In this document: in pieces, positions 1 to 44,793 of the stretch
How the letters are laid out: each line of letters starts with the position of its first letter
How positions within the stretch are numbered: the stretch's first letter is position 1
Source: a virus
Taxonomy: Duplodnaviria; Heunggongvirae; Uroviricota; Caudoviricetes
DNA: 44,793 nucleotides
Direction: 5' to 3' (one strand)
IMG/VR virus record: IMGVR_UViG_2974628062_000001
Coordinates: 1 to 44,793 of that record
Position numbers and translations under genes: made by a program
The notes under the pieces: generated by a model
What the model saw: the letters and a program-made list of their open reading frames with translations, nothing else
What the model was told of the DNA's origin: nothing
Database searches by the model: none

Positions 1-49
1 GCCGCATTTCCATTAGAATTCGCGCAAAAACAAAGGAAAAGGGGCAGAA

Positions 50-133
50 TTGAAGGCTTTTCTGTTCATTACCGGGCTTTTCCTTATCTCTGCCTATATG
101 GTGGGGGTATTGCCCGGCGGTATTCAGTGGTAA
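50..133 (+). CDS. 27-aa single-TM membrane micropeptide (MKAFLFITGLFLISAYMVGVLPGGIQW)
   Basis: Read manually: TTG at 50, TAA at 131-133, purine-rich AAAGGAAAAGGGG upstream, fully hydrophobic core; below the ORF-track cutoff. Confidence 0.5.
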   Translation: MKAFLFITGLFLISAYMVGVLPGGIQW

Positions 134-161
134 CCCATATACGGGTACCCCTATATAGGGG
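133..161. repeat. Overlapping palindromes ACCCATATACGGGT / GGGTACCC / CCCCTATATAGGGG
   Basis: Seen directly: 133-146 (6/7 pairs), 143-150 (perfect), 148-161 (perfect 14 bp). Confidence 0.75.
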
Positions 162-506
162 GTATATAGAAGGGGGTATGCATGAACCTTGCATATCAGT
201 ATATCGATAGGCCCAATAGCAAGAGTGGCACTGTATATGGTGCATATCTCTTGTATATGGGTACGGATACAGTGGTTGTCCCCGCAATGGGTAGGGATAT
301 CCATAAGCTGTGGGCATATGTGGGTAATGGCAATATGGGTATTGGCAAGGAAAGGCTTACTCACTTCCTGCAATTGCCTGCATTCACCTTGAACCCCGCC
401 CAATACAACACCACAGTTACACAATACGTTATGAGTAAGGATAAGCCTTTCAATATGCCTAGCGTGAAAGGATAGCGAGGAAATTCCCGAAGAAATTACG
501 CGGGAT

Positions 507-662
507 TTGAATAGCGATATAGTGCAGGGTACTGCCCTTACTCTAAAGGGTGTCCTTTGTCTAATCGTTGTTATTCCCGTCGTGATTGCCGTCATTTTCT
601 TTGTCGGTTTCGGGGCTTTCGCAATTCTCGGTGGAATTCTTCAGGCAATTGGAGCGCTGTAG
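507..662 (+). CDS. 51-aa membrane peptide (MNSDIVQGTALTLKGVLCLIVVIPVVIAVIFFVGFGAFAILGGILQAIGAL)
   Basis: Read manually: TTG 507, TAG 660-662; long uninterrupted hydrophobic stretch; weak RBS. Confidence 0.55.
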   Translation: MNSDIVQGTALTLKGVLCLIVVIPVVIAVIFFVGFGAFAILGGILQAIGAL

Positions 663-677
663 AAAGGAATTCTTTTA

Positions 678-739
678 GGGGACCCGGCGATTAAATTCAA
701 TGGGTCCCCCGGAATTATTTTCAATTGCGATTGCAATTG
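678..739. repeat. Two inverted repeats: GGGGACCC-N16-GGGTCCCC (678-709) and CAATTGC-GATT-GCAATTG (722-739)
   Basis: Seen directly in an AATT-rich non-coding tract. Confidence 0.65.
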
Positions 740-882
740 TTTATGGGCGCACTATTTGCGAATGCGAATTCGATTTGCCGGCCCATATCATACATCTCTA
801 AAAATTTGTAACATTTTCAATCTGGGAATTAGGTTACTCTAAGTTGATTGTAGCTAACTCTCCGTATTGGCCTGAAACCACG

Positions 883-909
883 AAAAAGCCCCTCCCCTAA
901 GGGAGGAGC
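883..909 (-). terminator. Intrinsic terminator ending the leftward gene block
   Basis: Minus strand GCTCCTCCC-TTAG-GGGAGGGGC followed by TTTTT, just downstream of ORF 922..1146. Confidence 0.8.
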
Positions 910-921
910 TAATCGTATTTT

Positions 922-1146
922 TTATTCCTGCTCTTCTTGAACAGAGAATGAAGGTGCTGGCATAAATGACAGACCCTTCTCATGCATCTCCACGAGCTGT
1001 GCTGCCTTTTGCGGACTATCGATGGATAGCTGGGCAAGCATGATATCGTAGAGTCTCATCAACTGAATGATGATTACTTCGTGTGCGTGTTCTTTGTCAA
1101 AGGCGTTGATAACCTCTGTCTCGAACTCAGAGGGATTGGGGTTCAT
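922..1146 (-). CDS. Hypothetical protein, 74 aa
   Basis: ORF track; in a tightly packed leftward operon with RBS-like sequence upstream. Confidence 0.75.
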   Translation of the reverse strand: MNPNPSEFETEVINAFDKEHAHEVIIIQLMRLYDIMLAQLSIDSPQKAAQLVEMHEKGLSFMPAPSFSVQEEQE

Positions 1147-1315
1147 CTAGCCTTCTTTCTACTGAGACAATTCTTTCTTCTTCTAGGGATACTTTCCACT
1201 CATCAAGAAGAAACCCGCCGTCGATTTCTTCGACGGCAATATTGTTCTTACGAGCCCAATACAGCAGCTCTTCCTTTGTACCCAGTCTTTCTAGTACGTC
1301 CTTTTGTGTAGCCAT
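1127..1315 (-). CDS. Hypothetical protein, 62 aa
   Basis: ORF track; phage-like composition, packed operon. Confidence 0.75.
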   Translation of the reverse strand: MATQKDVLERLGTKEELLYWARKNNIAVEEIDGGFLLDEWKVSLEEERIVSVERRLDEPQSL

Positions 1316-1324
1316 ATCTATATT

Positions 1325-1489
1325 CTACTTGATGTACTTGAAATTGTCACCATCAAGGACACAAACCCAGCGGCCAACTGTCAACTCGTTTCCTCTACGG
1401 GAAACAGACAGATTGTGCTTGCGGGCAAAGTTCCTGATGTCTGCGTCTGTCTTACACTTCAGCAAATCCTTCTGCTTTGCTTCAGCCAT
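1325..1489 (-). CDS. Hypothetical protein, 54 aa (MAEAKQKDLLKCKTDADIRNFARKHNLSVSRRGNELTVGRWVCVLDGDNFKYIK)
   Basis: Read manually; fills the gap exactly, 8-nt overlap with upstream stop, GGAG upstream. Confidence 0.75.
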   Translation of the reverse strand: MAEAKQKDLLKCKTDADIRNFARKHNLSVSRRGNELTVGRWVCVLDGDNFKYIK

Positions 1490-1694
1490 TGTCTTCCTCT
1501 ACTCTCAGTCTGATAATAAGGCTTGCAAGATTCCCACCTGCAATAGCCGCCGCAGAAGTGAGGGGAGGATACATTACCTTGTCCGACATGTGAAGCTTTG
1601 CGTTTGCTTCACTGGTCATCTCAAGATAGGCTGTCACATCTTCGAGAGTTTCCTGGATTTTCTCCAGCTCTCGAATCAAGTCTGCTCTTTGCAT
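1482..1694 (-). CDS. Hypothetical protein, 70 aa
   Basis: ORF track; GGAG ~12 nt upstream of ATG. Confidence 0.7.
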   Translation of the reverse strand: MQRADLIRELEKIQETLEDVTAYLEMTSEANAKLHMSDKVMYPPLTSAAAIAGGNLASLIIRLRVEEDNG

Positions 1695-2331
1695 TTCTAA
1701 ACTGCTCTCCTACGTATTGTGTATAGGCAGGAGGAATCGCTTCGTTGATTTCTTTATGAATCATCCAGTCAATACCCATTGCTTTTCTCTTGTCTGCAAT
1801 CCGGGCGTTTCCTCCCCCTGTTACTTGAACGAACATCTCTTCCGACATAGCCCGCCCAAAGTGGTTTTTTCTCTTGTCGAACGTATATACGAGCGCCTTG
1901 TGCTTCGGATGGTCGGGTTGTTCCAAACTGAAATTCGACTCAAACAATCTGTGTCTGTACACTCTCAGTCCGGAAAACATTGTTCCACAAAGCATAATGG
2001 GATTCTCCAATGGAGCTGTATCCACGTTCTCAATCACATATGGTAGCCCGGAGTCCTGTAGCATTTCTCTGACAGGTTTAATTAGGTCCGGGTACTCCTT
2101 GCCTGTGCGCTTTTGCAAATCGCTGTACATTTGACACGGAGGCGATGCGTGTACAAGGTCGAATCGACCAGTCATCATCATTCGCCACCCAATAGAAAGA
2201 GCGTCACCCAAAACGAAATTGTAAGGATAACGCACTTGTACTCTATTGTCTACACCAACGACTTCAAAGCCAGCTTGGTGGTAACCCATTGCTGCCCCTC
2301 CAGCCCCACAGAAGAGGTCCAATACTCTCAT
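1621..2331 (-). CDS. DNA (cytosine-5)-methyltransferase, compact phage type
   Basis: Motif I LDLFCGAGG, catalytic motif IV SPPCQ, motif VI ENV, motif VIII-like RHRLFE, motif X-like EAIPP. Confidence 0.9.
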   Translation of the reverse strand: MRVLDLFCGAGGAAMGYHQAGFEVVGVDNRVQVRYPYNFVLGDALSIGWRMMMTGRFDLVHASPPCQMYSDLQKRTGKEYPDLIKPVREMLQDSGLPYVIENVDTAPLENPIMLCGTMFSGLRVYRHRLFESNFSLEQPDHPKHKALVYTFDKRKNHFGRAMSEEMFVQVTGGGNARIADKRKAMGIDWMIHKEINEAIPPAYTQYVGEQFRNAKSRLDSRAGENPGNSRRCDSLS

Positions 2332-2786
2332 TGAGTAATGTCACTTCCTTCAATGGCACCAGTCAAGGTAAGCTCATAATGATGATTGGCACAAAGGATT
2401 CTGAACTTCTCTAGATTAGCAAGTATATATGCCTTGTGGCGAGGATGCCTATACTGGCTATCACGACATGTTGGCTTATAGTCTACATGCAGCCATACTG
2501 TTTTCGTAACCCCGCAAACTTCACAGGCACCGCCTAGAGCTGCTAGAATCTCAGCCCTCTCTTTGCGCCACTTATCAGAATGCTTAATGCCGTTCTTCTC
2601 CATGTAACGATTACGATACTCACGATTCTTTTCTGTCGTAAGATTTTCTTCGTTCCATGCCTTGACTCTCTTAGCAGTAGCGTTCTTAGAGCACTGCTTA
2701 GAACAATACTGGCGATTGGCGTCGCCACGTGTAATTACATCAAACTCTTTACCGCAAGCTTGATACCTACAAGTTCTCTTCTTCAT
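2328..2786 (-). CDS. HNH-like endonuclease with N-terminal zinc finger; possibly degenerate active site
   Basis: N-terminal CxxxxC...YCSxxC; C-terminal CEVC...LHVDY...ILCANHH; ATGA overlap with the methyltransferase start. Confidence 0.7.
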   Translation of the reverse strand: MKKRTCRYQACGKEFDVITRGDANRQYCSKQCSKNATAKRVKAWNEENLTTEKNREYRNRYMEKNGIKHSDKWRKERAEILAALGGACEVCGVTKTVWLHVDYKPTCRDSQYRHPRHKAYILANLEKFRILCANHHYELTLTGAIEGSDITQ

Positions 2787-2792
2787 GTAGGT

Positions 2793-2821
2793 ATCATAGC
2801 AGAATTATTTCTATGGTGCAA
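2793..2821 (-). promoter_or_regulatory. Sigma70/HrdB-type promoter giving a leaderless HNH-MTase transcript
   Basis: Minus strand TTGCAC-N17-TATGAT with TGn extension, 6 nt before ATG 2786, no SD. Confidence 0.7.
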
Positions 2822-2843
2822 ACTCACCACAAAACAATTCTAA

Positions 2844-3035
2844 TTAGACCTGTCGCTCATCATTAAAACGAAGAACAAAGCTGAAGTCATCTCCATTGAC
2901 GACTTCAAAATCGGTGTCCTCTGGCAAATCCTTAGTAAGCTCAACAAGCTCACGAAGGTCCTTTAGGCGGGTCTTTTCATCGAGAGTAAGCCAATACTTA
3001 CTCTTCAGGTTATAACCGACTGGAATTTTAATCAC
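2844..3035 (-). CDS. Hypothetical protein, ~63 aa (start codon uncertain)
   Basis: ORF track; GGAGGGAGGTGA SD overlaps the GTG. Confidence 0.7.
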   Translation of the reverse strand: MIKIPVGYNLKSKYWLTLDEKTRLKDLRELVELTKDLPEDTDFEVVNGDDFSFVLRFNDERQV

Positions 3036-3045
3036 CTCCCTCCGG

Positions 3046-3741
3046 TTATGACTTCTTAATGGTATCCATACAGATAGGGAAATGTTCGTGAGTTAGTTCC
3101 CAGACTGCCTTGGCATAATCCTGAATTTCCTTCTGAGCGTCATGCTCTAGCCTCTGGTGCAAGAAGTGAGTTACTGCACCTAGAGATACTGTCCAACGCC
3201 ATCTGACATATAGTCCGTAGGCTGGTAGGAATAGCCGGGCCTGTTCTGCACAAATACCGGCGTTCATTGCATCGTTGTACAGATTCTCACCCTTGGCCAG
3301 ATACGCTTCCAGAAGCCACGTAAAATTGTCTCCTGTCTCTGTATCTACCGGAACCCCAGAACCCTGCTTACGATTTTCTGGAGCGCTACGCCATTCATCA
3401 GCAAGGGGAACATAGAACTCAGGAACCTCAGTCACATAGCGACGACTGGATTCATTCCATCCATTCTGGTCCTCAAGATGGGTTGAGGCTACTGCGTACT
3501 TCCACCATTGTCTCGCTACGAAGAGTGGTGCATAAACCTCAAAAGTGAGAGCGGAATGACGGAACACCGAGCTGTGCTCTTCACGTTGAAGAAAGGCGAG
3601 AAGTCGGGCTTCTCTCTCTCCAAACTCTGCTGACTCCTTGGCGAAAGAAACCTTGGCCGAATTTACCGGGTCAAGGTCATCACCCATGTGCTTAATGTGT
3701 CTTACATAGCCCTTGTCAAGGACATCAATCTTATCGGTCAA
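3046..3741 (-). CDS. thyX: Flavin-dependent thymidylate synthase ThyX
   Basis: HSSVFRH, FEVYAPLFVARQWWK, WNESSRRY, AEQARLFLP and HAQKEIQDYA-type motifs of the ThyX family. Confidence 0.92.
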   Translation of the reverse strand: MTDKIDVLDKGYVRHIKHMGDDLDPVNSAKVSFAKESAEFGEREARLLAFLQREEHSSVFRHSALTFEVYAPLFVARQWWKYAVASTHLEDQNGWNESSRRYVTEVPEFYVPLADEWRSAPENRKQGSGVPVDTETGDNFTWLLEAYLAKGENLYNDAMNAGICAEQARLFLPAYGLYVRWRWTVSLGAVTHFLHQRLEHDAQKEIQDYAKAVWELTHEHFPICMDTIKKS

Positions 3742-3946
3742 GTACGTGCCTCATTAGTGTCTCGTGTGCGTTTACCATCTCGTACTTCTTACGAGCCTCA
3801 TCATAACCCGCCATAATCGCGTTGGCGAACCAGCTAGTCATCATAGCCTCGTCCATAATGTCGATTGGCTCATTCTGCCAAATCTCCATGAAATTCTTTG
3901 CCCAATACTGAGCGTCTGTGCTACTTGAATCAAACTTGTCTGCCAA
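3731..3946 (-). CDS. Hypothetical protein, 71 aa
   Basis: ORF track; TTG start with GGAG upstream; overlaps thyX start. Confidence 0.7.
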   Translation of the reverse strand: MADKFDSSSTDAQYWAKNFMEIWQNEPIDIMDEAMMTSWFANAIMAGYDEARKKYEMVNAHETLMRHVLDR

Positions 3947-4094
3947 GATTGTTCAACTCCCTTTTATACTCGTCAATCTTCTTCTGAGCGCGCTTTGCGC
4001 CTACAGAATCGCCATCCTTCTCACACTGTGACTTGATAGTCTCCTGTGCTCTGATTCCGGCGTTGATTCTCTCAGTCCTCTTCGCTAGGTCCAT
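3930..4094 (-). CDS. Hypothetical helical protein, 54 aa (MDLAKRTERINAGIRAQETIKSQCEKDGDSVGAKRAQKKIDEYKRELNNLGRQV)
   Basis: Read manually; GAGGAG SD upstream of ATG 4094; fills operon gap. Confidence 0.75.
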   Translation of the reverse strand: MDLAKRTERINAGIRAQETIKSQCEKDGDSVGAKRAQKKIDEYKRELNNLGRQV

Positions 4095-4209
4095 TGACAA
4101 TCTCCTCAAACTTCTCGGAGATATCAGCCTTTTCTTGAGTTACGTAGAAGGCCCCATCTTCGCTTTGCTCGATTGGAACCCCGTCGCTTCCAATGTAGAA
4201 GTTTCCCAC
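4072..4209 (-). CDS. Hypothetical acidic protein, 45 aa (MGNFYIGSDGVPIEQ...)
   Basis: C-terminal part of track ORF 4072..4323; GTG 4209 has AAGGAG SD. Confidence 0.6.
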   Translation of the reverse strand: MGNFYIGSDGVPIEQSEDGAFYVTQEKADISEKFEEIVNGPSEED

Positions 4210-4381
4210 TTTGTCTCCTTCTGGTAACAGTCCATCCGGCTTCTTGACATTGCCAGCATGGCTGGAATACATAGTTTTCAAGGTCAAGAACAGACTTACG
4301 CAATGAACAAACTGCGCAAGCATGGTCGTGGCTAACCCACGGTCCTCCGTCTGTCTTAATCCTTGGCTTATGCATCTTCAC
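4124..4381 (-). CDS. Small Cys4 zinc-finger protein, 85 aa
   Basis: CAVC...CWQC; GTGA overlap with upstream gene. Confidence 0.7.
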   Translation of the reverse strand: MKMHKPRIKTDGGPWVSHDHACAVCSLRKSVLDLENYVFQPCWQCQEAGWTVTRRRQSGKLLHWKRRGSNRAKRRWGLLRNSRKG

Positions 4382-4539
4382 TTATTAGGGTCCGTTCCAT
4401 TGAACTTGCCTTCTGTAAGTTCAATGAGCTTTTTGAAGGCTCTCTTACGACCTACTTCGTCGCCTCTCTCCTTCGCATCTTCATAACGACGGAACCAAAG
4501 TCTCTTGTCTTGATAGTACTTATCATTTTCATTAGGCAT
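4378..4539 (-). CDS. Hypothetical protein, 53 aa (MPNENDKYYQDKRLWFRRYEDAKERGDEVGRKRAFKKLIELTEGKFNGTDPNK)
   Basis: Read manually; GAGAG SD; coupled to both neighbours. Confidence 0.75.
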   Translation of the reverse strand: MPNENDKYYQDKRLWFRRYEDAKERGDEVGRKRAFKKLIELTEGKFNGTDPNK

Positions 4540-4744
4540 TATGTTCTCTCACCACCGCGCGAATTTGGTCATACAAGTCAAGTCCGGGCTGGATTCTCGT
4601 GTCACAGGACGGACACCACAGAACTGGCTCATCATCTGTTCCGAGCCTAGTGATTAGATGTCCTGTACAATCTGGACATTGCAAATGCTTTACCTTCCCG
4701 CCATCTGCTAGATGGCGGTACTCATGAAATACTGACCATTCCAT
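4532..4744 (-). CDS. Small zinc-ribbon protein, 70 aa
   Basis: CPDC...CPSC; ATG 4744 preferred over upstream TTG. Confidence 0.75.
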   Translation of the reverse strand: MEWSVFHEYRHLADGGKVKHLQCPDCTGHLITRLGTDDEPVLWCPSCDTRIQPGLDLYDQIRAVVREHNA

Positions 4745-4751
4745 AACGCAC

Positions 4752-4776
4752 AAAAACCACTACAAACTGTAGTGGT
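4752..4776 (-). terminator. Intrinsic terminator after the tRNA cluster
   Basis: Minus strand ACCACTACA-GTT-TGTAGTGGT then TTTT. Confidence 0.7.
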
Positions 4777-4809
4777 GATAGTTCTCCTTTTCTATCTAGT
4801 TTGTATAAG

Positions 4810-4882
4810 AGCCTAGTGTGGGAATCGAACCCACGACCTGTTCCGTACCAAGGAACTGTTCTACCACTGTCACTAACTAGGC
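4810..4882 (-). tRNA. tRNA-Thr(GGT), no encoded CCA
   Basis: Acceptor GCCTAGT/ACTAGGC, anticodon arm GTTCC-TTGGTAC-GGAAC, T arm GTGGG-TTCGATT-CCCAC. Confidence 0.92.
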
Positions 4883-4974
4883 AAGAGGTAAAGAGTGGGC
4901 AAAGCCGAGTCTTTACTCAAGTTTTATAAGCTTGGCGGTTCCCAAAAAGGAGAAGAAAAACGGAACCGCCTGCG

Positions 4975-5046
4975 AGCCAGATGACGGAATCGAACCGTCG
5001 ATAAGTCATTACGAAAGACTTGTGTTACCACTACAACTAATCTGGC
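4975..5046 (-). tRNA. tRNA-Thr(CGT), no encoded CCA
   Basis: Acceptor GCCAGAT/ATCTGGC, loop TTCGTAA with T-T mismatch at the top of the stem, T arm GACGG-TTCGATT-CCGTC. Confidence 0.85.
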
Positions 5047-5156
5047 ATATAGTCTGCCTCCCCTGCAACTAGGTACTACAGACAAGCCCCGGAGGACATT
5101 TCCTCGGAAGCAGAGGTACGGGTCGGTCGCATTCTCACCGCACGTACAACCAATTG

Positions 5157-5229
5157 AGCCGCCTGTCGGTCTCGAACCGACCACCTCTTGTTTACAAGAC
5201 AAGTGCTCTACCAGATGAGCTAAGGCGGC
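5157..5229 (-). tRNA. tRNA-Thr(TGT), no encoded CCA
   Basis: Acceptor GCCGCCT/AGGCGGC, D arm GCTC..GAGC, anticodon arm CTTGT-CTTGTAA-ACAAG, T arm GTCGG-TTCGAGA-CCGAC. Confidence 0.95.
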
Positions 5230-5298
5230 AATGCCAGTATATCACAACTGGCTAAGCTTAGGATAGTATTTATAGCCCCATCCCAAGGCGATAGAATC

Positions 5299-5328
5299 AT
5301 CTTAGCACGCGCTAGATGACATTGTCAA
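5299..5328 (-). promoter_or_regulatory. Promoter for the tRNA-Thr cluster
   Basis: Minus strand TTGACA-N18-TAAGAT with TGC extended -10. Confidence 0.75.
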
Positions 5329-5339
5329 GATTGTGGTAG

Positions 5340-6014
5340 TCAGTAGCCACACATCGGGGCGGTAACCCACTGATTGGCTCCACGACCATTATTCCACAAC
5401 TTCCAGAACGCTGCATCTTGCTGTGCGGGCGAATAGTTCATCGCCTTACCTGGAAGTCCAGTCACACCCTGCCAAGTAGAATCAAGGAACTGGTAAGCTC
5501 CCGATGCGCCAGAGCTTGGATTCAATGCTCTGTAGTTCCCACCTGACTCATGCTTCCGGATACACGCAGCAATTCCACCAGGAGCTACGTGATTATTGGT
5601 TGGTGCTTGGACCTTAGGCTTAGTTTCGACAGGCTTACGATTTACCTGACGAGCCTTCCTGGCCCTTTCGGCAGCAGCGGCTAGCTCCGCCTTCTGCCTT
5701 CTCTCTTTTGCCTCCGCTGCGGCCTGCTTTCGAGCCTTTTCTTCCTTGGCTCTCTTCTCGGCTTCAGCAATTTCGCGCATTCTCTTTTCGGCCTGAGCCT
5801 TTTGATTAGCACGCTTATCAATTGCCATCTGTTCCATTTCTGAAATCAATGGCTGCCGCGTTTCGTTTCTGGAAGCCCTATGGTCTTCCTCACCACGGTC
5901 CGACTGGCTGTCGGCTGCTACGACAGGTCTTTCTGTATTACTCTCCACGACTACAAAAGATGTAGTTCCTGCTACTGCAAGGATTGTGGCTAGTGTTGCG
6001 AATGTTCTCTTCAT
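5340..6014 (-). CDS. Secreted or membrane-anchored Rpf-like lytic transglycosylase with coiled-coil stalk
   Basis: Signal peptide MKRTFATLATILAVAG; A/E/K/R coiled coil; C-terminal lysozyme-like CIRKHESGGNY...GAYQFLDSTW...QQD...QW. Confidence 0.85.
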   Translation of the reverse strand: MKRTFATLATILAVAGTTSFVVVESNTERPVVAADSQSDRGEEDHRASRNETRQPLISEMEQMAIDKRANQKAQAEKRMREIAEAEKRAKEEKARKQAAAEAKERRQKAELAAAAERARKARQVNRKPVETKPKVQAPTNNHVAPGGIAACIRKHESGGNYRALNPSSGASGAYQFLDSTWQGVTGLPGKAMNYSPAQQDAAFWKLWNNGRGANQWVTAPMCGY

Positions 6015-6044
6015 GAGACCTCCTTTGTCAGCAACGATTCATCT

Positions 6045-6073
6045 AATGTACCAGAACTGTCACAGGAGCGCAA
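6045..6073 (-). promoter_or_regulatory. Leftward promoter for the Rpf-like gene
   Basis: Minus strand TTGCGC-N17-TACATT with TGG extension; AAGGAGG SD before ATG 6014. Confidence 0.6.
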
Positions 6074-6106
6074 CTACGATGTTGAAAAACCCGGCGGTCT
6101 TCTTAC

Positions 6107-6136
6107 TTGACAGCAAAGAGGTGAAGCTGTTAGTCT
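6107..6136 (+). promoter_or_regulatory. Rightward promoter for the glycosyltransferase genes (divergent from 6045-6073)
   Basis: TTGACA-N18-TAGTCT with TGT extension. Confidence 0.7.
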
Positions 6137-6176
6137 GTTATTACACTAGAAACAAAAGGAAGAAGAGTATCTACAA

Positions 6177-7172
6177 TTGAAAGTAAGTTATTATACAGTT
6201 AGAGGAGACTTGAGACCAGATAATGGTTTCGGTTATGCGGGAGAGAATATCCGCAGGAGTCTAACTAACCTTGGTCATGAGGTTACATTCCATGACGAAT
6301 CAGCGGATGTACAGATTGACTTCTGTCATCCGGTTTACTATGCCCATTTCCCTAGTCAATATAAGATTGGCTACTCACCATGGGAATCCTCAGCCTTGCC
6401 AGAAGGTTGGCTCAAGGGTTTTAATTCTGTAGATGAAGTTTGGGCTCCATCACAGAAGTGTAAAGAATGGTTTGAGGACGGTGGAGCTAAGAACGTCAAG
6501 GTCTATGAGCATGGTATCGAGCCTATTTGGTCTCCAAAACAAAGAAAGCCCCAACAGAAGGTAAAGTTTCTCCATATCGGAGAACCTGCACCACGTAAGG
6601 GCGGACAGCTTGCTCTTGAAGCGTTTGTAGAGGCTTTTGGAAACAATCCTAACGTACATCTTACCATTAAGGCTAACGGTCATAACACAACCCGCGCGTA
6701 TTGGTCAACCTTTCATCGCGGGGGTCCTCGCAGCATCCTTGGACTACCTCATCAGGTTTATCCAAATGTTACCGTTATCGAAGACTCTCTGTCTATCGAT
6801 GAGCTTGTAGGACTTTACCACAGCCACCATGCACTTGTCTACCCTTCTTGGGGAGAAGGCTTTGGCCTGATTCCTCTACAAGGGCTTGCAACAGGTATGC
6901 CTACTATTTGTACAGGAGCTTGGGCACCATATGAAAGATTCCTTGGTAATCTTTCACTGGATTCTCAGGAAGCTCTGACAAAGTGGCCAGACTTTCATCC
7001 TGGAATGATGTTCGAGCCAGATAGGCATCACCTAGTAGAACTCTACAGATACGTATATGAAAATTATGATGCCCTTTCCTTGCAATTCTTTGATAATGCT
7101 AAGGATGTGCATAGAGAATACAATTGGGATTCTCTTACAGAGAAGGCTTTTAAGCATTTGGAGAATAGATGA
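6177..7172 (+). CDS. Glycosyltransferase, GT-B fold (GT4-like), copy 1
   Basis: KFLHIGEPAPRKGG and LVYPSWGEGFGLIPLQGLATGMP (E-x7 GT4 signature region). Confidence 0.9.
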   Translation: MKVSYYTVRGDLRPDNGFGYAGENIRRSLTNLGHEVTFHDESADVQIDFCHPVYYAHFPSQYKIGYSPWESSALPEGWLKGFNSVDEVWAPSQKCKEWFEDGGAKNVKVYEHGIEPIWSPKQRKPQQKVKFLHIGEPAPRKGGQLALEAFVEAFGNNPNVHLTIKANGHNTTRAYWSTFHRGGPRSILGLPHQVYPNVTVIEDSLSIDELVGLYHSHHALVYPSWGEGFGLIPLQGLATGMPTICTGAWAPYERFLGNLSLDSQEALTKWPDFHPGMMFEPDRHHLVELYRYVYENYDALSLQFFDNAKDVHREYNWDSLTEKAFKHLENR

Positions 7173-8152
7173 AGATTTCTTTTCATACAGAAAGAGATAA
7201 TCTAGATACAACTCGCGGATATGGTTATGCAGGATTCAACATTGTGACCTCTTTGCAAAGACTTGGTCATGAAGTTCCTTTCGATGATGCTAGTGCACCT
7301 GTACAGATTTCATTGAACCCGCCGCACTGGTACAAGTTCAACGAAGGACAGTACCGTATCGGATACACGCCCTGGGAGTCAACAGTTCTTCCAGATGGAT
7401 GGCTGAAGGCCATGAACGATTGTGATGAGGTCTGGGCAACTTCAGAATGGGTTGCAAACGTCTATGAAATGGCGGGTGTCAAGAAGCCTATCCACGTATA
7501 TGAGCATGGCCTAGACAAAATGTGGAAGCCTCGCAGACGTAGAGCAGGAGAGGTCATCAAGTTTCTTCACATAGGTGAGCCTGCGTTGCGCAAGGGTGGA
7601 CAGATGACTGTTGAAGCCTTTCGGGAAGTCTTTGGAGACAGAGAAGATGTTCATTTGACCATCAAGGCTTATCATCAGCATTTTTTGCGGGTATGGAAGG
7701 ATGGAAAGATTACAACTCCAGATAAGGCATACAACAATGTAACTGTCATTACAGAGCAAATGCATTTGAATGAATTGCTGGAATTGTATTATGAACACGA
7801 CGTTCTTGTTTATCCATCATATGGTGAAGGATTTGGATTCATTCCGTTGCAGGCATTGGGAACTGGAATGCCAGTAGTTTCCACTCTGCAATGGGCACCT
7901 TACAGAAAGTTCATGGAGGAACTTCCAATTGGCACGCGACGTGACAGAAGCATTTGGGCTCTACATCCTGGGGACGTTCTATATCCTGACTACAGGCATC
8001 TCATGGGCCATCTCTACAACCTATCACGCAGAGAGGTGCTTGAAGAGCATCAGAAGCGATTCTTCCTGAGAGCCAATGAGGTTCACAAGGAATACGATTG
8101 GGACAGAAAGACAGAGAAAGCATTCTCCCATGTGGTCAGCAGGTTTACCTAA
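7169..8152 (+). CDS. Glycosyltransferase, GT-B fold (GT4-like), copy 2
   Basis: KFLHIGEPALRKGG and LVYPSYGEGFGFIPLQALGTGMP; collinear paralogue of copy 1; ATGA overlap. Confidence 0.9.
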   Translation: MKISFHTERDNLDTTRGYGYAGFNIVTSLQRLGHEVPFDDASAPVQISLNPPHWYKFNEGQYRIGYTPWESTVLPDGWLKAMNDCDEVWATSEWVANVYEMAGVKKPIHVYEHGLDKMWKPRRRRAGEVIKFLHIGEPALRKGGQMTVEAFREVFGDREDVHLTIKAYHQHFLRVWKDGKITTPDKAYNNVTVITEQMHLNELLELYYEHDVLVYPSYGEGFGFIPLQALGTGMPVVSTLQWAPYRKFMEELPIGTRRDRSIWALHPGDVLYPDYRHLMGHLYNLSRREVLEEHQKRFFLRANEVHKEYDWDRKTEKAFSHVVSRFT

Positions 8153-8176
8153 TCTTGACCTGAAAAGTAACTGAAA

Positions 8177-8201
8177 ACCCCCGCTCACTAAGGGCGGGGG
8201 T
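8177..8201. terminator. GC-rich hairpin between glycosyltransferases and RNR (terminator-like, weak + strand U-tract)
   Basis: ACCCCCGC-TCACTAAGG-GCGGGGGT; A-tract on the 5' side. Confidence 0.55.
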
Positions 8202-8232
8202 GTTACTATAGAAGAACCACAACATCTAGTAT
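8201..8232 (+). promoter_or_regulatory. Extended -10 promoter (TGTTACTAT) plus NrdR-box-like operator CCACAACATCTAGTAT
   Basis: Core CAACATCTAG fits the CwAnATnTwG core of the NrdR consensus acaCwAtATaTwGtgt; directly upstream of the RNR gene. Confidence 0.6.
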
Positions 8233-8267
8233 TAGGCCCGGCAGGGTCAGAAGGAGTTTTGCTTTTT

Positions 8268-10211
8268 ATGGATTTCATCGACGCTACGGGCCGTATCTCC
8301 GACCCATATCGTAACTTTATCCACTTGTCTCGCTATTCACGATGGCTAGAAGACGAGGGACGCAGAGAGACTTGGGTTGAGACTGTTAATCGCTATATGG
8401 ATTTCATGCTTGACCATCTGAAGAAGAACAACGGTTATGAGCCACCACAGGAGCATGTCAACCTGGTTCACAACTTTATTATGGAGCACCGCGCACTTCC
8501 ATCTATGCGTGCTCTAATGACAGCAGGACCCGCGCTTGAGCGCAATAACATTGCAGGATACAACTGTTCCTATGTAGTAGTTGACAACCCAGTAGCATTT
8601 GATGAGATTCTTTATATTCTTATGAATGGAACTGGAGTTGGATTCTCCGCAGAAGAGCGTTATGTATCTCAGCTTCCAGTAATTCCGCAGCTTCACGATT
8701 CTGATAACACCATTGTAGTAGAGGATTCCAAGGAGGGTTGGGCTCATGCCTACCACGACCTTGTTGCAGGTCTTTACAATGGAGTTATTCAGAAGTGGGA
8801 TGTTAGCAAGGTTCGACCAGCAGGCGCAAGACTTAAGACGTTTGGTGGTCGTGCATCAGGTCCCGCTCCACTAGTTGAGCTTTTCGAGTTCACCGTTTCA
8901 ACTTTCCTAAAGGCACAGGGCCGCAAGCTTACTGACCTAGAGGCTCACGACATTGTTTGTGAGATTGCAAGCGTTGTTGTAGTTGGTGGTGTTCGTCGTT
9001 CAGCCCTTATTTCCTTGGGTGACCTTGGTTCTGATGGACATCGTACAGCAAAGTCGGGAGCTTGGTGGGAGAAGAACGGTCAGCGTGCTCTAGCAAATAA
9101 CTCAGCGGTCTTTGATTCAAAGCCCAGCCGAGAGGTGTTCGACAATGAGTGGCAGGCTCTAATTGACTCTGGCTCGGGTGAGCGAGGCATCTTCAACCGA
9201 GAGGCATCACGTAAGCAGGCTGCGAAGTTTGGTCGTAGAAGTCACGATGTGGATTACGGAACGAATCCATGCAGTGAAATCATTCTCCGTCCAAATCAGT
9301 TCTGTAACCTATCAACTGTTGTAGTTGAGGCTGATGATACCTACATTGACCTAGCTGCTAAGGTTCGTGCAGCCACAATTCTTGGTACTTGGCAGTCCAC
9401 TTTGACTAACTTTAAGTACTTGCGACCATTGTGGAAGCAGAACACGGAGCAGGAAAGACTCCTCGGAGTTTCAATGACTGGTCCGTTCGGCAACAAGTTG
9501 CTTAATGGCACCATTTCATTCAGAAAGACAGAAGATATTCTGGTTTCTTTGCGTTTCGAGGCCGTAAAGACCAATCAGATTGTTGCGGATGACATTGGTA
9601 TTCCACGTTCTGCTGCTATTACTTGTGTAAAGCCAGAAGGAACGACATCACAGCTTACGCTAACATCTTCTGGATTGCACGCATGGCACAACGACGAGTA
9701 CATTCGTACTGTTCGTGGCGACCGAAAGGACCCGCTAAGTCAGTTCCTCATCGATTCAGGATTCCCTTATGAGCCTGATGTGATGAACCCAGAGAATACG
9801 GTTGTATTCTCCTTCCCAATCAAGGCTCCGGAGGGTGCAATCACCCGACACGAGCTTGATGCCAAGCGACACCTTGACCTATGGATGCTTTATCAGCGTG
9901 CATGGTGCGAGCACAAGCCTTCTGTCACGATTTATGTGAAGCCAGAAGAGTGGGACGAAGTTGGCGATTGGGTTTACGAGAACTTTGATGAGGTTTCTGG
10001 AATTTCCTTCCTTCCTCATTCAGAGCATACGTACCAGCAGGCACCATATCAGGACATTAGCACTCAGGAATACAATGAGTGGCTAGATAGAATGCCAAAG
10101 GATGTTGATTGGGACATGCTTTCCTCATACGAGGTAGAGGATACCACAACTGGAACGCAGGAGCTTGCTTGTACAGCAGGTGCTTGTGATGTAGTAGATA
10201 TCTCTAAGTGA
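8268..10211 (+). CDS. nrdJ: Class II adenosylcobalamin-dependent ribonucleotide reductase
   Basis: TNPCSEI, TCVKPEGTTSQL, C-terminal redox pair ACTAGAC; no small-subunit gene follows; ATG 8268 fits AAGGAG spacing better than TTG 8259. Confidence 0.92.
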   Translation: MDFIDATGRISDPYRNFIHLSRYSRWLEDEGRRETWVETVNRYMDFMLDHLKKNNGYEPPQEHVNLVHNFIMEHRALPSMRALMTAGPALERNNIAGYNCSYVVVDNPVAFDEILYILMNGTGVGFSAEERYVSQLPVIPQLHDSDNTIVVEDSKEGWAHAYHDLVAGLYNGVIQKWDVSKVRPAGARLKTFGGRASGPAPLVELFEFTVSTFLKAQGRKLTDLEAHDIVCEIASVVVVGGVRRSALISLGDLGSDGHRTAKSGAWWEKNGQRALANNSAVFDSKPSREVFDNEWQALIDSGSGERGIFNREASRKQAAKFGRRSHDVDYGTNPCSEIILRPNQFCNLSTVVVEADDTYIDLAAKVRAATILGTWQSTLTNFKYLRPLWKQNTEQERLLGVSMTGPFGNKLLNGTISFRKTEDILVSLRFEAVKTNQIVADDIGIPRSAAITCVKPEGTTSQLTLTSSGLHAWHNDEYIRTVRGDRKDPLSQFLIDSGFPYEPDVMNPENTVVFSFPIKAPEGAITRHELDAKRHLDLWMLYQRAWCEHKPSVTIYVKPEEWDEVGDWVYENFDEVSGISFLPHSEHTYQQAPYQDISTQEYNEWLDRMPKDVDWDMLSSYEVEDTTTGTQELACTAGACDVVDISK

Positions 10212-10225
10212 ATTTTGCATTAAGA

Positions 10226-10251
10226 CCCGGCCAGAAATGGCCGGGCTTTTT
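10226..10251 (+). terminator. Intrinsic terminator after RNR
   Basis: CCCGGCCA-GAAA-TGGCCGGG then CTTTTT. Confidence 0.85.
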
Positions 10252-10278
10252 GTTTTATTGAAGCTTTGGCGCTATACT
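10250..10278 (+). promoter_or_regulatory. Endolysin promoter overlapping the terminator U-tract
   Basis: TTGTTT-N17-TATACT; GGAGGAGGTGA SD downstream. Confidence 0.65.
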
Positions 10279-10301
10279 ATATGGAGGAGGTGAAAGATAA
10301 T

Positions 10302-11318
10302 ATGGCAACACCAATGACGGCAACACAAATTGTCGCTCAGCTAAAGAAGTGGGGAGTTCCTTATAAGGAGTATAAGGATTGGAAGAACCACAATCGTAAT
10401 CACATGGGTGCATGGGGTCCTGTAAATGGATTCATGGTTCACCACACTGGTTCCGATGGTAAGGACCAGCGTGAACTACTTTACGCGGGTATCTCTGGTC
10501 TTCCAGGTCCACTCTGTCACTTCGGGCTTGCTCAGGATGGAACTGTCCACCTAGTTGGATGGGGACGTGCAAATCATGCTGGTTCTGGTGACCCAGACGT
10601 TCTTAAGGCAGTAATTGATGAAAGCTATGGAGCCAATCCACCTGTAGACAATCAGTCTTCAGTTGATGGAAATGCGAGATTCTATGGTGTAGAGATTTGG
10701 TATTCAGGAAGTCACGCAATGTCAACAGCTCAGTATGCGACTCTTCGCAAGCTAGCATCGGCTATTTGCGATTTTCATGGATGGTCAGAAAAGAGCGTTA
10801 TCGGTCACGGTGAATGGGGAAGCCCAGGAAAGTGGGACCCAGGTATTTCATCAGGTAAGATGATGGATATGGCCAAGGTTCGTGCAGATGTCAAGTCTAC
10901 TCTTGGCGGAAGCAAGGAGCCGGACCCAGTTCCATCAAAGCCAGCAGATTCAGCAAGCACTCACACAGTTGTAAAGGGAGAAACCCTTTGGGCTATTGCT
11001 TCCAAGTACAAGGTGAGTGTTGACAATCTAAAGAAGTGGAACAACCTTAAGTCAGACACTCTTGACGTTGGTCAGAAGTTGTCTGTTAAGGCACCAGCTT
11101 CTTCAGGAGGAGGAACATCTACAGTGGCAAAGAAGGACGCAACATATAAGTCAGTCTGGGACCTTGATGTAGCAACCCCACCAAAGGGTCGTGAAACCAA
11201 GGAAAACCCAACTTGGGCTCCAGCATCTATTCTTCGTGGACTCTATGAGAATCTAGATGCACTGACCAAGAAGGTCGATGAGCTTTCAAAGAAGATTGAC
11301 GCACTAAATTCTAAGTGA
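10302..11318 (+). CDS. Endolysin: N-acetylmuramoyl-L-alanine amidase (Amidase_2) with LysM domain
   Basis: VHHTG, HFGL, RANHAG, VIGHGEW...KWDPG; LysM THTVVKGETLWAIASKYKVSVDNLKKWNNLKSDTLDVGQKL. Confidence 0.92.
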   Translation: MATPMTATQIVAQLKKWGVPYKEYKDWKNHNRNHMGAWGPVNGFMVHHTGSDGKDQRELLYAGISGLPGPLCHFGLAQDGTVHLVGWGRANHAGSGDPDVLKAVIDESYGANPPVDNQSSVDGNARFYGVEIWYSGSHAMSTAQYATLRKLASAICDFHGWSEKSVIGHGEWGSPGKWDPGISSGKMMDMAKVRADVKSTLGGSKEPDPVPSKPADSASTHTVVKGETLWAIASKYKVSVDNLKKWNNLKSDTLDVGQKLSVKAPASSGGGTSTVAKKDATYKSVWDLDVATPPKGRETKENPTWAPASILRGLYENLDALTKKVDELSKKIDALNSK

Positions 11319-11324
11319 TATAAT
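11296..11324 (+). promoter_or_regulatory. Near-consensus promoter in the 3' end of the endolysin gene
   Basis: TTGACG-N17-TATAAT. Confidence 0.8.
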
Positions 11325-11330
11325 CTAAGT

Positions 11331-11431
11331 ACAGCTTATGGAAATGAGTCCGAGCTGTCTGGCGACATTCGTGCCGCTAGCTTAGGATGTTTATACTTAC
11401 CGACTAACCCCTGCCGAAAGGCGGGGGTTTT
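11331..11431 (+). ncRNA. Candidate ~100-nt structured small RNA
   Basis: Predicted TSS at the base of hairpin ACAGCUU...GAGCUGU; second hairpin CUGGCG-A-CA-UUCG-UG-C-CGCUAG; ends in a GAAA-loop terminator; no credible ORF with SD. Confidence 0.65.
11406..11431 (+). terminator. Intrinsic terminator of the candidate sRNA / endolysin transcript
   Basis: AACCCCTGCC-GAAA-GGCGGGGGTT then TT. Confidence 0.85.
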
Positions 11432-11458
11432 GTCGTTTTCCGATAAGTGCGATATACT
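11430..11458 (+). promoter_or_regulatory. Promoter for the LamG gene overlapping the terminator U-tract
   Basis: TTGTCG-N17-TATACT; ATG 11468 is 9 nt downstream, no SD. Confidence 0.65.
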
Positions 11459-11467
11459 TTAATTACC

Positions 11468-13189
11468 ATGACTTACATTTACTATGCACTGAGAGAGGGA
11501 CCTATTGGATTGTGGTCTTTCGACAGTCTTCCACTAAACGATAGTTCCGGGTATGGTAATAATGCCACTTATACAGGAACTCCAACGACAACCCGCCCAA
11601 TTGTTGCGGGTGGCGTCGCGGCTCAGCATGTCGATGCTGGGGACACAATCAATTATCCAATCAACTCAGTAATGATTCAGGGTAGGGAGAGCAGAAGCTT
11701 TTCCCTAGAAGCTTGGATTAAGCCACAGAGTGGTACAGCAGCTCTGATGGTTCGAGACAACAGCGGACTCTTCCTTGACGACCTTGTTCTCAGGTTCACT
11801 GTAGACTTTGGTACAACAGTAAGTGTTGAGTACAATCATTTGAATGCAGGCGAAATCTACCATGTCGTGGCTACGTATGATGGTCAGTCCATCCTTCTCT
11901 TTGTAAATGGTCAAATGGTAGCTGGTCAGAATATCGACCAGGCTCTCGTTTTGGCGGGCTTCGATGATACCACTTCAAATCTCAAGACAACAATGTCATC
12001 TTCAATGGTCATGGATACACCAGCAGTCTACAACTATGCTCTCGACGTATCAGCCATTAACAGACATTATTTGTATGGAACTAATTATCCACAGGTAGTT
12101 AATCTCTCAACCATCAATGGTGGAAAGTACTACATCTTCTCAGATGCAGCCACTTCTGTCTATGAAAGCCTATCATTCGGAAACGAGGATTCATGGAATC
12201 TAGGTCTTATGGATACAACGATTACTTCTGTAGATAACAAATTGGTAAACGTATATGATGAGACAGCAACCGAATGGCTAGGTGGAACATGGACGTATCA
12301 ATTCTCTGTAGACCCAGAAACCGGCGCGGGTATCACTCTTAATGGTTCAAAGATTACATGGAACTCAAGTGTTCCAATTACAGTAGAAACATCAACAGAC
12401 AACACTACATGGACTCCAGTAGCGAATGGCGATTCTATCCTAGGTGTCGTAGACCTGTCAACAGGCTATGCAATCTCTGTCAGAGTGACCTTGCCAAATA
12501 CTGTAGATGAGCAAGCTTTTGTCGATAACCTTGACATTGTACTGTACAAGAGCAAGACAGTTCTAGGAAGTGACGAATCACTGCCAGCTACCTTTGTAAA
12601 TCCTCTGACAGTCAAAATTGCCAAGGATGACTACAGTCCCGCCAGTTTTAACGACAACGCTGGAGTTTTGCTACCAGCCAACAGTGGGTTCTCTGTACCA
12701 GCAGACACCGACTTTGACCCTTACTATGCGGTAGAGGCAACTGTGAAGTTTGATTCTAGCACACCGAGCAAGACGGTTCTGTCATTGGGAACTGCTTCTA
12801 TTACTTCAAATGGAAGCGGTCAGTGGGTATTCAGTGGACTATCAGCTCTCTATGTAGACGGAGTTTCAGTAACTTCACCATTCACCATTTCTTCGGGAAA
12901 GTGGCACCACGTATTGGCCGTACTTTCATCAGCACAAACCGCTGCCGTATACGTCGGAAGTGATTCCGGCGGGTCTGCTAACTATCCAATGCGTGTAGGA
13001 TATCTAGCTCTTTACGCTTCTAACGTTAGCTCATTTATGGCAGACGCAATCTACGATACTTGGGTTGGCATGTCTGCAATTCAGATTCAGGAACCTGATG
13101 TCGCAGTAATTGAAGAGTCTCCATTCGCATCAACAGGCATTGCATTCAGGGCTTACACATTTGATTGGGCTATTACTGGAGCTGGATAA
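11468..13189 (+). CDS. LamG/concanavalin-like domain virion protein (minor tail or head-associated)
   Basis: FSLEAWIKP...HVVATYDGQSILLFVNG (LamG); second LamG-like region GKWHHVLAV; beta-rich. Confidence 0.8.
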   Translation: MTYIYYALREGPIGLWSFDSLPLNDSSGYGNNATYTGTPTTTRPIVAGGVAAQHVDAGDTINYPINSVMIQGRESRSFSLEAWIKPQSGTAALMVRDNSGLFLDDLVLRFTVDFGTTVSVEYNHLNAGEIYHVVATYDGQSILLFVNGQMVAGQNIDQALVLAGFDDTTSNLKTTMSSSMVMDTPAVYNYALDVSAINRHYLYGTNYPQVVNLSTINGGKYYIFSDAATSVYESLSFGNEDSWNLGLMDTTITSVDNKLVNVYDETATEWLGGTWTYQFSVDPETGAGITLNGSKITWNSSVPITVETSTDNTTWTPVANGDSILGVVDLSTGYAISVRVTLPNTVDEQAFVDNLDIVLYKSKTVLGSDESLPATFVNPLTVKIAKDDYSPASFNDNAGVLLPANSGFSVPADTDFDPYYAVEATVKFDSSTPSKTVLSLGTASITSNGSGQWVFSGLSALYVDGVSVTSPFTISSGKWHHVLAVLSSAQTAAVYVGSDSGGSANYPMRVGYLALYASNVSSFMADAIYDTWVGMSAIQIQEPDVAVIEESPFASTGIAFRAYTFDWAITGAG

Positions 13190-13249
13190 CCAATTACGTG
13201 ACAAAACTTGCCCTTAGAACGCAATTTTGACGCAAAACTGGCCTATAAT

Positions 13250-13278
13250 TTGCTCCAAGGCAAGGATAAAGGTATAAT
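13250..13278 (+). promoter_or_regulatory. Promoter for the head module, leaderless
   Basis: TTGCTC-N17-TATAAT, 7 nt before ATG 13286. Confidence 0.65.
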
Positions 13279-13285
13279 TCTTTCT

Positions 13286-13603
13286 ATGAAGACTACACGA
13301 AAGCAAATGGTAGAAGAGGTTCCCTGGGGAGTTTATGTCTGGGAGATGCCTGATGGTCGCTGGATTGGTGACGACGATGGTAATTTCTTGAACATTGCCT
13401 CTATGAAGGGTGACCAGAAGCGTATTCAGGAGTTGAAGGACACTGTACGCTCTTATGGCATTACCGAAGGTAAGCCATTCTATCTGTCAGGACACCGACA
13501 GGTAAACGATGAAGAATTTGAAGAGCAGAAGCGTCGAATGGCATTTGGTCTTATTCCAGATGAGCTTGATGTTGCTGCGTGGAGAGAGGAGCAGGCTAGG
13601 TAA
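13286..13603 (+). CDS. Hypothetical protein preceding portal, 105 aa
   Basis: ORF track (start moved to ATG 13286); TAATG coupling with portal. Confidence 0.8.
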   Translation: MKTTRKQMVEEVPWGVYVWEMPDGRWIGDDDGNFLNIASMKGDQKRIQELKDTVRSYGITEGKPFYLSGHRQVNDEEFEEQKRRMAFGLIPDELDVAAWREEQAR

Positions 13604-15186
13604 TGACGCACAAGGTTGTATCAGCCGAAGATGAAGCACGAGAAATTGAAGTAAAGGTGGGTTCAATTGTCGAATATCAGGCTTCATCCAAGGAAGTAGA
13701 TGTATTCTCAAAGTCCGTTAACGAGGTTCGTAAGATGGACGGGCTTACTCCTGCCCTAAAGCGTGCAGCCACCCGAGAATTGCAGAAGTTCCAGCGTGGA
13801 ACTGGTGGTGCTAAGACCAAGCGTGAAGAGCGAGACGAGATTACAGGATACAACCTGTTTGAGGTGGTTATGCCGCCTTACAACCTTGATTATCTCGCTG
13901 CCTTGTACGAGAAGTCATCGCCACACGCTGCTGCGGTAAAGGCTAAGGTGAAGAATATCGCCGGGTTGGGGTACCAGTTCGTAGAATCAGAAGCCACCAA
14001 GGAAAAGTTGGACGAGATTGAGGGAGACGAAGACAAGCTAAAGAAGCTTCGTCGTAAGCTTTCTCGGGGGCGACGAGAATTGAATGACTGGCTTGACTCA
14101 TGTAATGAGGAAGACGAGTTCGATGAGACGCTTGGAAAGCTCTGGACTGATTACGAGACCACCGGAAACGCCTACCTTGAGGTAGGCAGAAAGAATACTG
14201 GGGAAATTGGATACATCGGTCACATTCCATCAACCACTCTTCGTATCAGGAAGCAGCGTGATGGATTTGTTCAGATTATTTCCAACCGGGCAGTATTCTT
14301 CAGAAACTTCGGGGATAAGGAAACAACTGACCCAATTGGTCATGACCCACGTCCTAACGAAATCATTCACCTGAAGAAGTATACTCCAACTCATGGCTAC
14401 TATGGCGTTCCAGACATCATTTCTGCCATGACAGCGGTTACCGGAAACGAGTTTTCCGCACGCTTCAACCTTGACTATTTTGAGAACAAGGCTGTCCCAC
14501 GTTACGTTATCGTAATCAAGGGTGGTAACCTCTCAGCAAGGTCAGAGCAGCAGATTCTTGAGTTCTTCCAGGCATCATTGAAGGGCAAGAATCACCGCAC
14601 CCTATATGTACCTCTTCCAGCAGATGAAGAGGGAAAGAAGGTTTCATTTGAAATGAAGCCAGTAGAAACAGGAACTCAGGATTCTTCATTCAACAACTAT
14701 CGTAAGGGTAATCTGAATGAAATCCTCATGGCACATGGTGTTCCTATTTCAAAGGTATCTCTAGGCGAGGGTGTTTCACTTGCAGCCGCGCGAGATGCTG
14801 ATAAGACATTCAAGGAGCAGGTATGTCGTCCAGACCAGCGTGTCCTTGAAAAGAAGTTGAACAAGGTTGTCAAGGAATTGACCGATGTCTTTGTTTTGAA
14901 GCTCAATGAGCTTTCACTTACTGACGAAGACACTCAGTCAAAGATTGATGAGCGATACCTACGTCTCGGAACTTACCTACCAAATGAGGTACGTGCTCGA
15001 AAGGGAATGCCTGGTATTAAGGGCGGAGACAAGCCAGTGGAACTTAAGCCTCAGCAGGCGGCAGAGGCCAAGACACAGGCTTCAGGTAATAGAAAGAGAG
15101 ACCAGGAGCGTTCAGGAAACTCGACTGATTCTGCGTCTTCAACAAATACTCGAAATCCACAGGGAGAAGGAAGACAGACCGCCTAA
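13603..15186 (+). CDS. Portal protein
   Basis: TGNAYLEV, IIHLK..YYGVP, YFENKAVP, GVPISKV, NEVRARKGMP motifs of HK97/PBSX-type portals; position. Confidence 0.9.
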   Translation: MTHKVVSAEDEAREIEVKVGSIVEYQASSKEVDVFSKSVNEVRKMDGLTPALKRAATRELQKFQRGTGGAKTKREERDEITGYNLFEVVMPPYNLDYLAALYEKSSPHAAAVKAKVKNIAGLGYQFVESEATKEKLDEIEGDEDKLKKLRRKLSRGRRELNDWLDSCNEEDEFDETLGKLWTDYETTGNAYLEVGRKNTGEIGYIGHIPSTTLRIRKQRDGFVQIISNRAVFFRNFGDKETTDPIGHDPRPNEIIHLKKYTPTHGYYGVPDIISAMTAVTGNEFSARFNLDYFENKAVPRYVIVIKGGNLSARSEQQILEFFQASLKGKNHRTLYVPLPADEEGKKVSFEMKPVETGTQDSSFNNYRKGNLNEILMAHGVPISKVSLGEGVSLAAARDADKTFKEQVCRPDQRVLEKKLNKVVKELTDVFVLKLNELSLTDEDTQSKIDERYLRLGTYLPNEVRARKGMPGIKGGDKPVELKPQQAAEAKTQASGNRKRDQERSGNSTDSASSTNTRNPQGEGRQTA

Positions 15187-15191
15187 TATAA

Positions 15192-15623
15192 ATGAACTTT
15201 CTAAGAAGGGTTTGGAATGGTCTGGCCCTAGCTTTGTCCAGACCGATTAACAAGGTAGCCGCAGTAACTCTATCCGTATATACGTTTCTCTGGGGGTGCT
15301 GGATTGCCAACCCCTTCTGGAAGGTATTTGATGGCGCTGGAGTTTACGCCTGGCTAGATTCAGTAGGAAACGAATATTTTTGGGGCGGATTGGCGATGTC
15401 CGTAGGTGCAATCATGACCTACGGAGTCATCCGTTCCTCTAGAAACTCACTAACGATTGGAGCGTTTGTCGGCTTTATTCATTGGTTGCTGATTGCAATG
15501 GGATATTTCGCAGGTGATTGGCAAAACACAGGAGCGCTATCTGCTGTTACTATGGCTATTTTCTGTGCTGCTATCTATCTAAACCTCCGATTCCTGCATT
15601 TCAGAGAAACACATGCAGAGTAA
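15192..15623 (+). CDS. Integral membrane protein (~4 TM), function unknown
   Basis: Four hydrophobic segments; codon usage matches neighbours. Confidence 0.75.
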   Translation: MNFLRRVWNGLALALSRPINKVAAVTLSVYTFLWGCWIANPFWKVFDGAGVYAWLDSVGNEYFWGGLAMSVGAIMTYGVIRSSRNSLTIGAFVGFIHWLLIAMGYFAGDWQNTGALSAVTMAIFCAAIYLNLRFLHFRETHAE

Positions 15624-15624
15624 T

Positions 15625-15653
15625 TTGCCTTTTGAAAAGGCGGCTGATAATAT
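15625..15653 (+). promoter_or_regulatory. Promoter for protease/capsid, leaderless
   Basis: TTGCCT-N17-TAATAT, 6 nt before ATG 15660. Confidence 0.7.
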
Positions 15654-15659
15654 AACACT

Positions 15660-16979
15660 ATGGAGATTAAGAAGGCTCATTGGGCTTCAGATGGCGAGAA
15701 TGTTCGTCTGACGATGCCACTTTCTAAGGTTGATAAGGAGAACCGCCTGGTTTCAGGTTGGGCTTCTCTTGACAACGCTGATAGCCAAGGAGATGTAGTT
15801 CTCAAGGAGGCCAACCAGCGTGCATTCAGCCGCTTCCGTGGAAACATCCGTGAAATGCATCAGCCTATCGCTGTTGGCAAGATGGTTGATTTCAAGGAAG
15901 ACTCCTACTTCGACCAGGAGACACAGAAGTTCTATAACGGAATCTTCGTTACAGTTTATGTGTCTAAGGGTGCGCAGGATACCTGGGAAAAGGTTCTTGA
16001 CGGAACGCTCCAGGGATTTTCTATCGGCGGAGCCATTATTGATGCTGAGACACAGTGGGTAAAGGATGCCGGTAAGGCAATCCGCTTTGTCAAGGATTAT
16101 GAACTAGTCGAGCTAAGCTTGGTAGATTCTCCAGCAAACCAGCTTGCAAATGTATTCTCTATTACAAAGGCTGCTGATGGTAGTCAGGTAATGAAGGGTA
16201 TGGTAGCAGACGCTCATTCTGAGAATGTCTTCTACTGCGAGAAGGATGGTATTGCTAAGACTTCCACCGATGATAACGCAACTTGCGGAAATTGTGGAAA
16301 CACAATGGATAACATTGGATGGTTTGAGTACGGCAGTGATGATGAGAAGACCGAAAAGGTTAAGTCACTTATCGCTGAACGTAATTCTTCTACTACGAGC
16401 GGTTCAGAGGAAGAACCAATCGCTAAGCAGGAAACTGCACAAAACGAAGGAGGTGTAATCGTGGCAGAAGAGAACAAGACTCCTGAGACTGAGGTAGCGC
16501 CGGGTTCTACTACAACTGAGGTAAACGAGGTTGATGAGCAGGGTAAGGCAGAGACCGAAGTTGAGTCAAGCACAGAGGCCGTAGCTGAAAAGGCTGAGGA
16601 CGAGAAGAAGGACGAGACCGCTGATAATTCAGAGGTTTCTGACGAGCCAGACATTTCAAAGATGTTCGGTGACCTACAGTCAGCTATTGAGTCTGGCCTT
16701 GAGAAGAACAGCAAGGAAGCCCAGGATGCTATTTCAAAGGCGACCGAAGCATTCGAGAGCAAGGTAAATGAGCTTGTAGAAAAGCACAACGAGCTTGTAA
16801 ATAAGTTTGAGTCTCTACAGACCGACATCGGAAGCGTTGAAAAGCGTCTTGATGGTGTTGAGTCCGAGACTGCTATGAAGAAGTCCGGCGACCTAGGCGG
16901 GTCAACGGAGGATACCCTACAAAAGAGTAAGGGTTCTAAGTGGGGCGGGCGCTTCCTCGGCCTTTCCGACCTACAGTAA
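15660..16979 (+). CDS. Capsid maturation protease fused to acidic/coiled-coil scaffold
   Basis: VSGWAS..NADSQGD, IREMH, GFSIGG, ELSLVDSPAN (prohead protease); acidic linker and C-terminal coiled coil. Confidence 0.88.
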   Translation: MEIKKAHWASDGENVRLTMPLSKVDKENRLVSGWASLDNADSQGDVVLKEANQRAFSRFRGNIREMHQPIAVGKMVDFKEDSYFDQETQKFYNGIFVTVYVSKGAQDTWEKVLDGTLQGFSIGGAIIDAETQWVKDAGKAIRFVKDYELVELSLVDSPANQLANVFSITKAADGSQVMKGMVADAHSENVFYCEKDGIAKTSTDDNATCGNCGNTMDNIGWFEYGSDDEKTEKVKSLIAERNSSTTSGSEEEPIAKQETAQNEGGVIVAEENKTPETEVAPGSTTTEVNEVDEQGKAETEVESSTEAVAEKAEDEKKDETADNSEVSDEPDISKMFGDLQSAIESGLEKNSKEAQDAISKATEAFESKVNELVEKHNELVNKFESLQTDIGSVEKRLDGVESETAMKKSGDLGGSTEDTLQKSKGSKWGGRFLGLSDLQ

Positions 16980-17014
16980 AATATTCCTAGGAAATATGGA
17001 GGTGACACAAACAA

Positions 17015-18010
17015 ATGAGTAATGAATTGCTAGAGAAGGTTATCCGTACCACCGAGGTTGGTGCTGGTGGTGGTGGTCTTCTTAACGCTGAGCAGGCTGA
17101 CCGCTTCATTGATTACATGTGGGATGCGACTGTACTTGGTTCACAGGTACGTACAATCCGTATGCGAGCAACTGAGGTGGACATCGACAAGGTTGGTGTT
17201 GGAGAGCGTCTAATGCGTGTTGCTACTGAGGCTGTTGACGATGGTGTCAACGCTGGAGCAGTATTCACGAAGATTTCTCTAACCACAAAGAAGTTGCGTC
17301 TTGACTGGGAGCTTTCAACCGAGTCCCTTGAGGACAACCTAGAGGGCGAGGCTCTTGAGGACCACATTGCGCGCCTTATGGCTACGCAGGCTGGTAACGA
17401 CATTGAGGATGTTGCTATTAACGGTAACACCGCTTTGACTTCTGACCCGCTAATGAAGGCATTCGACGGTTGGCGTAAGCTGGCCCTTGCAGGTGGTCAC
17501 GTTGTTGACCACGGTGGACAGCCACTTAACCGTGCTGCTGCCAACAAGGCACTTAAGGCTATGCCACGTAAGTACATGCAGCGCCGTAACGGTCTTAAGT
17601 TCTTCACGGGTTCAAACCTAATTCAGGATTACCTATACGGTCTAACACAGACTGCTTCTGGCCTAATCAGCCTTGAGCAGGTTGCACAGAACGTAACACA
17701 GAACGGTGTTCGCACAGAGGGTGCTGCTGGATTTACCAGCCAGTCAATCTTCGGTGTTCCTGTACAGGAGGTTCCACTGTTCCTTGAGACTCTTGACGGA
17801 GACTACTCAGGACAGACAGGTGACCACGGTGACCTATGGCTAACATTCCCTAAGAACATGCTTTGGGGTGTAAAGCGAGAGATTCAGGTCTACCGCGAGT
17901 TCAAGCCAAAGAAGGACACCATCGAGTACACAATGTACTGCCGTGTTGGTACACAGATTGAGAACGCTGACGCTTTCGTCGTTGTAAAGAACGTCAAGGT
18001 TTCTGCCTAA
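17015..18010 (+). CDS. Major capsid protein (HK97 fold)
   Basis: Position after protease, GGAGGTGA SD, strongly biased codons, GGLLNAEQADRFID, terminator after. Confidence 0.9.
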   Translation: MSNELLEKVIRTTEVGAGGGGLLNAEQADRFIDYMWDATVLGSQVRTIRMRATEVDIDKVGVGERLMRVATEAVDDGVNAGAVFTKISLTTKKLRLDWELSTESLEDNLEGEALEDHIARLMATQAGNDIEDVAINGNTALTSDPLMKAFDGWRKLALAGGHVVDHGGQPLNRAAANKALKAMPRKYMQRRNGLKFFTGSNLIQDYLYGLTQTASGLISLEQVAQNVTQNGVRTEGAAGFTSQSIFGVPVQEVPLFLETLDGDYSGQTGDHGDLWLTFPKNMLWGVKREIQVYREFKPKKDTIEYTMYCRVGTQIENADAFVVVKNVKVSA

Positions 18011-18026
18011 TAATTCTGTCTGACAG

Positions 18027-18051
18027 ACCCCGCCCATTCGGGCGGGGTTTT
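18027..18051 (+). terminator. Intrinsic terminator after major capsid
   Basis: ACCCCGCCC-ATTC-GGGCGGGGT then TTT. Confidence 0.88.
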
Positions 18052-18078
18052 GTCGTTGGACCACATGTCTGCTATAAT
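18050..18078 (+). promoter_or_regulatory. Promoter overlapping the capsid terminator U-tract
   Basis: TTGTCG-N17-TATAAT with TGC extension. Confidence 0.75.
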
Positions 18079-18107
18079 GAAACCACAACAGGAGGAATAT
18101 CACTTAA

Positions 18108-18509
18108 ATGAGTTTCGAAACACTAAAGAAGGAAGACCTTCTAAAGATTGCCGATGATTACGGCGTAGACGTAAAGTCAAGCGACACAAAGGCAGTAATT
18201 GTTGCTGCACTCGCTGAGGATGGCGTCAATTGGGAAGACGTTGCAAAGACCGACAAGACGGTTGCTGAGATTGACTCTGAGCTTAAGCAGGAAGAGACAG
18301 TCAAGGCAGCAGAGGCAAAGGCACAGCTTCCAAAGCAGCTTCTTCGTATGCTCCGTGGAAATGGTACATACGAAATTCGCGGATATGTCTTCAAGCGTGA
18401 GCACCCATTTGCTCTCGTAGCTGAAGATGACGCAGAGTTTATCGTAGAGAATGACCCAGAGGGATTCCGCTACGCAACTCCAAAGGAGGCTCAGTCTTTC
18501 TACGGCTGA
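18108..18509 (+). CDS. Hypothetical protein with N-terminal Rho-N/HeH-like helical module
   Basis: FETLKKEDLLKIADDYGVDVKSSDTKAVIVAAL; AGGAGG SD. Confidence 0.75.
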   Translation: MSFETLKKEDLLKIADDYGVDVKSSDTKAVIVAALAEDGVNWEDVAKTDKTVAEIDSELKQEETVKAAEAKAQLPKQLLRMLRGNGTYEIRGYVFKREHPFALVAEDDAEFIVENDPEGFRYATPKEAQSFYG

Positions 18510-18515
18510 GCCCCC

Positions 18516-18531
18516 GCCCCTGAAAAGGGGC
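18516..18531 (+). terminator. Short GAAA-loop hairpin, weak terminator
   Basis: GCCCCT-GAAA-AGGGGC; no clear U-tract. Confidence 0.4.
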
Positions 18532-18575
18532 AAGCTTAGTTATACAAATAACCGTTCGGAGTATATAATCTAGAT

Positions 18576-19481
18576 ATGGAAATTTATAGAAATGACACAG
18601 CAAATGTTGACCTGAAGGTACCTGTATCTGCGGTCAATGGAACCTTCGAGGTTATTGCCTACGAGGGTGATACAGCTATGTACACTTTTCCAACTCCAAC
18701 CCAGATTCCGGGCGGGTATCGTGTCGTCCTTCCATTCAGTCTAGTAGACCATGACAAGACTCTTAACATCAAGTGGAAGTTCAACTACATGCAGGATTCA
18801 CAGACAAAGACATACGAGTATTCAACTGTTGTCGATGTTGTGACCCCATACGTGACCTTGGATGAAATCAAGGAGGCTATTCCAGAGGCAGAAGCACTTT
18901 CCGATGCAGAACTAAAGAGGCTTGAGCGAAGAATTCGCGGGGTTATTGACCGATTCACAGGTCAGTACTTTGGTAGATACATTGGAACAAGAACAATCAT
19001 TGGTGCAGGAGACGGAGAGTTGAAGTTGGATTCCCGACTTGTTCGTCTAAGCAATATCTCTGGTGCAAATATTCTCTACGAATCAGATGGTGTAGCAGCT
19101 ACAGGCTTTTACTCTGTTCGTGGAGATGGATGGTACGTAGGTGTATCCAACCCTACACCAGACGGAGATTACGTTTTCGAGAACGTGATTCGTGACCCAG
19201 ATTCTATGTGGGCACGTCCGGGCTTCAAGGATAACATGGTCTATGAGGTAACTGGTACATGGGGATGGGACGATGTCCCTTCAGAAGTAAAGGAAGCAGC
19301 TCTTATCCTTTGCGAAGATGAAATCTGTCCTCAGGCTGAATACCGAGACAGGTATCTAAAGAGCATTTCTGGAGATGGATGGAGATATGAATTCACTCCA
19401 AATGCATATTATGGAACTGGCAGTGTAATTGCAGACCAGCTTCTTGAAAAGTTCCGCAACTTCTCAATGACGGTGATTTGA
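18576..19481 (+). CDS. Head-to-tail adaptor (leaderless; TATAAT 18564-18569, 6 nt before ATG)
   Basis: PYVTLDEIK..., GTWGWDDVPSEVKEAALIL, GSVIADQLLEKFR; synteny. Confidence 0.8.
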   Translation: MEIYRNDTANVDLKVPVSAVNGTFEVIAYEGDTAMYTFPTPTQIPGGYRVVLPFSLVDHDKTLNIKWKFNYMQDSQTKTYEYSTVVDVVTPYVTLDEIKEAIPEAEALSDAELKRLERRIRGVIDRFTGQYFGRYIGTRTIIGAGDGELKLDSRLVRLSNISGANILYESDGVAATGFYSVRGDGWYVGVSNPTPDGDYVFENVIRDPDSMWARPGFKDNMVYEVTGTWGWDDVPSEVKEAALILCEDEICPQAEYRDRYLKSISGDGWRYEFTPNAYYGTGSVIADQLLEKFRNFSMTVI

Positions 19482-19482
19482 A

Positions 19483-19974
19483 ATGAGATGTCTAGCTAGT
19501 GCAAAATTCAGTATGCTTGTTGATATCCTCAAGCCTGAATCAGCCCCGGCGGATTCTTCGTCACCTACAGGACATTGGGAGTGGGTGCAAGACCCTGATT
19601 CAGGAGCTTTCATTCAGGTTTGGGTAACAGATGCCGACGACCCAAATACCCCAGAAGTTGAGGGTACAAAGAAGACTGTCAAGTGTAGAGCCAAGGCAGC
19701 GTTGTCCGGAAGCATCCGGTCAGCAGAACAGCTCGGAACTCAGTATTTGAATGAAGAGTGGGTAAAGCTCGAACTTCCATTCAATGCCGACATTACTTTG
19801 AGAGACAAGGTAACAAACATTAGAACTCTTCGGGGTCAGGTTCTCTGGTCTGAAGAAGAGTCCGATGGAAATCACCCAACCACATTTGAGGTATTCAGGG
19901 TTTCTCCTGAAATCGACGGGTTCGGAAATCTCATCGGAAAGATTGCTCTTGTCAAGAGGGCGGTGCGCCAGTAA
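19483..19974 (+). CDS. Head-to-tail stopper / head closure protein
   Basis: Size, synteny, beta-rich with TFEVFRV. Confidence 0.65.
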   Translation: MRCLASAKFSMLVDILKPESAPADSSSPTGHWEWVQDPDSGAFIQVWVTDADDPNTPEVEGTKKTVKCRAKAALSGSIRSAEQLGTQYLNEEWVKLELPFNADITLRDKVTNIRTLRGQVLWSEEESDGNHPTTFEVFRVSPEIDGFGNLIGKIALVKRAVRQ

Positions 19975-20804
19975 TGGCTGCGGGAAGAAAGTTTCTCGGC
20001 TTCAATGTAGACACATCTGAAGGTGCTGCCCTCTCCGGGTTTCTAAAAGAACTGTCTTTGAAGATTGGTACTACTCGACACATTGGGCCAGTCCTTAAGT
20101 ATACACACGCTCTGATGTCAGAGGAGTTTACCGACTACATGGCGGTAGTTGCTGCGGCTCAGTCATCAAGGTTCCACCACGTTTATGAATGGGGGCAGAT
20201 TGGAGACCCTACAGCAAAATTGTGGGACGACAAGCTTGTTGGTGGTGGTAACAACCGCACGGCAACATTTACATGGAGAGCATCAAAGCAGCTAGTGCCA
20301 GTAAGCCAAGAAGCTCAAGATGTGGGGGTTAAGCAAATCCACGTCTTTGCTTGGAAGGCTCCAGTAATGGAGTACGGAAAGAATATCACCATTGAGCCTA
20401 AGCGTGGAGAGTACCTTTCACTATTCACTGGACCTACTAAGCAGAATGGAAAGTGGAAGCTTCGTGTGTTTAAGGGTCCTGTTACTGTCACAAATCCGGG
20501 CGGTAAGATGACAAAGGGTTCATTCACCAGAGAATATGTTTCTTGGTGGGGCGGTACAGGGGCACAAGGAGTCTTTGAAAGTAAGGTCAAGAAGATTCTT
20601 GAAGAAGACCTTGGCCGTATGCCTATTGAATCTGTGACTAAGCAGTTCCGTAGAGCTAATACAAAGACTTTCAAGATGAGTACGATTGGTGAAGCTGAAG
20701 CGGCTGAAAACGCTGGTAGAGCAGCGGCCCAGAAGTATCTAAACGGTCGCTCCAACAATTACATTCAGGCTGCCAGAGCCAGGGAAAGGATTATTTACGG
20801 ATAA
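19974..20804 (+). CDS. Neck / tail completion protein (putative)
   Basis: Synteny; basic; translational coupling on both sides. Confidence 0.6.
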   Translation: MAAGRKFLGFNVDTSEGAALSGFLKELSLKIGTTRHIGPVLKYTHALMSEEFTDYMAVVAAAQSSRFHHVYEWGQIGDPTAKLWDDKLVGGGNNRTATFTWRASKQLVPVSQEAQDVGVKQIHVFAWKAPVMEYGKNITIEPKRGEYLSLFTGPTKQNGKWKLRVFKGPVTVTNPGGKMTKGSFTREYVSWWGGTGAQGVFESKVKKILEEDLGRMPIESVTKQFRRANTKTFKMSTIGEAEAAENAGRAAAQKYLNGRSNNYIQAARARERIIYG

Positions 20805-21349
20805 TGGCAGATTACAGAACGGTGGGTGCCCACCAAATCAATAAGTGGCTCTGGTCAAAACTCAAGACATATGAGTACAAGCCGGGAGTCAAGGCGTTCG
20901 CGGATTACAAGGATTCGGGAAATCCGACCGGGTATGCGATTACGCCAATCATTCCTAACTTCCAGACACCACAGATTACAGACATTACAAAGAATCAAAG
21001 TCCATATATTGTCTATAACTACCTTCAGAATCCATACGATTCTGAATGGTGGATGTGTAGAGAGCAGTGTGCTTACATGATTTATGACGGAAACGAAGAA
21101 AGGCTTCGTGGAATTCAGATTTACATGACAGACCTTCTCAAGAGAATGGACTGGACGGCGAGAGACTTGAATTACAGTGGTCTTGTAGCTTCCAATTTTG
21201 ATTTCAAGTATGTTCGAATCGTTGCTACCTCAGGTCCAGACGACTTGGGTGAAGAGGTAGAGGATATCAACCCTGCGGCTATGGTCGTTATTTCTTATGA
21301 GTATACGGTTGATATGAATACTGCTGAAGGAAATGGAATGAGAGTATAG
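20804..21349 (+). CDS. Tail terminator (putative)
   Basis: Immediately before major tail; PYIVY...AYMIYD pattern. Confidence 0.65.
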   Translation: MADYRTVGAHQINKWLWSKLKTYEYKPGVKAFADYKDSGNPTGYAITPIIPNFQTPQITDITKNQSPYIVYNYLQNPYDSEWWMCREQCAYMIYDGNEERLRGIQIYMTDLLKRMDWTARDLNYSGLVASNFDFKYVRIVATSGPDDLGEEVEDINPAAMVVISYEYTVDMNTAEGNGMRV

Positions 21350-21355
21350 GGTAAT

Positions 21356-21385
21356 TTGGCTTTAGAAGCCGAATCACGATAATAT
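21356..21385 (+). promoter_or_regulatory. Major tail promoter
   Basis: TTGGCT-N18-TAATAT, similar to the 15625 promoter; GGAGGTGA SD downstream. Confidence 0.6.
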
Positions 21386-21450
21386 ACTCATAGAGGAAGT
21401 GCCTAGCCAGCACACAAACTTTTTAACCTAAATGGAGGTGACATCTAAAA

Positions 21451-22080
21451 ATGGCATATCAGGTACGTAACATTATCATTGGTGCAGCCGCTCTTTACAT
21501 TTCAGTAAAGGACAGCACCGATGCTGCATGGGCAGGAGGCCCAGCGCTACCAGCAGCCCCATCTTCGGGAAGTTCTTACACAACGACTCTTGATGCTTCT
21601 GCTGATTGGCGTCACGCTGGTTTCACCACTGAGGGACTTGAGGTTTCTTACGAGCCAGACTACGGAGATGTAGAGGTTGACCAGCTTCTTGACTCTGCTA
21701 AGCTCTTCAAGCAGTCAATGCGAGTTACAATCAACACGACTCTTGCAGAGGCAGCTCTAGAGAATCTTCTAGTTGCATGGGGTCAGCAGTCTGCAACCCT
21801 TACTTCAACTTCAAGCACGACTGAGCTTGGAATTGCGGCTGGTGCTCTTGGTGACGAGCCAGTTGAGCGCGCTCTTGTTGCTGTTGGTCCAGGACCAAAG
21901 ACAGCAGCAGGTGCTAAGCGAGAGAGGCTATACCACGCACGTCGTGTTCTCTCTGTTGAGTCTTCAGCGCACAGCGTTCGTCGTAACGAAGCAACGGTAT
22001 TCCCTGTTGCATTCCGTCTGCTACCAGACCCTAACTTCAGCGGTTCTGAGTACGGCGTAATTCGTGACCGTAACGTCTAA
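21451..22080 (+). CDS. Major tail protein
   Basis: GFTTEGLEVSYEPD...VDQL; strong SD; flanked by promoter and terminator; precedes tail chaperones. Confidence 0.88.
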   Translation: MAYQVRNIIIGAAALYISVKDSTDAAWAGGPALPAAPSSGSSYTTTLDASADWRHAGFTTEGLEVSYEPDYGDVEVDQLLDSAKLFKQSMRVTINTTLAEAALENLLVAWGQQSATLTSTSSTTELGIAAGALGDEPVERALVAVGPGPKTAAGAKRERLYHARRVLSVESSAHSVRRNEATVFPVAFRLLPDPNFSGSEYGVIRDRNV

Positions 22081-22097
22081 GATTTAACTTATCGATT

Positions 22098-22123
22098 AAC
22101 CCCGCCCATTCGGCGGGGTTCTT
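22098..22123 (+). terminator. Intrinsic terminator after major tail, near-identical to the capsid terminator
   Basis: AACCCCGCC-CATTC-GGCGGGGTT-CTT. Confidence 0.85.
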
Positions 22124-22141
22124 CGTTTTGTCGAGAGAAAA

Positions 22142-22170
22142 TTGACCAATGACCGCTTTTCAGGTAAACT
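22142..22170 (+). promoter_or_regulatory. Promoter for tail chaperones and tape measure
   Basis: TTGACC-N17-TAAACT. Confidence 0.65.
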
Positions 22171-22199
22171 AGAATCACTAATGGAAGGAAAGGTTTAAA

Positions 22200-22550
22200 T
22201 TGGCAACATCAGTTTACACCACTGAGGAAGTCGAACTACAGGACGGCTCCACAGTTACACTAAAGCCACTTACAATTAAGAACTTGCGTAAGTTCATGAA
22301 GATTATGGAGAGCTTCGGAGAGGCCGAGACTGAGGATGAGGGTCTAGATATTATGCTAGATGCCTCTGCTCTTTGTCTGAAGGCACAGCGCGCAGAGTTT
22401 TGGGACAACGATGAAGACAAGCACAGCGAGGCTTTTGAAGAGGCGGCAGACATGCCGACTATTTACAAGATTCTAGATGTATGTGGTGGTCTGAAGTTGA
22501 ATGACCCAAATCTTCTAGCGGCGGCTCAGGAGGCTCTTGGGAAGAACTAG
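22200..22550 (+). CDS. Tail assembly chaperone (short form, gpG-like)
   Basis: Between major tail and tape measure; TTG start with GGAAGGAAAGG SD. Confidence 0.85.
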   Translation: MATSVYTTEEVELQDGSTVTLKPLTIKNLRKFMKIMESFGEAETEDEGLDIMLDASALCLKAQRAEFWDNDEDKHSEAFEEAADMPTIYKILDVCGGLKLNDPNLLAAAQEALGKN

Positions 22551-22843
22551 ACTTGGCCTCACTAGAGGCTGAGCTTTTTCTTCTAGGCCACTGGAAAAAC
22601 TTCGAGGACATCGAAGAAACGCTCACATTGGATGAGCTTCAGAAAATTCTAGAGGCAGCACGAGAGAAGGACCATAACAAGCAAAGATTCGCCGCAGCAC
22701 TTCAAGGTGTTGACCTAGACAAGGACAAGAAGGAAGACACTTCCTTTGAAGAGGTCAAGAGGAGAGCCCAGTCAAAGATTTCCGGGGTTTCCGAAGAAGA
22801 GCTAGGATTTGCTGATATCGGTATTACAGTAGTAGAAGATTAA
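22505..22843 (+). CDS. -1 frameshift extension of the tail assembly chaperone (gpGT-like, ~214 aa total)
   Basis: In-frame slippery heptamer C CCA AAT at 22505-22511; -1 frame open from there to TAA 22843, giving SSSGGSGGSWEELDLASLEAELFLLGHWK... Confidence 0.8.
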   Translation, partial: PKSSSGGSGGSWEELDLASLEAELFLLGHWKNFEDIEETLTLDELQKILEAAREKDHNKQRFAAALQGVDLDKDKKEDTSFEEVKRRAQSKISGVSEEELGFADIGITVVED

Positions 22844-22860
22844 AACAAGGACTGATTGAA

Positions 22861-25800
22861 ATAGAAAACATCCAGATTCGCTTTAGTGGTTCCGCGAACT
22901 TTAGACAAGTTTACGGAGAAGTAGCCCGACTCAATGCTGAGCTTCAGGCTGTTCAGCGTGCCGCTAGCGCGGGTGCAATCACTCCGTCTGCTGTAGCAAC
23001 CGAGCGTAACACACTACGTCAGCGTGTGTCAATGATGGGTCAGTTTGCTGCTCAGGCAGTAAACGCCCGTACTGAGACATCCATGCTGACGGAAGCTTTG
23101 GTCAAGCGTGACCTTTCGCTTCAGAATTCAATGAGAATTCAGAAGCAATTCAACAACATTCTTAGAGAGCAGTATCAGCTCCAGCGTGCGATGATGACAA
23201 CATATTCATCAACTGGAGCAAATGGCCGGGTTGCGGGAGATATCATTATCCCTCAGGCTGCTACTGCAAGAATGAATGCCTACACAAGTTCCTTGAAGGA
23301 AAATGCCAAGGGACTTCTTCAGATTGGTAGAGACTCCGCTGCATTCAGCGATGCTGTCTCCGTTATGAATCAGCGTGTAGGACTCAGCTCAGCTATTCTC
23401 AGAGCCTCTTCTGAGAGTATGATTAAGTGGGGTAAGAACACTCAATGGGCTGGTCGTCAGCTCATGGTTGGTTTCACAGTTCCCCTCATGGCTTTTGGCG
23501 CGGTAGCTGGTAAGGCAGCATACGACGTTGACAAGTCAATGACTCGTATTGCCAAGGTTTACGATACCACAGCTCAGACCGTAATTGGTAAGGAAAGAGA
23601 GCTTAGTGCACTTCGTGTAGAGTCAATGTCTATGGCCACACAGGTAGCTCAGAAGTATGGGCAGGCTGTAAAAGAAACTCTTGACATTGAGGCCGACCTT
23701 GCCGCAACTGGTCTAAAGGGTAGAGAACTACAGGAAGCAACTGTAGCTGTTACCCGCGCTGCAACTCTTGGTGAGCTGGATAAGCAGCAGGCAATCAAGG
23801 CGACCATTGCTCTTCAGTCTGTTTATGGTGACAGTGCTGAAGAGCTTGCACGCGACTTCAATTACATGAACGCAATTGAGAATGCTACCAGCCTTTCTAT
23901 GCAGGACTTTGTAGATGCTATTCCTCGTGGTGCTGGAGTTATGAAGGCTCTTGGAGTAGACCTACGAGAAATGGGTATTCTCCTTGTAGCCCTTAAGCAG
24001 AATGGTATTGGTGCAACCGAAGGTATGAATGGTCTACGTTCTGCTTCTCAGCGACTACTTACCATTACCGGCCCGGCGGAAGATGCATGGCAGAGATTGC
24101 TACCTAATGAAGGAACTCTTGAGGCTCTAACAAAGACGACGAACCGACAGTTCATTCCTACATTGCAGAAGATTGGTGAAGTCATGCGCAAGAACAAGCT
24201 TGACGCAGACGACCAGCAGGAAATCATTGCTCGTGTATTTGGTGTTTACCAGTCCAACAAGATGTATTCCGTTCTTGATGGTCTTATCAACAAGACAGAC
24301 CAGGTAAAGACTGCTTACGAAATCATGAACCAGGACATTGCTGATGGTGGAGCAAAGGCGGCAACTACAGCTCAGGGAGAGCTTGACAAGATGGCACAGT
24401 CTGCCTCTGGAAAGTTCAAGCGTGCTGTTGAAGGAATTAAGGCTCAGCTAGCCGCAGTCGGAGAGCCTTTCCTTGAGGTAGCCTCTGTAATGCTTGGATG
24501 GGTAAGTAAGCTATTCGACCTATTCACTTCTCTACCAGGAGCAGTGAAGAAGTTTATCTCAGCTATCGTTCTTATTGGAGCAATTCTTGGTCCAATCATT
24601 ATGCTTGTTGGTCTGTTTGCCAACCTATTTGGAAATATCTTCAAGTTCGTTGGCTTCATCGGTATGCTTGTAACTAGATTCAAGCCACTGACAATTGAGC
24701 AGCGTGCCCAGCAAATGATGGCTAACCAGACTTCTGTTGCATGGCAGAATGAAGGACGTGCAGCCCAGGTTCTTTCCGCCCAGCTTGCTGGTCTAACCGC
24801 ACAGATGGAAAGAGTAGCCCTTGCAAATATGCAAATGGCTGGTACAGGAATTACCTCTCTTCGTCCCACAACACCGAACCCTACCACAAATATTGGTGGT
24901 ATTGGTCCGGCGGTTCCGCCTGCCACGAGCCCATACGGAGTAAATGCGGCGGGTAGAAATTACAATACCCAGACTGGTCGTCTCGTATCTCAGCGAGAGG
25001 TAAATGCTTATGCAGCCGCACAGGCAGCAGCGGCAAGGTCTTCTGCTCAGACAGCAGCGAATACACAGACAACCGCTCGAAACTGGGGCAAGATTTCTGT
25101 AGCAATGGGTGCTACAGGAGTTATGGCTGCCTCAATGATGGCTGCTTCTGGTTCTTCTAGCCAGATTATGAATTACCTAAGCTTGGCTCTGCTATCAGCT
25201 TCCCTTCTTGGACCAATGCTCGTTAAGGCATTTAGAAGTGCAGGAATTGCGGCGGCTGCTTCTAACGTTGCCACAATGTTTGGTACAGGTCGTCGTGCAG
25301 GTTCTATTGCCGGACGCGGTGGAGCCGGTAGACTTGTTTCTGGATTGAGTGCAGCTCTTCCAGCAGCAGGACGCCTAGGAATGCTTATTGCTCGATTTGC
25401 AGGTCCGGCGGGTCTTCTTGCTACAGGTGCTTACATGGCATTCAAGCTTTATGGAAATATGAAGAAGGGTATTGAAACCCAGAAGAGAATCAACGAATCT
25501 GCTAAGGATTGGGCAGATGTTCTTGGATTTGTTTACCATGAGGCTGGTCAGATTGAGACCAAGAATGGTGAAATCATCAATACCCTTGATGCTCAGGTTA
25601 CCAAGCTCAAGGAGAAGAACAAGGAGCTTGTCAAGAGTCTTCAGCTAGCAAAGGCTGCCGGTGATGAAGAAAAGGCCATGAATCTTGCTATTGCTGAAGG
25701 TTTGAAGGTTCGTAACCATGGTGGAAGTGCTGCCGATGCTACGAATGCTACTAAGCTTTCTCTACGTGCGGCGGGATATACAAGCCAGGAGATTGAGCCT

Positions 25801-28800
25801 CTAATGATTAAGATTAAGGCTCAGGTCGATTTCTCTGATGCAAAGTCTACTCTGAACAAGCAGATGGATGAATTCAAGGACACCTTCAATAAGGTTGCCA
25901 ATAACAAGTTTGGTCAGGGAACTTGGGAGGGATTTGGTCGTGCCTTCTCTGGTCGTGGAGAAATCAACCAGAATGCTGCTGAGCGTGGTAAGGGTATGGC
26001 TAATGAATTCTGGACGGGATTCCAGGCACAGACGTCACTATCTGAGAAGAAGAACTACTTTGACAAGTTCTTTGCACAGATTGAAAAGGAGCAGCACACT
26101 GCTTGGGGTCGTCTAGGTAATTCAAACCGTGCAGACCTTAAGAAGGTCGGTATCGATTCTTGGTCAGAGTTTGCTCAGGCATACAAGGATGCTCAGGATA
26201 TGACTCCTATTGAATTCAGAAACGTATGGGCAAACGGTGACCAGGAGCAGGCTGAAAAGGTTATGCGTGCCCTTCGCGGTCTTGGTGGAGAGACAACCCG
26301 ATACGCTGAGAAGCACATGGATGCCGAAAAGCTCATTGCTCGTGAAATCGCTAAGAAGAACAACATGTCCGATGAGGAAATCAGTAAGATTGAAACAATT
26401 GATGACCTCTACGGAAAGCTTGACATGTCCTTCTACACTGTAGCTGAAGCTCAGAAGGCTTACACTCAGGCAATGGCAAATTACAATCGTGAAGGAACGA
26501 AGCTCTCTGAGAAGGAGAAGCTACGTATCCTTAACATTTATCGAAACAATGCAGGGCTTTCTAAGGCAACCTCTATTGAGCAGGGATTCGGTGATGCGCT
26601 GGATAACACAAAGGGCAAGATTGGCGGAAGCTCAGATGCTCTAAAGGAAGCTGCTGCATCAATGGATGACTGGAATAATGCTCGACAGAAGGCAATGTCT
26701 GGAGCAATGGATACCGTGCTTGGCGAGGCAGATGAAATCTGGTCTGAAAGAGCAGATGCGGAAGTCCAGGCCATTGAAGACCGTGGACAGCGACGTGAGG
26801 ATGCGCTAGATGCTCAGGCAGAGCGTCAGGAAAAGCGATTCGATAATCGGCAGGAAGCGGCAGATAAGCGATTCGATAAGCGTTCAAAGGCTCTGGATAA
26901 GCGCTGGGACAAGATTGAAGAAGATTTTGAAAATCGCTGGGATAAGCGTCTAAAGAAGGAAGAGGATGCTTATAACAAGAAGATTGACAATATCAAGAAG
27001 GCCATGGAGGCTGAAGAGAAGGCTGAGGAGCAGCGCCAGAAGATTTTCGAGGCTGAGCAGACTCGACTTCAGCGAATGGCTGAAATTGCCAATCAGAATA
27101 TCGACTTCAATGTAGCTTTGAATTCTGGTAATTTGGATGAGGCGGCAAAGATTGCCAACAATATCCAGTCTACAACAGATTCATGGACAATCGGAGATGC
27201 TGCTGAATCAAGTCAGTCTCAGTCTGATAAGCGTAAGGACAAGATGGAGGGTCAGATTGACTCTCTTGAAAAGGCCCGTGATAAGCGTCTAGAAGACCTA
27301 AAGAAGATTGAAGAGGCTGAGAAGAAGGCTCTTGAGGCTAAGAAGGAGCGTGAACAGGAAGCCCTAGCGGCAGAACGTGAGCGTTACAACAAGGCGCTAG
27401 AGGCCGAGCGTGAGCGTTACCGTAAGGGTATTGAAGCTCAGAAGAAGGCCATTCAGGAGCAGACCCAGCGCGACGCAACAGCTAAGCGTAAGGAACTTGA
27501 GCGTATGAAGAAGACGCTTGAGCTTGAACTCCTTGCCGTTCGTGCATCTATTCCTCGTAACAAGAAGGAATACGACAAGCAGATTAAGACCATCGAAAAG
27601 CTCTACGCTAAGTATGGAGTAAATCTTAAGGCGCAGGGTAATTCATGGGCTAACACCATTGGTGACTCTCTAACCAAGCACGTAAAGGAAGCCTCTGCTG
27701 ATATCCAGAATCAGATTAAGTGGAAGACTGTTGGTAATTCTGTAACTCAGGATATGATTGACGGTGGATTCAACCTTACAACTTCTCAGTTCATGAAGTG
27801 GGTAACCACTGGTGAGCTTCCAAAGAAGTACAAGGCACCTGCAAAGCCAAAGACTCGACACAAGGGTGGACCTGTAAATGGTAATTCCAAGTACGACAAC
27901 CGTGGTGGTCGTAACTGGGGTACTGGTCTACGTCGAGACGAGTCAATGATGCTTCTGAAGAATGACGAATACGTTCTTAATGGAAAGGCTCACAAGGCCC
28001 TAGGAACCAACTTCCTTGATGGTATCAACCAGTCCGGCGGTAAGTACGGTATTGGTGGAGCTGGAGATGGTCTAGGTCTTCTTGGCGCATTTGCGGCGGG
28101 TATGGAAGGTGCATTTGAATCCGCAGCAGATATGGCTATCCAGGCTGCTGGAAACAACGCCATGGGATTCGGTATCGATGGAATGGGAATTCCTGGTAAG
28201 GCCGGAATGTACGGAGGAATCCAGCTTTCTGCTGAGCAGATGAAGAACGCGGCAACCATTATTGGTGTCGGTAAGGGAATGGGCGCAACACAGTCCGACC
28301 TTGTTGTTTCTATCATGACTGCTATGCAGGAGTCAACCCTTCGCAACCTTCACTATGGTGACCGTGACTCTCTTGGTCTATTCCAGCAGCGTCCATCTAT
28401 GGGATGGGGTACTAAGGAGCAGATTCTAACTCCTTCATATGCCGCTCGCAAGTTCTTTGAAAGCCTATTGGCGATGAAGGGACGACACAAGCTCAGCCTA
28501 ACACAGCAGGCTCAGGCAGTTCAGCGTTCTGGATTCCCAGATGCTTATGCAAAGTGGCAGACAATGGCTCAGCAGGTTGTTGGAGCTACTGGATTCCAGC
28601 CATTCGGCGGGGTTGGTAGTGGAAAGAAGCAGCGTCCGGTAAGTTCGGGAATTTCCCGTTCATATGCTAACCACTCGAATCTTCCCCGAGGTACCGACTT
28701 TGCCTCTCCTGTAGGAACTCCTGTTCGCGCAGCCATGAATGGTATGGTTACTGTTTCTAAGGACCTGCGTGGTCCAGGTGGATACTACTCATATGGTAAG

Positions 28801-29259
28801 TACATTGCCATTGAAGGAAATGGCGAAAAGACCCTATACGCTCACCTTTCTGATAGAAATGTAAGAGCGGGTCAGCAGGTACAGGCTGGTAGACTGATTG
28901 GTTACTCTGGTAACACAGGTAATTCTAGTGGTCCCCACCTTCACTTTGAGACATGGCGTGGTGGAAGAACTGTATCACCAGGAGCCTTTGGAATTCCAGG
29001 TATGAAGACTGGCGGATTCACTCTTAGCGATGGGTTGGCAATGTTGCACAAGAACGAGACGGTTCTAACAGCTCCATTGTCGGACCAGCTAAAGACCGGA
29101 ATTCAGAAGATTGACCAGGGTGTTAATAACGACTATAATGTAACTATTGACCTTCGTGGAGCATACATCCGTGAAGAGGTAGATATCGAGAAGGCTGTAA
29201 ATACAGCAATCTCTAAGCGAGAGAGTAAGCTAGGAAGGAATAGGAGCATTACAAGTTGA
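22861..29259 (+). CDS. Tape measure protein (~2130 aa; start probably non-canonical ATA 22861, first canonical in-frame start GTG 23026) with C-terminal lysozyme-like and M23 peptidase domains
   Basis: Longest ORF after the chaperones; IIKWGKNTQWAGRQLMVG, coiled coils; AMQESTLRNL..GDRDSLGLFQQRPS.GWG; GTDFASPVGTP...LYAHLS...GNSSGPHLHFE. Confidence 0.92.
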   Translation: MENIQIRFSGSANFRQVYGEVARLNAELQAVQRAASAGAITPSAVATERNTLRQRVSMMGQFAAQAVNARTETSMLTEALVKRDLSLQNSMRIQKQFNNILREQYQLQRAMMTTYSSTGANGRVAGDIIIPQAATARMNAYTSSLKENAKGLLQIGRDSAAFSDAVSVMNQRVGLSSAILRASSESMIKWGKNTQWAGRQLMVGFTVPLMAFGAVAGKAAYDVDKSMTRIAKVYDTTAQTVIGKERELSALRVESMSMATQVAQKYGQAVKETLDIEADLAATGLKGRELQEATVAVTRAATLGELDKQQAIKATIALQSVYGDSAEELARDFNYMNAIENATSLSMQDFVDAIPRGAGVMKALGVDLREMGILLVALKQNGIGATEGMNGLRSASQRLLTITGPAEDAWQRLLPNEGTLEALTKTTNRQFIPTLQKIGEVMRKNKLDADDQQEIIARVFGVYQSNKMYSVLDGLINKTDQVKTAYEIMNQDIADGGAKAATTAQGELDKMAQSASGKFKRAVEGIKAQLAAVGEPFLEVASVMLGWVSKLFDLFTSLPGAVKKFISAIVLIGAILGPIIMLVGLFANLFGNIFKFVGFIGMLVTRFKPLTIEQRAQQMMANQTSVAWQNEGRAAQVLSAQLAGLTAQMERVALANMQMAGTGITSLRPTTPNPTTNIGGIGPAVPPATSPYGVNAAGRNYNTQTGRLVSQREVNAYAAAQAAAARSSAQTAANTQTTARNWGKISVAMGATGVMAASMMAASGSSSQIMNYLSLALLSASLLGPMLVKAFRSAGIAAAASNVATMFGTGRRAGSIAGRGGAGRLVSGLSAALPAAGRLGMLIARFAGPAGLLATGAYMAFKLYGNMKKGIETQKRINESAKDWADVLGFVYHEAGQIETKNGEIINTLDAQVTKLKEKNKELVKSLQLAKAAGDEEKAMNLAIAEGLKVRNHGGSAADATNATKLSLRAAGYTSQEIEPLMIKIKAQVDFSDAKSTLNKQMDEFKDTFNKVANNKFGQGTWEGFGRAFSGRGEINQNAAERGKGMANEFWTGFQAQTSLSEKKNYFDKFFAQIEKEQHTAWGRLGNSNRADLKKVGIDSWSEFAQAYKDAQDMTPIEFRNVWANGDQEQAEKVMRALRGLGGETTRYAEKHMDAEKLIAREIAKKNNMSDEEISKIETIDDLYGKLDMSFYTVAEAQKAYTQAMANYNREGTKLSEKEKLRILNIYRNNAGLSKATSIEQGFGDALDNTKGKIGGSSDALKEAAASMDDWNNARQKAMSGAMDTVLGEADEIWSERADAEVQAIEDRGQRREDALDAQAERQEKRFDNRQEAADKRFDKRSKALDKRWDKIEEDFENRWDKRLKKEEDAYNKKIDNIKKAMEAEEKAEEQRQKIFEAEQTRLQRMAEIANQNIDFNVALNSGNLDEAAKIANNIQSTTDSWTIGDAAESSQSQSDKRKDKMEGQIDSLEKARDKRLEDLKKIEEAEKKALEAKKEREQEALAAERERYNKALEAERERYRKGIEAQKKAIQEQTQRDATAKRKELERMKKTLELELLAVRASIPRNKKEYDKQIKTIEKLYAKYGVNLKAQGNSWANTIGDSLTKHVKEASADIQNQIKWKTVGNSVTQDMIDGGFNLTTSQFMKWVTTGELPKKYKAPAKPKTRHKGGPVNGNSKYDNRGGRNWGTGLRRDESMMLLKNDEYVLNGKAHKALGTNFLDGINQSGGKYGIGGAGDGLGLLGAFAAGMEGAFESAADMAIQAAGNNAMGFGIDGMGIPGKAGMYGGIQLSAEQMKNAATIIGVGKGMGATQSDLVVSIMTAMQESTLRNLHYGDRDSLGLFQQRPSMGWGTKEQILTPSYAARKFFESLLAMKGRHKLSLTQQAQAVQRSGFPDAYAKWQTMAQQVVGATGFQPFGGVGSGKKQRPVSSGISRSYANHSNLPRGTDFASPVGTPVRAAMNGMVTVSKDLRGPGGYYSYGKYIAIEGNGEKTLYAHLSDRNVRAGQQVQAGRLIGYSGNTGNSSGPHLHFETWRGGRTVSPGAFGIPGMKTGGFTLSDGLAMLHKNETVLTAPLSDQLKTGIQKIDQGVNNDYNVTIDLRGAYIREEVDIEKAVNTAISKRESKLGRNRSITS

Positions 29260-29657
29260 GTATCACACTAGTGAAGCCACGTCTCATGAGATGGAATGGC
29301 AATTCAATCACTGACCACAATAGAGCCCAGCTCAGCATTGATGTCGAGAGGATTGAGAAGAAGCAGCGAATGGCAAACGGTGCCTTGCGAAAGTACATCG
29401 TAGCAGATAAGCGCACCTTCTCAACCTCTTGGTCAATGCTGCCAAAGCTCACCTCACAGACCGTTGATGGTTTCTGGGGTGGAGAGGCTATCGAGAATTT
29501 CTACAATACAATCACAGGATATTTCACATTGGAACTAACTGACGCAGATGGCGAATCAACTGATTACACCGTGATGTTCTCTGATTTCTCTAAGAACATC
29601 GTCAAGCGAGGCAGCGTAGATTTCTGGGAAATCAGCGTATCTCTGGAAGAGGCATAA
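29256..29657 (+). CDS. Minor tail protein (distal tail/Dit-like)
   Basis: Directly after TMP; RMANGALRKY, FSTSWSMLP, ISVSLEE. Confidence 0.75.
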   Translation: MSITLVKPRLMRWNGNSITDHNRAQLSIDVERIEKKQRMANGALRKYIVADKRTFSTSWSMLPKLTSQTVDGFWGGEAIENFYNTITGYFTLELTDADGESTDYTVMFSDFSKNIVKRGSVDFWEISVSLEEA

Positions 29658-32600
29658 ATGCAGACTTCCACCTCGTTTCTTCAGAATGCCCTCAAGCAGG
29701 GCGAAGATTTGCGCCCGGCGGCAAGAGTAATTGCTGAATGGAATCATAACCGATACACAAAGATTACCACTGTAGAAAACTATCAGTACGATGAGAAGAC
29801 CAACGGATACGACCTTGACATGTATCCGATTGAGACTATTGCCTATCCTATCCGACCAACGGCCGGATTGCTAAAGGCTCGTGCTGGTGAGGGAGCAGTC
29901 GTTCAGGGATATTCAGACACTCCAGGAACGTACCGCACCTACACAGCAGACCCAGACTCAAAATACAAGTACTGGACAGGTCCAGCGCAGGCGAACACCA
30001 CTCCATATTCCGGAGGCGGATACACTTTGCCTGAGCCGGTTCGTCCTCACATTGTATATGCGACACCTGCCCTGACAAATAAGATTTACATCTGCATTGA
30101 GAATTCTTGGGCACGTCCTCAGAAGTACGATATCCAGATTACCACCAATGGTACAACATGGACAACTGTAGCTTCTGACGTTGTGACGAATTCAGATGGT
30201 CAGGTTATCCTTTATCTCCAGGACAATAACACATGGAGCACAACTGTTAATAGAAATAACGGAATGCAGATTCGTGGTATTAAGCTGGACGTAAAGTCTA
30301 TGAATAGACACAATTCATGGTTCAACCTAATTGAATTGGGTGCTCGTCTGGAAAAGGATTTGTCAGATAGACTTATCGACTTCTCTGTAAAGAATGAATT
30401 GTCTGATACGGACTTTATTACTCCTATGGGAGTAATTAGTTCTAATACAGGAAGTATTTCTCTTTCTAATATTGATGGAATCTTTAATCACGATAATCCA
30501 GATTCTCCATATAAGGGTCTTATTGATGCCAATGTAAAGTTTACGATTGATTTTGGCATCGATGTATCTGACTGGGGAGGCACTGGAATTGAGTGGATTC
30601 GTCAGGCAACCATGTACTCAGAAGCATGGGGCGGAGGAGAAGAGCAGGTAGATATTTCCTTGAAGGATGCATCAAAGTATCTACAGGAAGTAAAGCCTCT
30701 TGAAGAGCTTATGCAGGATGTCACCATCGGAATGGCCATCTGGCGTATGCTGGATTCTATTGGATTCATTGATTACCAGTACACTCGTACAGCAGAGGTA
30801 GCTTCTAATCAGATTCCTTTCTTCTGGACAGATAGTGATAAGACAGTTTGGGATAATATCCAGGATTTGTGTAAGGTAACTCAGTCAGCTTGTTACTTTG
30901 ATGAGCATGGAATCCTGCAAATCAAGACCAGAGATTCTGCGTTCGATAAGACAAAGCCGGTTTCTTGGACATTTGATTATGCTAAGAATGGCACCAAGTT
31001 GCCAGACATCGTTGACGTTGAGGTAGGAAGTAGCTTTGAGGCCAACAAGGTGACTGTAAAGTATCAGAAGACGAATCTATCACAGGATGCTCAGGGTCGT
31101 CCAATCTCTGAAGTCGTTTGGCAGCCTGAAGACGACCTAGTTCTACGTAGCTCTGCTCTGACTACAGCTATTACCAAGACTGATATGCGATTCTGGATTG
31201 ATAAGAAGGATATTGCTACATGGCCATACGAAGGCTTTGTCAATATCCGTGGTGAGCTTATCAAGTACAAGGGTAAGGGATATCGTTACTACAAGAAGGG
31301 CGGGTCTTATACGGGAAACATCGACAATGACACAATCTTCAAGGTCATTTACACAAATGACGAGAAGTTGCAGATTGACAATGAGCTGTCTAACCCAGAC
31401 CATTCTTGGAGAAACTACTTTACAGGCTACATGCGTGTAGAAGAGCGTGGCTATGATAGTACCACGGCTCAGCAACACGACCTTGTACAGACCGTTTGGC
31501 TTAGCAATGGTTCCTACTACGGGCTTGAAGGTGGAACACAGAAGCTCTGGAATGGTGGAACCAAGTTCATGCCTACAGACTCAAAGTTGCGTCTTCAGTC
31601 TACTGGAAAGAAGGCTACAGGAAATCACTGGTACACCGCACGTCGTGGAGCTTGGACAGGTGAGTCTCCAAAGTTCATTGGAACTAGAATGATGTTTCCT
31701 TCAAATCCGAAGGGCAAGCACACCGCAGCGGGTATTTGGGTGTGGGGAAACACTGCCCAGAACAATATGTATGCAATTGACCTGAAGTGCACAAAGAACA
31801 TCGATAGAAAGACTCACAATGAGGTTCGAGTTCTAAAGCGCTCTGGTGGAAAGGTATATTCTATTGGAGGAAAGGGAGCCACTGTTGCTATTGATTATGA
31901 TAAGTGGTATGACGTTGATGTAGTCGTAACGAGTACGGCTAGATTTACTGTTTACATCAATGGAGTTCTCGTTATGAATGTAATGGATGGCTCAGATGGA
32001 AACGGTCCAGACATTCCAATTTCTGGTCGAGCCGGGCTTTATGTCAGAGGAGATTGTGTAACAGACTTCGAGTACTACTACATGATGGCAGATGGAGGAA
32101 TTCAGGAAACTGACCTAGACAATTCTTCTTACCTTGACCTTGTTCGCGGCGGGTATTTCTCTAACCAGTACTACCGTGACTTTGTTACCCGTACACGAGT
32201 AGCACAAAGGCGTAGAGGAAAGAAGACTATCAAGTACACCCAGTGGTATGACCAGAGGTATTTCGATGAATTCGGTATGCAGGTTCACGAATACCGACCA
32301 TATGACATTACCTTTGACAAGTCTCCAGTTCTCTACTCAAGCCTCTACCTTAGCAATGACAGCCAGGTTGTTCAGGACGAATATGTTCACAATCCTTTTG
32401 GAGCACATTTCGTTATCGCCAATGCTTCACGAGTAAACTCAGTAGTAAATGGTGAGGACACCTTGACTTATGGTGCTGACAATCCTGTAGACCAGAAGAT
32501 TATGATTACTGGTCGAACAATTCAGCAGGCTGAGGCAACAGATTATGAGGTCAAGAATGAGCAGGCTATCAGGGCCAGAGGAGAAATTGCTCTGGAGTTC

Positions 32601-32861
32601 TCATCACAATGGATTCAGTCTGAGGCAGCAGCCAAGGCTTTGGGAGACTGGATTGTCAACAACTGGGCTGACCCATGTGATGAAATCAGTATGGATGTAT
32701 TTGGAAATCCTCTAATTCAGATTGGTGATATTGTTGCAGTCAATTATCCACCTAAGGATATGGCTGCGGCTACACACAAGTACTTTGTTACATCAGTAGA
32801 CCAGTCATGGGATAACGGTCTTACGACCAACCTATCCCTTCGTCGCGCTAGAATTTCGTGA
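29658..32861 (+). CDS. Large minor tail / baseplate hub protein, 1067 aa
   Basis: Synteny after Dit-like gene; IQDLCKVTQSACYFDEHGILQIK hub-type motif; LGDWIV..GNPLIQIGDIV. Confidence 0.8.
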   Translation: MQTSTSFLQNALKQGEDLRPAARVIAEWNHNRYTKITTVENYQYDEKTNGYDLDMYPIETIAYPIRPTAGLLKARAGEGAVVQGYSDTPGTYRTYTADPDSKYKYWTGPAQANTTPYSGGGYTLPEPVRPHIVYATPALTNKIYICIENSWARPQKYDIQITTNGTTWTTVASDVVTNSDGQVILYLQDNNTWSTTVNRNNGMQIRGIKLDVKSMNRHNSWFNLIELGARLEKDLSDRLIDFSVKNELSDTDFITPMGVISSNTGSISLSNIDGIFNHDNPDSPYKGLIDANVKFTIDFGIDVSDWGGTGIEWIRQATMYSEAWGGGEEQVDISLKDASKYLQEVKPLEELMQDVTIGMAIWRMLDSIGFIDYQYTRTAEVASNQIPFFWTDSDKTVWDNIQDLCKVTQSACYFDEHGILQIKTRDSAFDKTKPVSWTFDYAKNGTKLPDIVDVEVGSSFEANKVTVKYQKTNLSQDAQGRPISEVVWQPEDDLVLRSSALTTAITKTDMRFWIDKKDIATWPYEGFVNIRGELIKYKGKGYRYYKKGGSYTGNIDNDTIFKVIYTNDEKLQIDNELSNPDHSWRNYFTGYMRVEERGYDSTTAQQHDLVQTVWLSNGSYYGLEGGTQKLWNGGTKFMPTDSKLRLQSTGKKATGNHWYTARRGAWTGESPKFIGTRMMFPSNPKGKHTAAGIWVWGNTAQNNMYAIDLKCTKNIDRKTHNEVRVLKRSGGKVYSIGGKGATVAIDYDKWYDVDVVVTSTARFTVYINGVLVMNVMDGSDGNGPDIPISGRAGLYVRGDCVTDFEYYYMMADGGIQETDLDNSSYLDLVRGGYFSNQYYRDFVTRTRVAQRRRGKKTIKYTQWYDQRYFDEFGMQVHEYRPYDITFDKSPVLYSSLYLSNDSQVVQDEYVHNPFGAHFVIANASRVNSVVNGEDTLTYGADNPVDQKIMITGRTIQQAEATDYEVKNEQAIRARGEIALEFSSQWIQSEAAAKALGDWIVNNWADPCDEISMDVFGNPLIQIGDIVAVNYPPKDMAAATHKYFVTSVDQSWDNGLTTNLSLRRARIS

Positions 32862-32864
32862 TAT

Positions 32865-32893
32865 TTGACTTTCGCTTGACCGAAAGATATAAT
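32865..32893 (+). promoter_or_regulatory. Internal tail-module promoter, leaderless
   Basis: TTGACT-N17-TATAAT, 7 nt before ATG 32901. Confidence 0.75.
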
Positions 32894-32900
32894 TAATGAC

Positions 32901-33281
32901 ATGGACCAAATTAAGTCAACGAATGTCATTAAGGCTCCAGAAATTGTTCTGGACCCCACATTCTTTCTGCCACCTGACGTTGTAGATGTCAGAGTAGGCA
33001 ACACAAGCGACCCTGCCGAAGAGGACGGGGTTACTTATGATGACATTGTCGATGTAGACGACGTTATCGTCTCCGATGACGATTTGGCCAATCCGGGACC
33101 AGAGGTTCCAACAGATGATGATGGGGAGGGAGCAGAAGTGCTCCCTACTCCACAGTGGATGACCATTATTGACCAGCAGGTTCGAATTGCTCCCGATGGC
33201 AGGGCTGTCGTTGATGTTGTAATTGAGCTTGAGGATGTAGCAGGCGCAACAGAATACGACGTAAGGATGACCAAGGCGTGA
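32901..33281 (+). CDS. Acidic hypothetical tail-region protein, 126 aa
   Basis: ORF track; GTGA coupling to next gene. Confidence 0.75.
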   Translation: MDQIKSTNVIKAPEIVLDPTFFLPPDVVDVRVGNTSDPAEEDGVTYDDIVDVDDVIVSDDDLANPGPEVPTDDDGEGAEVLPTPQWMTIIDQQVRIAPDGRAVVDVVIELEDVAGATEYDVRMTKA

Positions 33282-34171
33282 AGGGTGTATACAGATTTTA
33301 TCAGGGTGGCGAACTAATCGCTGAGCACGAAAACCTCTTGACCACTGAAGGTAAGAGGCTTATTTTGCGTTACCTTGCCGGACAGTCCCCCAGCTTGGGA
33401 GCGGCAATTGGTCTTGGCGTATCCGCAACAGCAGCAACAGTAAACGATACCTCTCTAGGATTTGAGATTGAGAGAGTTTCTGTCGCTTTGAAGAGTGCAG
33501 ATTACACAAACAATCTAGTACTATTCAAGGGCACTGTTGACCAGGACACCACATTCAATATTTATGAGGCGGGTCTGTGGAGTTCATCTTCCAACGCTTT
33601 GAGCGGTGAATTCGATTCACGACTTCTCACCACATTTGACCTTAGCCTAGAAGAGTGGACAAACGTTACAGCCGATACGACAGCAAACAGGACCAGTGAA
33701 GATGCGGCTAGAATTGATGCTGCCATTTCAGCAACCACTCAGGCGCGTCTTGATGTGGAAATGGATTTGTCTGGCTATTCAGTCAACGACACATTCCTTC
33801 TGGCATTCAGCAAGCCTAACAATAATATCACCACAATCAAGCTTGTATTTGAGGACCCAATTTCTGGCGGGTCCCTCTCACTGTCTAAGACAGTCTCAGC
33901 ACTTCCAACAGGGTACAACATCCTTGCCTTCAAGAAGGGCGACTTCGTTGCATCTGGAACAATTAGCTGGGACAACATTACCCGAATGGGATTTGACGTA
34001 ACCGCTGGAGGAACAGCAGGCTATGTAATTTTGGACGGGTTGCGTGTAGAGGACGTTGATACTCCTAATCAGGATTATATCCTCGTATCTCATGCAATTC
34101 TATCTAGTCCAATTAACAAGACAAACGTTGCTCCAATGGATGTAGAGTATGCATTGGAGTTTAGTGTATGA
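33278..34171 (+). CDS. Minor tail protein, 297 aa
   Basis: NLLTTEGKRLILRYLAG...IGLGVSATAATVNDTSLGFEI, typical of tail-fibre attachment proteins; synteny. Confidence 0.75.
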   Translation: MKGVYRFYQGGELIAEHENLLTTEGKRLILRYLAGQSPSLGAAIGLGVSATAATVNDTSLGFEIERVSVALKSADYTNNLVLFKGTVDQDTTFNIYEAGLWSSSSNALSGEFDSRLLTTFDLSLEEWTNVTADTTANRTSEDAARIDAAISATTQARLDVEMDLSGYSVNDTFLLAFSKPNNNITTIKLVFEDPISGGSLSLSKTVSALPTGYNILAFKKGDFVASGTISWDNITRMGFDVTAGGTAGYVILDGLRVEDVDTPNQDYILVSHAILSSPINKTNVAPMDVEYALEFSV

Positions 34172-37100
34172 GTAGAATCCTTCTAAGAGACCTAGAGCCA
34201 GGAAGACTATATCACATTCAGGCAAGAGCAACGAATGGTGAGCAGTCTTCTCAGTGGTCACAGCTTTGGGACCTTCAGACAACCAGTGACATTTTGCCAC
34301 CAGCCGCACCTACGGGCCTTTCTTGGGTCGTTGAAGGTACGGCATTCAAGGCTGTCTGGACAGGTCCAACCCTAAATCAGGATGGCTCTGACCTTCGGGA
34401 CTTCAAGGATTTCCAGGTCAAGATTTATTCTCCAGCAGCTCCCGGAACAATTGTCACGTACTACACGACTTCTGCACGATTTGATTTGCCATTTGAGAAC
34501 AACGTGAACTCTTTTGGTGTTCCTCGTGCCCAGGTGACAATTGAGGTCAGGGCTAGAGACAATACCGGAAATCTCTCAACGGCTGCAACCGCTACTGCGA
34601 CAAACCCACCACCAGCAAATGTTTCTGGATTCACAGCAACAGGAATTACAGATGCTATTGCTATTAAGTGGAATGCCAATGCAGATACCGACCTTAAGCA
34701 TTACAAGGTTTGGCAGGGAACTGCGGCGGGGTCTGAGAATACACTCGTATACACAGGTCTAGCTACCTCATTCGTATACGATACCCTGTCAATTTCACCT
34801 CAGTACTTCAAGATTGTAGCAGTTGACGTATTCAATTCAGAGTCAGCAACAGCGGCAACAGCCAGCGCAACTGCTAAGTCTTCCCTAGCCGTAGATGGAA
34901 CACCTCCTGCCGCTCCAACTGGAGTAACTGTCACATCATCACTTGACACATCTGACCCTTCTGGAGGAAGGGCTTACATTGACGTGTCTTGGACAGGTGT
35001 AGCAGATACAGACCTACAGAATTACAGCGTTCGATACAGCACTGGAACCACCTGGGAATACATTGATGTTCCTGAGGGAGTTACCACTGCACGAATTAAT
35101 GGCTTGCGACCAAACACTAATTACAATGTGGCAGTCGCAGCAGTTGACTATTCTGGTAATTCAAGCTCTTATGTGAATGCTGGAACCTATCCTATTCTGA
35201 CAGCCAAGGACACAACAGCCCCAGCAGCGCCAACCGGAGTAACAGTTGGCGCGGGTGTGACAACCGTGACTGTTGCTTGGACAGAAAACACAGAAAACGA
35301 CGTAAAGAACGGTGTCGGTACTTATGAAGTACAGCTAGACACTGTTAACACATTCAACTCTGGTAATCTCGTGACCAAGCAGAATTCAGGTACGATTGTA
35401 GCATTCACCAATCTGACATCTAACACGACCTACTATGCAAGGGTTCGTGCAATTGATGCTACTGGAAACGCCGGGTCTTATTCATCAATTGTTTCTGGTA
35501 CTCCACGATATGTAGCCAATGCTGATATTCAGGCGGGTACCATCAATGGTGACAAGATTACTGCCGCAACGCTTTCTGGTGACCGTGTAATCGCCAACAG
35601 CCTTGATGCGAATACCATCAAGGCCAATACGACGTTCTCTCAGAACCTCAACGTTGGAAGTACCTTCACCATGGCTGCCAGTGGAATTATGAAGAGCAGC
35701 AATTATGTTGCGGGTTCTGCGGGATGGCAGCTAACAAATACTACTCTTGAAATTAATCAGGGTACCATCAAGGCAGCGGCCCTTCAGCTTCAGAACGGTC
35801 ATAACATGCTTCACCCAGCCTATGCAGACTGGGAATTTGTGAAGTCATGGTACACAACGAACCTTATCACCTTCAATGATGGTGGTGTTTCAACGTGGGC
35901 TATTTCAGATGCTACAGATGTTGTCGGAAAGTATAACACCCAGTGCATCAAGACTTCTTGGACTGGTGTTGGAACGTTCTCAAGGACTTACATGGGACCA
36001 ACATTCACCAGTTACAATGTCCAGCTTGAAGCAAATACGGATTACATCTTCTCTGGTTGGGTTTATGTAAAGACTGGAGCGGGTGCGAAAACAGCAGCTC
36101 TAGGAATTAAGCTAGCTGACGCATCATTCCCAGGTCCAGTAGCAAATACTTCAATTCCAGCTACCTCAACATGGACTCGTATTTGGGGTACATTCAATTC
36201 GGGTACGCAGACAAGTGCAGAGCTTTACCTTTCCCAGTACACATCTGGAGATATGTACTGGGACGGTCTACAGCTTGAAAAGAAGGTTACTGCTGACACA
36301 GTTCCATCTCAGTGGAAGCCACCAGGTTCTACATCTATCGATGGTGGAATTATCCGAACCGGTGAAATTCGCTCAACAGCTTCAGCAAGCGGTCTTTCAG
36401 GGCAGCCAGCATGGTCAATTAACATGGCTGGTAATGCCCAGCTTGGTGATGCCAACATTCGCGGTCGTCTTGTTGTCGGAGATTTGAGCAATCCATCAGC
36501 AGATGGTGTGAACTCAAAGATTCAGTCAGCGAATTACGCTGCTGGAACTACCGGATGGGTCATTCGTAATGACGGTTATGCAGAATTCCGTCAGCTAGCT
36601 GTTAACTCAATCAAGGTTACTGCATTTGACTCACCATTCCAGAATACTGCGAATGCGAAGCTATTTGATTACATGCAGGATGCTAATCTATGGCTTCAGA
36701 GTGGTTCTGTTCAGCAGAAGACTGACCCTGGTGCTTACTCCGCTGAATCCCTATTCGAATTTACCGGGCCGGGATTGGTATTGAGAAATGGTACTGGTGT
36801 TAAGCCTATCGCTTATGACCCAACCATTCTCTACCGTATTTCAGCTCGTGTGCGTGCCTTTACAGTTTCTACCCTGAACAGCAATGGTACATTTGAGGGC
36901 AACAATACAACCGGATGGACTGTTGATGCAACAAACGGTGCAACCATTGCGGCAAGCAACACCTATGCAAGCACGGGAACATACTCAATGAGAATGACTT
37001 CTGGTGCCTCAACTGGTGCTTCGTATCGCGCATGGACAAACGTCCTTGTAAAGCCTGGTTACAACTACACCATTAACGCCAAGGTAAAGGCGATGCTACA

Positions 37101-40100
37101 GGCGGCATACTACAACGCCACAAACTACGGGAACATCGAGCTAAGAGTCACGTGGTTTGGAACCGGCGGGTATCTTGATGAGAGCATTCAGCTTATCACT
37201 CCACCAGTAGATGCTAATGGTGTTATCCTTACCGCACCAACAGATTGGTTCTCAATTGGCGCTACATTCACTGCACCTGCAAATGCAACGAACGCAAACT
37301 TCATCATCCGCCTTGCGAGATATGACAATGTTACTGCGGGAACTGTAATCGGATACATTGATGATGTAGCTGTTACCACACCACCAAGAATTAAGCTTGG
37401 TCTATTTGGTATGGATAATGGCAATAACTTCATTGATTATGACTTTATTGATGATGCAACAACACCAACAAAGAAGCATCCAATGCCTTCGGATTACAGC
37501 ACTATGGCAGCGTACTCTTCAAGTCAGTACATGCTTGTGGCTGACAATGTTGAAGTTCCAATTGCCACAGGTGGGTCAAGTACAACTTCCGACTGGATTA
37601 CTCTTACGGGATATATGAAGGGTCGTGGTGGTTCTGGAGCAACTGGTAAGTTCGGTAAGGCGGGAATGTTCCTTGATGAGTATAACCCTTCATCATTCAA
37701 CCAGGAAGTTCGATTCATGGTTCCTTATGTTGAATTCGATACCGCACCAGGTTCTATTGCTCAGCTTGACCAGTTCTCTATTGAATCATATGAGTCTGGA
37801 GCTGTAGCCAAGGTAGATACCACTGGTAATAGTGAGAGCATGAAGTCTGTATCCATCGAAAACATTCAGGATGGTACAGAGTTTGACCACGCTCTTAGAT
37901 TCTACACTGGTGAGGTTGACGAAAAGAAGCCGGGTCTGATTGGTCATATCACAGATGGTGAAACCAATGACGCTGCTCACCTCAGAATTGTACCACCACT
38001 TCTTAACAGTTTGAGTGGGTACAATGAGGGACCTTACATTGGAATCTGGGACCAGAATCCAAACTATCTGTACGATGCATCATTCCAGACTGGAATTTCC
38101 GGATGGACTGGAATGGCTAACACGACACTTTCTTGGAATGAGACTGTTGGTCGTGAAGATAGTTCATGTCTTCAAATTCAGGCAATCGGAACAATCTCTA
38201 ATCCAGCAACTACAGAGCTTTTGGGTAAGTACCAGGTTTCTGTTCTTGGTAATCAGGAATTGGTCGGACAGAAGGTAACTGTCTCTGGTTATGCAATGAT
38301 GGGAACTGCTACAGGAAGAAATGTTCGTCTCGTAGTTAAGTTCCTTGATGAAGCAGGCGCAATGCTGAATGGATACTTTATTGAAAAGGCTGTCACTAAC
38401 AGCGACTGGACGTATTACGCTTTTGTAACTCCGATTGTTGTCCCTGATACATGCTACACAATTGAGTTCTCATTCAGTTGGTTTAATGGTGCTACTGGAG
38501 ATATTGTTTATGTAGAAGATGTCCAGCTTGAGGCAAATGATAAGAAGACCGACTTCCGTTCGGGTTCTGCAAGCAAGATTGAACTGAATGCAGAAACAAT
38601 TAGAAGTCGTGGCTCTATCATCATTGCTGAGAATGATTTCCAGCTTCCATCACCAATTATTGGTGGAACTGGAAAGCCAGATTCTCCAGGCTATAAGAGT
38701 ATTATTGCCCAGGGAGAATCTGGTACTGGTGCTATGCGTCTAGTAAACTACACAGACACGAATGGAACAAGAGTCTCTTGGACATCAACGTTCTTTGGCA
38801 GTGATGGAACAGAAGAGTCTGGTCTGGTAATTTATGGTATGGCGGACGGTTCATTCCCAGGAAGAATGGCCATGAGAAGTCCAAATGGAAGCTGGGCTCT
38901 TTCTACTCAGCCTGCGACCGATGGAAGCTATCCATACGATGTTCATATTCATGGCTCTCTAATTGTCGATGGTCAGCTTCAGTGGGTTCCATTGACCTCA
39001 AGTGCTGTGACTCCGTTTGACTCCGGACGTGCTCTTGGTGTTGCCAAGATTAACAATATGCTGGTATTCCGTGGAGCAGGTTCTTGGTCTGGAACAGCGG
39101 GTGCTTCTGGAACGGTAATCTTTACTCTTCCAGTAGGATACCGACCTTCAAGCCCTCAGTATATGTGTGCTCTTATGTGGAACGGTAACTCGTGGTCATC
39201 TGGTGTGGCTTTCCACGTAAAGACTAGTGGTGAATGTATTCTATGGTCTCCTCCTGAGGGCGCTGGTCTTGGTACCTCACTTTCGATTGAGGGATTGCAG
39301 ATGAATCTATCAGCTATGCCTACAACATCAACTCCAGGTACAGATACAACAGCCCCATCAGCACCTACCGGATTCAGCATTTCTGCTGTATCATCCGGAA
39401 CATCAACAGGGTCTTACAAGCTTGCTTGGACAAATCCTAGCGCTTCTGATACTGCTGGTGTTAAGGTCATTTGGAGGTCTGACCGTTATCCGACCGTAAC
39501 AATTGCGGGTTCTGGTACAAAGACCTTGACAACCGATGGTACTGTGATTACGGTTACTGGCTCAGCTTCACAGGCAAAGACCTACACGCACTCAGGTCTT
39601 CCAGTGAACAAGACAATTTACTACCGCGTGGTTTCTTACGACAAGTCTGGTAACCACTCAACATATGTGAGCGCTTCTAGATACCTTCTGGCAAGCCCTA
39701 TCACCATCTCACCATCTAGCTCTGGTTCGTACCGTCTAGGTTACGGAGGTATGTGGCGAAACGATGGTGATGAAGTTTACCAGGGTGACTGGACTGGAAA
39801 CGACAACCATCGAGGATTGTATTTCTATGGCTCTAATATCTATAGCAAGTTGGCAACTGGTGGTGTTGTTCGTACTCCAACCAAGATGACTATTTACCTA
39901 AAGAGACTAAGCACCTCTCATGGTAATAACGCCGGGGTCGGAATCAATCTTCGTGGTCACAAGTATCAGACAAAGCCTTCTGGAGACCCAGTTGGTTCTA
40001 TGACAAATGAGGGAAGCGCTGGAGATAACATTGTTTACCTAAGTCGCGGTGAGGCAGCTACGGTAACGGTTCCATCTTCATGGTACAATAACTTTGTAGT

Positions 40101-40233
40101 CGCAGACCCGAACAACACAGACCGACTAGAAGGTATCGGTGTTTATGGTAGCTCAACCTCAGACTATGCGGTACTCTACGGTAAGTCCAGTGGTTCAAGT
40201 TACGGAAAGCTAACCATCTACCACAAGGGTTGA
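34168..40233 (+). CDS. Giant tail fibre / receptor-binding protein with multiple Fn3 and carbohydrate-binding-like domains, 2021 aa
   Basis: Repeated TPPAAPTGV/L Fn3 starts; three CBM-like blocks (HPAYADWEF, NGTFEGNNTTGW, DASFQTGISGW); two SxNYxAGxxGW repeats. Confidence 0.88.
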   Translation: MSRILLRDLEPGRLYHIQARATNGEQSSQWSQLWDLQTTSDILPPAAPTGLSWVVEGTAFKAVWTGPTLNQDGSDLRDFKDFQVKIYSPAAPGTIVTYYTTSARFDLPFENNVNSFGVPRAQVTIEVRARDNTGNLSTAATATATNPPPANVSGFTATGITDAIAIKWNANADTDLKHYKVWQGTAAGSENTLVYTGLATSFVYDTLSISPQYFKIVAVDVFNSESATAATASATAKSSLAVDGTPPAAPTGVTVTSSLDTSDPSGGRAYIDVSWTGVADTDLQNYSVRYSTGTTWEYIDVPEGVTTARINGLRPNTNYNVAVAAVDYSGNSSSYVNAGTYPILTAKDTTAPAAPTGVTVGAGVTTVTVAWTENTENDVKNGVGTYEVQLDTVNTFNSGNLVTKQNSGTIVAFTNLTSNTTYYARVRAIDATGNAGSYSSIVSGTPRYVANADIQAGTINGDKITAATLSGDRVIANSLDANTIKANTTFSQNLNVGSTFTMAASGIMKSSNYVAGSAGWQLTNTTLEINQGTIKAAALQLQNGHNMLHPAYADWEFVKSWYTTNLITFNDGGVSTWAISDATDVVGKYNTQCIKTSWTGVGTFSRTYMGPTFTSYNVQLEANTDYIFSGWVYVKTGAGAKTAALGIKLADASFPGPVANTSIPATSTWTRIWGTFNSGTQTSAELYLSQYTSGDMYWDGLQLEKKVTADTVPSQWKPPGSTSIDGGIIRTGEIRSTASASGLSGQPAWSINMAGNAQLGDANIRGRLVVGDLSNPSADGVNSKIQSANYAAGTTGWVIRNDGYAEFRQLAVNSIKVTAFDSPFQNTANAKLFDYMQDANLWLQSGSVQQKTDPGAYSAESLFEFTGPGLVLRNGTGVKPIAYDPTILYRISARVRAFTVSTLNSNGTFEGNNTTGWTVDATNGATIAASNTYASTGTYSMRMTSGASTGASYRAWTNVLVKPGYNYTINAKVKAMLQAAYYNATNYGNIELRVTWFGTGGYLDESIQLITPPVDANGVILTAPTDWFSIGATFTAPANATNANFIIRLARYDNVTAGTVIGYIDDVAVTTPPRIKLGLFGMDNGNNFIDYDFIDDATTPTKKHPMPSDYSTMAAYSSSQYMLVADNVEVPIATGGSSTTSDWITLTGYMKGRGGSGATGKFGKAGMFLDEYNPSSFNQEVRFMVPYVEFDTAPGSIAQLDQFSIESYESGAVAKVDTTGNSESMKSVSIENIQDGTEFDHALRFYTGEVDEKKPGLIGHITDGETNDAAHLRIVPPLLNSLSGYNEGPYIGIWDQNPNYLYDASFQTGISGWTGMANTTLSWNETVGREDSSCLQIQAIGTISNPATTELLGKYQVSVLGNQELVGQKVTVSGYAMMGTATGRNVRLVVKFLDEAGAMLNGYFIEKAVTNSDWTYYAFVTPIVVPDTCYTIEFSFSWFNGATGDIVYVEDVQLEANDKKTDFRSGSASKIELNAETIRSRGSIIIAENDFQLPSPIIGGTGKPDSPGYKSIIAQGESGTGAMRLVNYTDTNGTRVSWTSTFFGSDGTEESGLVIYGMADGSFPGRMAMRSPNGSWALSTQPATDGSYPYDVHIHGSLIVDGQLQWVPLTSSAVTPFDSGRALGVAKINNMLVFRGAGSWSGTAGASGTVIFTLPVGYRPSSPQYMCALMWNGNSWSSGVAFHVKTSGECILWSPPEGAGLGTSLSIEGLQMNLSAMPTTSTPGTDTTAPSAPTGFSISAVSSGTSTGSYKLAWTNPSASDTAGVKVIWRSDRYPTVTIAGSGTKTLTTDGTVITVTGSASQAKTYTHSGLPVNKTIYYRVVSYDKSGNHSTYVSASRYLLASPITISPSSSGSYRLGYGGMWRNDGDEVYQGDWTGNDNHRGLYFYGSNIYSKLATGGVVRTPTKMTIYLKRLSTSHGNNAGVGINLRGHKYQTKPSGDPVGSMTNEGSAGDNIVYLSRGEAATVTVPSSWYNNFVVADPNNTDRLEGIGVYGSSTSDYAVLYGKSSGSSYGKLTIYHKG

Positions 40234-40260
40234 CAAGACCGGGTGTCTTGTGTTTATAAT
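40230..40260 (+). promoter_or_regulatory. Consensus -35/-10 with a 19-nt spacer containing an inverted repeat
   Basis: TTGACA-N19-TATAAT; ACAAGAC-CGGGT-GTCTTGT at 40233-40251. Confidence 0.5.
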
Positions 40261-40287
40261 ATTCAAAGAGAGAAAAGAGTAAAAGAA

Positions 40288-40521
40288 TTGAATCAAGTTA
40301 AGAAGTTGGAACTAACTATTCAGGCTCTTAAGCAGAGTCTAGGAAGTAAGGTAGCTAATGCTGAAGAGGAAATTGCCAGCATTAGAGCCGAAGCGTCTCT
40401 CCTGCTTGAAGAGCAGGCTGAGCAAATTGCCAAGAAGGAAGAGCGAATCTCCGAACTTGAGAATGAGCTTAAGCAGCTTAAGGGAGAGGACGATGTGGCC
40501 GTTCCGTCAGAAGACGCCTGA
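40288..40521 (+). CDS. Small coiled-coil protein, 77 aa (possible fibre chaperone)
   Basis: TTG 40288 preferred; heptad pattern. Confidence 0.7.
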   Translation: MNQVKKLELTIQALKQSLGSKVANAEEEIASIRAEASLLLEEQAEQIAKKEERISELENELKQLKGEDDVAVPSEDA

Positions 40522-40900
40522 CCTGCCACCTATTCCTCAAACTCGTACGGATTACCCATATGGCCTCTTTGTTTGCACTGAGGCCGGGTTTTTCTTTATC
40601 AGAGAAAAGGGTAGGTATCGAATCCCAACTGTCAGAGTGATGGCTAGTTGGTCTGCGCCTAGTGTATCATCTAGTGAAGCAGCCGTTAAGCATCTGCCCA
40701 TCCTTGGCAAGATTGGTTTCAGAGACGGTACCATTATCCAGGACTTCTCCAATCAGAAGACATACCTTATCTCTAGAAATAAGAGAAGGCAAATTGTTTC
40801 TCCTGATGTGTTTGATAAGTTCCTCTTGAATAAGGAATTGATTGTCGTAGTTTCCCATGAGGAAGCAAATCTACACGAGGATGGGGAGGTGTTGAGTTAA
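40493..40900 (+). CDS. Hypothetical protein of two tandem ~55-aa repeats, 135 aa
   Basis: ATG 40493 with GGAGAGGA SD; repeats FFIREKGRYRI... and YLISRNKRRQI... Confidence 0.75.
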   Translation: MWPFRQKTPDLPPIPQTRTDYPYGLFVCTEAGFFFIREKGRYRIPTVRVMASWSAPSVSSSEAAVKHLPILGKIGFRDGTIIQDFSNQKTYLISRNKRRQIVSPDVFDKFLLNKELIVVVSHEEANLHEDGEVLS

Positions 40901-41340
40901 TGGCTGTATCATCATTTAAGGATGTCAACTGGGGTGCCAATGAGTACCTAGCAACTGACAAGTTGAATACCATGGTTTCCAATACCAGATACCTATTTGA
41001 GAGAGCACCGAAGTTGTATTACAACTCGTATTCAATCAAGAAGGATACTGGAATTAAGATTGCTTGTGGTACCGCGACAATTGCACCAAGTAAGGCTCAC
41101 TATTACAAGAAGACAATCAATTTTGGTTCATTCTTCACTGTAGGGTCTAAGCCTGTAATTGTCACAAGTGTTACTTCTCCATATAACCGTAGAATTATCC
41201 TTTCTCATTATGGAATTCAGGGAGAGGGATATGTTCCTGACCACCGAGGTTTCATCGTGGTTGGAGCTACTGCAACTCTAGAGAAGTCTCACTATCTATC
41301 AAAGCAGATTTACATTAATTGGATTGCAATGGGTTACTAA
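40900..41340 (+). CDS. Small tail-fibre-like protein, 146 aa
   Basis: VNWGANEYLATDKLN N-terminus and IACGT...INFGSFF...INWIAMGY C-terminus, typical of tail-fibre tip domains. Confidence 0.65.
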   Translation: MAVSSFKDVNWGANEYLATDKLNTMVSNTRYLFERAPKLYYNSYSIKKDTGIKIACGTATIAPSKAHYYKKTINFGSFFTVGSKPVIVTSVTSPYNRRIILSHYGIQGEGYVPDHRGFIVVGATATLEKSHYLSKQIYINWIAMGY

Positions 41341-41360
41341 ACTTGGAAGGACGTGTGTCT

Positions 41361-41642
41361 ATGAGGTATACTCCACTACAGAGGTGGCATAGACGCGACC
41401 GGAGGCGTAATACGAACGGATACGTTCTTGTTTGGGTTCCGGAACATCCAAAAAGCTTTTCCGGCGGGTGGTACTATGAACATAGGCTCGCAGCCGAGAA
41501 GCTGGTGGGTCGGATTTTGAAATCTTGGGAGACTGTCCACCATATCTCTGGTGACAAGACAGACAATTCGTGGGAGAATCTGTTCATCTGTACCCGGAAG
41601 GAACACGACCGAGCAGACAGGTTGACACCGCAGCTTGTGTAA
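41361..41642 (+). CDS. HNH endonuclease (HNH_3 type), 93 aa
   Basis: YEHRLAAE...VHHISGDKTDNSWENL...H. Confidence 0.85.
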   Translation: MRYTPLQRWHRRDRRRNTNGYVLVWVPEHPKSFSGGWYYEHRLAAEKLVGRILKSWETVHHISGDKTDNSWENLFICTRKEHDRADRLTPQLV

Positions 41643-41706
41643 GATAGACTGATGTGACTGAAGAGGACTGGGAGACCGGTCCTCTTTGGCATTGAGAGGA
41701 GAAAAT

Positions 41707-42522
41707 ATGAAATGGGCATTCGTAGGAGACCTACAAATTCCTTATCACGATAAGCGTGCAGTTGCGCTTTTCCTAAAGGTGATGAAGTCATGGAAGCCAG
41801 ATGCTCTAGACTTCCTTGGTGACATCGATGACCAGCTAGAGTATAGCAGCTTTTCCGATGGAACTACAGATGAGTTCTTTAGTCAGCTAAAGAAGAATAA
41901 GCAAGAGGAAGGCGAGTCGGACGAAGATTTTCGTCGTAGGCTTTCCCCGCTTCCCTTCGTAAAGGAAAATGCGGCGGGTGCTAAGGAATTCTATACCGAT
42001 GTTCGCAACGTCTTGCAGAAGGCAGACATTCATGCTAGCCTAGGCAATCATGATATCCGCATCTTCAAGTACATGGACAAGAAGGCTCCAGACTATGTGC
42101 AGGAGCTAACGCCTAATATGCTCTGGGGTCTCGATGACCTAGGTATTACATGGAGGCACTACGATTTGCCTCCGCTACATAGATTCGGCGGGATTCATGT
42201 TCATCACGGAGCAACCACTACAACTACAGGTCTAGCCGTAAAGGCAGACATCGACAACTACAACATCTCTCTTGCGAGAGGGCATGACCATCGTGGTGGT
42301 GTAGTATATAAGACATACCCCATGACAGGGACTACACTGGTGGGTCTTGGTGCTGGTCACCTCTGTGACCCAAGTGCATATGGTCTCAGATATACTATCA
42401 ATCCTTCGTGGGAACTCGGATTTGGAATTGGCCATGTAATTGATAATGTCGCTACACTCCAGTTCATTCCAATTTCACGAGATTACGTCTGCGTGGTTGA
42501 CGGCAAGGTTTTCAAGGGATAA
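41707..42522 (+). CDS. Calcineurin-like metallophosphoesterase
   Basis: GDLQ, GDIDD, LGNHD, HHG, GHDH motifs; GAGGAG SD before ATG 41707. Confidence 0.88.
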   Translation: MKWAFVGDLQIPYHDKRAVALFLKVMKSWKPDALDFLGDIDDQLEYSSFSDGTTDEFFSQLKKNKQEEGESDEDFRRRLSPLPFVKENAAGAKEFYTDVRNVLQKADIHASLGNHDIRIFKYMDKKAPDYVQELTPNMLWGLDDLGITWRHYDLPPLHRFGGIHVHHGATTTTTGLAVKADIDNYNISLARGHDHRGGVVYKTYPMTGTTLVGLGAGHLCDPSAYGLRYTINPSWELGFGIGHVIDNVATLQFIPISRDYVCVVDGKVFKG

Positions 42523-42552
42523 TTGCACTTTGAACCATGCCTCTGCTATAAT
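42523..42552 (+). promoter_or_regulatory. Holin / replication-module promoter
   Basis: TTGCAC-N18-TATAAT with TGC extension. Confidence 0.7.
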
Positions 42553-42587
42553 GGTGCTAGATGACAAGTAAAGGAGGTATAACCTAT

Positions 42588-42932
42588 ATGGCTTATGCCA
42601 AGTCTCTACTAGCAGTTCTAGTCACCGCCATTACAGCAATTGTCGCAGCTATGACTGACGGAGTTGTTTCTGATGTCGAGTGGATTAATGTTGGAATTGC
42701 CGCTGCTGGTGCCGCTGCTGTATTTGCAGCACCAAACGTTCCTGGTTCTCGCTACACGAAGGCCGTTCTTGCTGTAATCACAGCAATCCTTACATTCTTC
42801 GTTACCGCAGTTACGGATGGTGTTTCAACAGCCGAGTGGCTTCAGGTGCTCGTTATTGCAGCCGGTGCCGTTGGTGTCTACGCTGTTCCTAACAAGCCAA
42901 CGACTACGATTGGACAGCCGGGTGTACTGTAA
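42588..42932 (+). CDS. Holin (4 TM, internal tandem duplication); alternative upstream in-frame ATG at 42561
   Basis: Two repeats YxK..LAV...A.TDGV...EW..V..AAAGA..V.A.PN; AAGGAGG SD. Confidence 0.75.
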   Translation: MAYAKSLLAVLVTAITAIVAAMTDGVVSDVEWINVGIAAAGAAAVFAAPNVPGSRYTKAVLAVITAILTFFVTAVTDGVSTAEWLQVLVIAAGAVGVYAVPNKPTTTIGQPGVL

Positions 42933-43113
42933 TAAGTGCAGCGGTCGCGTCTTTATCGACCGGGTGTATTCTGAAAAGAAGCACGTAGAACTGTTCTGCA
43001 TTGGTTGCGGTAAGCGATGGATGCTAGATAAGACAAAGAGTAGGTTTGCAGCATGGCTATGGAAGAAGGAACAAAGCCACGCCAACGCCGCAATCGCAAG
43101 TCTCCCCGATTGA
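42922..43113 (+). CDS. Small zinc-ribbon protein, 63 aa (MYCNKCSGRVF...FCIGCGKRW)
   Basis: CxxC...CxxC; GTG 42922 preferred over the long upstream overlap. Confidence 0.7.
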   Translation: MYCNKCSGRVFIDRVYSEKKHVELFCIGCGKRWMLDKTKSRFAAWLWKKEQSHANAAIASLPD

Positions 43114-43589
43114 GATATTTCTATCTCAACGGTGATTTGCACAAAGTCCTGAGTGTAACACGTGCTCAGGACTTTGTGGTTTGTTGGAACTTTCCTCAGG
43201 GAAAGCGAGTCGGCTATGTATGGTCAGATGTCCGCAAGAATCATGGAAAGGCATTCAGGCTTCAGCAGGTTGCCGAAATGATTGGCAGGCATTACATTAC
43301 AATCAAAAGAGATATTCTAGAGGGAAGGATTAAGCCACCTCAAAGAATCTACGCATTTAACGAGAACAGAACTCCAGGTGCTTATTATATGTCTGAAGAA
43401 GACGTATATGCCCTTCACGATTACATGATGTCAACGCACATCGGTCGTCCAAGAGGCGACGGTAGAGTAACGGTTCGGGACATGCCATCCAAGGCTGAAC
43501 TTCGTGCTATGATGAAGCATGACCTCGTTACTTACGTGAAGACGAAGGACGGAGATTTCGTTCCCGTATGGAAGGAGCAAAGTTGGTAA
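43053..43589 (+). CDS. Helix-turn-helix DNA-binding protein
   Basis: FRLQQVAEMIGRHYITIKRDILEGRI (MerR/excisionase-like HTH). Confidence 0.7.
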   Translation: MAMEEGTKPRQRRNRKSPRLRYFYLNGDLHKVLSVTRAQDFVVCWNFPQGKRVGYVWSDVRKNHGKAFRLQQVAEMIGRHYITIKRDILEGRIKPPQRIYAFNENRTPGAYYMSEEDVYALHDYMMSTHIGRPRGDGRVTVRDMPSKAELRAMMKHDLVTYVKTKDGDFVPVWKEQSW

Positions 43590-43891
43590 AGGTTAAGCCC
43601 ACTTCATATGGGCCGATTGAAGATGAGCTGAGCGGAAGTACAGCGCTCGTTCAGGCTGCTGCTACTCTTGACGCAGCGGTGTTTCTTGCGGTAGAGTCGA
43701 AGAACGTTGACAAATTGCTTGACATTGCCGCCATGTGGATGGGCTTGGCCGAACGTCTGGGAATCGTCCTTGAAGAAGATGACGATGAGGATGATGATTT
43801 CCCAGAGCAAAAGGACAAGAAGCCATTCGGCTTTACACAAGTAACGTCAGATAAAGAACCTGTTAAGGAGGTAATTGTAGAAGATGCATGA
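43583..43891 (+). CDS. Hypothetical acidic protein, ~102 aa
   Basis: TTG 43583 with AAGGAG SD. Confidence 0.75.
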   Translation: MVKVKPTSYGPIEDELSGSTALVQAAATLDAAVFLAVESKNVDKLLDIAAMWMGLAERLGIVLEEDDDEDDDFPEQKDKKPFGFTQVTSDKEPVKEVIVEDA

Positions 43892-44108
43892 GGTTGACAA
43901 GACTCCATCAGCTCACCGAGTTAAGGTGTCTGTAGGCTATACTCGAAACATGGGTAACTTTGAGTCTCTGCGTGTAGACGTTGGTCTGGAATTGGACGGG
44001 GTTGGTAATCCAAACCCTACATTCGATAAGGCTTACTCTTGGGCAGAGGGAAAGTTGCTTGAGAAGGTCGCAGAAGTTGAAGAAGAGCTGAAGGGCATCA
44101 AGGAGTAA
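43884..44108 (+). CDS. Hypothetical protein, 74 aa
   Basis: ORF track; coupled to neighbours. Confidence 0.8.
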   Translation: MHEVDKTPSAHRVKVSVGYTRNMGNFESLRVDVGLELDGVGNPNPTFDKAYSWAEGKLLEKVAEVEEELKGIKE

Positions 44109-44109
44109 T

Positions 44110-44451
44110 ATGGCCACTAACACGGTAGCGAAGCAGGCATATGGCCTCATTAGTCATTACGAAAAGTGTTTCAGGGATAAGTACCCCTATGCGCCTACTG
44201 TGAACCGCTTCCGTGTGAAGTGGGGTTTTCAGGACATGGTGACTGACCTAGGCTACGATACTGCGAAGGAAGTTATTGAGTATTACTTTCGCACTGCGAA
44301 GCCTGGTCACCCTGTTGACTTCCTTTTGAACAACTACGATAGAATCAATGAGTTCATGAAGGAACGCCAAAAGGATGAAGCAAAGAGGGAAGAACTGCGC
44401 AGGCAGACTGAACAAAAGGTAAGGGAGATGGAAGACAAGAATGACCACTGA
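44110..44451 (+). CDS. Hypothetical protein, 113 aa (possible helicase loader)
   Basis: AAGGAG SD; immediately before the helicase. Confidence 0.8.
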   Translation: MATNTVAKQAYGLISHYEKCFRDKYPYAPTVNRFRVKWGFQDMVTDLGYDTAKEVIEYYFRTAKPGHPVDFLLNNYDRINEFMKERQKDEAKREELRRQTEQKVREMEDKNDH

Positions 44452-44793
44452 ACTTCAGGTAATTAGCGCAGTCTGCAAGAATAAGGATATCGGTGTTCTC
44501 TACGCCGAGAATGTTGATGACCTATTCACTGCGTATGGTGATGTATGGAAGTCCATTAAGAATCACTATGAAAAGTATAAGTCTGTTCCCGATATCGGGC
44601 TTCTGGAAGAGCGATTCCAGGAATTTGAGGGAGCAGATGTTAAGGGTGAGACTGCTTACTACCTTGACGAACTTCGTAATGACTACGTAAAGACGCGTAT
44701 TCAGACCATTATGAAGAAGGCTGCGGAAGCCATGCGAGAGGGTGAGGCTCCGGGCCGGGTTCTTGACAAGACCAACACTGCTCTGGCAAAGTT
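44441..44793 (+). CDS. dnaB: DnaB-like replicative helicase, N-terminal part (runs off the window)
   Basis: Read manually from ATG 44441: MTTELQVISAVCKNKDIGVL...VWKSIKNHYEKYKSVPDIGLL...YYLDELRNDY, resembling DnaB N-domain; no stop; catalytic domain not visible. Confidence 0.6.
   Translation, partial: MTTELQVISAVCKNKDIGVLYAENVDDLFTAYGDVWKSIKNHYEKYKSVPDIGLLEERFQEFEGADVKGETAYYLDELRNDYVKTRIQTIMKKAAEAMREGEAPGRVLDKTNTALAK

Follow-up and report, generated by a model that had tools for sequence, protein, structure and literature searches.

A strand-polar, GC-rich word dispersed through a Streptomyces phage genome as a candidate lagging-strand priming site

The heptamer GGCGGGT and its genomic setting

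The genome studied here, 130,473 bp with a GC content of about 48%, is that of a cluster BK1 Streptomyces phage, and the analysed stretch of 44,793 nt is hereafter called the window. Leftward genes near its left end, including one for a C5 cytosine methyltransferase-like protein, are accompanied by rightward genes encoding a glycosyltransferase, head and tail proteins, a metallophosphoesterase and the N-terminal part of a DnaB-like helicase. Just outside the window lies a DnaG-type primase gene, followed by genes for SSB and DnaE. The heptamer GGCGGGT is dispersed among these genes on both strands (Table 1).

Table 1. Positions of GGCGGGT copies, motif fields and relevant genes (window coordinates unless stated)
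Feature	Position	Strand	Context
SSSSGG-D-T field, leftward-pointing	392..14291	-	15 sites in 14.3 kb (3 in hairpins)
SSSSGG-D-T field, rightward-pointing	6718..44760	+	36 sites
Overlap zone	6088..14291		both orientations enriched; putative zone of replication initiation
C5 cytosine methyltransferase-like gene	1621..2331	-	rival reader; found in 36/36 close BK records but in none of the BE phages tested
DnaB-like helicase gene, 5' part	44441..44793	+	continues beyond the window
DnaG-type primase gene	genome 45892-46989		candidate reader
GGCGGGT	1213..1219	-	sense, leftward gene (GGC GGG T)
GGCGGGT	2966..2972	+	antisense, leftward gene
GGCGGGT	3806..3812	-	sense, leftward gene (GCG GGT)
GGCGGGT	7317..7323	-	antisense, rightward glycosyltransferase gene
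GGCGGGT	7471..7477	+	sense (GCG GGT)
GGCGGGT	11591..11597	-	antisense, rightward gene
GGCGGGT	12968..12974	+	sense (GGC GGG T)
GGCGGGT	16896..16902	+	sense, capsid maturation protease gene
GGCGGGT	18711..18717	+	sense, head-to-tail adaptor gene
GGCGGGT	24948..24954	+	sense, tape measure gene
GGCGGGT	25407..25413	+	sense, tape measure gene
GGCGGGT	28095..28101	+	sense, tape measure gene
GGCGGGT	31299..31305	+	sense, minor tail gene
GGCGGGT	32148..32154	+	sense, minor tail gene
GGCGGGT	33568..33574	+	sense, minor tail gene
GGCGGGT	33866..33872	+	sense, minor tail gene
GGCGGGT	35532..35538	+	sense, minor tail gene
GGCGGGT	37165..37171	+	sense, minor tail gene
GGCGGGT	41463..41469	+	sense, ORF 41319-41642, matching HNH endonuclease of Limpid
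GGCGGGT	41973..41979	+	sense, metallophosphoesterase gene

The window holds 16 copies on the plus strand and 4 on the minus strand, and the whole genome 53 and 12, respectively. The first-pass annotation had located every plus-strand copy exactly and also the four minus-strand copies, one of them given as near 3807 for 3806. Its expectation of about two copies per strand was, if anything, generous, as dinucleotide shuffles of the window yield 2.14 ± 1.30 copies on both strands together (maximum 6 in 100 shuffles). It had also reported, correctly, that half of the plus-strand copies (8/16) extend to SCGGCGGGT and that GCCGGGT (8 plus, 3 minus) and CCGGCGG (11 plus, 0 minus) recur. All 20 copies in the window lie inside ORFs, 17 of them in sense orientation. 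These are split between two reading frames, GGC GGG T (9) and G GCG GGT (8), and are written, as had been proposed, in seldom-used codons, GGG being the rarest glycine codon (7.4% of Gly codons) and GCG the rarest alanine codon (14% of Ala codons).

The enrichment persists under the codon- and dinucleotide-preserving shuffling by which it had been suggested that the motif be challenged. Against 37 sense copies observed in the coding sequences of the genome, three synonymous-codon shuffles, one of which also preserves the codon-junction dinucleotide, predict 4.3, 6.1 and 5.9 (maximum 9-13 in 60), gene calls being those of a simple caller which missed some small genes such as the ORF at 41319-41642. 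In each of these shuffles, GGCGGGT ranks first or second among all 7-mers.

GGCGGGT belongs to a degenerate 8-mer, SSSSGG-(G/T/A)-T (hereafter SSSSGG-D-T), of which it is the most frequent form and which is enriched in all three reading frames (37 against 5.3, 60 against 14.4 and 31 against 11.5). Enrichment depends on the length of the G/C run: with zero to three S before the GG it is 1.0-1.3x, with five and six it reaches 5.3x and 4.8x, and it declines beyond; a curve of the same shape is obtained for BE phages. In full, the signal is a stretch of 7-8 G/C bases that closes with GG, after which come two bases that vary with the lineage; in this phage they are G/T/A and then T. Fourfold-degenerate G/C sites are better conserved inside motifs (0.76 versus 0.56; 0.50 versus 0.32). 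Together with the codon shuffles and the enrichment in all frames, this conservation supports the earlier proposal that selection acts on the DNA rather than on the protein. The broad motif recurs about every 0.8 kb in this genome, with mean gaps of 0.6-1.5 kb across genomes, and its gaps are more even than random ones (CV 0.70-0.86 versus 0.97-0.99; p≤0.02 in most genomes). This evenness holds for the broad motif only, the exact heptamer alone not being significantly even (p=0.08-0.48).

Strand orientation and lineage dialects

The two orientations of SSSSGG-D-T occupy different parts of the window. Outside the leftward-pointing field, the remaining 30.5 kb contain five minus-strand sites (two in hairpins), and left of the rightward-pointing field a single plus-strand site occurs, at 499, within the terminal repeat. 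Minus-strand copies in the left 14 kb also sit within plus-strand genes. When five BK genomes are pooled, sense sites prevail in the middle (567 against 166; antisense, 90 against 105), while antisense sites are enriched in the plus genes of the left 13 kb (42 against 15.5) and about 3.3x at 124-130 kb; because these genomes share sites by descent, the pooled p-values are overstated. In the plus genes between 6 and 14 kb and between 110 and 130 kb, antisense sites remain enriched outside hairpins. The strand of the motif is therefore set by genome position and not only by transcription: the co-orientation with transcription noted previously stands for 17 of the 20 copies in the window and breaks down at 6-14 kb and near the right end. 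The switch at 6-14 kb is independent of gene strand and may mark a change of fork direction, with a putative origin or fork start within this zone. A search for origin iterons at 4-14 kb returned none and no origin was located. A strand switch near the left end is reminiscent of T7, whose priming sites flank an origin near its left end (PMC12839067).

Among relatives, the S-run and GG core is kept while the last two bases differ, even between phages of the same host strain. BK phages use GT/TT/AT, BE1 phages TA/CA/TG, BE2 phages TG/CG and others GA/GG, one relative having CCGGGA. In six BK genomes, GT follows SSSSGG 47-71 times where 7-23 are expected; in nine BE genomes the corresponding figures are 13 and 41. 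There are at least four such dialects among closely related primases, each visible in the genome. Because the dialects exclude one another even on a single host strain, the reader of the word is likely encoded by the phage. Individual sites turn over while their density is maintained, 59/102 motif sites being common with Limpid and 24/94 with Faust. Compensatory gain near lost sites appeared in the comparison with Limpid (p=0.003) and vanished without register-shifted sites (p=0.18-0.68). The S-run signal is absent from Dorin and a low-GC freshwater clade, in which the primase is present, which weighs against a primase as reader, and no SSSSGG signal was found in T5, SP6, Bxz1 and T4.

A phage DnaG primase as candidate reader

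We consider the chances about even that the word represents lagging-strand priming sites of the phage DnaG primase, kept by selection. Among the roles listed in the first-pass annotation, a replication polarity signal, most likely one for a primase, is the best fit, whereas a translocase signal is disfavored, as no FtsK/TraB-type gene (PF01580) was matched in this genome or in four relatives. The primase contains Pfam zf-CHC2 (zinc domain) and Toprim domains, is encoded between DnaB upstream and DnaE downstream, and matches the DnaG proteins of A. aeolicus, S. aureus and B. subtilis by sequence and fold. It has roughly 1,300 homologues. Known priming sites are short: 5'-(G/T)2GTC in T7, CTG in E. 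coli and CTA in S. aureus (PMC2978363, PMC12839067). Like these sites, the phage word is polar, would lie on the lagging template, has a variable 3' base and occurs at Okazaki scale in a genome encoding a DnaG primase; its spacing matches that expected of DnaG priming sites, Okazaki fragments being 1-2 kb long (PMC2978363). Unlike them, it has eight informative positions instead of 3-5, a GC-only 5' run, probably no purine start, and a 3-9-fold enrichment against codon usage, in contrast to 1.2-fold in T7 (161 versus 136 ± 8 on the lagging template) and none in SP6; this near-lack of enrichment in model phages counts against a priming role.

According to this priming model, forks would begin in the 6-14 kb zone. 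For the rightward fork, the plus strand would be the lagging template and plus-strand sites would be required, while the leftward fork would require minus-strand sites to the left end and, where circles or concatemers join the ends through the 0.79-kb terminal repeat, for some distance into the right end. The zinc domain of the primase would recognize the two 3' bases, and the enzyme would synthesize a primer made up of G and C only and some 7-8 nt long (pppCC(C/G)... or, if it starts opposite T, pppA-N-CC...), stable enough for hand-over to DnaE. Since such sites would arise by chance only once per ~2.8 kb in a 48% GC genome, synonymous codons would have been bent to raise their density to Okazaki scale. 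The words CGGCGGGT, GGCCGGTA and CCCGGTG have been named as candidate primase templates.

In DnaG primases the zinc domain determines the 3' cryptic base (PMC2978363), and the 3' end is also the varying end of the word in these phages. A purine start opposite a pyrimidine, with one cryptic 3' base, fits the BE dialects (GG-Y-R); GG-(G/A)-T in BK phages and the GA/GG dialects can be reconciled with it only by assuming Twinkle-like priming or a start at the final T. Because of this G/T/A position and of the GA/GG dialects, the priming model leans on the precedent of Arabidopsis Twinkle (PMC5737085). In the site of that enzyme, 5'-(G/C)GGA-3', two bases are cryptic and synthesis begins with CTP; G/C primers are preferred, and a zinc pair of the protein is expanded to CX4C. 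The phage system shares with Twinkle an S-G with two further bases on its 3' side, primers (predicted ones in the phage) that are rich in G/C although the genome is AT-rich, a CX4C second zinc pair, present in the primase family of these phages, and a GA dialect among relatives. It differs by having primase and helicase in separate genes, a CHC2 zinc finger, a longer S-run and several dialects. The expectation that zinc-domain residues set the 3' base was not borne out by single columns: the prediction, made beforehand, that His69 of the zinc loop specifies the D-T dialect was right for about four of 12 new contigs and so failed, and a column scan of the primase and 13 neighboring proteins found no residue cleanly predicting dialect. 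A rule involving several residues may still apply.

As the replication genes mostly share one tree, the primase cannot be singled out among them. It is unlikely that the polar word serves a different phage protein of replication or recombination, as a Chi-like stop or RecA-loading site for the exonuclease/RecA pair or as a helicase-loading site. The polarity is that expected of Chi sites, the genome encodes RecA-like, PD-(D/E)XK exonuclease, resolvase and DprA-like proteins, and the dialects track these genes as well as the primase. However, the 5' part of the word is any G/C run above a length threshold, suggesting hybrid stability over a word read by a protein; moreover, the exonuclease, of only 269 aa, would probably not accommodate a fused motor, and Chi would presumably not need an even spacing of ~0.8 kb. 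Like Chi, KOPS and TRS, the word is over-represented, apparently replication-oriented and kept at constant density despite positional turnover; unlike them, it has no counterpart in the host chromosome, the phage lacks FtsK, the S-run is degenerate and dialects differ within one host.

That the sites mark single-strand nicks in packaged DNA, of the kind known from T5, phiKMV and tf, appears improbable. The nick motifs of these phages are also short, dispersed, oriented words of lytic phages, the T5 major consensus R/GCGCRGG resembles the S-run and GG core (PMC3517423), and the phages considered here are likewise large, tRNA-rich and terminally repeated. Yet known nick words occupy one strand only, at positions similar among relatives (PMC3517423), whereas here more than 100 sites lie on both strands by region and turn over rapidly. 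In the same test, T5 gave no dense oriented signal (SSSSGG 79/76 plus, 78/72 minus).

Still less probable is a target of phage DNA modification, by the C5 methyltransferase or glycosyltransferases. Although the methyltransferase gene co-occurs with the exact heptamer in all BK records and is missing from the BE phages tested, the latter carry an analogous signal, which speaks against the methyltransferase target proposed earlier. Modification also gives no reason for polarity, even spacing or enrichment, and GGTGGGT, the C-to-T variant, occurs about as often as expected (19 versus 17.6). In addition, GATC, CTGCAG and CAGCTG are purged to almost zero, hence the DNA is not broadly protected. A signal acting through the coding strand in transcription or in the RNA, such as a pause or processing site, is equally improbable: most copies are sense and 9 of the 65 exact heptamers in the genome lie in intergenic hairpin stems of the right arm, but the antisense enrichment described above argues against it.

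A site for a host protein, such as AdpA, host Chi or FtsK/TraB-type sequences, is very improbable and largely refuted. GGCGGGT(T) is compatible with the AdpA consensus, TGGCSNGWWY, and the need for GC-rich runs may come from the host; however, other compatible words are not enriched (GGCS[ACT]GW 1.0x; full consensus 1.3x sense, 0.7x antisense), C is preferred over T before the heptamer (11.3x versus 2.9x), and the sites lie inside genes, where AdpA sites would be expected near promoters, so that AdpA binding is not supported. The host Chi or KOPS reading, one sense of the Chi-like site suggested initially, is likewise not supported by a 400-kb sample of one host species, S. venezuelae, in which GGCGGGT is under-represented (153 versus 207-274 expected) and without leading-strand skew (55 leading, 98 lagging; control GGGGGAG 85:25). 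Exclusive dialects on the same host strain also oppose a host reader. A nucleoid-protein site is unlikely because the signal is polar. Finally, despite tail proteins rich in Ala-Gly and Gly-Gly, a codon-pair or peptide artefact is refuted and next to inconceivable, the signal outliving three codon shuffles, in all frames and the rarest codons, with a position-dependent antisense component.

Implications for the replication of these phages

No earlier description of the signal was found in the literature searched, most subscription papers being outside its scope. How a primase chooses among many short sites and how Okazaki length is controlled are open questions even in T7 and E. coli (PMC12839067), and a natural series of related primases with at least four dialects makes specificity directly testable by domain swaps. 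It is plausible, with slightly less than even confidence, that in Stanwilliamsviridae and many uncultured relatives the primase recognizes an unusually long site that depends on a GC run, so that priming sites must be selected into genes; the last two bases would co-evolve with the replisome as dialects, and the sites would map origin and fork direction in a form legible from the sequence by itself. If true, this would give these large Streptomyces phages their first replication map, synonymous recoding of their genomes could strip needed signals, and dialects would limit how far lineages can exchange replication genes. Should the reader be another protein than the primase, the word would still represent a family-wide polar signal that is private to the phages and so far undescribed.

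Enrichment of GGCGGGT and of a broader motif

The genome is a 130,473-bp record bearing direct terminal repeats of ~0.79 kb at its ends, and its closest phages, ~90% identical, are Limpid, Annadreamy and Beuffert (Streptomyces; Annadreamyvirus, Loccivirinae, Stanwilliamsviridae). We take it to be a member of cluster BK1 in PhagesDB naming. Genes are directed leftward up to ~6 kb and rightward beyond. All 20 copies of GGCGGGT listed for the window by the first-pass annotation were confirmed, against an expectation of 2.1, and the whole genome carries 53 copies on the plus and 12 on the minus strand. This heptamer ranks top among 7-mers against Markov models of orders 1-3 (65 versus 8.4 expected at order 2). 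It had been suggested that selection acts on DNA, an idea to be abandoned if a codon- and dinucleotide-preserving shuffle abolished the enrichment; in synonymous-codon shuffles it persists, with 37 sense copies versus 4-6 (antisense, 6 versus 2 expected). Hairpin stems hold only 9 of the 65 genomic copies and none within the window, several of these nine being part of hairpin-AAGCTT elements.

Hill-climbing against shuffled genes, starting from GGCGGGT, widened the motif to S-S-S-S-G-G-(G/T/A)-T (S, G or C), which is over-represented in all three reading frames. Enrichment is absent with zero to two S before GG, reaches 1.3x with three, 2.1x with four, 5.3x with five and 4.8x with six, and is lower for longer runs. 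At fourfold-degenerate G/C positions, conservation is higher inside motifs than outside in four comparisons, while site positions are only partially shared with Limpid (59/102) and Faust (24/94); hence, the conserved property is density, not position. Collectively, the feature is real, selected at the DNA level and family-wide; no description of such a signal was found in the searchable literature.

Other biases mark the coding sequences genome-wide. Restriction-type sites are nearly purged, also in relatives, GATC-containing hexamers, CTGCAG, CAGCTG, GAGCTC and CTCGAG occurring 0 times versus 20-45 expected. The asymmetric CTGAAG/CTTCAG is purged too in BK2 and BE phages, a sequence pattern which suggests that exposure to non-palindromic defence was lineage-specific. 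AGGAGG/GAGGAG is depleted within genes, ATA is used at <1% and TTA (Leu) is essentially unused, which fits TTA being a bldA-dependent codon in Streptomyces.

Lineage-specific endings in related phages

Faust and Circinus retain GGCGGGT (48+/14- and 40+/6-, respectively), whereas it lies at background level in Samisti12, Karimac and Grayson. BE phages, a related cluster, have a different top word: SSCCGG-Y-R for BE1, with G fixed as its last base (SSCCGG-Y-G) for Karimac, Tomas and Coruscant. In six BK genomes GT follows SSSSGG 47-71 times (7-23 expected), and in nine BE genomes it does so 13 times against an expected 41, an opposite preference seen although several of these phages were isolated on one S. 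griseus strain. We compared 69 primase-anchored loci from viruses and metagenomes with 20 shuffles; S5GG stood above all of them in 40 loci, with clade-specific endings (TA, TG, GT/TT, GA/GG) that changed several times along the tree. The signal is weaker in the Rhodococcus phages Trina, Grayson and Weasels2 and was not found in Dorin. The top codon-independent 7-mer of Grayson and Weasels2 (loci L037-L043, L131-L137) is CTCTGAG (18 versus 3 and 22 versus 3), unrelated to the motif studied here. In a low-GC freshwater/aquatic clade with the same primase family, the S-run word is absent (loci L443, L365, L375, L361, L364, L451, L368); these relatives over-use CTGGA beyond codon usage (365 versus 218), possibly a shortened form of the same signal.

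Strand polarity and candidate readers

In BK genomes, plus-strand sites at 14-105 kb are spaced 0.6-0.9 kb apart, against a chance density of one broad motif per ~2.8 kb, with gaps more even than random (CV 0.77-0.86 versus 0.99). Within the window, plus sites begin at 6.7 kb, and 15 minus sites lie within the first 14.3 kb with only 5 after. In rightward genes of five pooled BK genomes, antisense enrichment is 2.7x up to 13 kb, falls to 0.85x in the central region and rises again to ~3.3x at 124-130 kb; these values are given as ratios rather than p-values since the genomes are related. BE phages show the same design: their minus sites continue for a few kb beyond the point at which transcription changes direction. 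This regional strand pattern indicates that the signal follows chromosome position, in the manner of a replication signal, and we infer the position of the replication origin from the motif alone.

Genes and intervals near the replication module and the left end
Feature	Coordinates	Strand	Remark
C5 methyltransferase-like gene	window 1621-2331	-	core in all BK phages
Helicase, primase, SSB, DnaE, RecA-like, exonuclease and resolvase genes	from 44.4 kb on		
Primase	genome 45892-46989		365 aa
SSB-DnaE gap	genome 47812-48218		~400 bp; present in 12/12 metagenome loci
Possible small HNH-like ORF	genome 47838-48173		overlaps SSB-DnaE gap in this genome

The primase, which matches DnaG structures, comprises a CHC2 zinc domain and a TOPRIM core; a bacterial-type helicase-binding domain was not detected in this protein, which ends soon after TOPRIM. 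For a rightward fork, the plus strand would be the lagging template, so that plus sites, 5'-SSSSGG-x-Z-3', could template primers from GG or T toward the S-run. The end varying among phages would then be the one read by the zinc domain, as in DnaG enzymes, in which this domain reads the 3' base (PMC2978363). In T7, whose origin lies toward the left end, the sites to either side of it are on opposite strands (PMC12839067). The recognition site of plant Twinkle is (G/C)GGA, two of its bases being cryptic; this enzyme begins primers with CTP, prefers G/C in them and carries a CX4C zinc pair (PMC5737085). CX4C also occurs in every aligned primase of the phage family (CX2C in the more distant Cantare enzyme), a parallel that is a resemblance and does not amount to a test. 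A conserved CRKC...C.GH insert in the TOPRIM region, shared by the Streptomyces phage enzymes but lacking from those of Rhodococcus phages, is likely a second metal site.

The residue at zinc-loop position 69 seemed to track the motif ending in the first 76 sequences. Fixed in advance, this rule failed when applied to 12 further contigs: the D-T ending (D being G, T or A) accompanied three primases without His and was missing with two that have it. No alignment column separated the endings among 14 proteins scanned. Also weighing against the primase, priming sites are only 1.2-fold enriched in T7 and show no enrichment in SP6. In phage T4 (loci L146-L154), enrichment confined to the sense strand is seen for GGTTC (178 versus 113), which contains the T4 priming trinucleotide GTT, and for CGGT (370 versus 266).

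The same polarity is expected if the motif is instead a Chi-like sequence, or a loading site, used by some other phage protein. The C5 methyltransferase-like gene is absent in BE phages, yet these keep the signal; its product is short (236 aa), with a Pfam DNA_methylase match limited to the first 80 residues. The T5 nick consensus resembles the motif, but known nick words are one-stranded and position-conserved, and T5 lacks a dense oriented signal. A host reader is unlikely, GGCGGGT being under-represented and devoid of leading-strand skew in 400 kb of S. venezuelae (loci L286-L305), where the KOPS-like control word GGGGGAG is skewed 85:25. AdpA-compatible variants are not enriched, and FtsK is absent.

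We consider it probable that the motif acts as a replication-polarity signal, a Chi-like role included, and give the phage primase roughly an even chance of being its reader.

Follow-up and report, generated by a model that had tools for sequence, protein, structure and literature searches.

Several described systems resemble parts of the phage locus analysed here. Bacterial 3'-UTR small RNAs of type I, such as DapZ and MicL, are transcribed from a promoter inside the 3' end of the upstream coding gene, share a terminator with their parental mRNA, carry a conserved unpaired stretch ahead of that terminator and occur in two RNA forms. In phage lambda, the PR'-6S RNA-tR' gate places a strong constitutive-type promoter and a short terminated RNA directly before the late genes, and the put RNAs of HK022 and the lambda nut site (boxB) have one or two start-proximal stem-loops ahead of a terminator. 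The c4 RNA of P1 and P7 and the CI RNA of P4 (Rfam family C4, RF01695) are small phage RNAs in which pairing of the 5' and 3' ends brackets two hairpins; each is excised from a longer transcript and is complementary to sequences on that same transcript. Phage-encoded small RNAs are poorly charted outside enterobacteria, and we know of no small RNA described for Streptomyces phages.

The window that we analysed, the whole stretch of 44,793 nucleotides, covers the left 44.8 kb of a phage genome that is 130,473 bp long and has short direct repeats at its termini. Its closest relatives are the Streptomyces phages Annadreamy, Limpid and Beuffert of the family Stanwilliamsviridae, which comprises large, lytic Streptomyces phages, more than 125 of them sequenced, that have been isolated widely and serve in teaching. 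At the boundary between the lysis and virion genes lies a short structured segment, referred to herein as the RNA unit (Table 1). The endolysin gene upstream starts at ATG 10303, preceded by a GGAGGAGG ribosome-binding site, and the gene downstream, encoding a 573-residue laminin-G-like protein, is the first of a portal-protease-capsid-tail block that is syntenic with the portal, protease and capsid genes of Annadreamy. From the features set out below we propose, with moderate confidence, that the RNA unit is a stand-alone gene for a non-coding small RNA of about 100-109 nt, that it lies in the endolysin 3' end and is driven by an internal promoter, and that it is conserved throughout the Stanwilliamsviridae. 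The closest known kind would be the bacterial 3'-UTR small RNA with an internal promoter, and the likenesses are the features listed above for DapZ and MicL. Unlike those RNAs, the RNA unit is phage-encoded, its 5' hairpin is invariant rather than its seed only, and its putative long form has a seed complementary to its own promoter region. The host group of these phages is not known to use Hfq.

Table 1. Predicted and annotated features at the lysis-virion gene boundary, in positions of the 44,793-nucleotide window.
Feature	Positions	Strand	Basis and remarks
Endolysin gene, amidase_2 and LysM	10303..11318	+	Pfam and PHROG matches
-35 box TTGACG	11296..11301	+	Promoter scan; TTGA kept in 38/38 distinct homologues
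Extended -10: TG, one base, TATAAT	11316..11324	+	TG and TAnnnT in 38/38 homologues
Candidate P0 5' strand, positions -11 to -1	11320..11330	+	Complementary to linker; only in RNA starting upstream
Hairpin P1	11331..11358	+	Fold; starts at predicted +1; nearly invariant across family
Hairpin P2, UUCG loop in this phage	11359..11380	+	Fold; sequence variable
Linker CUUAGGAUG	11381..11389	+	Fold, alignment A1; unpaired in short RNA
A+U-rich tract ending in conserved UUAC	11390..11400	+	Alignment A1
Intrinsic terminator	11401..11439	+	Core hairpin 11406-11429, lower stem, U-run after each stem
Next gene's promoter: TTGTCG, 17 nt, TATACT	11430..11458	+	Promoter scan; homologue comparison
Downstream gene, 573-aa protein, laminin-G/concanavalin-like domain	11468..13189	+	Pfam PF13385, phrog_11584

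The promoter is where the first-pass annotation of this sequence had put it, a near-consensus TTGACG-N17-TATAAT (11296-11324) embedded in the endolysin 3' end, and its predicted start, the seventh base after the -10 box, is A11331, which is also the first base of P1 as that annotation held. The -35 box lies inside the last endolysin codons, and the endolysin TGA stop supplies the TG (11316-11317) of the extended -10 element (TATAAT at 11319-11324). With a score of 11/12 plus TG, this promoter tied for best among 18 promoter-like sites between 8 and 15 kb and was among the best in the whole 130-kb genome. Promoter geometry was counted on the 38 distinct homologous copies having enough flank: in every one of them TAnnnT stood 6 nt before the A of ACAGC with TG ahead of it, and the spacing from TTGA to the -10 box was 17 nt in 35 copies and 18 nt in the other 3. 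This geometry is constant among lineages that differ in the endolysin C-terminus and even in where its stop codon lies. Promoters of a similar TTGACA type cluster in the early and tRNA part of the genome, and the -35 boxes of the endolysin promoter and of the next gene's promoter are poor. Since the TTGAC-17-TAnnnT promoter is strong and of the early-region type, and those of its neighbours have poor -35 boxes, we infer that unmodified host polymerase makes an abundant RNA from it, probably from early in infection.

Folding of positions 11331-11431 gave a minimum free energy (MFE) of -37.6 kcal/mol (z = -3.35), and only 1 of 200 shuffled sequences folded as well. P1 has a 7-bp stem, a 2-nt bulge and a GGA/UCC helix under an AAUGAG cap, the hairpin that had been proposed to begin at A11331 and to be capped by GGA-AAUGAG-UCC, and the second proposed hairpin, with a UUCG loop, was likewise recovered as P2 (11359-11380). 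The proposed GAAA-loop terminator also stood, as a 10-bp G+C-rich stem at 11406-11429. Below it we found a lower stem formed by CGAC (11401-11404) and GUCG (11432-11435), the latter lying past the first U-run and followed at 11436-11439 by a second one. The 25-nt single-stranded tract described in the first-pass annotation needs shortening: an unpaired tract is present in the fold of the short RNA, but its CGAC 3' end belongs to the lower terminator stem, so that the unpaired tract is about 20 nt and the RNA, with a predicted length of 100-109 nt, may end at the second U-run.

An 81-nt core of the RNA unit matched 125 phage records by blastn, all of them from Streptomyces phages, and the portal protein matched exactly 125 Streptomyces records by tblastn. 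The RNA unit is present in 125/125 of the Streptomyces phage records with this portal type and is thus universal in this phage group; pattern scans found it in IMG/VR and metagenome contigs as well. Among the 30 blastn matches listed, no annotated feature lies beneath it. The unit is single-copy in this genome and in the 95 kb of Annadreamy that were searched, with no second copies in either. In the window, one occurrence of the 28-nt P1 motif was counted and 0 were expected, and host origin or mimicry was rejected because this motif was absent from 185,579 bacterial and archaeal genomes.

We compared 40 distinct RNA-unit sequences, drawn from phage records and from IMG/VR and metagenome copies, in an alignment (A1). 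Mean pairwise identity was 94.9% in P1 and 95.6% in the 9-nt linker, versus 60% for the last 60 nt of the endolysin gene that were examined and 67% for the first 60 nt of the next gene. Judged by these identities, purifying selection on the RNA unit is stronger than on the endolysin and virion genes that flank it. In P1, 99% of the alignment cells are paired; most copies have two G-U pairs there, and P1 of the window carries a compensatory change from C-G to U-A plus a change from G-U to G-C. P2 occurs in several distinct sequence types around an invariant GUGC, and single-sequence folds predicted the hairpin in 38/40 copies, the two Francob/Faust-type copies having ended before P2 in the folding set. 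Seven of the 12 terminator pairs changed on both sides, including the lower stem, which covaries among relatives (CGAC/GUCG, CGCC/GGCG, CGCA/UGCG, UGCC/GGCA and CAGGA/UCCUG). In both P2 and the terminator, sequence varies and pairing is kept. Unguided RNAalifold recovered P1 and the terminator, and the covariation score of 0.189, against 0.092 for shuffles, was reached by 0/500 of the shuffled alignments. Comparison among related Streptomyces phages, a check that had been suggested for this unit, supports structural conservation. Every one of the helices is more stable in + strand than in - strand RNA, which argues that RNA, not DNA, is the level at which selection acts. A small protein was rejected as the product: no + strand ORF of at least 20 aa lies inside the RNA unit, and P2 indels shift every reading frame among the relatives.

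From a separate promoter for the next gene, the first-pass annotation had argued that the unit is more than a leader. That promoter is conserved, 6-10 nt before an ATG without a Shine-Dalgarno sequence, so that the unit is not merely a 5' UTR. Its -35 box (TTGNCG) lies within the descending arm of the terminator, and its -10 box is exactly 6 nt before the ATG in 15 homologous copies, whose mRNA would be leaderless; in the remaining homologues, the window included, the distance is about 9-10 nt. No Shine-Dalgarno sequence precedes this ATG in any homologue compared; clear ribosome-binding sites do precede the endolysin gene and the gene at 18108. A gene that relies on leaderless initiation must have a promoter of its own; the terminator therefore marks a true boundary, and no protein depends on the upstream promoter. 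The gene directly after the terminator differs in some relatives: it is an HNH endonuclease gene in Wofford (L015:520-620) and another small gene in the StarPlatinum-type contig L021, and this junction appears to be an insertion point for mobile genes.

We also found that the invariant linker is complementary to the unit's own -10/discriminator region, comprising part of the -10 box and the discriminator, which is a new observation. In the common type this candidate helix, P0, sets CAAUCUAAGUA opposite UACUUAGGAUG. When folding began at position -16, P0, enclosing P1 and P2, was in the MFE structure of most variants, across the differing discriminators AAGGTT, GTCCTT, AACCAT and CTTAAT and in TATCCT-type promoters, where the -10 box itself pairs with AGGAUG(G). 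Both P0 strands changed together in copy L028 (CCUAAGGU with ACCUUAGG), and in copy L045 the pairing has shifted to UAACCAU with AUGGUUA. The native P0 duplex surpassed duplexes with a randomised -10/discriminator region at p <= 0.05 in about two-thirds of the variants, p-values that are not independent because the copies are related, and P0 was more stable as the + strand in 32/40 copies. It is weak in Annadreamy/Beuffert, Wakanda, Comrade/SparkleGoddess, L038 and L046, and in a fixed register only 85% of its cells are paired, register shifts partly keeping the pairing. From these comparisons P0 is probably real. Since its 5' strand lies upstream of +1, it would form only in endolysin read-through RNA that runs into the shared terminator. 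An RNA starting at +1 lacks positions -11 to -1, so that the linker's complementarity to them can be of no consequence there; this hints that a longer read-through form or a cis role may be what is selected. P0 is the main reason why our confidence in a purely stand-alone small RNA is not higher, and it qualifies the first-pass description of a self-contained small RNA: the conserved promoter of its own, the covarying terminator and the lack of an ORF agree with that description, but the linker complementarity points to a second, longer read-through RNA.

P0 is central to the reading in which the unit serves the endolysin mRNA in cis, as a 3' UTR or processing module, the read-through RNA being the selected form and the internal promoter secondary. 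P0, enclosing P1 and P2 just past the stop codon, would then set mRNA stability or make a nuclease site at which the mRNA is trimmed or a small RNA released. This is a serious minority possibility: persistence of P0 in spite of differing discriminators, the change on both strands in L028, the advantage over randomised controls and the + strand bias all favour it, against which stand the lineages with a weak P0, the imperfect fixed register, the relatedness of the copies behind the p-values, and a strong promoter whose exact geometry in 38/38 copies it leaves unexplained. A more elaborate idea, which we regard as decidedly speculative, is that the complementarity is functional and makes the locus a self-referential switch. 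Either the P0-P1-P2 three-way junction of the read-through RNA would sense a ligand or protein and decide the fate of the lysis mRNA, or the free small RNA would pair with its own promoter region, in endolysin RNA or in the non-template DNA of the open complex, and feed back on lysis-gene or small-RNA output; the same slight weight covers both versions together. In comparison with riboswitches, the junction does precede a terminator, but we found no conserved antiterminator alternative, the P0 5' strand is upstream of the predicted start, and the gene that follows is served by a separate promoter. The same P0-P1-P2 shape links the read-through form to the c4 and CI RNAs. Unlike them, the unit had no Rfam match at E = 10, its internal promoter predicts a 5' end inside the closing helix, and the host group is another; an immunity context is also missing, because these phages are lytic.

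The order of strong promoter, invariant start-proximal hairpins, terminator some 100 nt on and structural block is also that expected of a promoter-proximal gate in which antitermination controls the virion genes, comparable to lambda PR'-6S-tR', nut or put. Unmodified polymerase would make the short RNA, and the nascent P1 and P2, with or without a phage protein, would cause the terminator to be ignored and the 30-kb late block to be read. The invariance of P1, loops included, would suit recognition by a protein or by polymerase. We nevertheless consider such a gate rather unlikely. The next gene is leaderless and has no Shine-Dalgarno sequence, so its translation depends on a start at its own promoter, not on read-through, a difference from both the lambda gate and the put and nut elements, to which the likeness is one of architecture only. 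Further promoter-terminator pairs split the late block, the terminator is long, G+C-rich and conserved, and no Q-family protein (PF06530, PF03589) was found in the genome by six-frame searches, nor was a NusG-like (PF02357) or sigma region 2 (PF04542) protein found there. The unit also differs from the lambda gate in being structured and conserved at the RNA level, with G-U pairs and compensatory changes. Those same properties make it very improbable that the inverted repeats are a DNA-only element, an operator or protein-binding site at the promoter start, with an RNA that has no role of its own. P1 does cover +1 to +28, the usual operator position, and in the window it is a near-perfect DNA palindrome (ACAGCT ... 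AGCTGT), but the two G-U pairs of most relatives would be mismatches in DNA, all four helices are more stable as + strand RNA, and pairing in P2 and the terminator survives sequence change. Against the small RNA reading that we propose, the near-invariance of P1 could still come partly from DNA-level constraint at the start site. Least credible to us is that the RNA is a Y RNA bound by the Ro60-like protein that this phage encodes. Ro60/TROVE proteins are encoded by this genome and also in 117 Streptomyces phage records, and P1 contains GUCCGA or GUCCGG, recalling the GGUCCGA contacted by Ro60 (PMC4201824). A YrlA-type Y RNA is recognised by its position beside Ro60, an end-closed stem, tRNA-like T and D arms and a GNCGAA-type motif near the 5' end (PMC4201824). 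The RNA unit, however, lies 57 kb from the Ro gene and lacks a tRNA-like domain, T-loop and D-loop; it has no GNCGAA near its 5' end, its GUCCGR is on the 3' side of P1, and the Ro gene has a much better candidate about 1 kb upstream of it. Annadreamy, moreover, has the RNA unit, yet no Ro-like protein is annotated in its bases 1-95,000.

The Ro60-like protein of this phage, which has TROVE and vWA_Ro60 domains, is encoded outside the window (L060:1408-3024 of the same genome). An ORF-free gap about 1 kb upstream of its gene contains a candidate YrlA-type Y RNA (L060:348-528, bases 66990-67170; z = -3.8). A 15-bp stem closes it, its other elements are a T-arm-like GUCGGUUCGAAUCCGGC and two hairpins, one acceptor-like and one D-arm-like, and a CGGGUCGGA motif recurs near it. 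This candidate had no Rfam match. As a positive control, the YrlA beside the Ro gene of mycobacteriophage Catera also gave no match, so the absence of a Y RNA match in Rfam is uninformative. A T-loop-like GGTTCGAATCC occurs at bases ~65967 and 67060 in the tRNA cluster, outside the tRNAs called by ARAGORN; one of these sites belongs to the Y RNA candidate, and for the other a tRNA fragment or an overlooked tRNA-like gene is possible.

Several other identities and targets were rejected. The first-pass annotation did not recognise the unit as a tRNA, riboswitch or CRISPR repeat; ARAGORN finds no tRNA or tmRNA there, there is no CRISPR match, and nothing in Rfam 15, including C4 (RF01695), Y RNA, riboswitches and ribozymes, reaches its gathering score. 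At E <= 10 the Rfam matches were chance hits driven by the terminator, the best at 18.8 bits versus a 55-bit cut-off. A CsrB/RsmZ-type sponge is disfavoured by the presence of only two GGA motifs, UAUGGA in P1 and UUAGGAUG in the linker; CsrA (PF02599) was not found in the phage genome. For a transcript-primed replication origin, cumulative GC skew turns at the wrong place, at about 6 kb where the coding strand switches and not at 11.4 kb. When the phage's own + strand was scanned for duplexes with the RNA, no complementarity stood out from a flat background. Gene 1 contains an exact 12-nt complement of the RNA 5' end at bases 300-311, with another copy in the terminal repeat; this match is close to the chance expectation and does not covary in Annadreamy.

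A homologue in the Rhodococcus phage Dorin found no statistical support: short collinear blocks are present, but neither the covariance model nor nhmmer gives a match, and the chain score is equalled by other segments of the locus. In Dorin the genes follow the same order (glycosyltransferase, ribonucleotide reductase, lysin A, virion genes), and the 343-nt ORF-free gap after lysin A (L058:5799-6140) holds a TATACT box, a CUACCUUAGG block and a strong terminator, and a stretch of about 240 nt in this gap folds well (z = -2.9). It may contain an unrelated or very diverged RNA at the same position.

We return to the reading that we prefer, a small RNA with its own promoter. We found no transcriptome for this phage family in the literature, and from the sequence we infer the transcript, its ends and timing, its action in trans and its partner as follows. 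Host RNA polymerase with the housekeeping sigma factor would start at A11331, from the extended -10 promoter overlapping the end of the endolysin gene. The RNA would fold into P1 at its very 5' end, a position from which this hairpin may protect it, and then into P2, leaving CUUAGGAUG and the A+U-rich tract exposed between P2 and the terminator. The strong intrinsic terminator would stop transcription, and the next gene would restart from its own leaderless promoter. The small RNA would then act in trans, with the invariant P1, including its loop and bulge, and the unpaired linker as likely contact surfaces for a conserved protein or RNA partner. Endolysin mRNA running into the same terminator would carry the RNA-unit sequence as its 3' end, with the linker sequestered in P0, so that the locus would yield two RNA forms, in the manner of bacterial 3'-UTR small RNAs with an internal promoter.

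For annotators of these phages, the RNA unit is a feature that is unannotated in the matches listed, and a covariance model is ready for finding further copies. The invariance of its hairpin and 9-nt linker implies that the host or the phage supplies a conserved partner, and the identity of that partner could reveal a step of host takeover or lysis control in actinomycetes.
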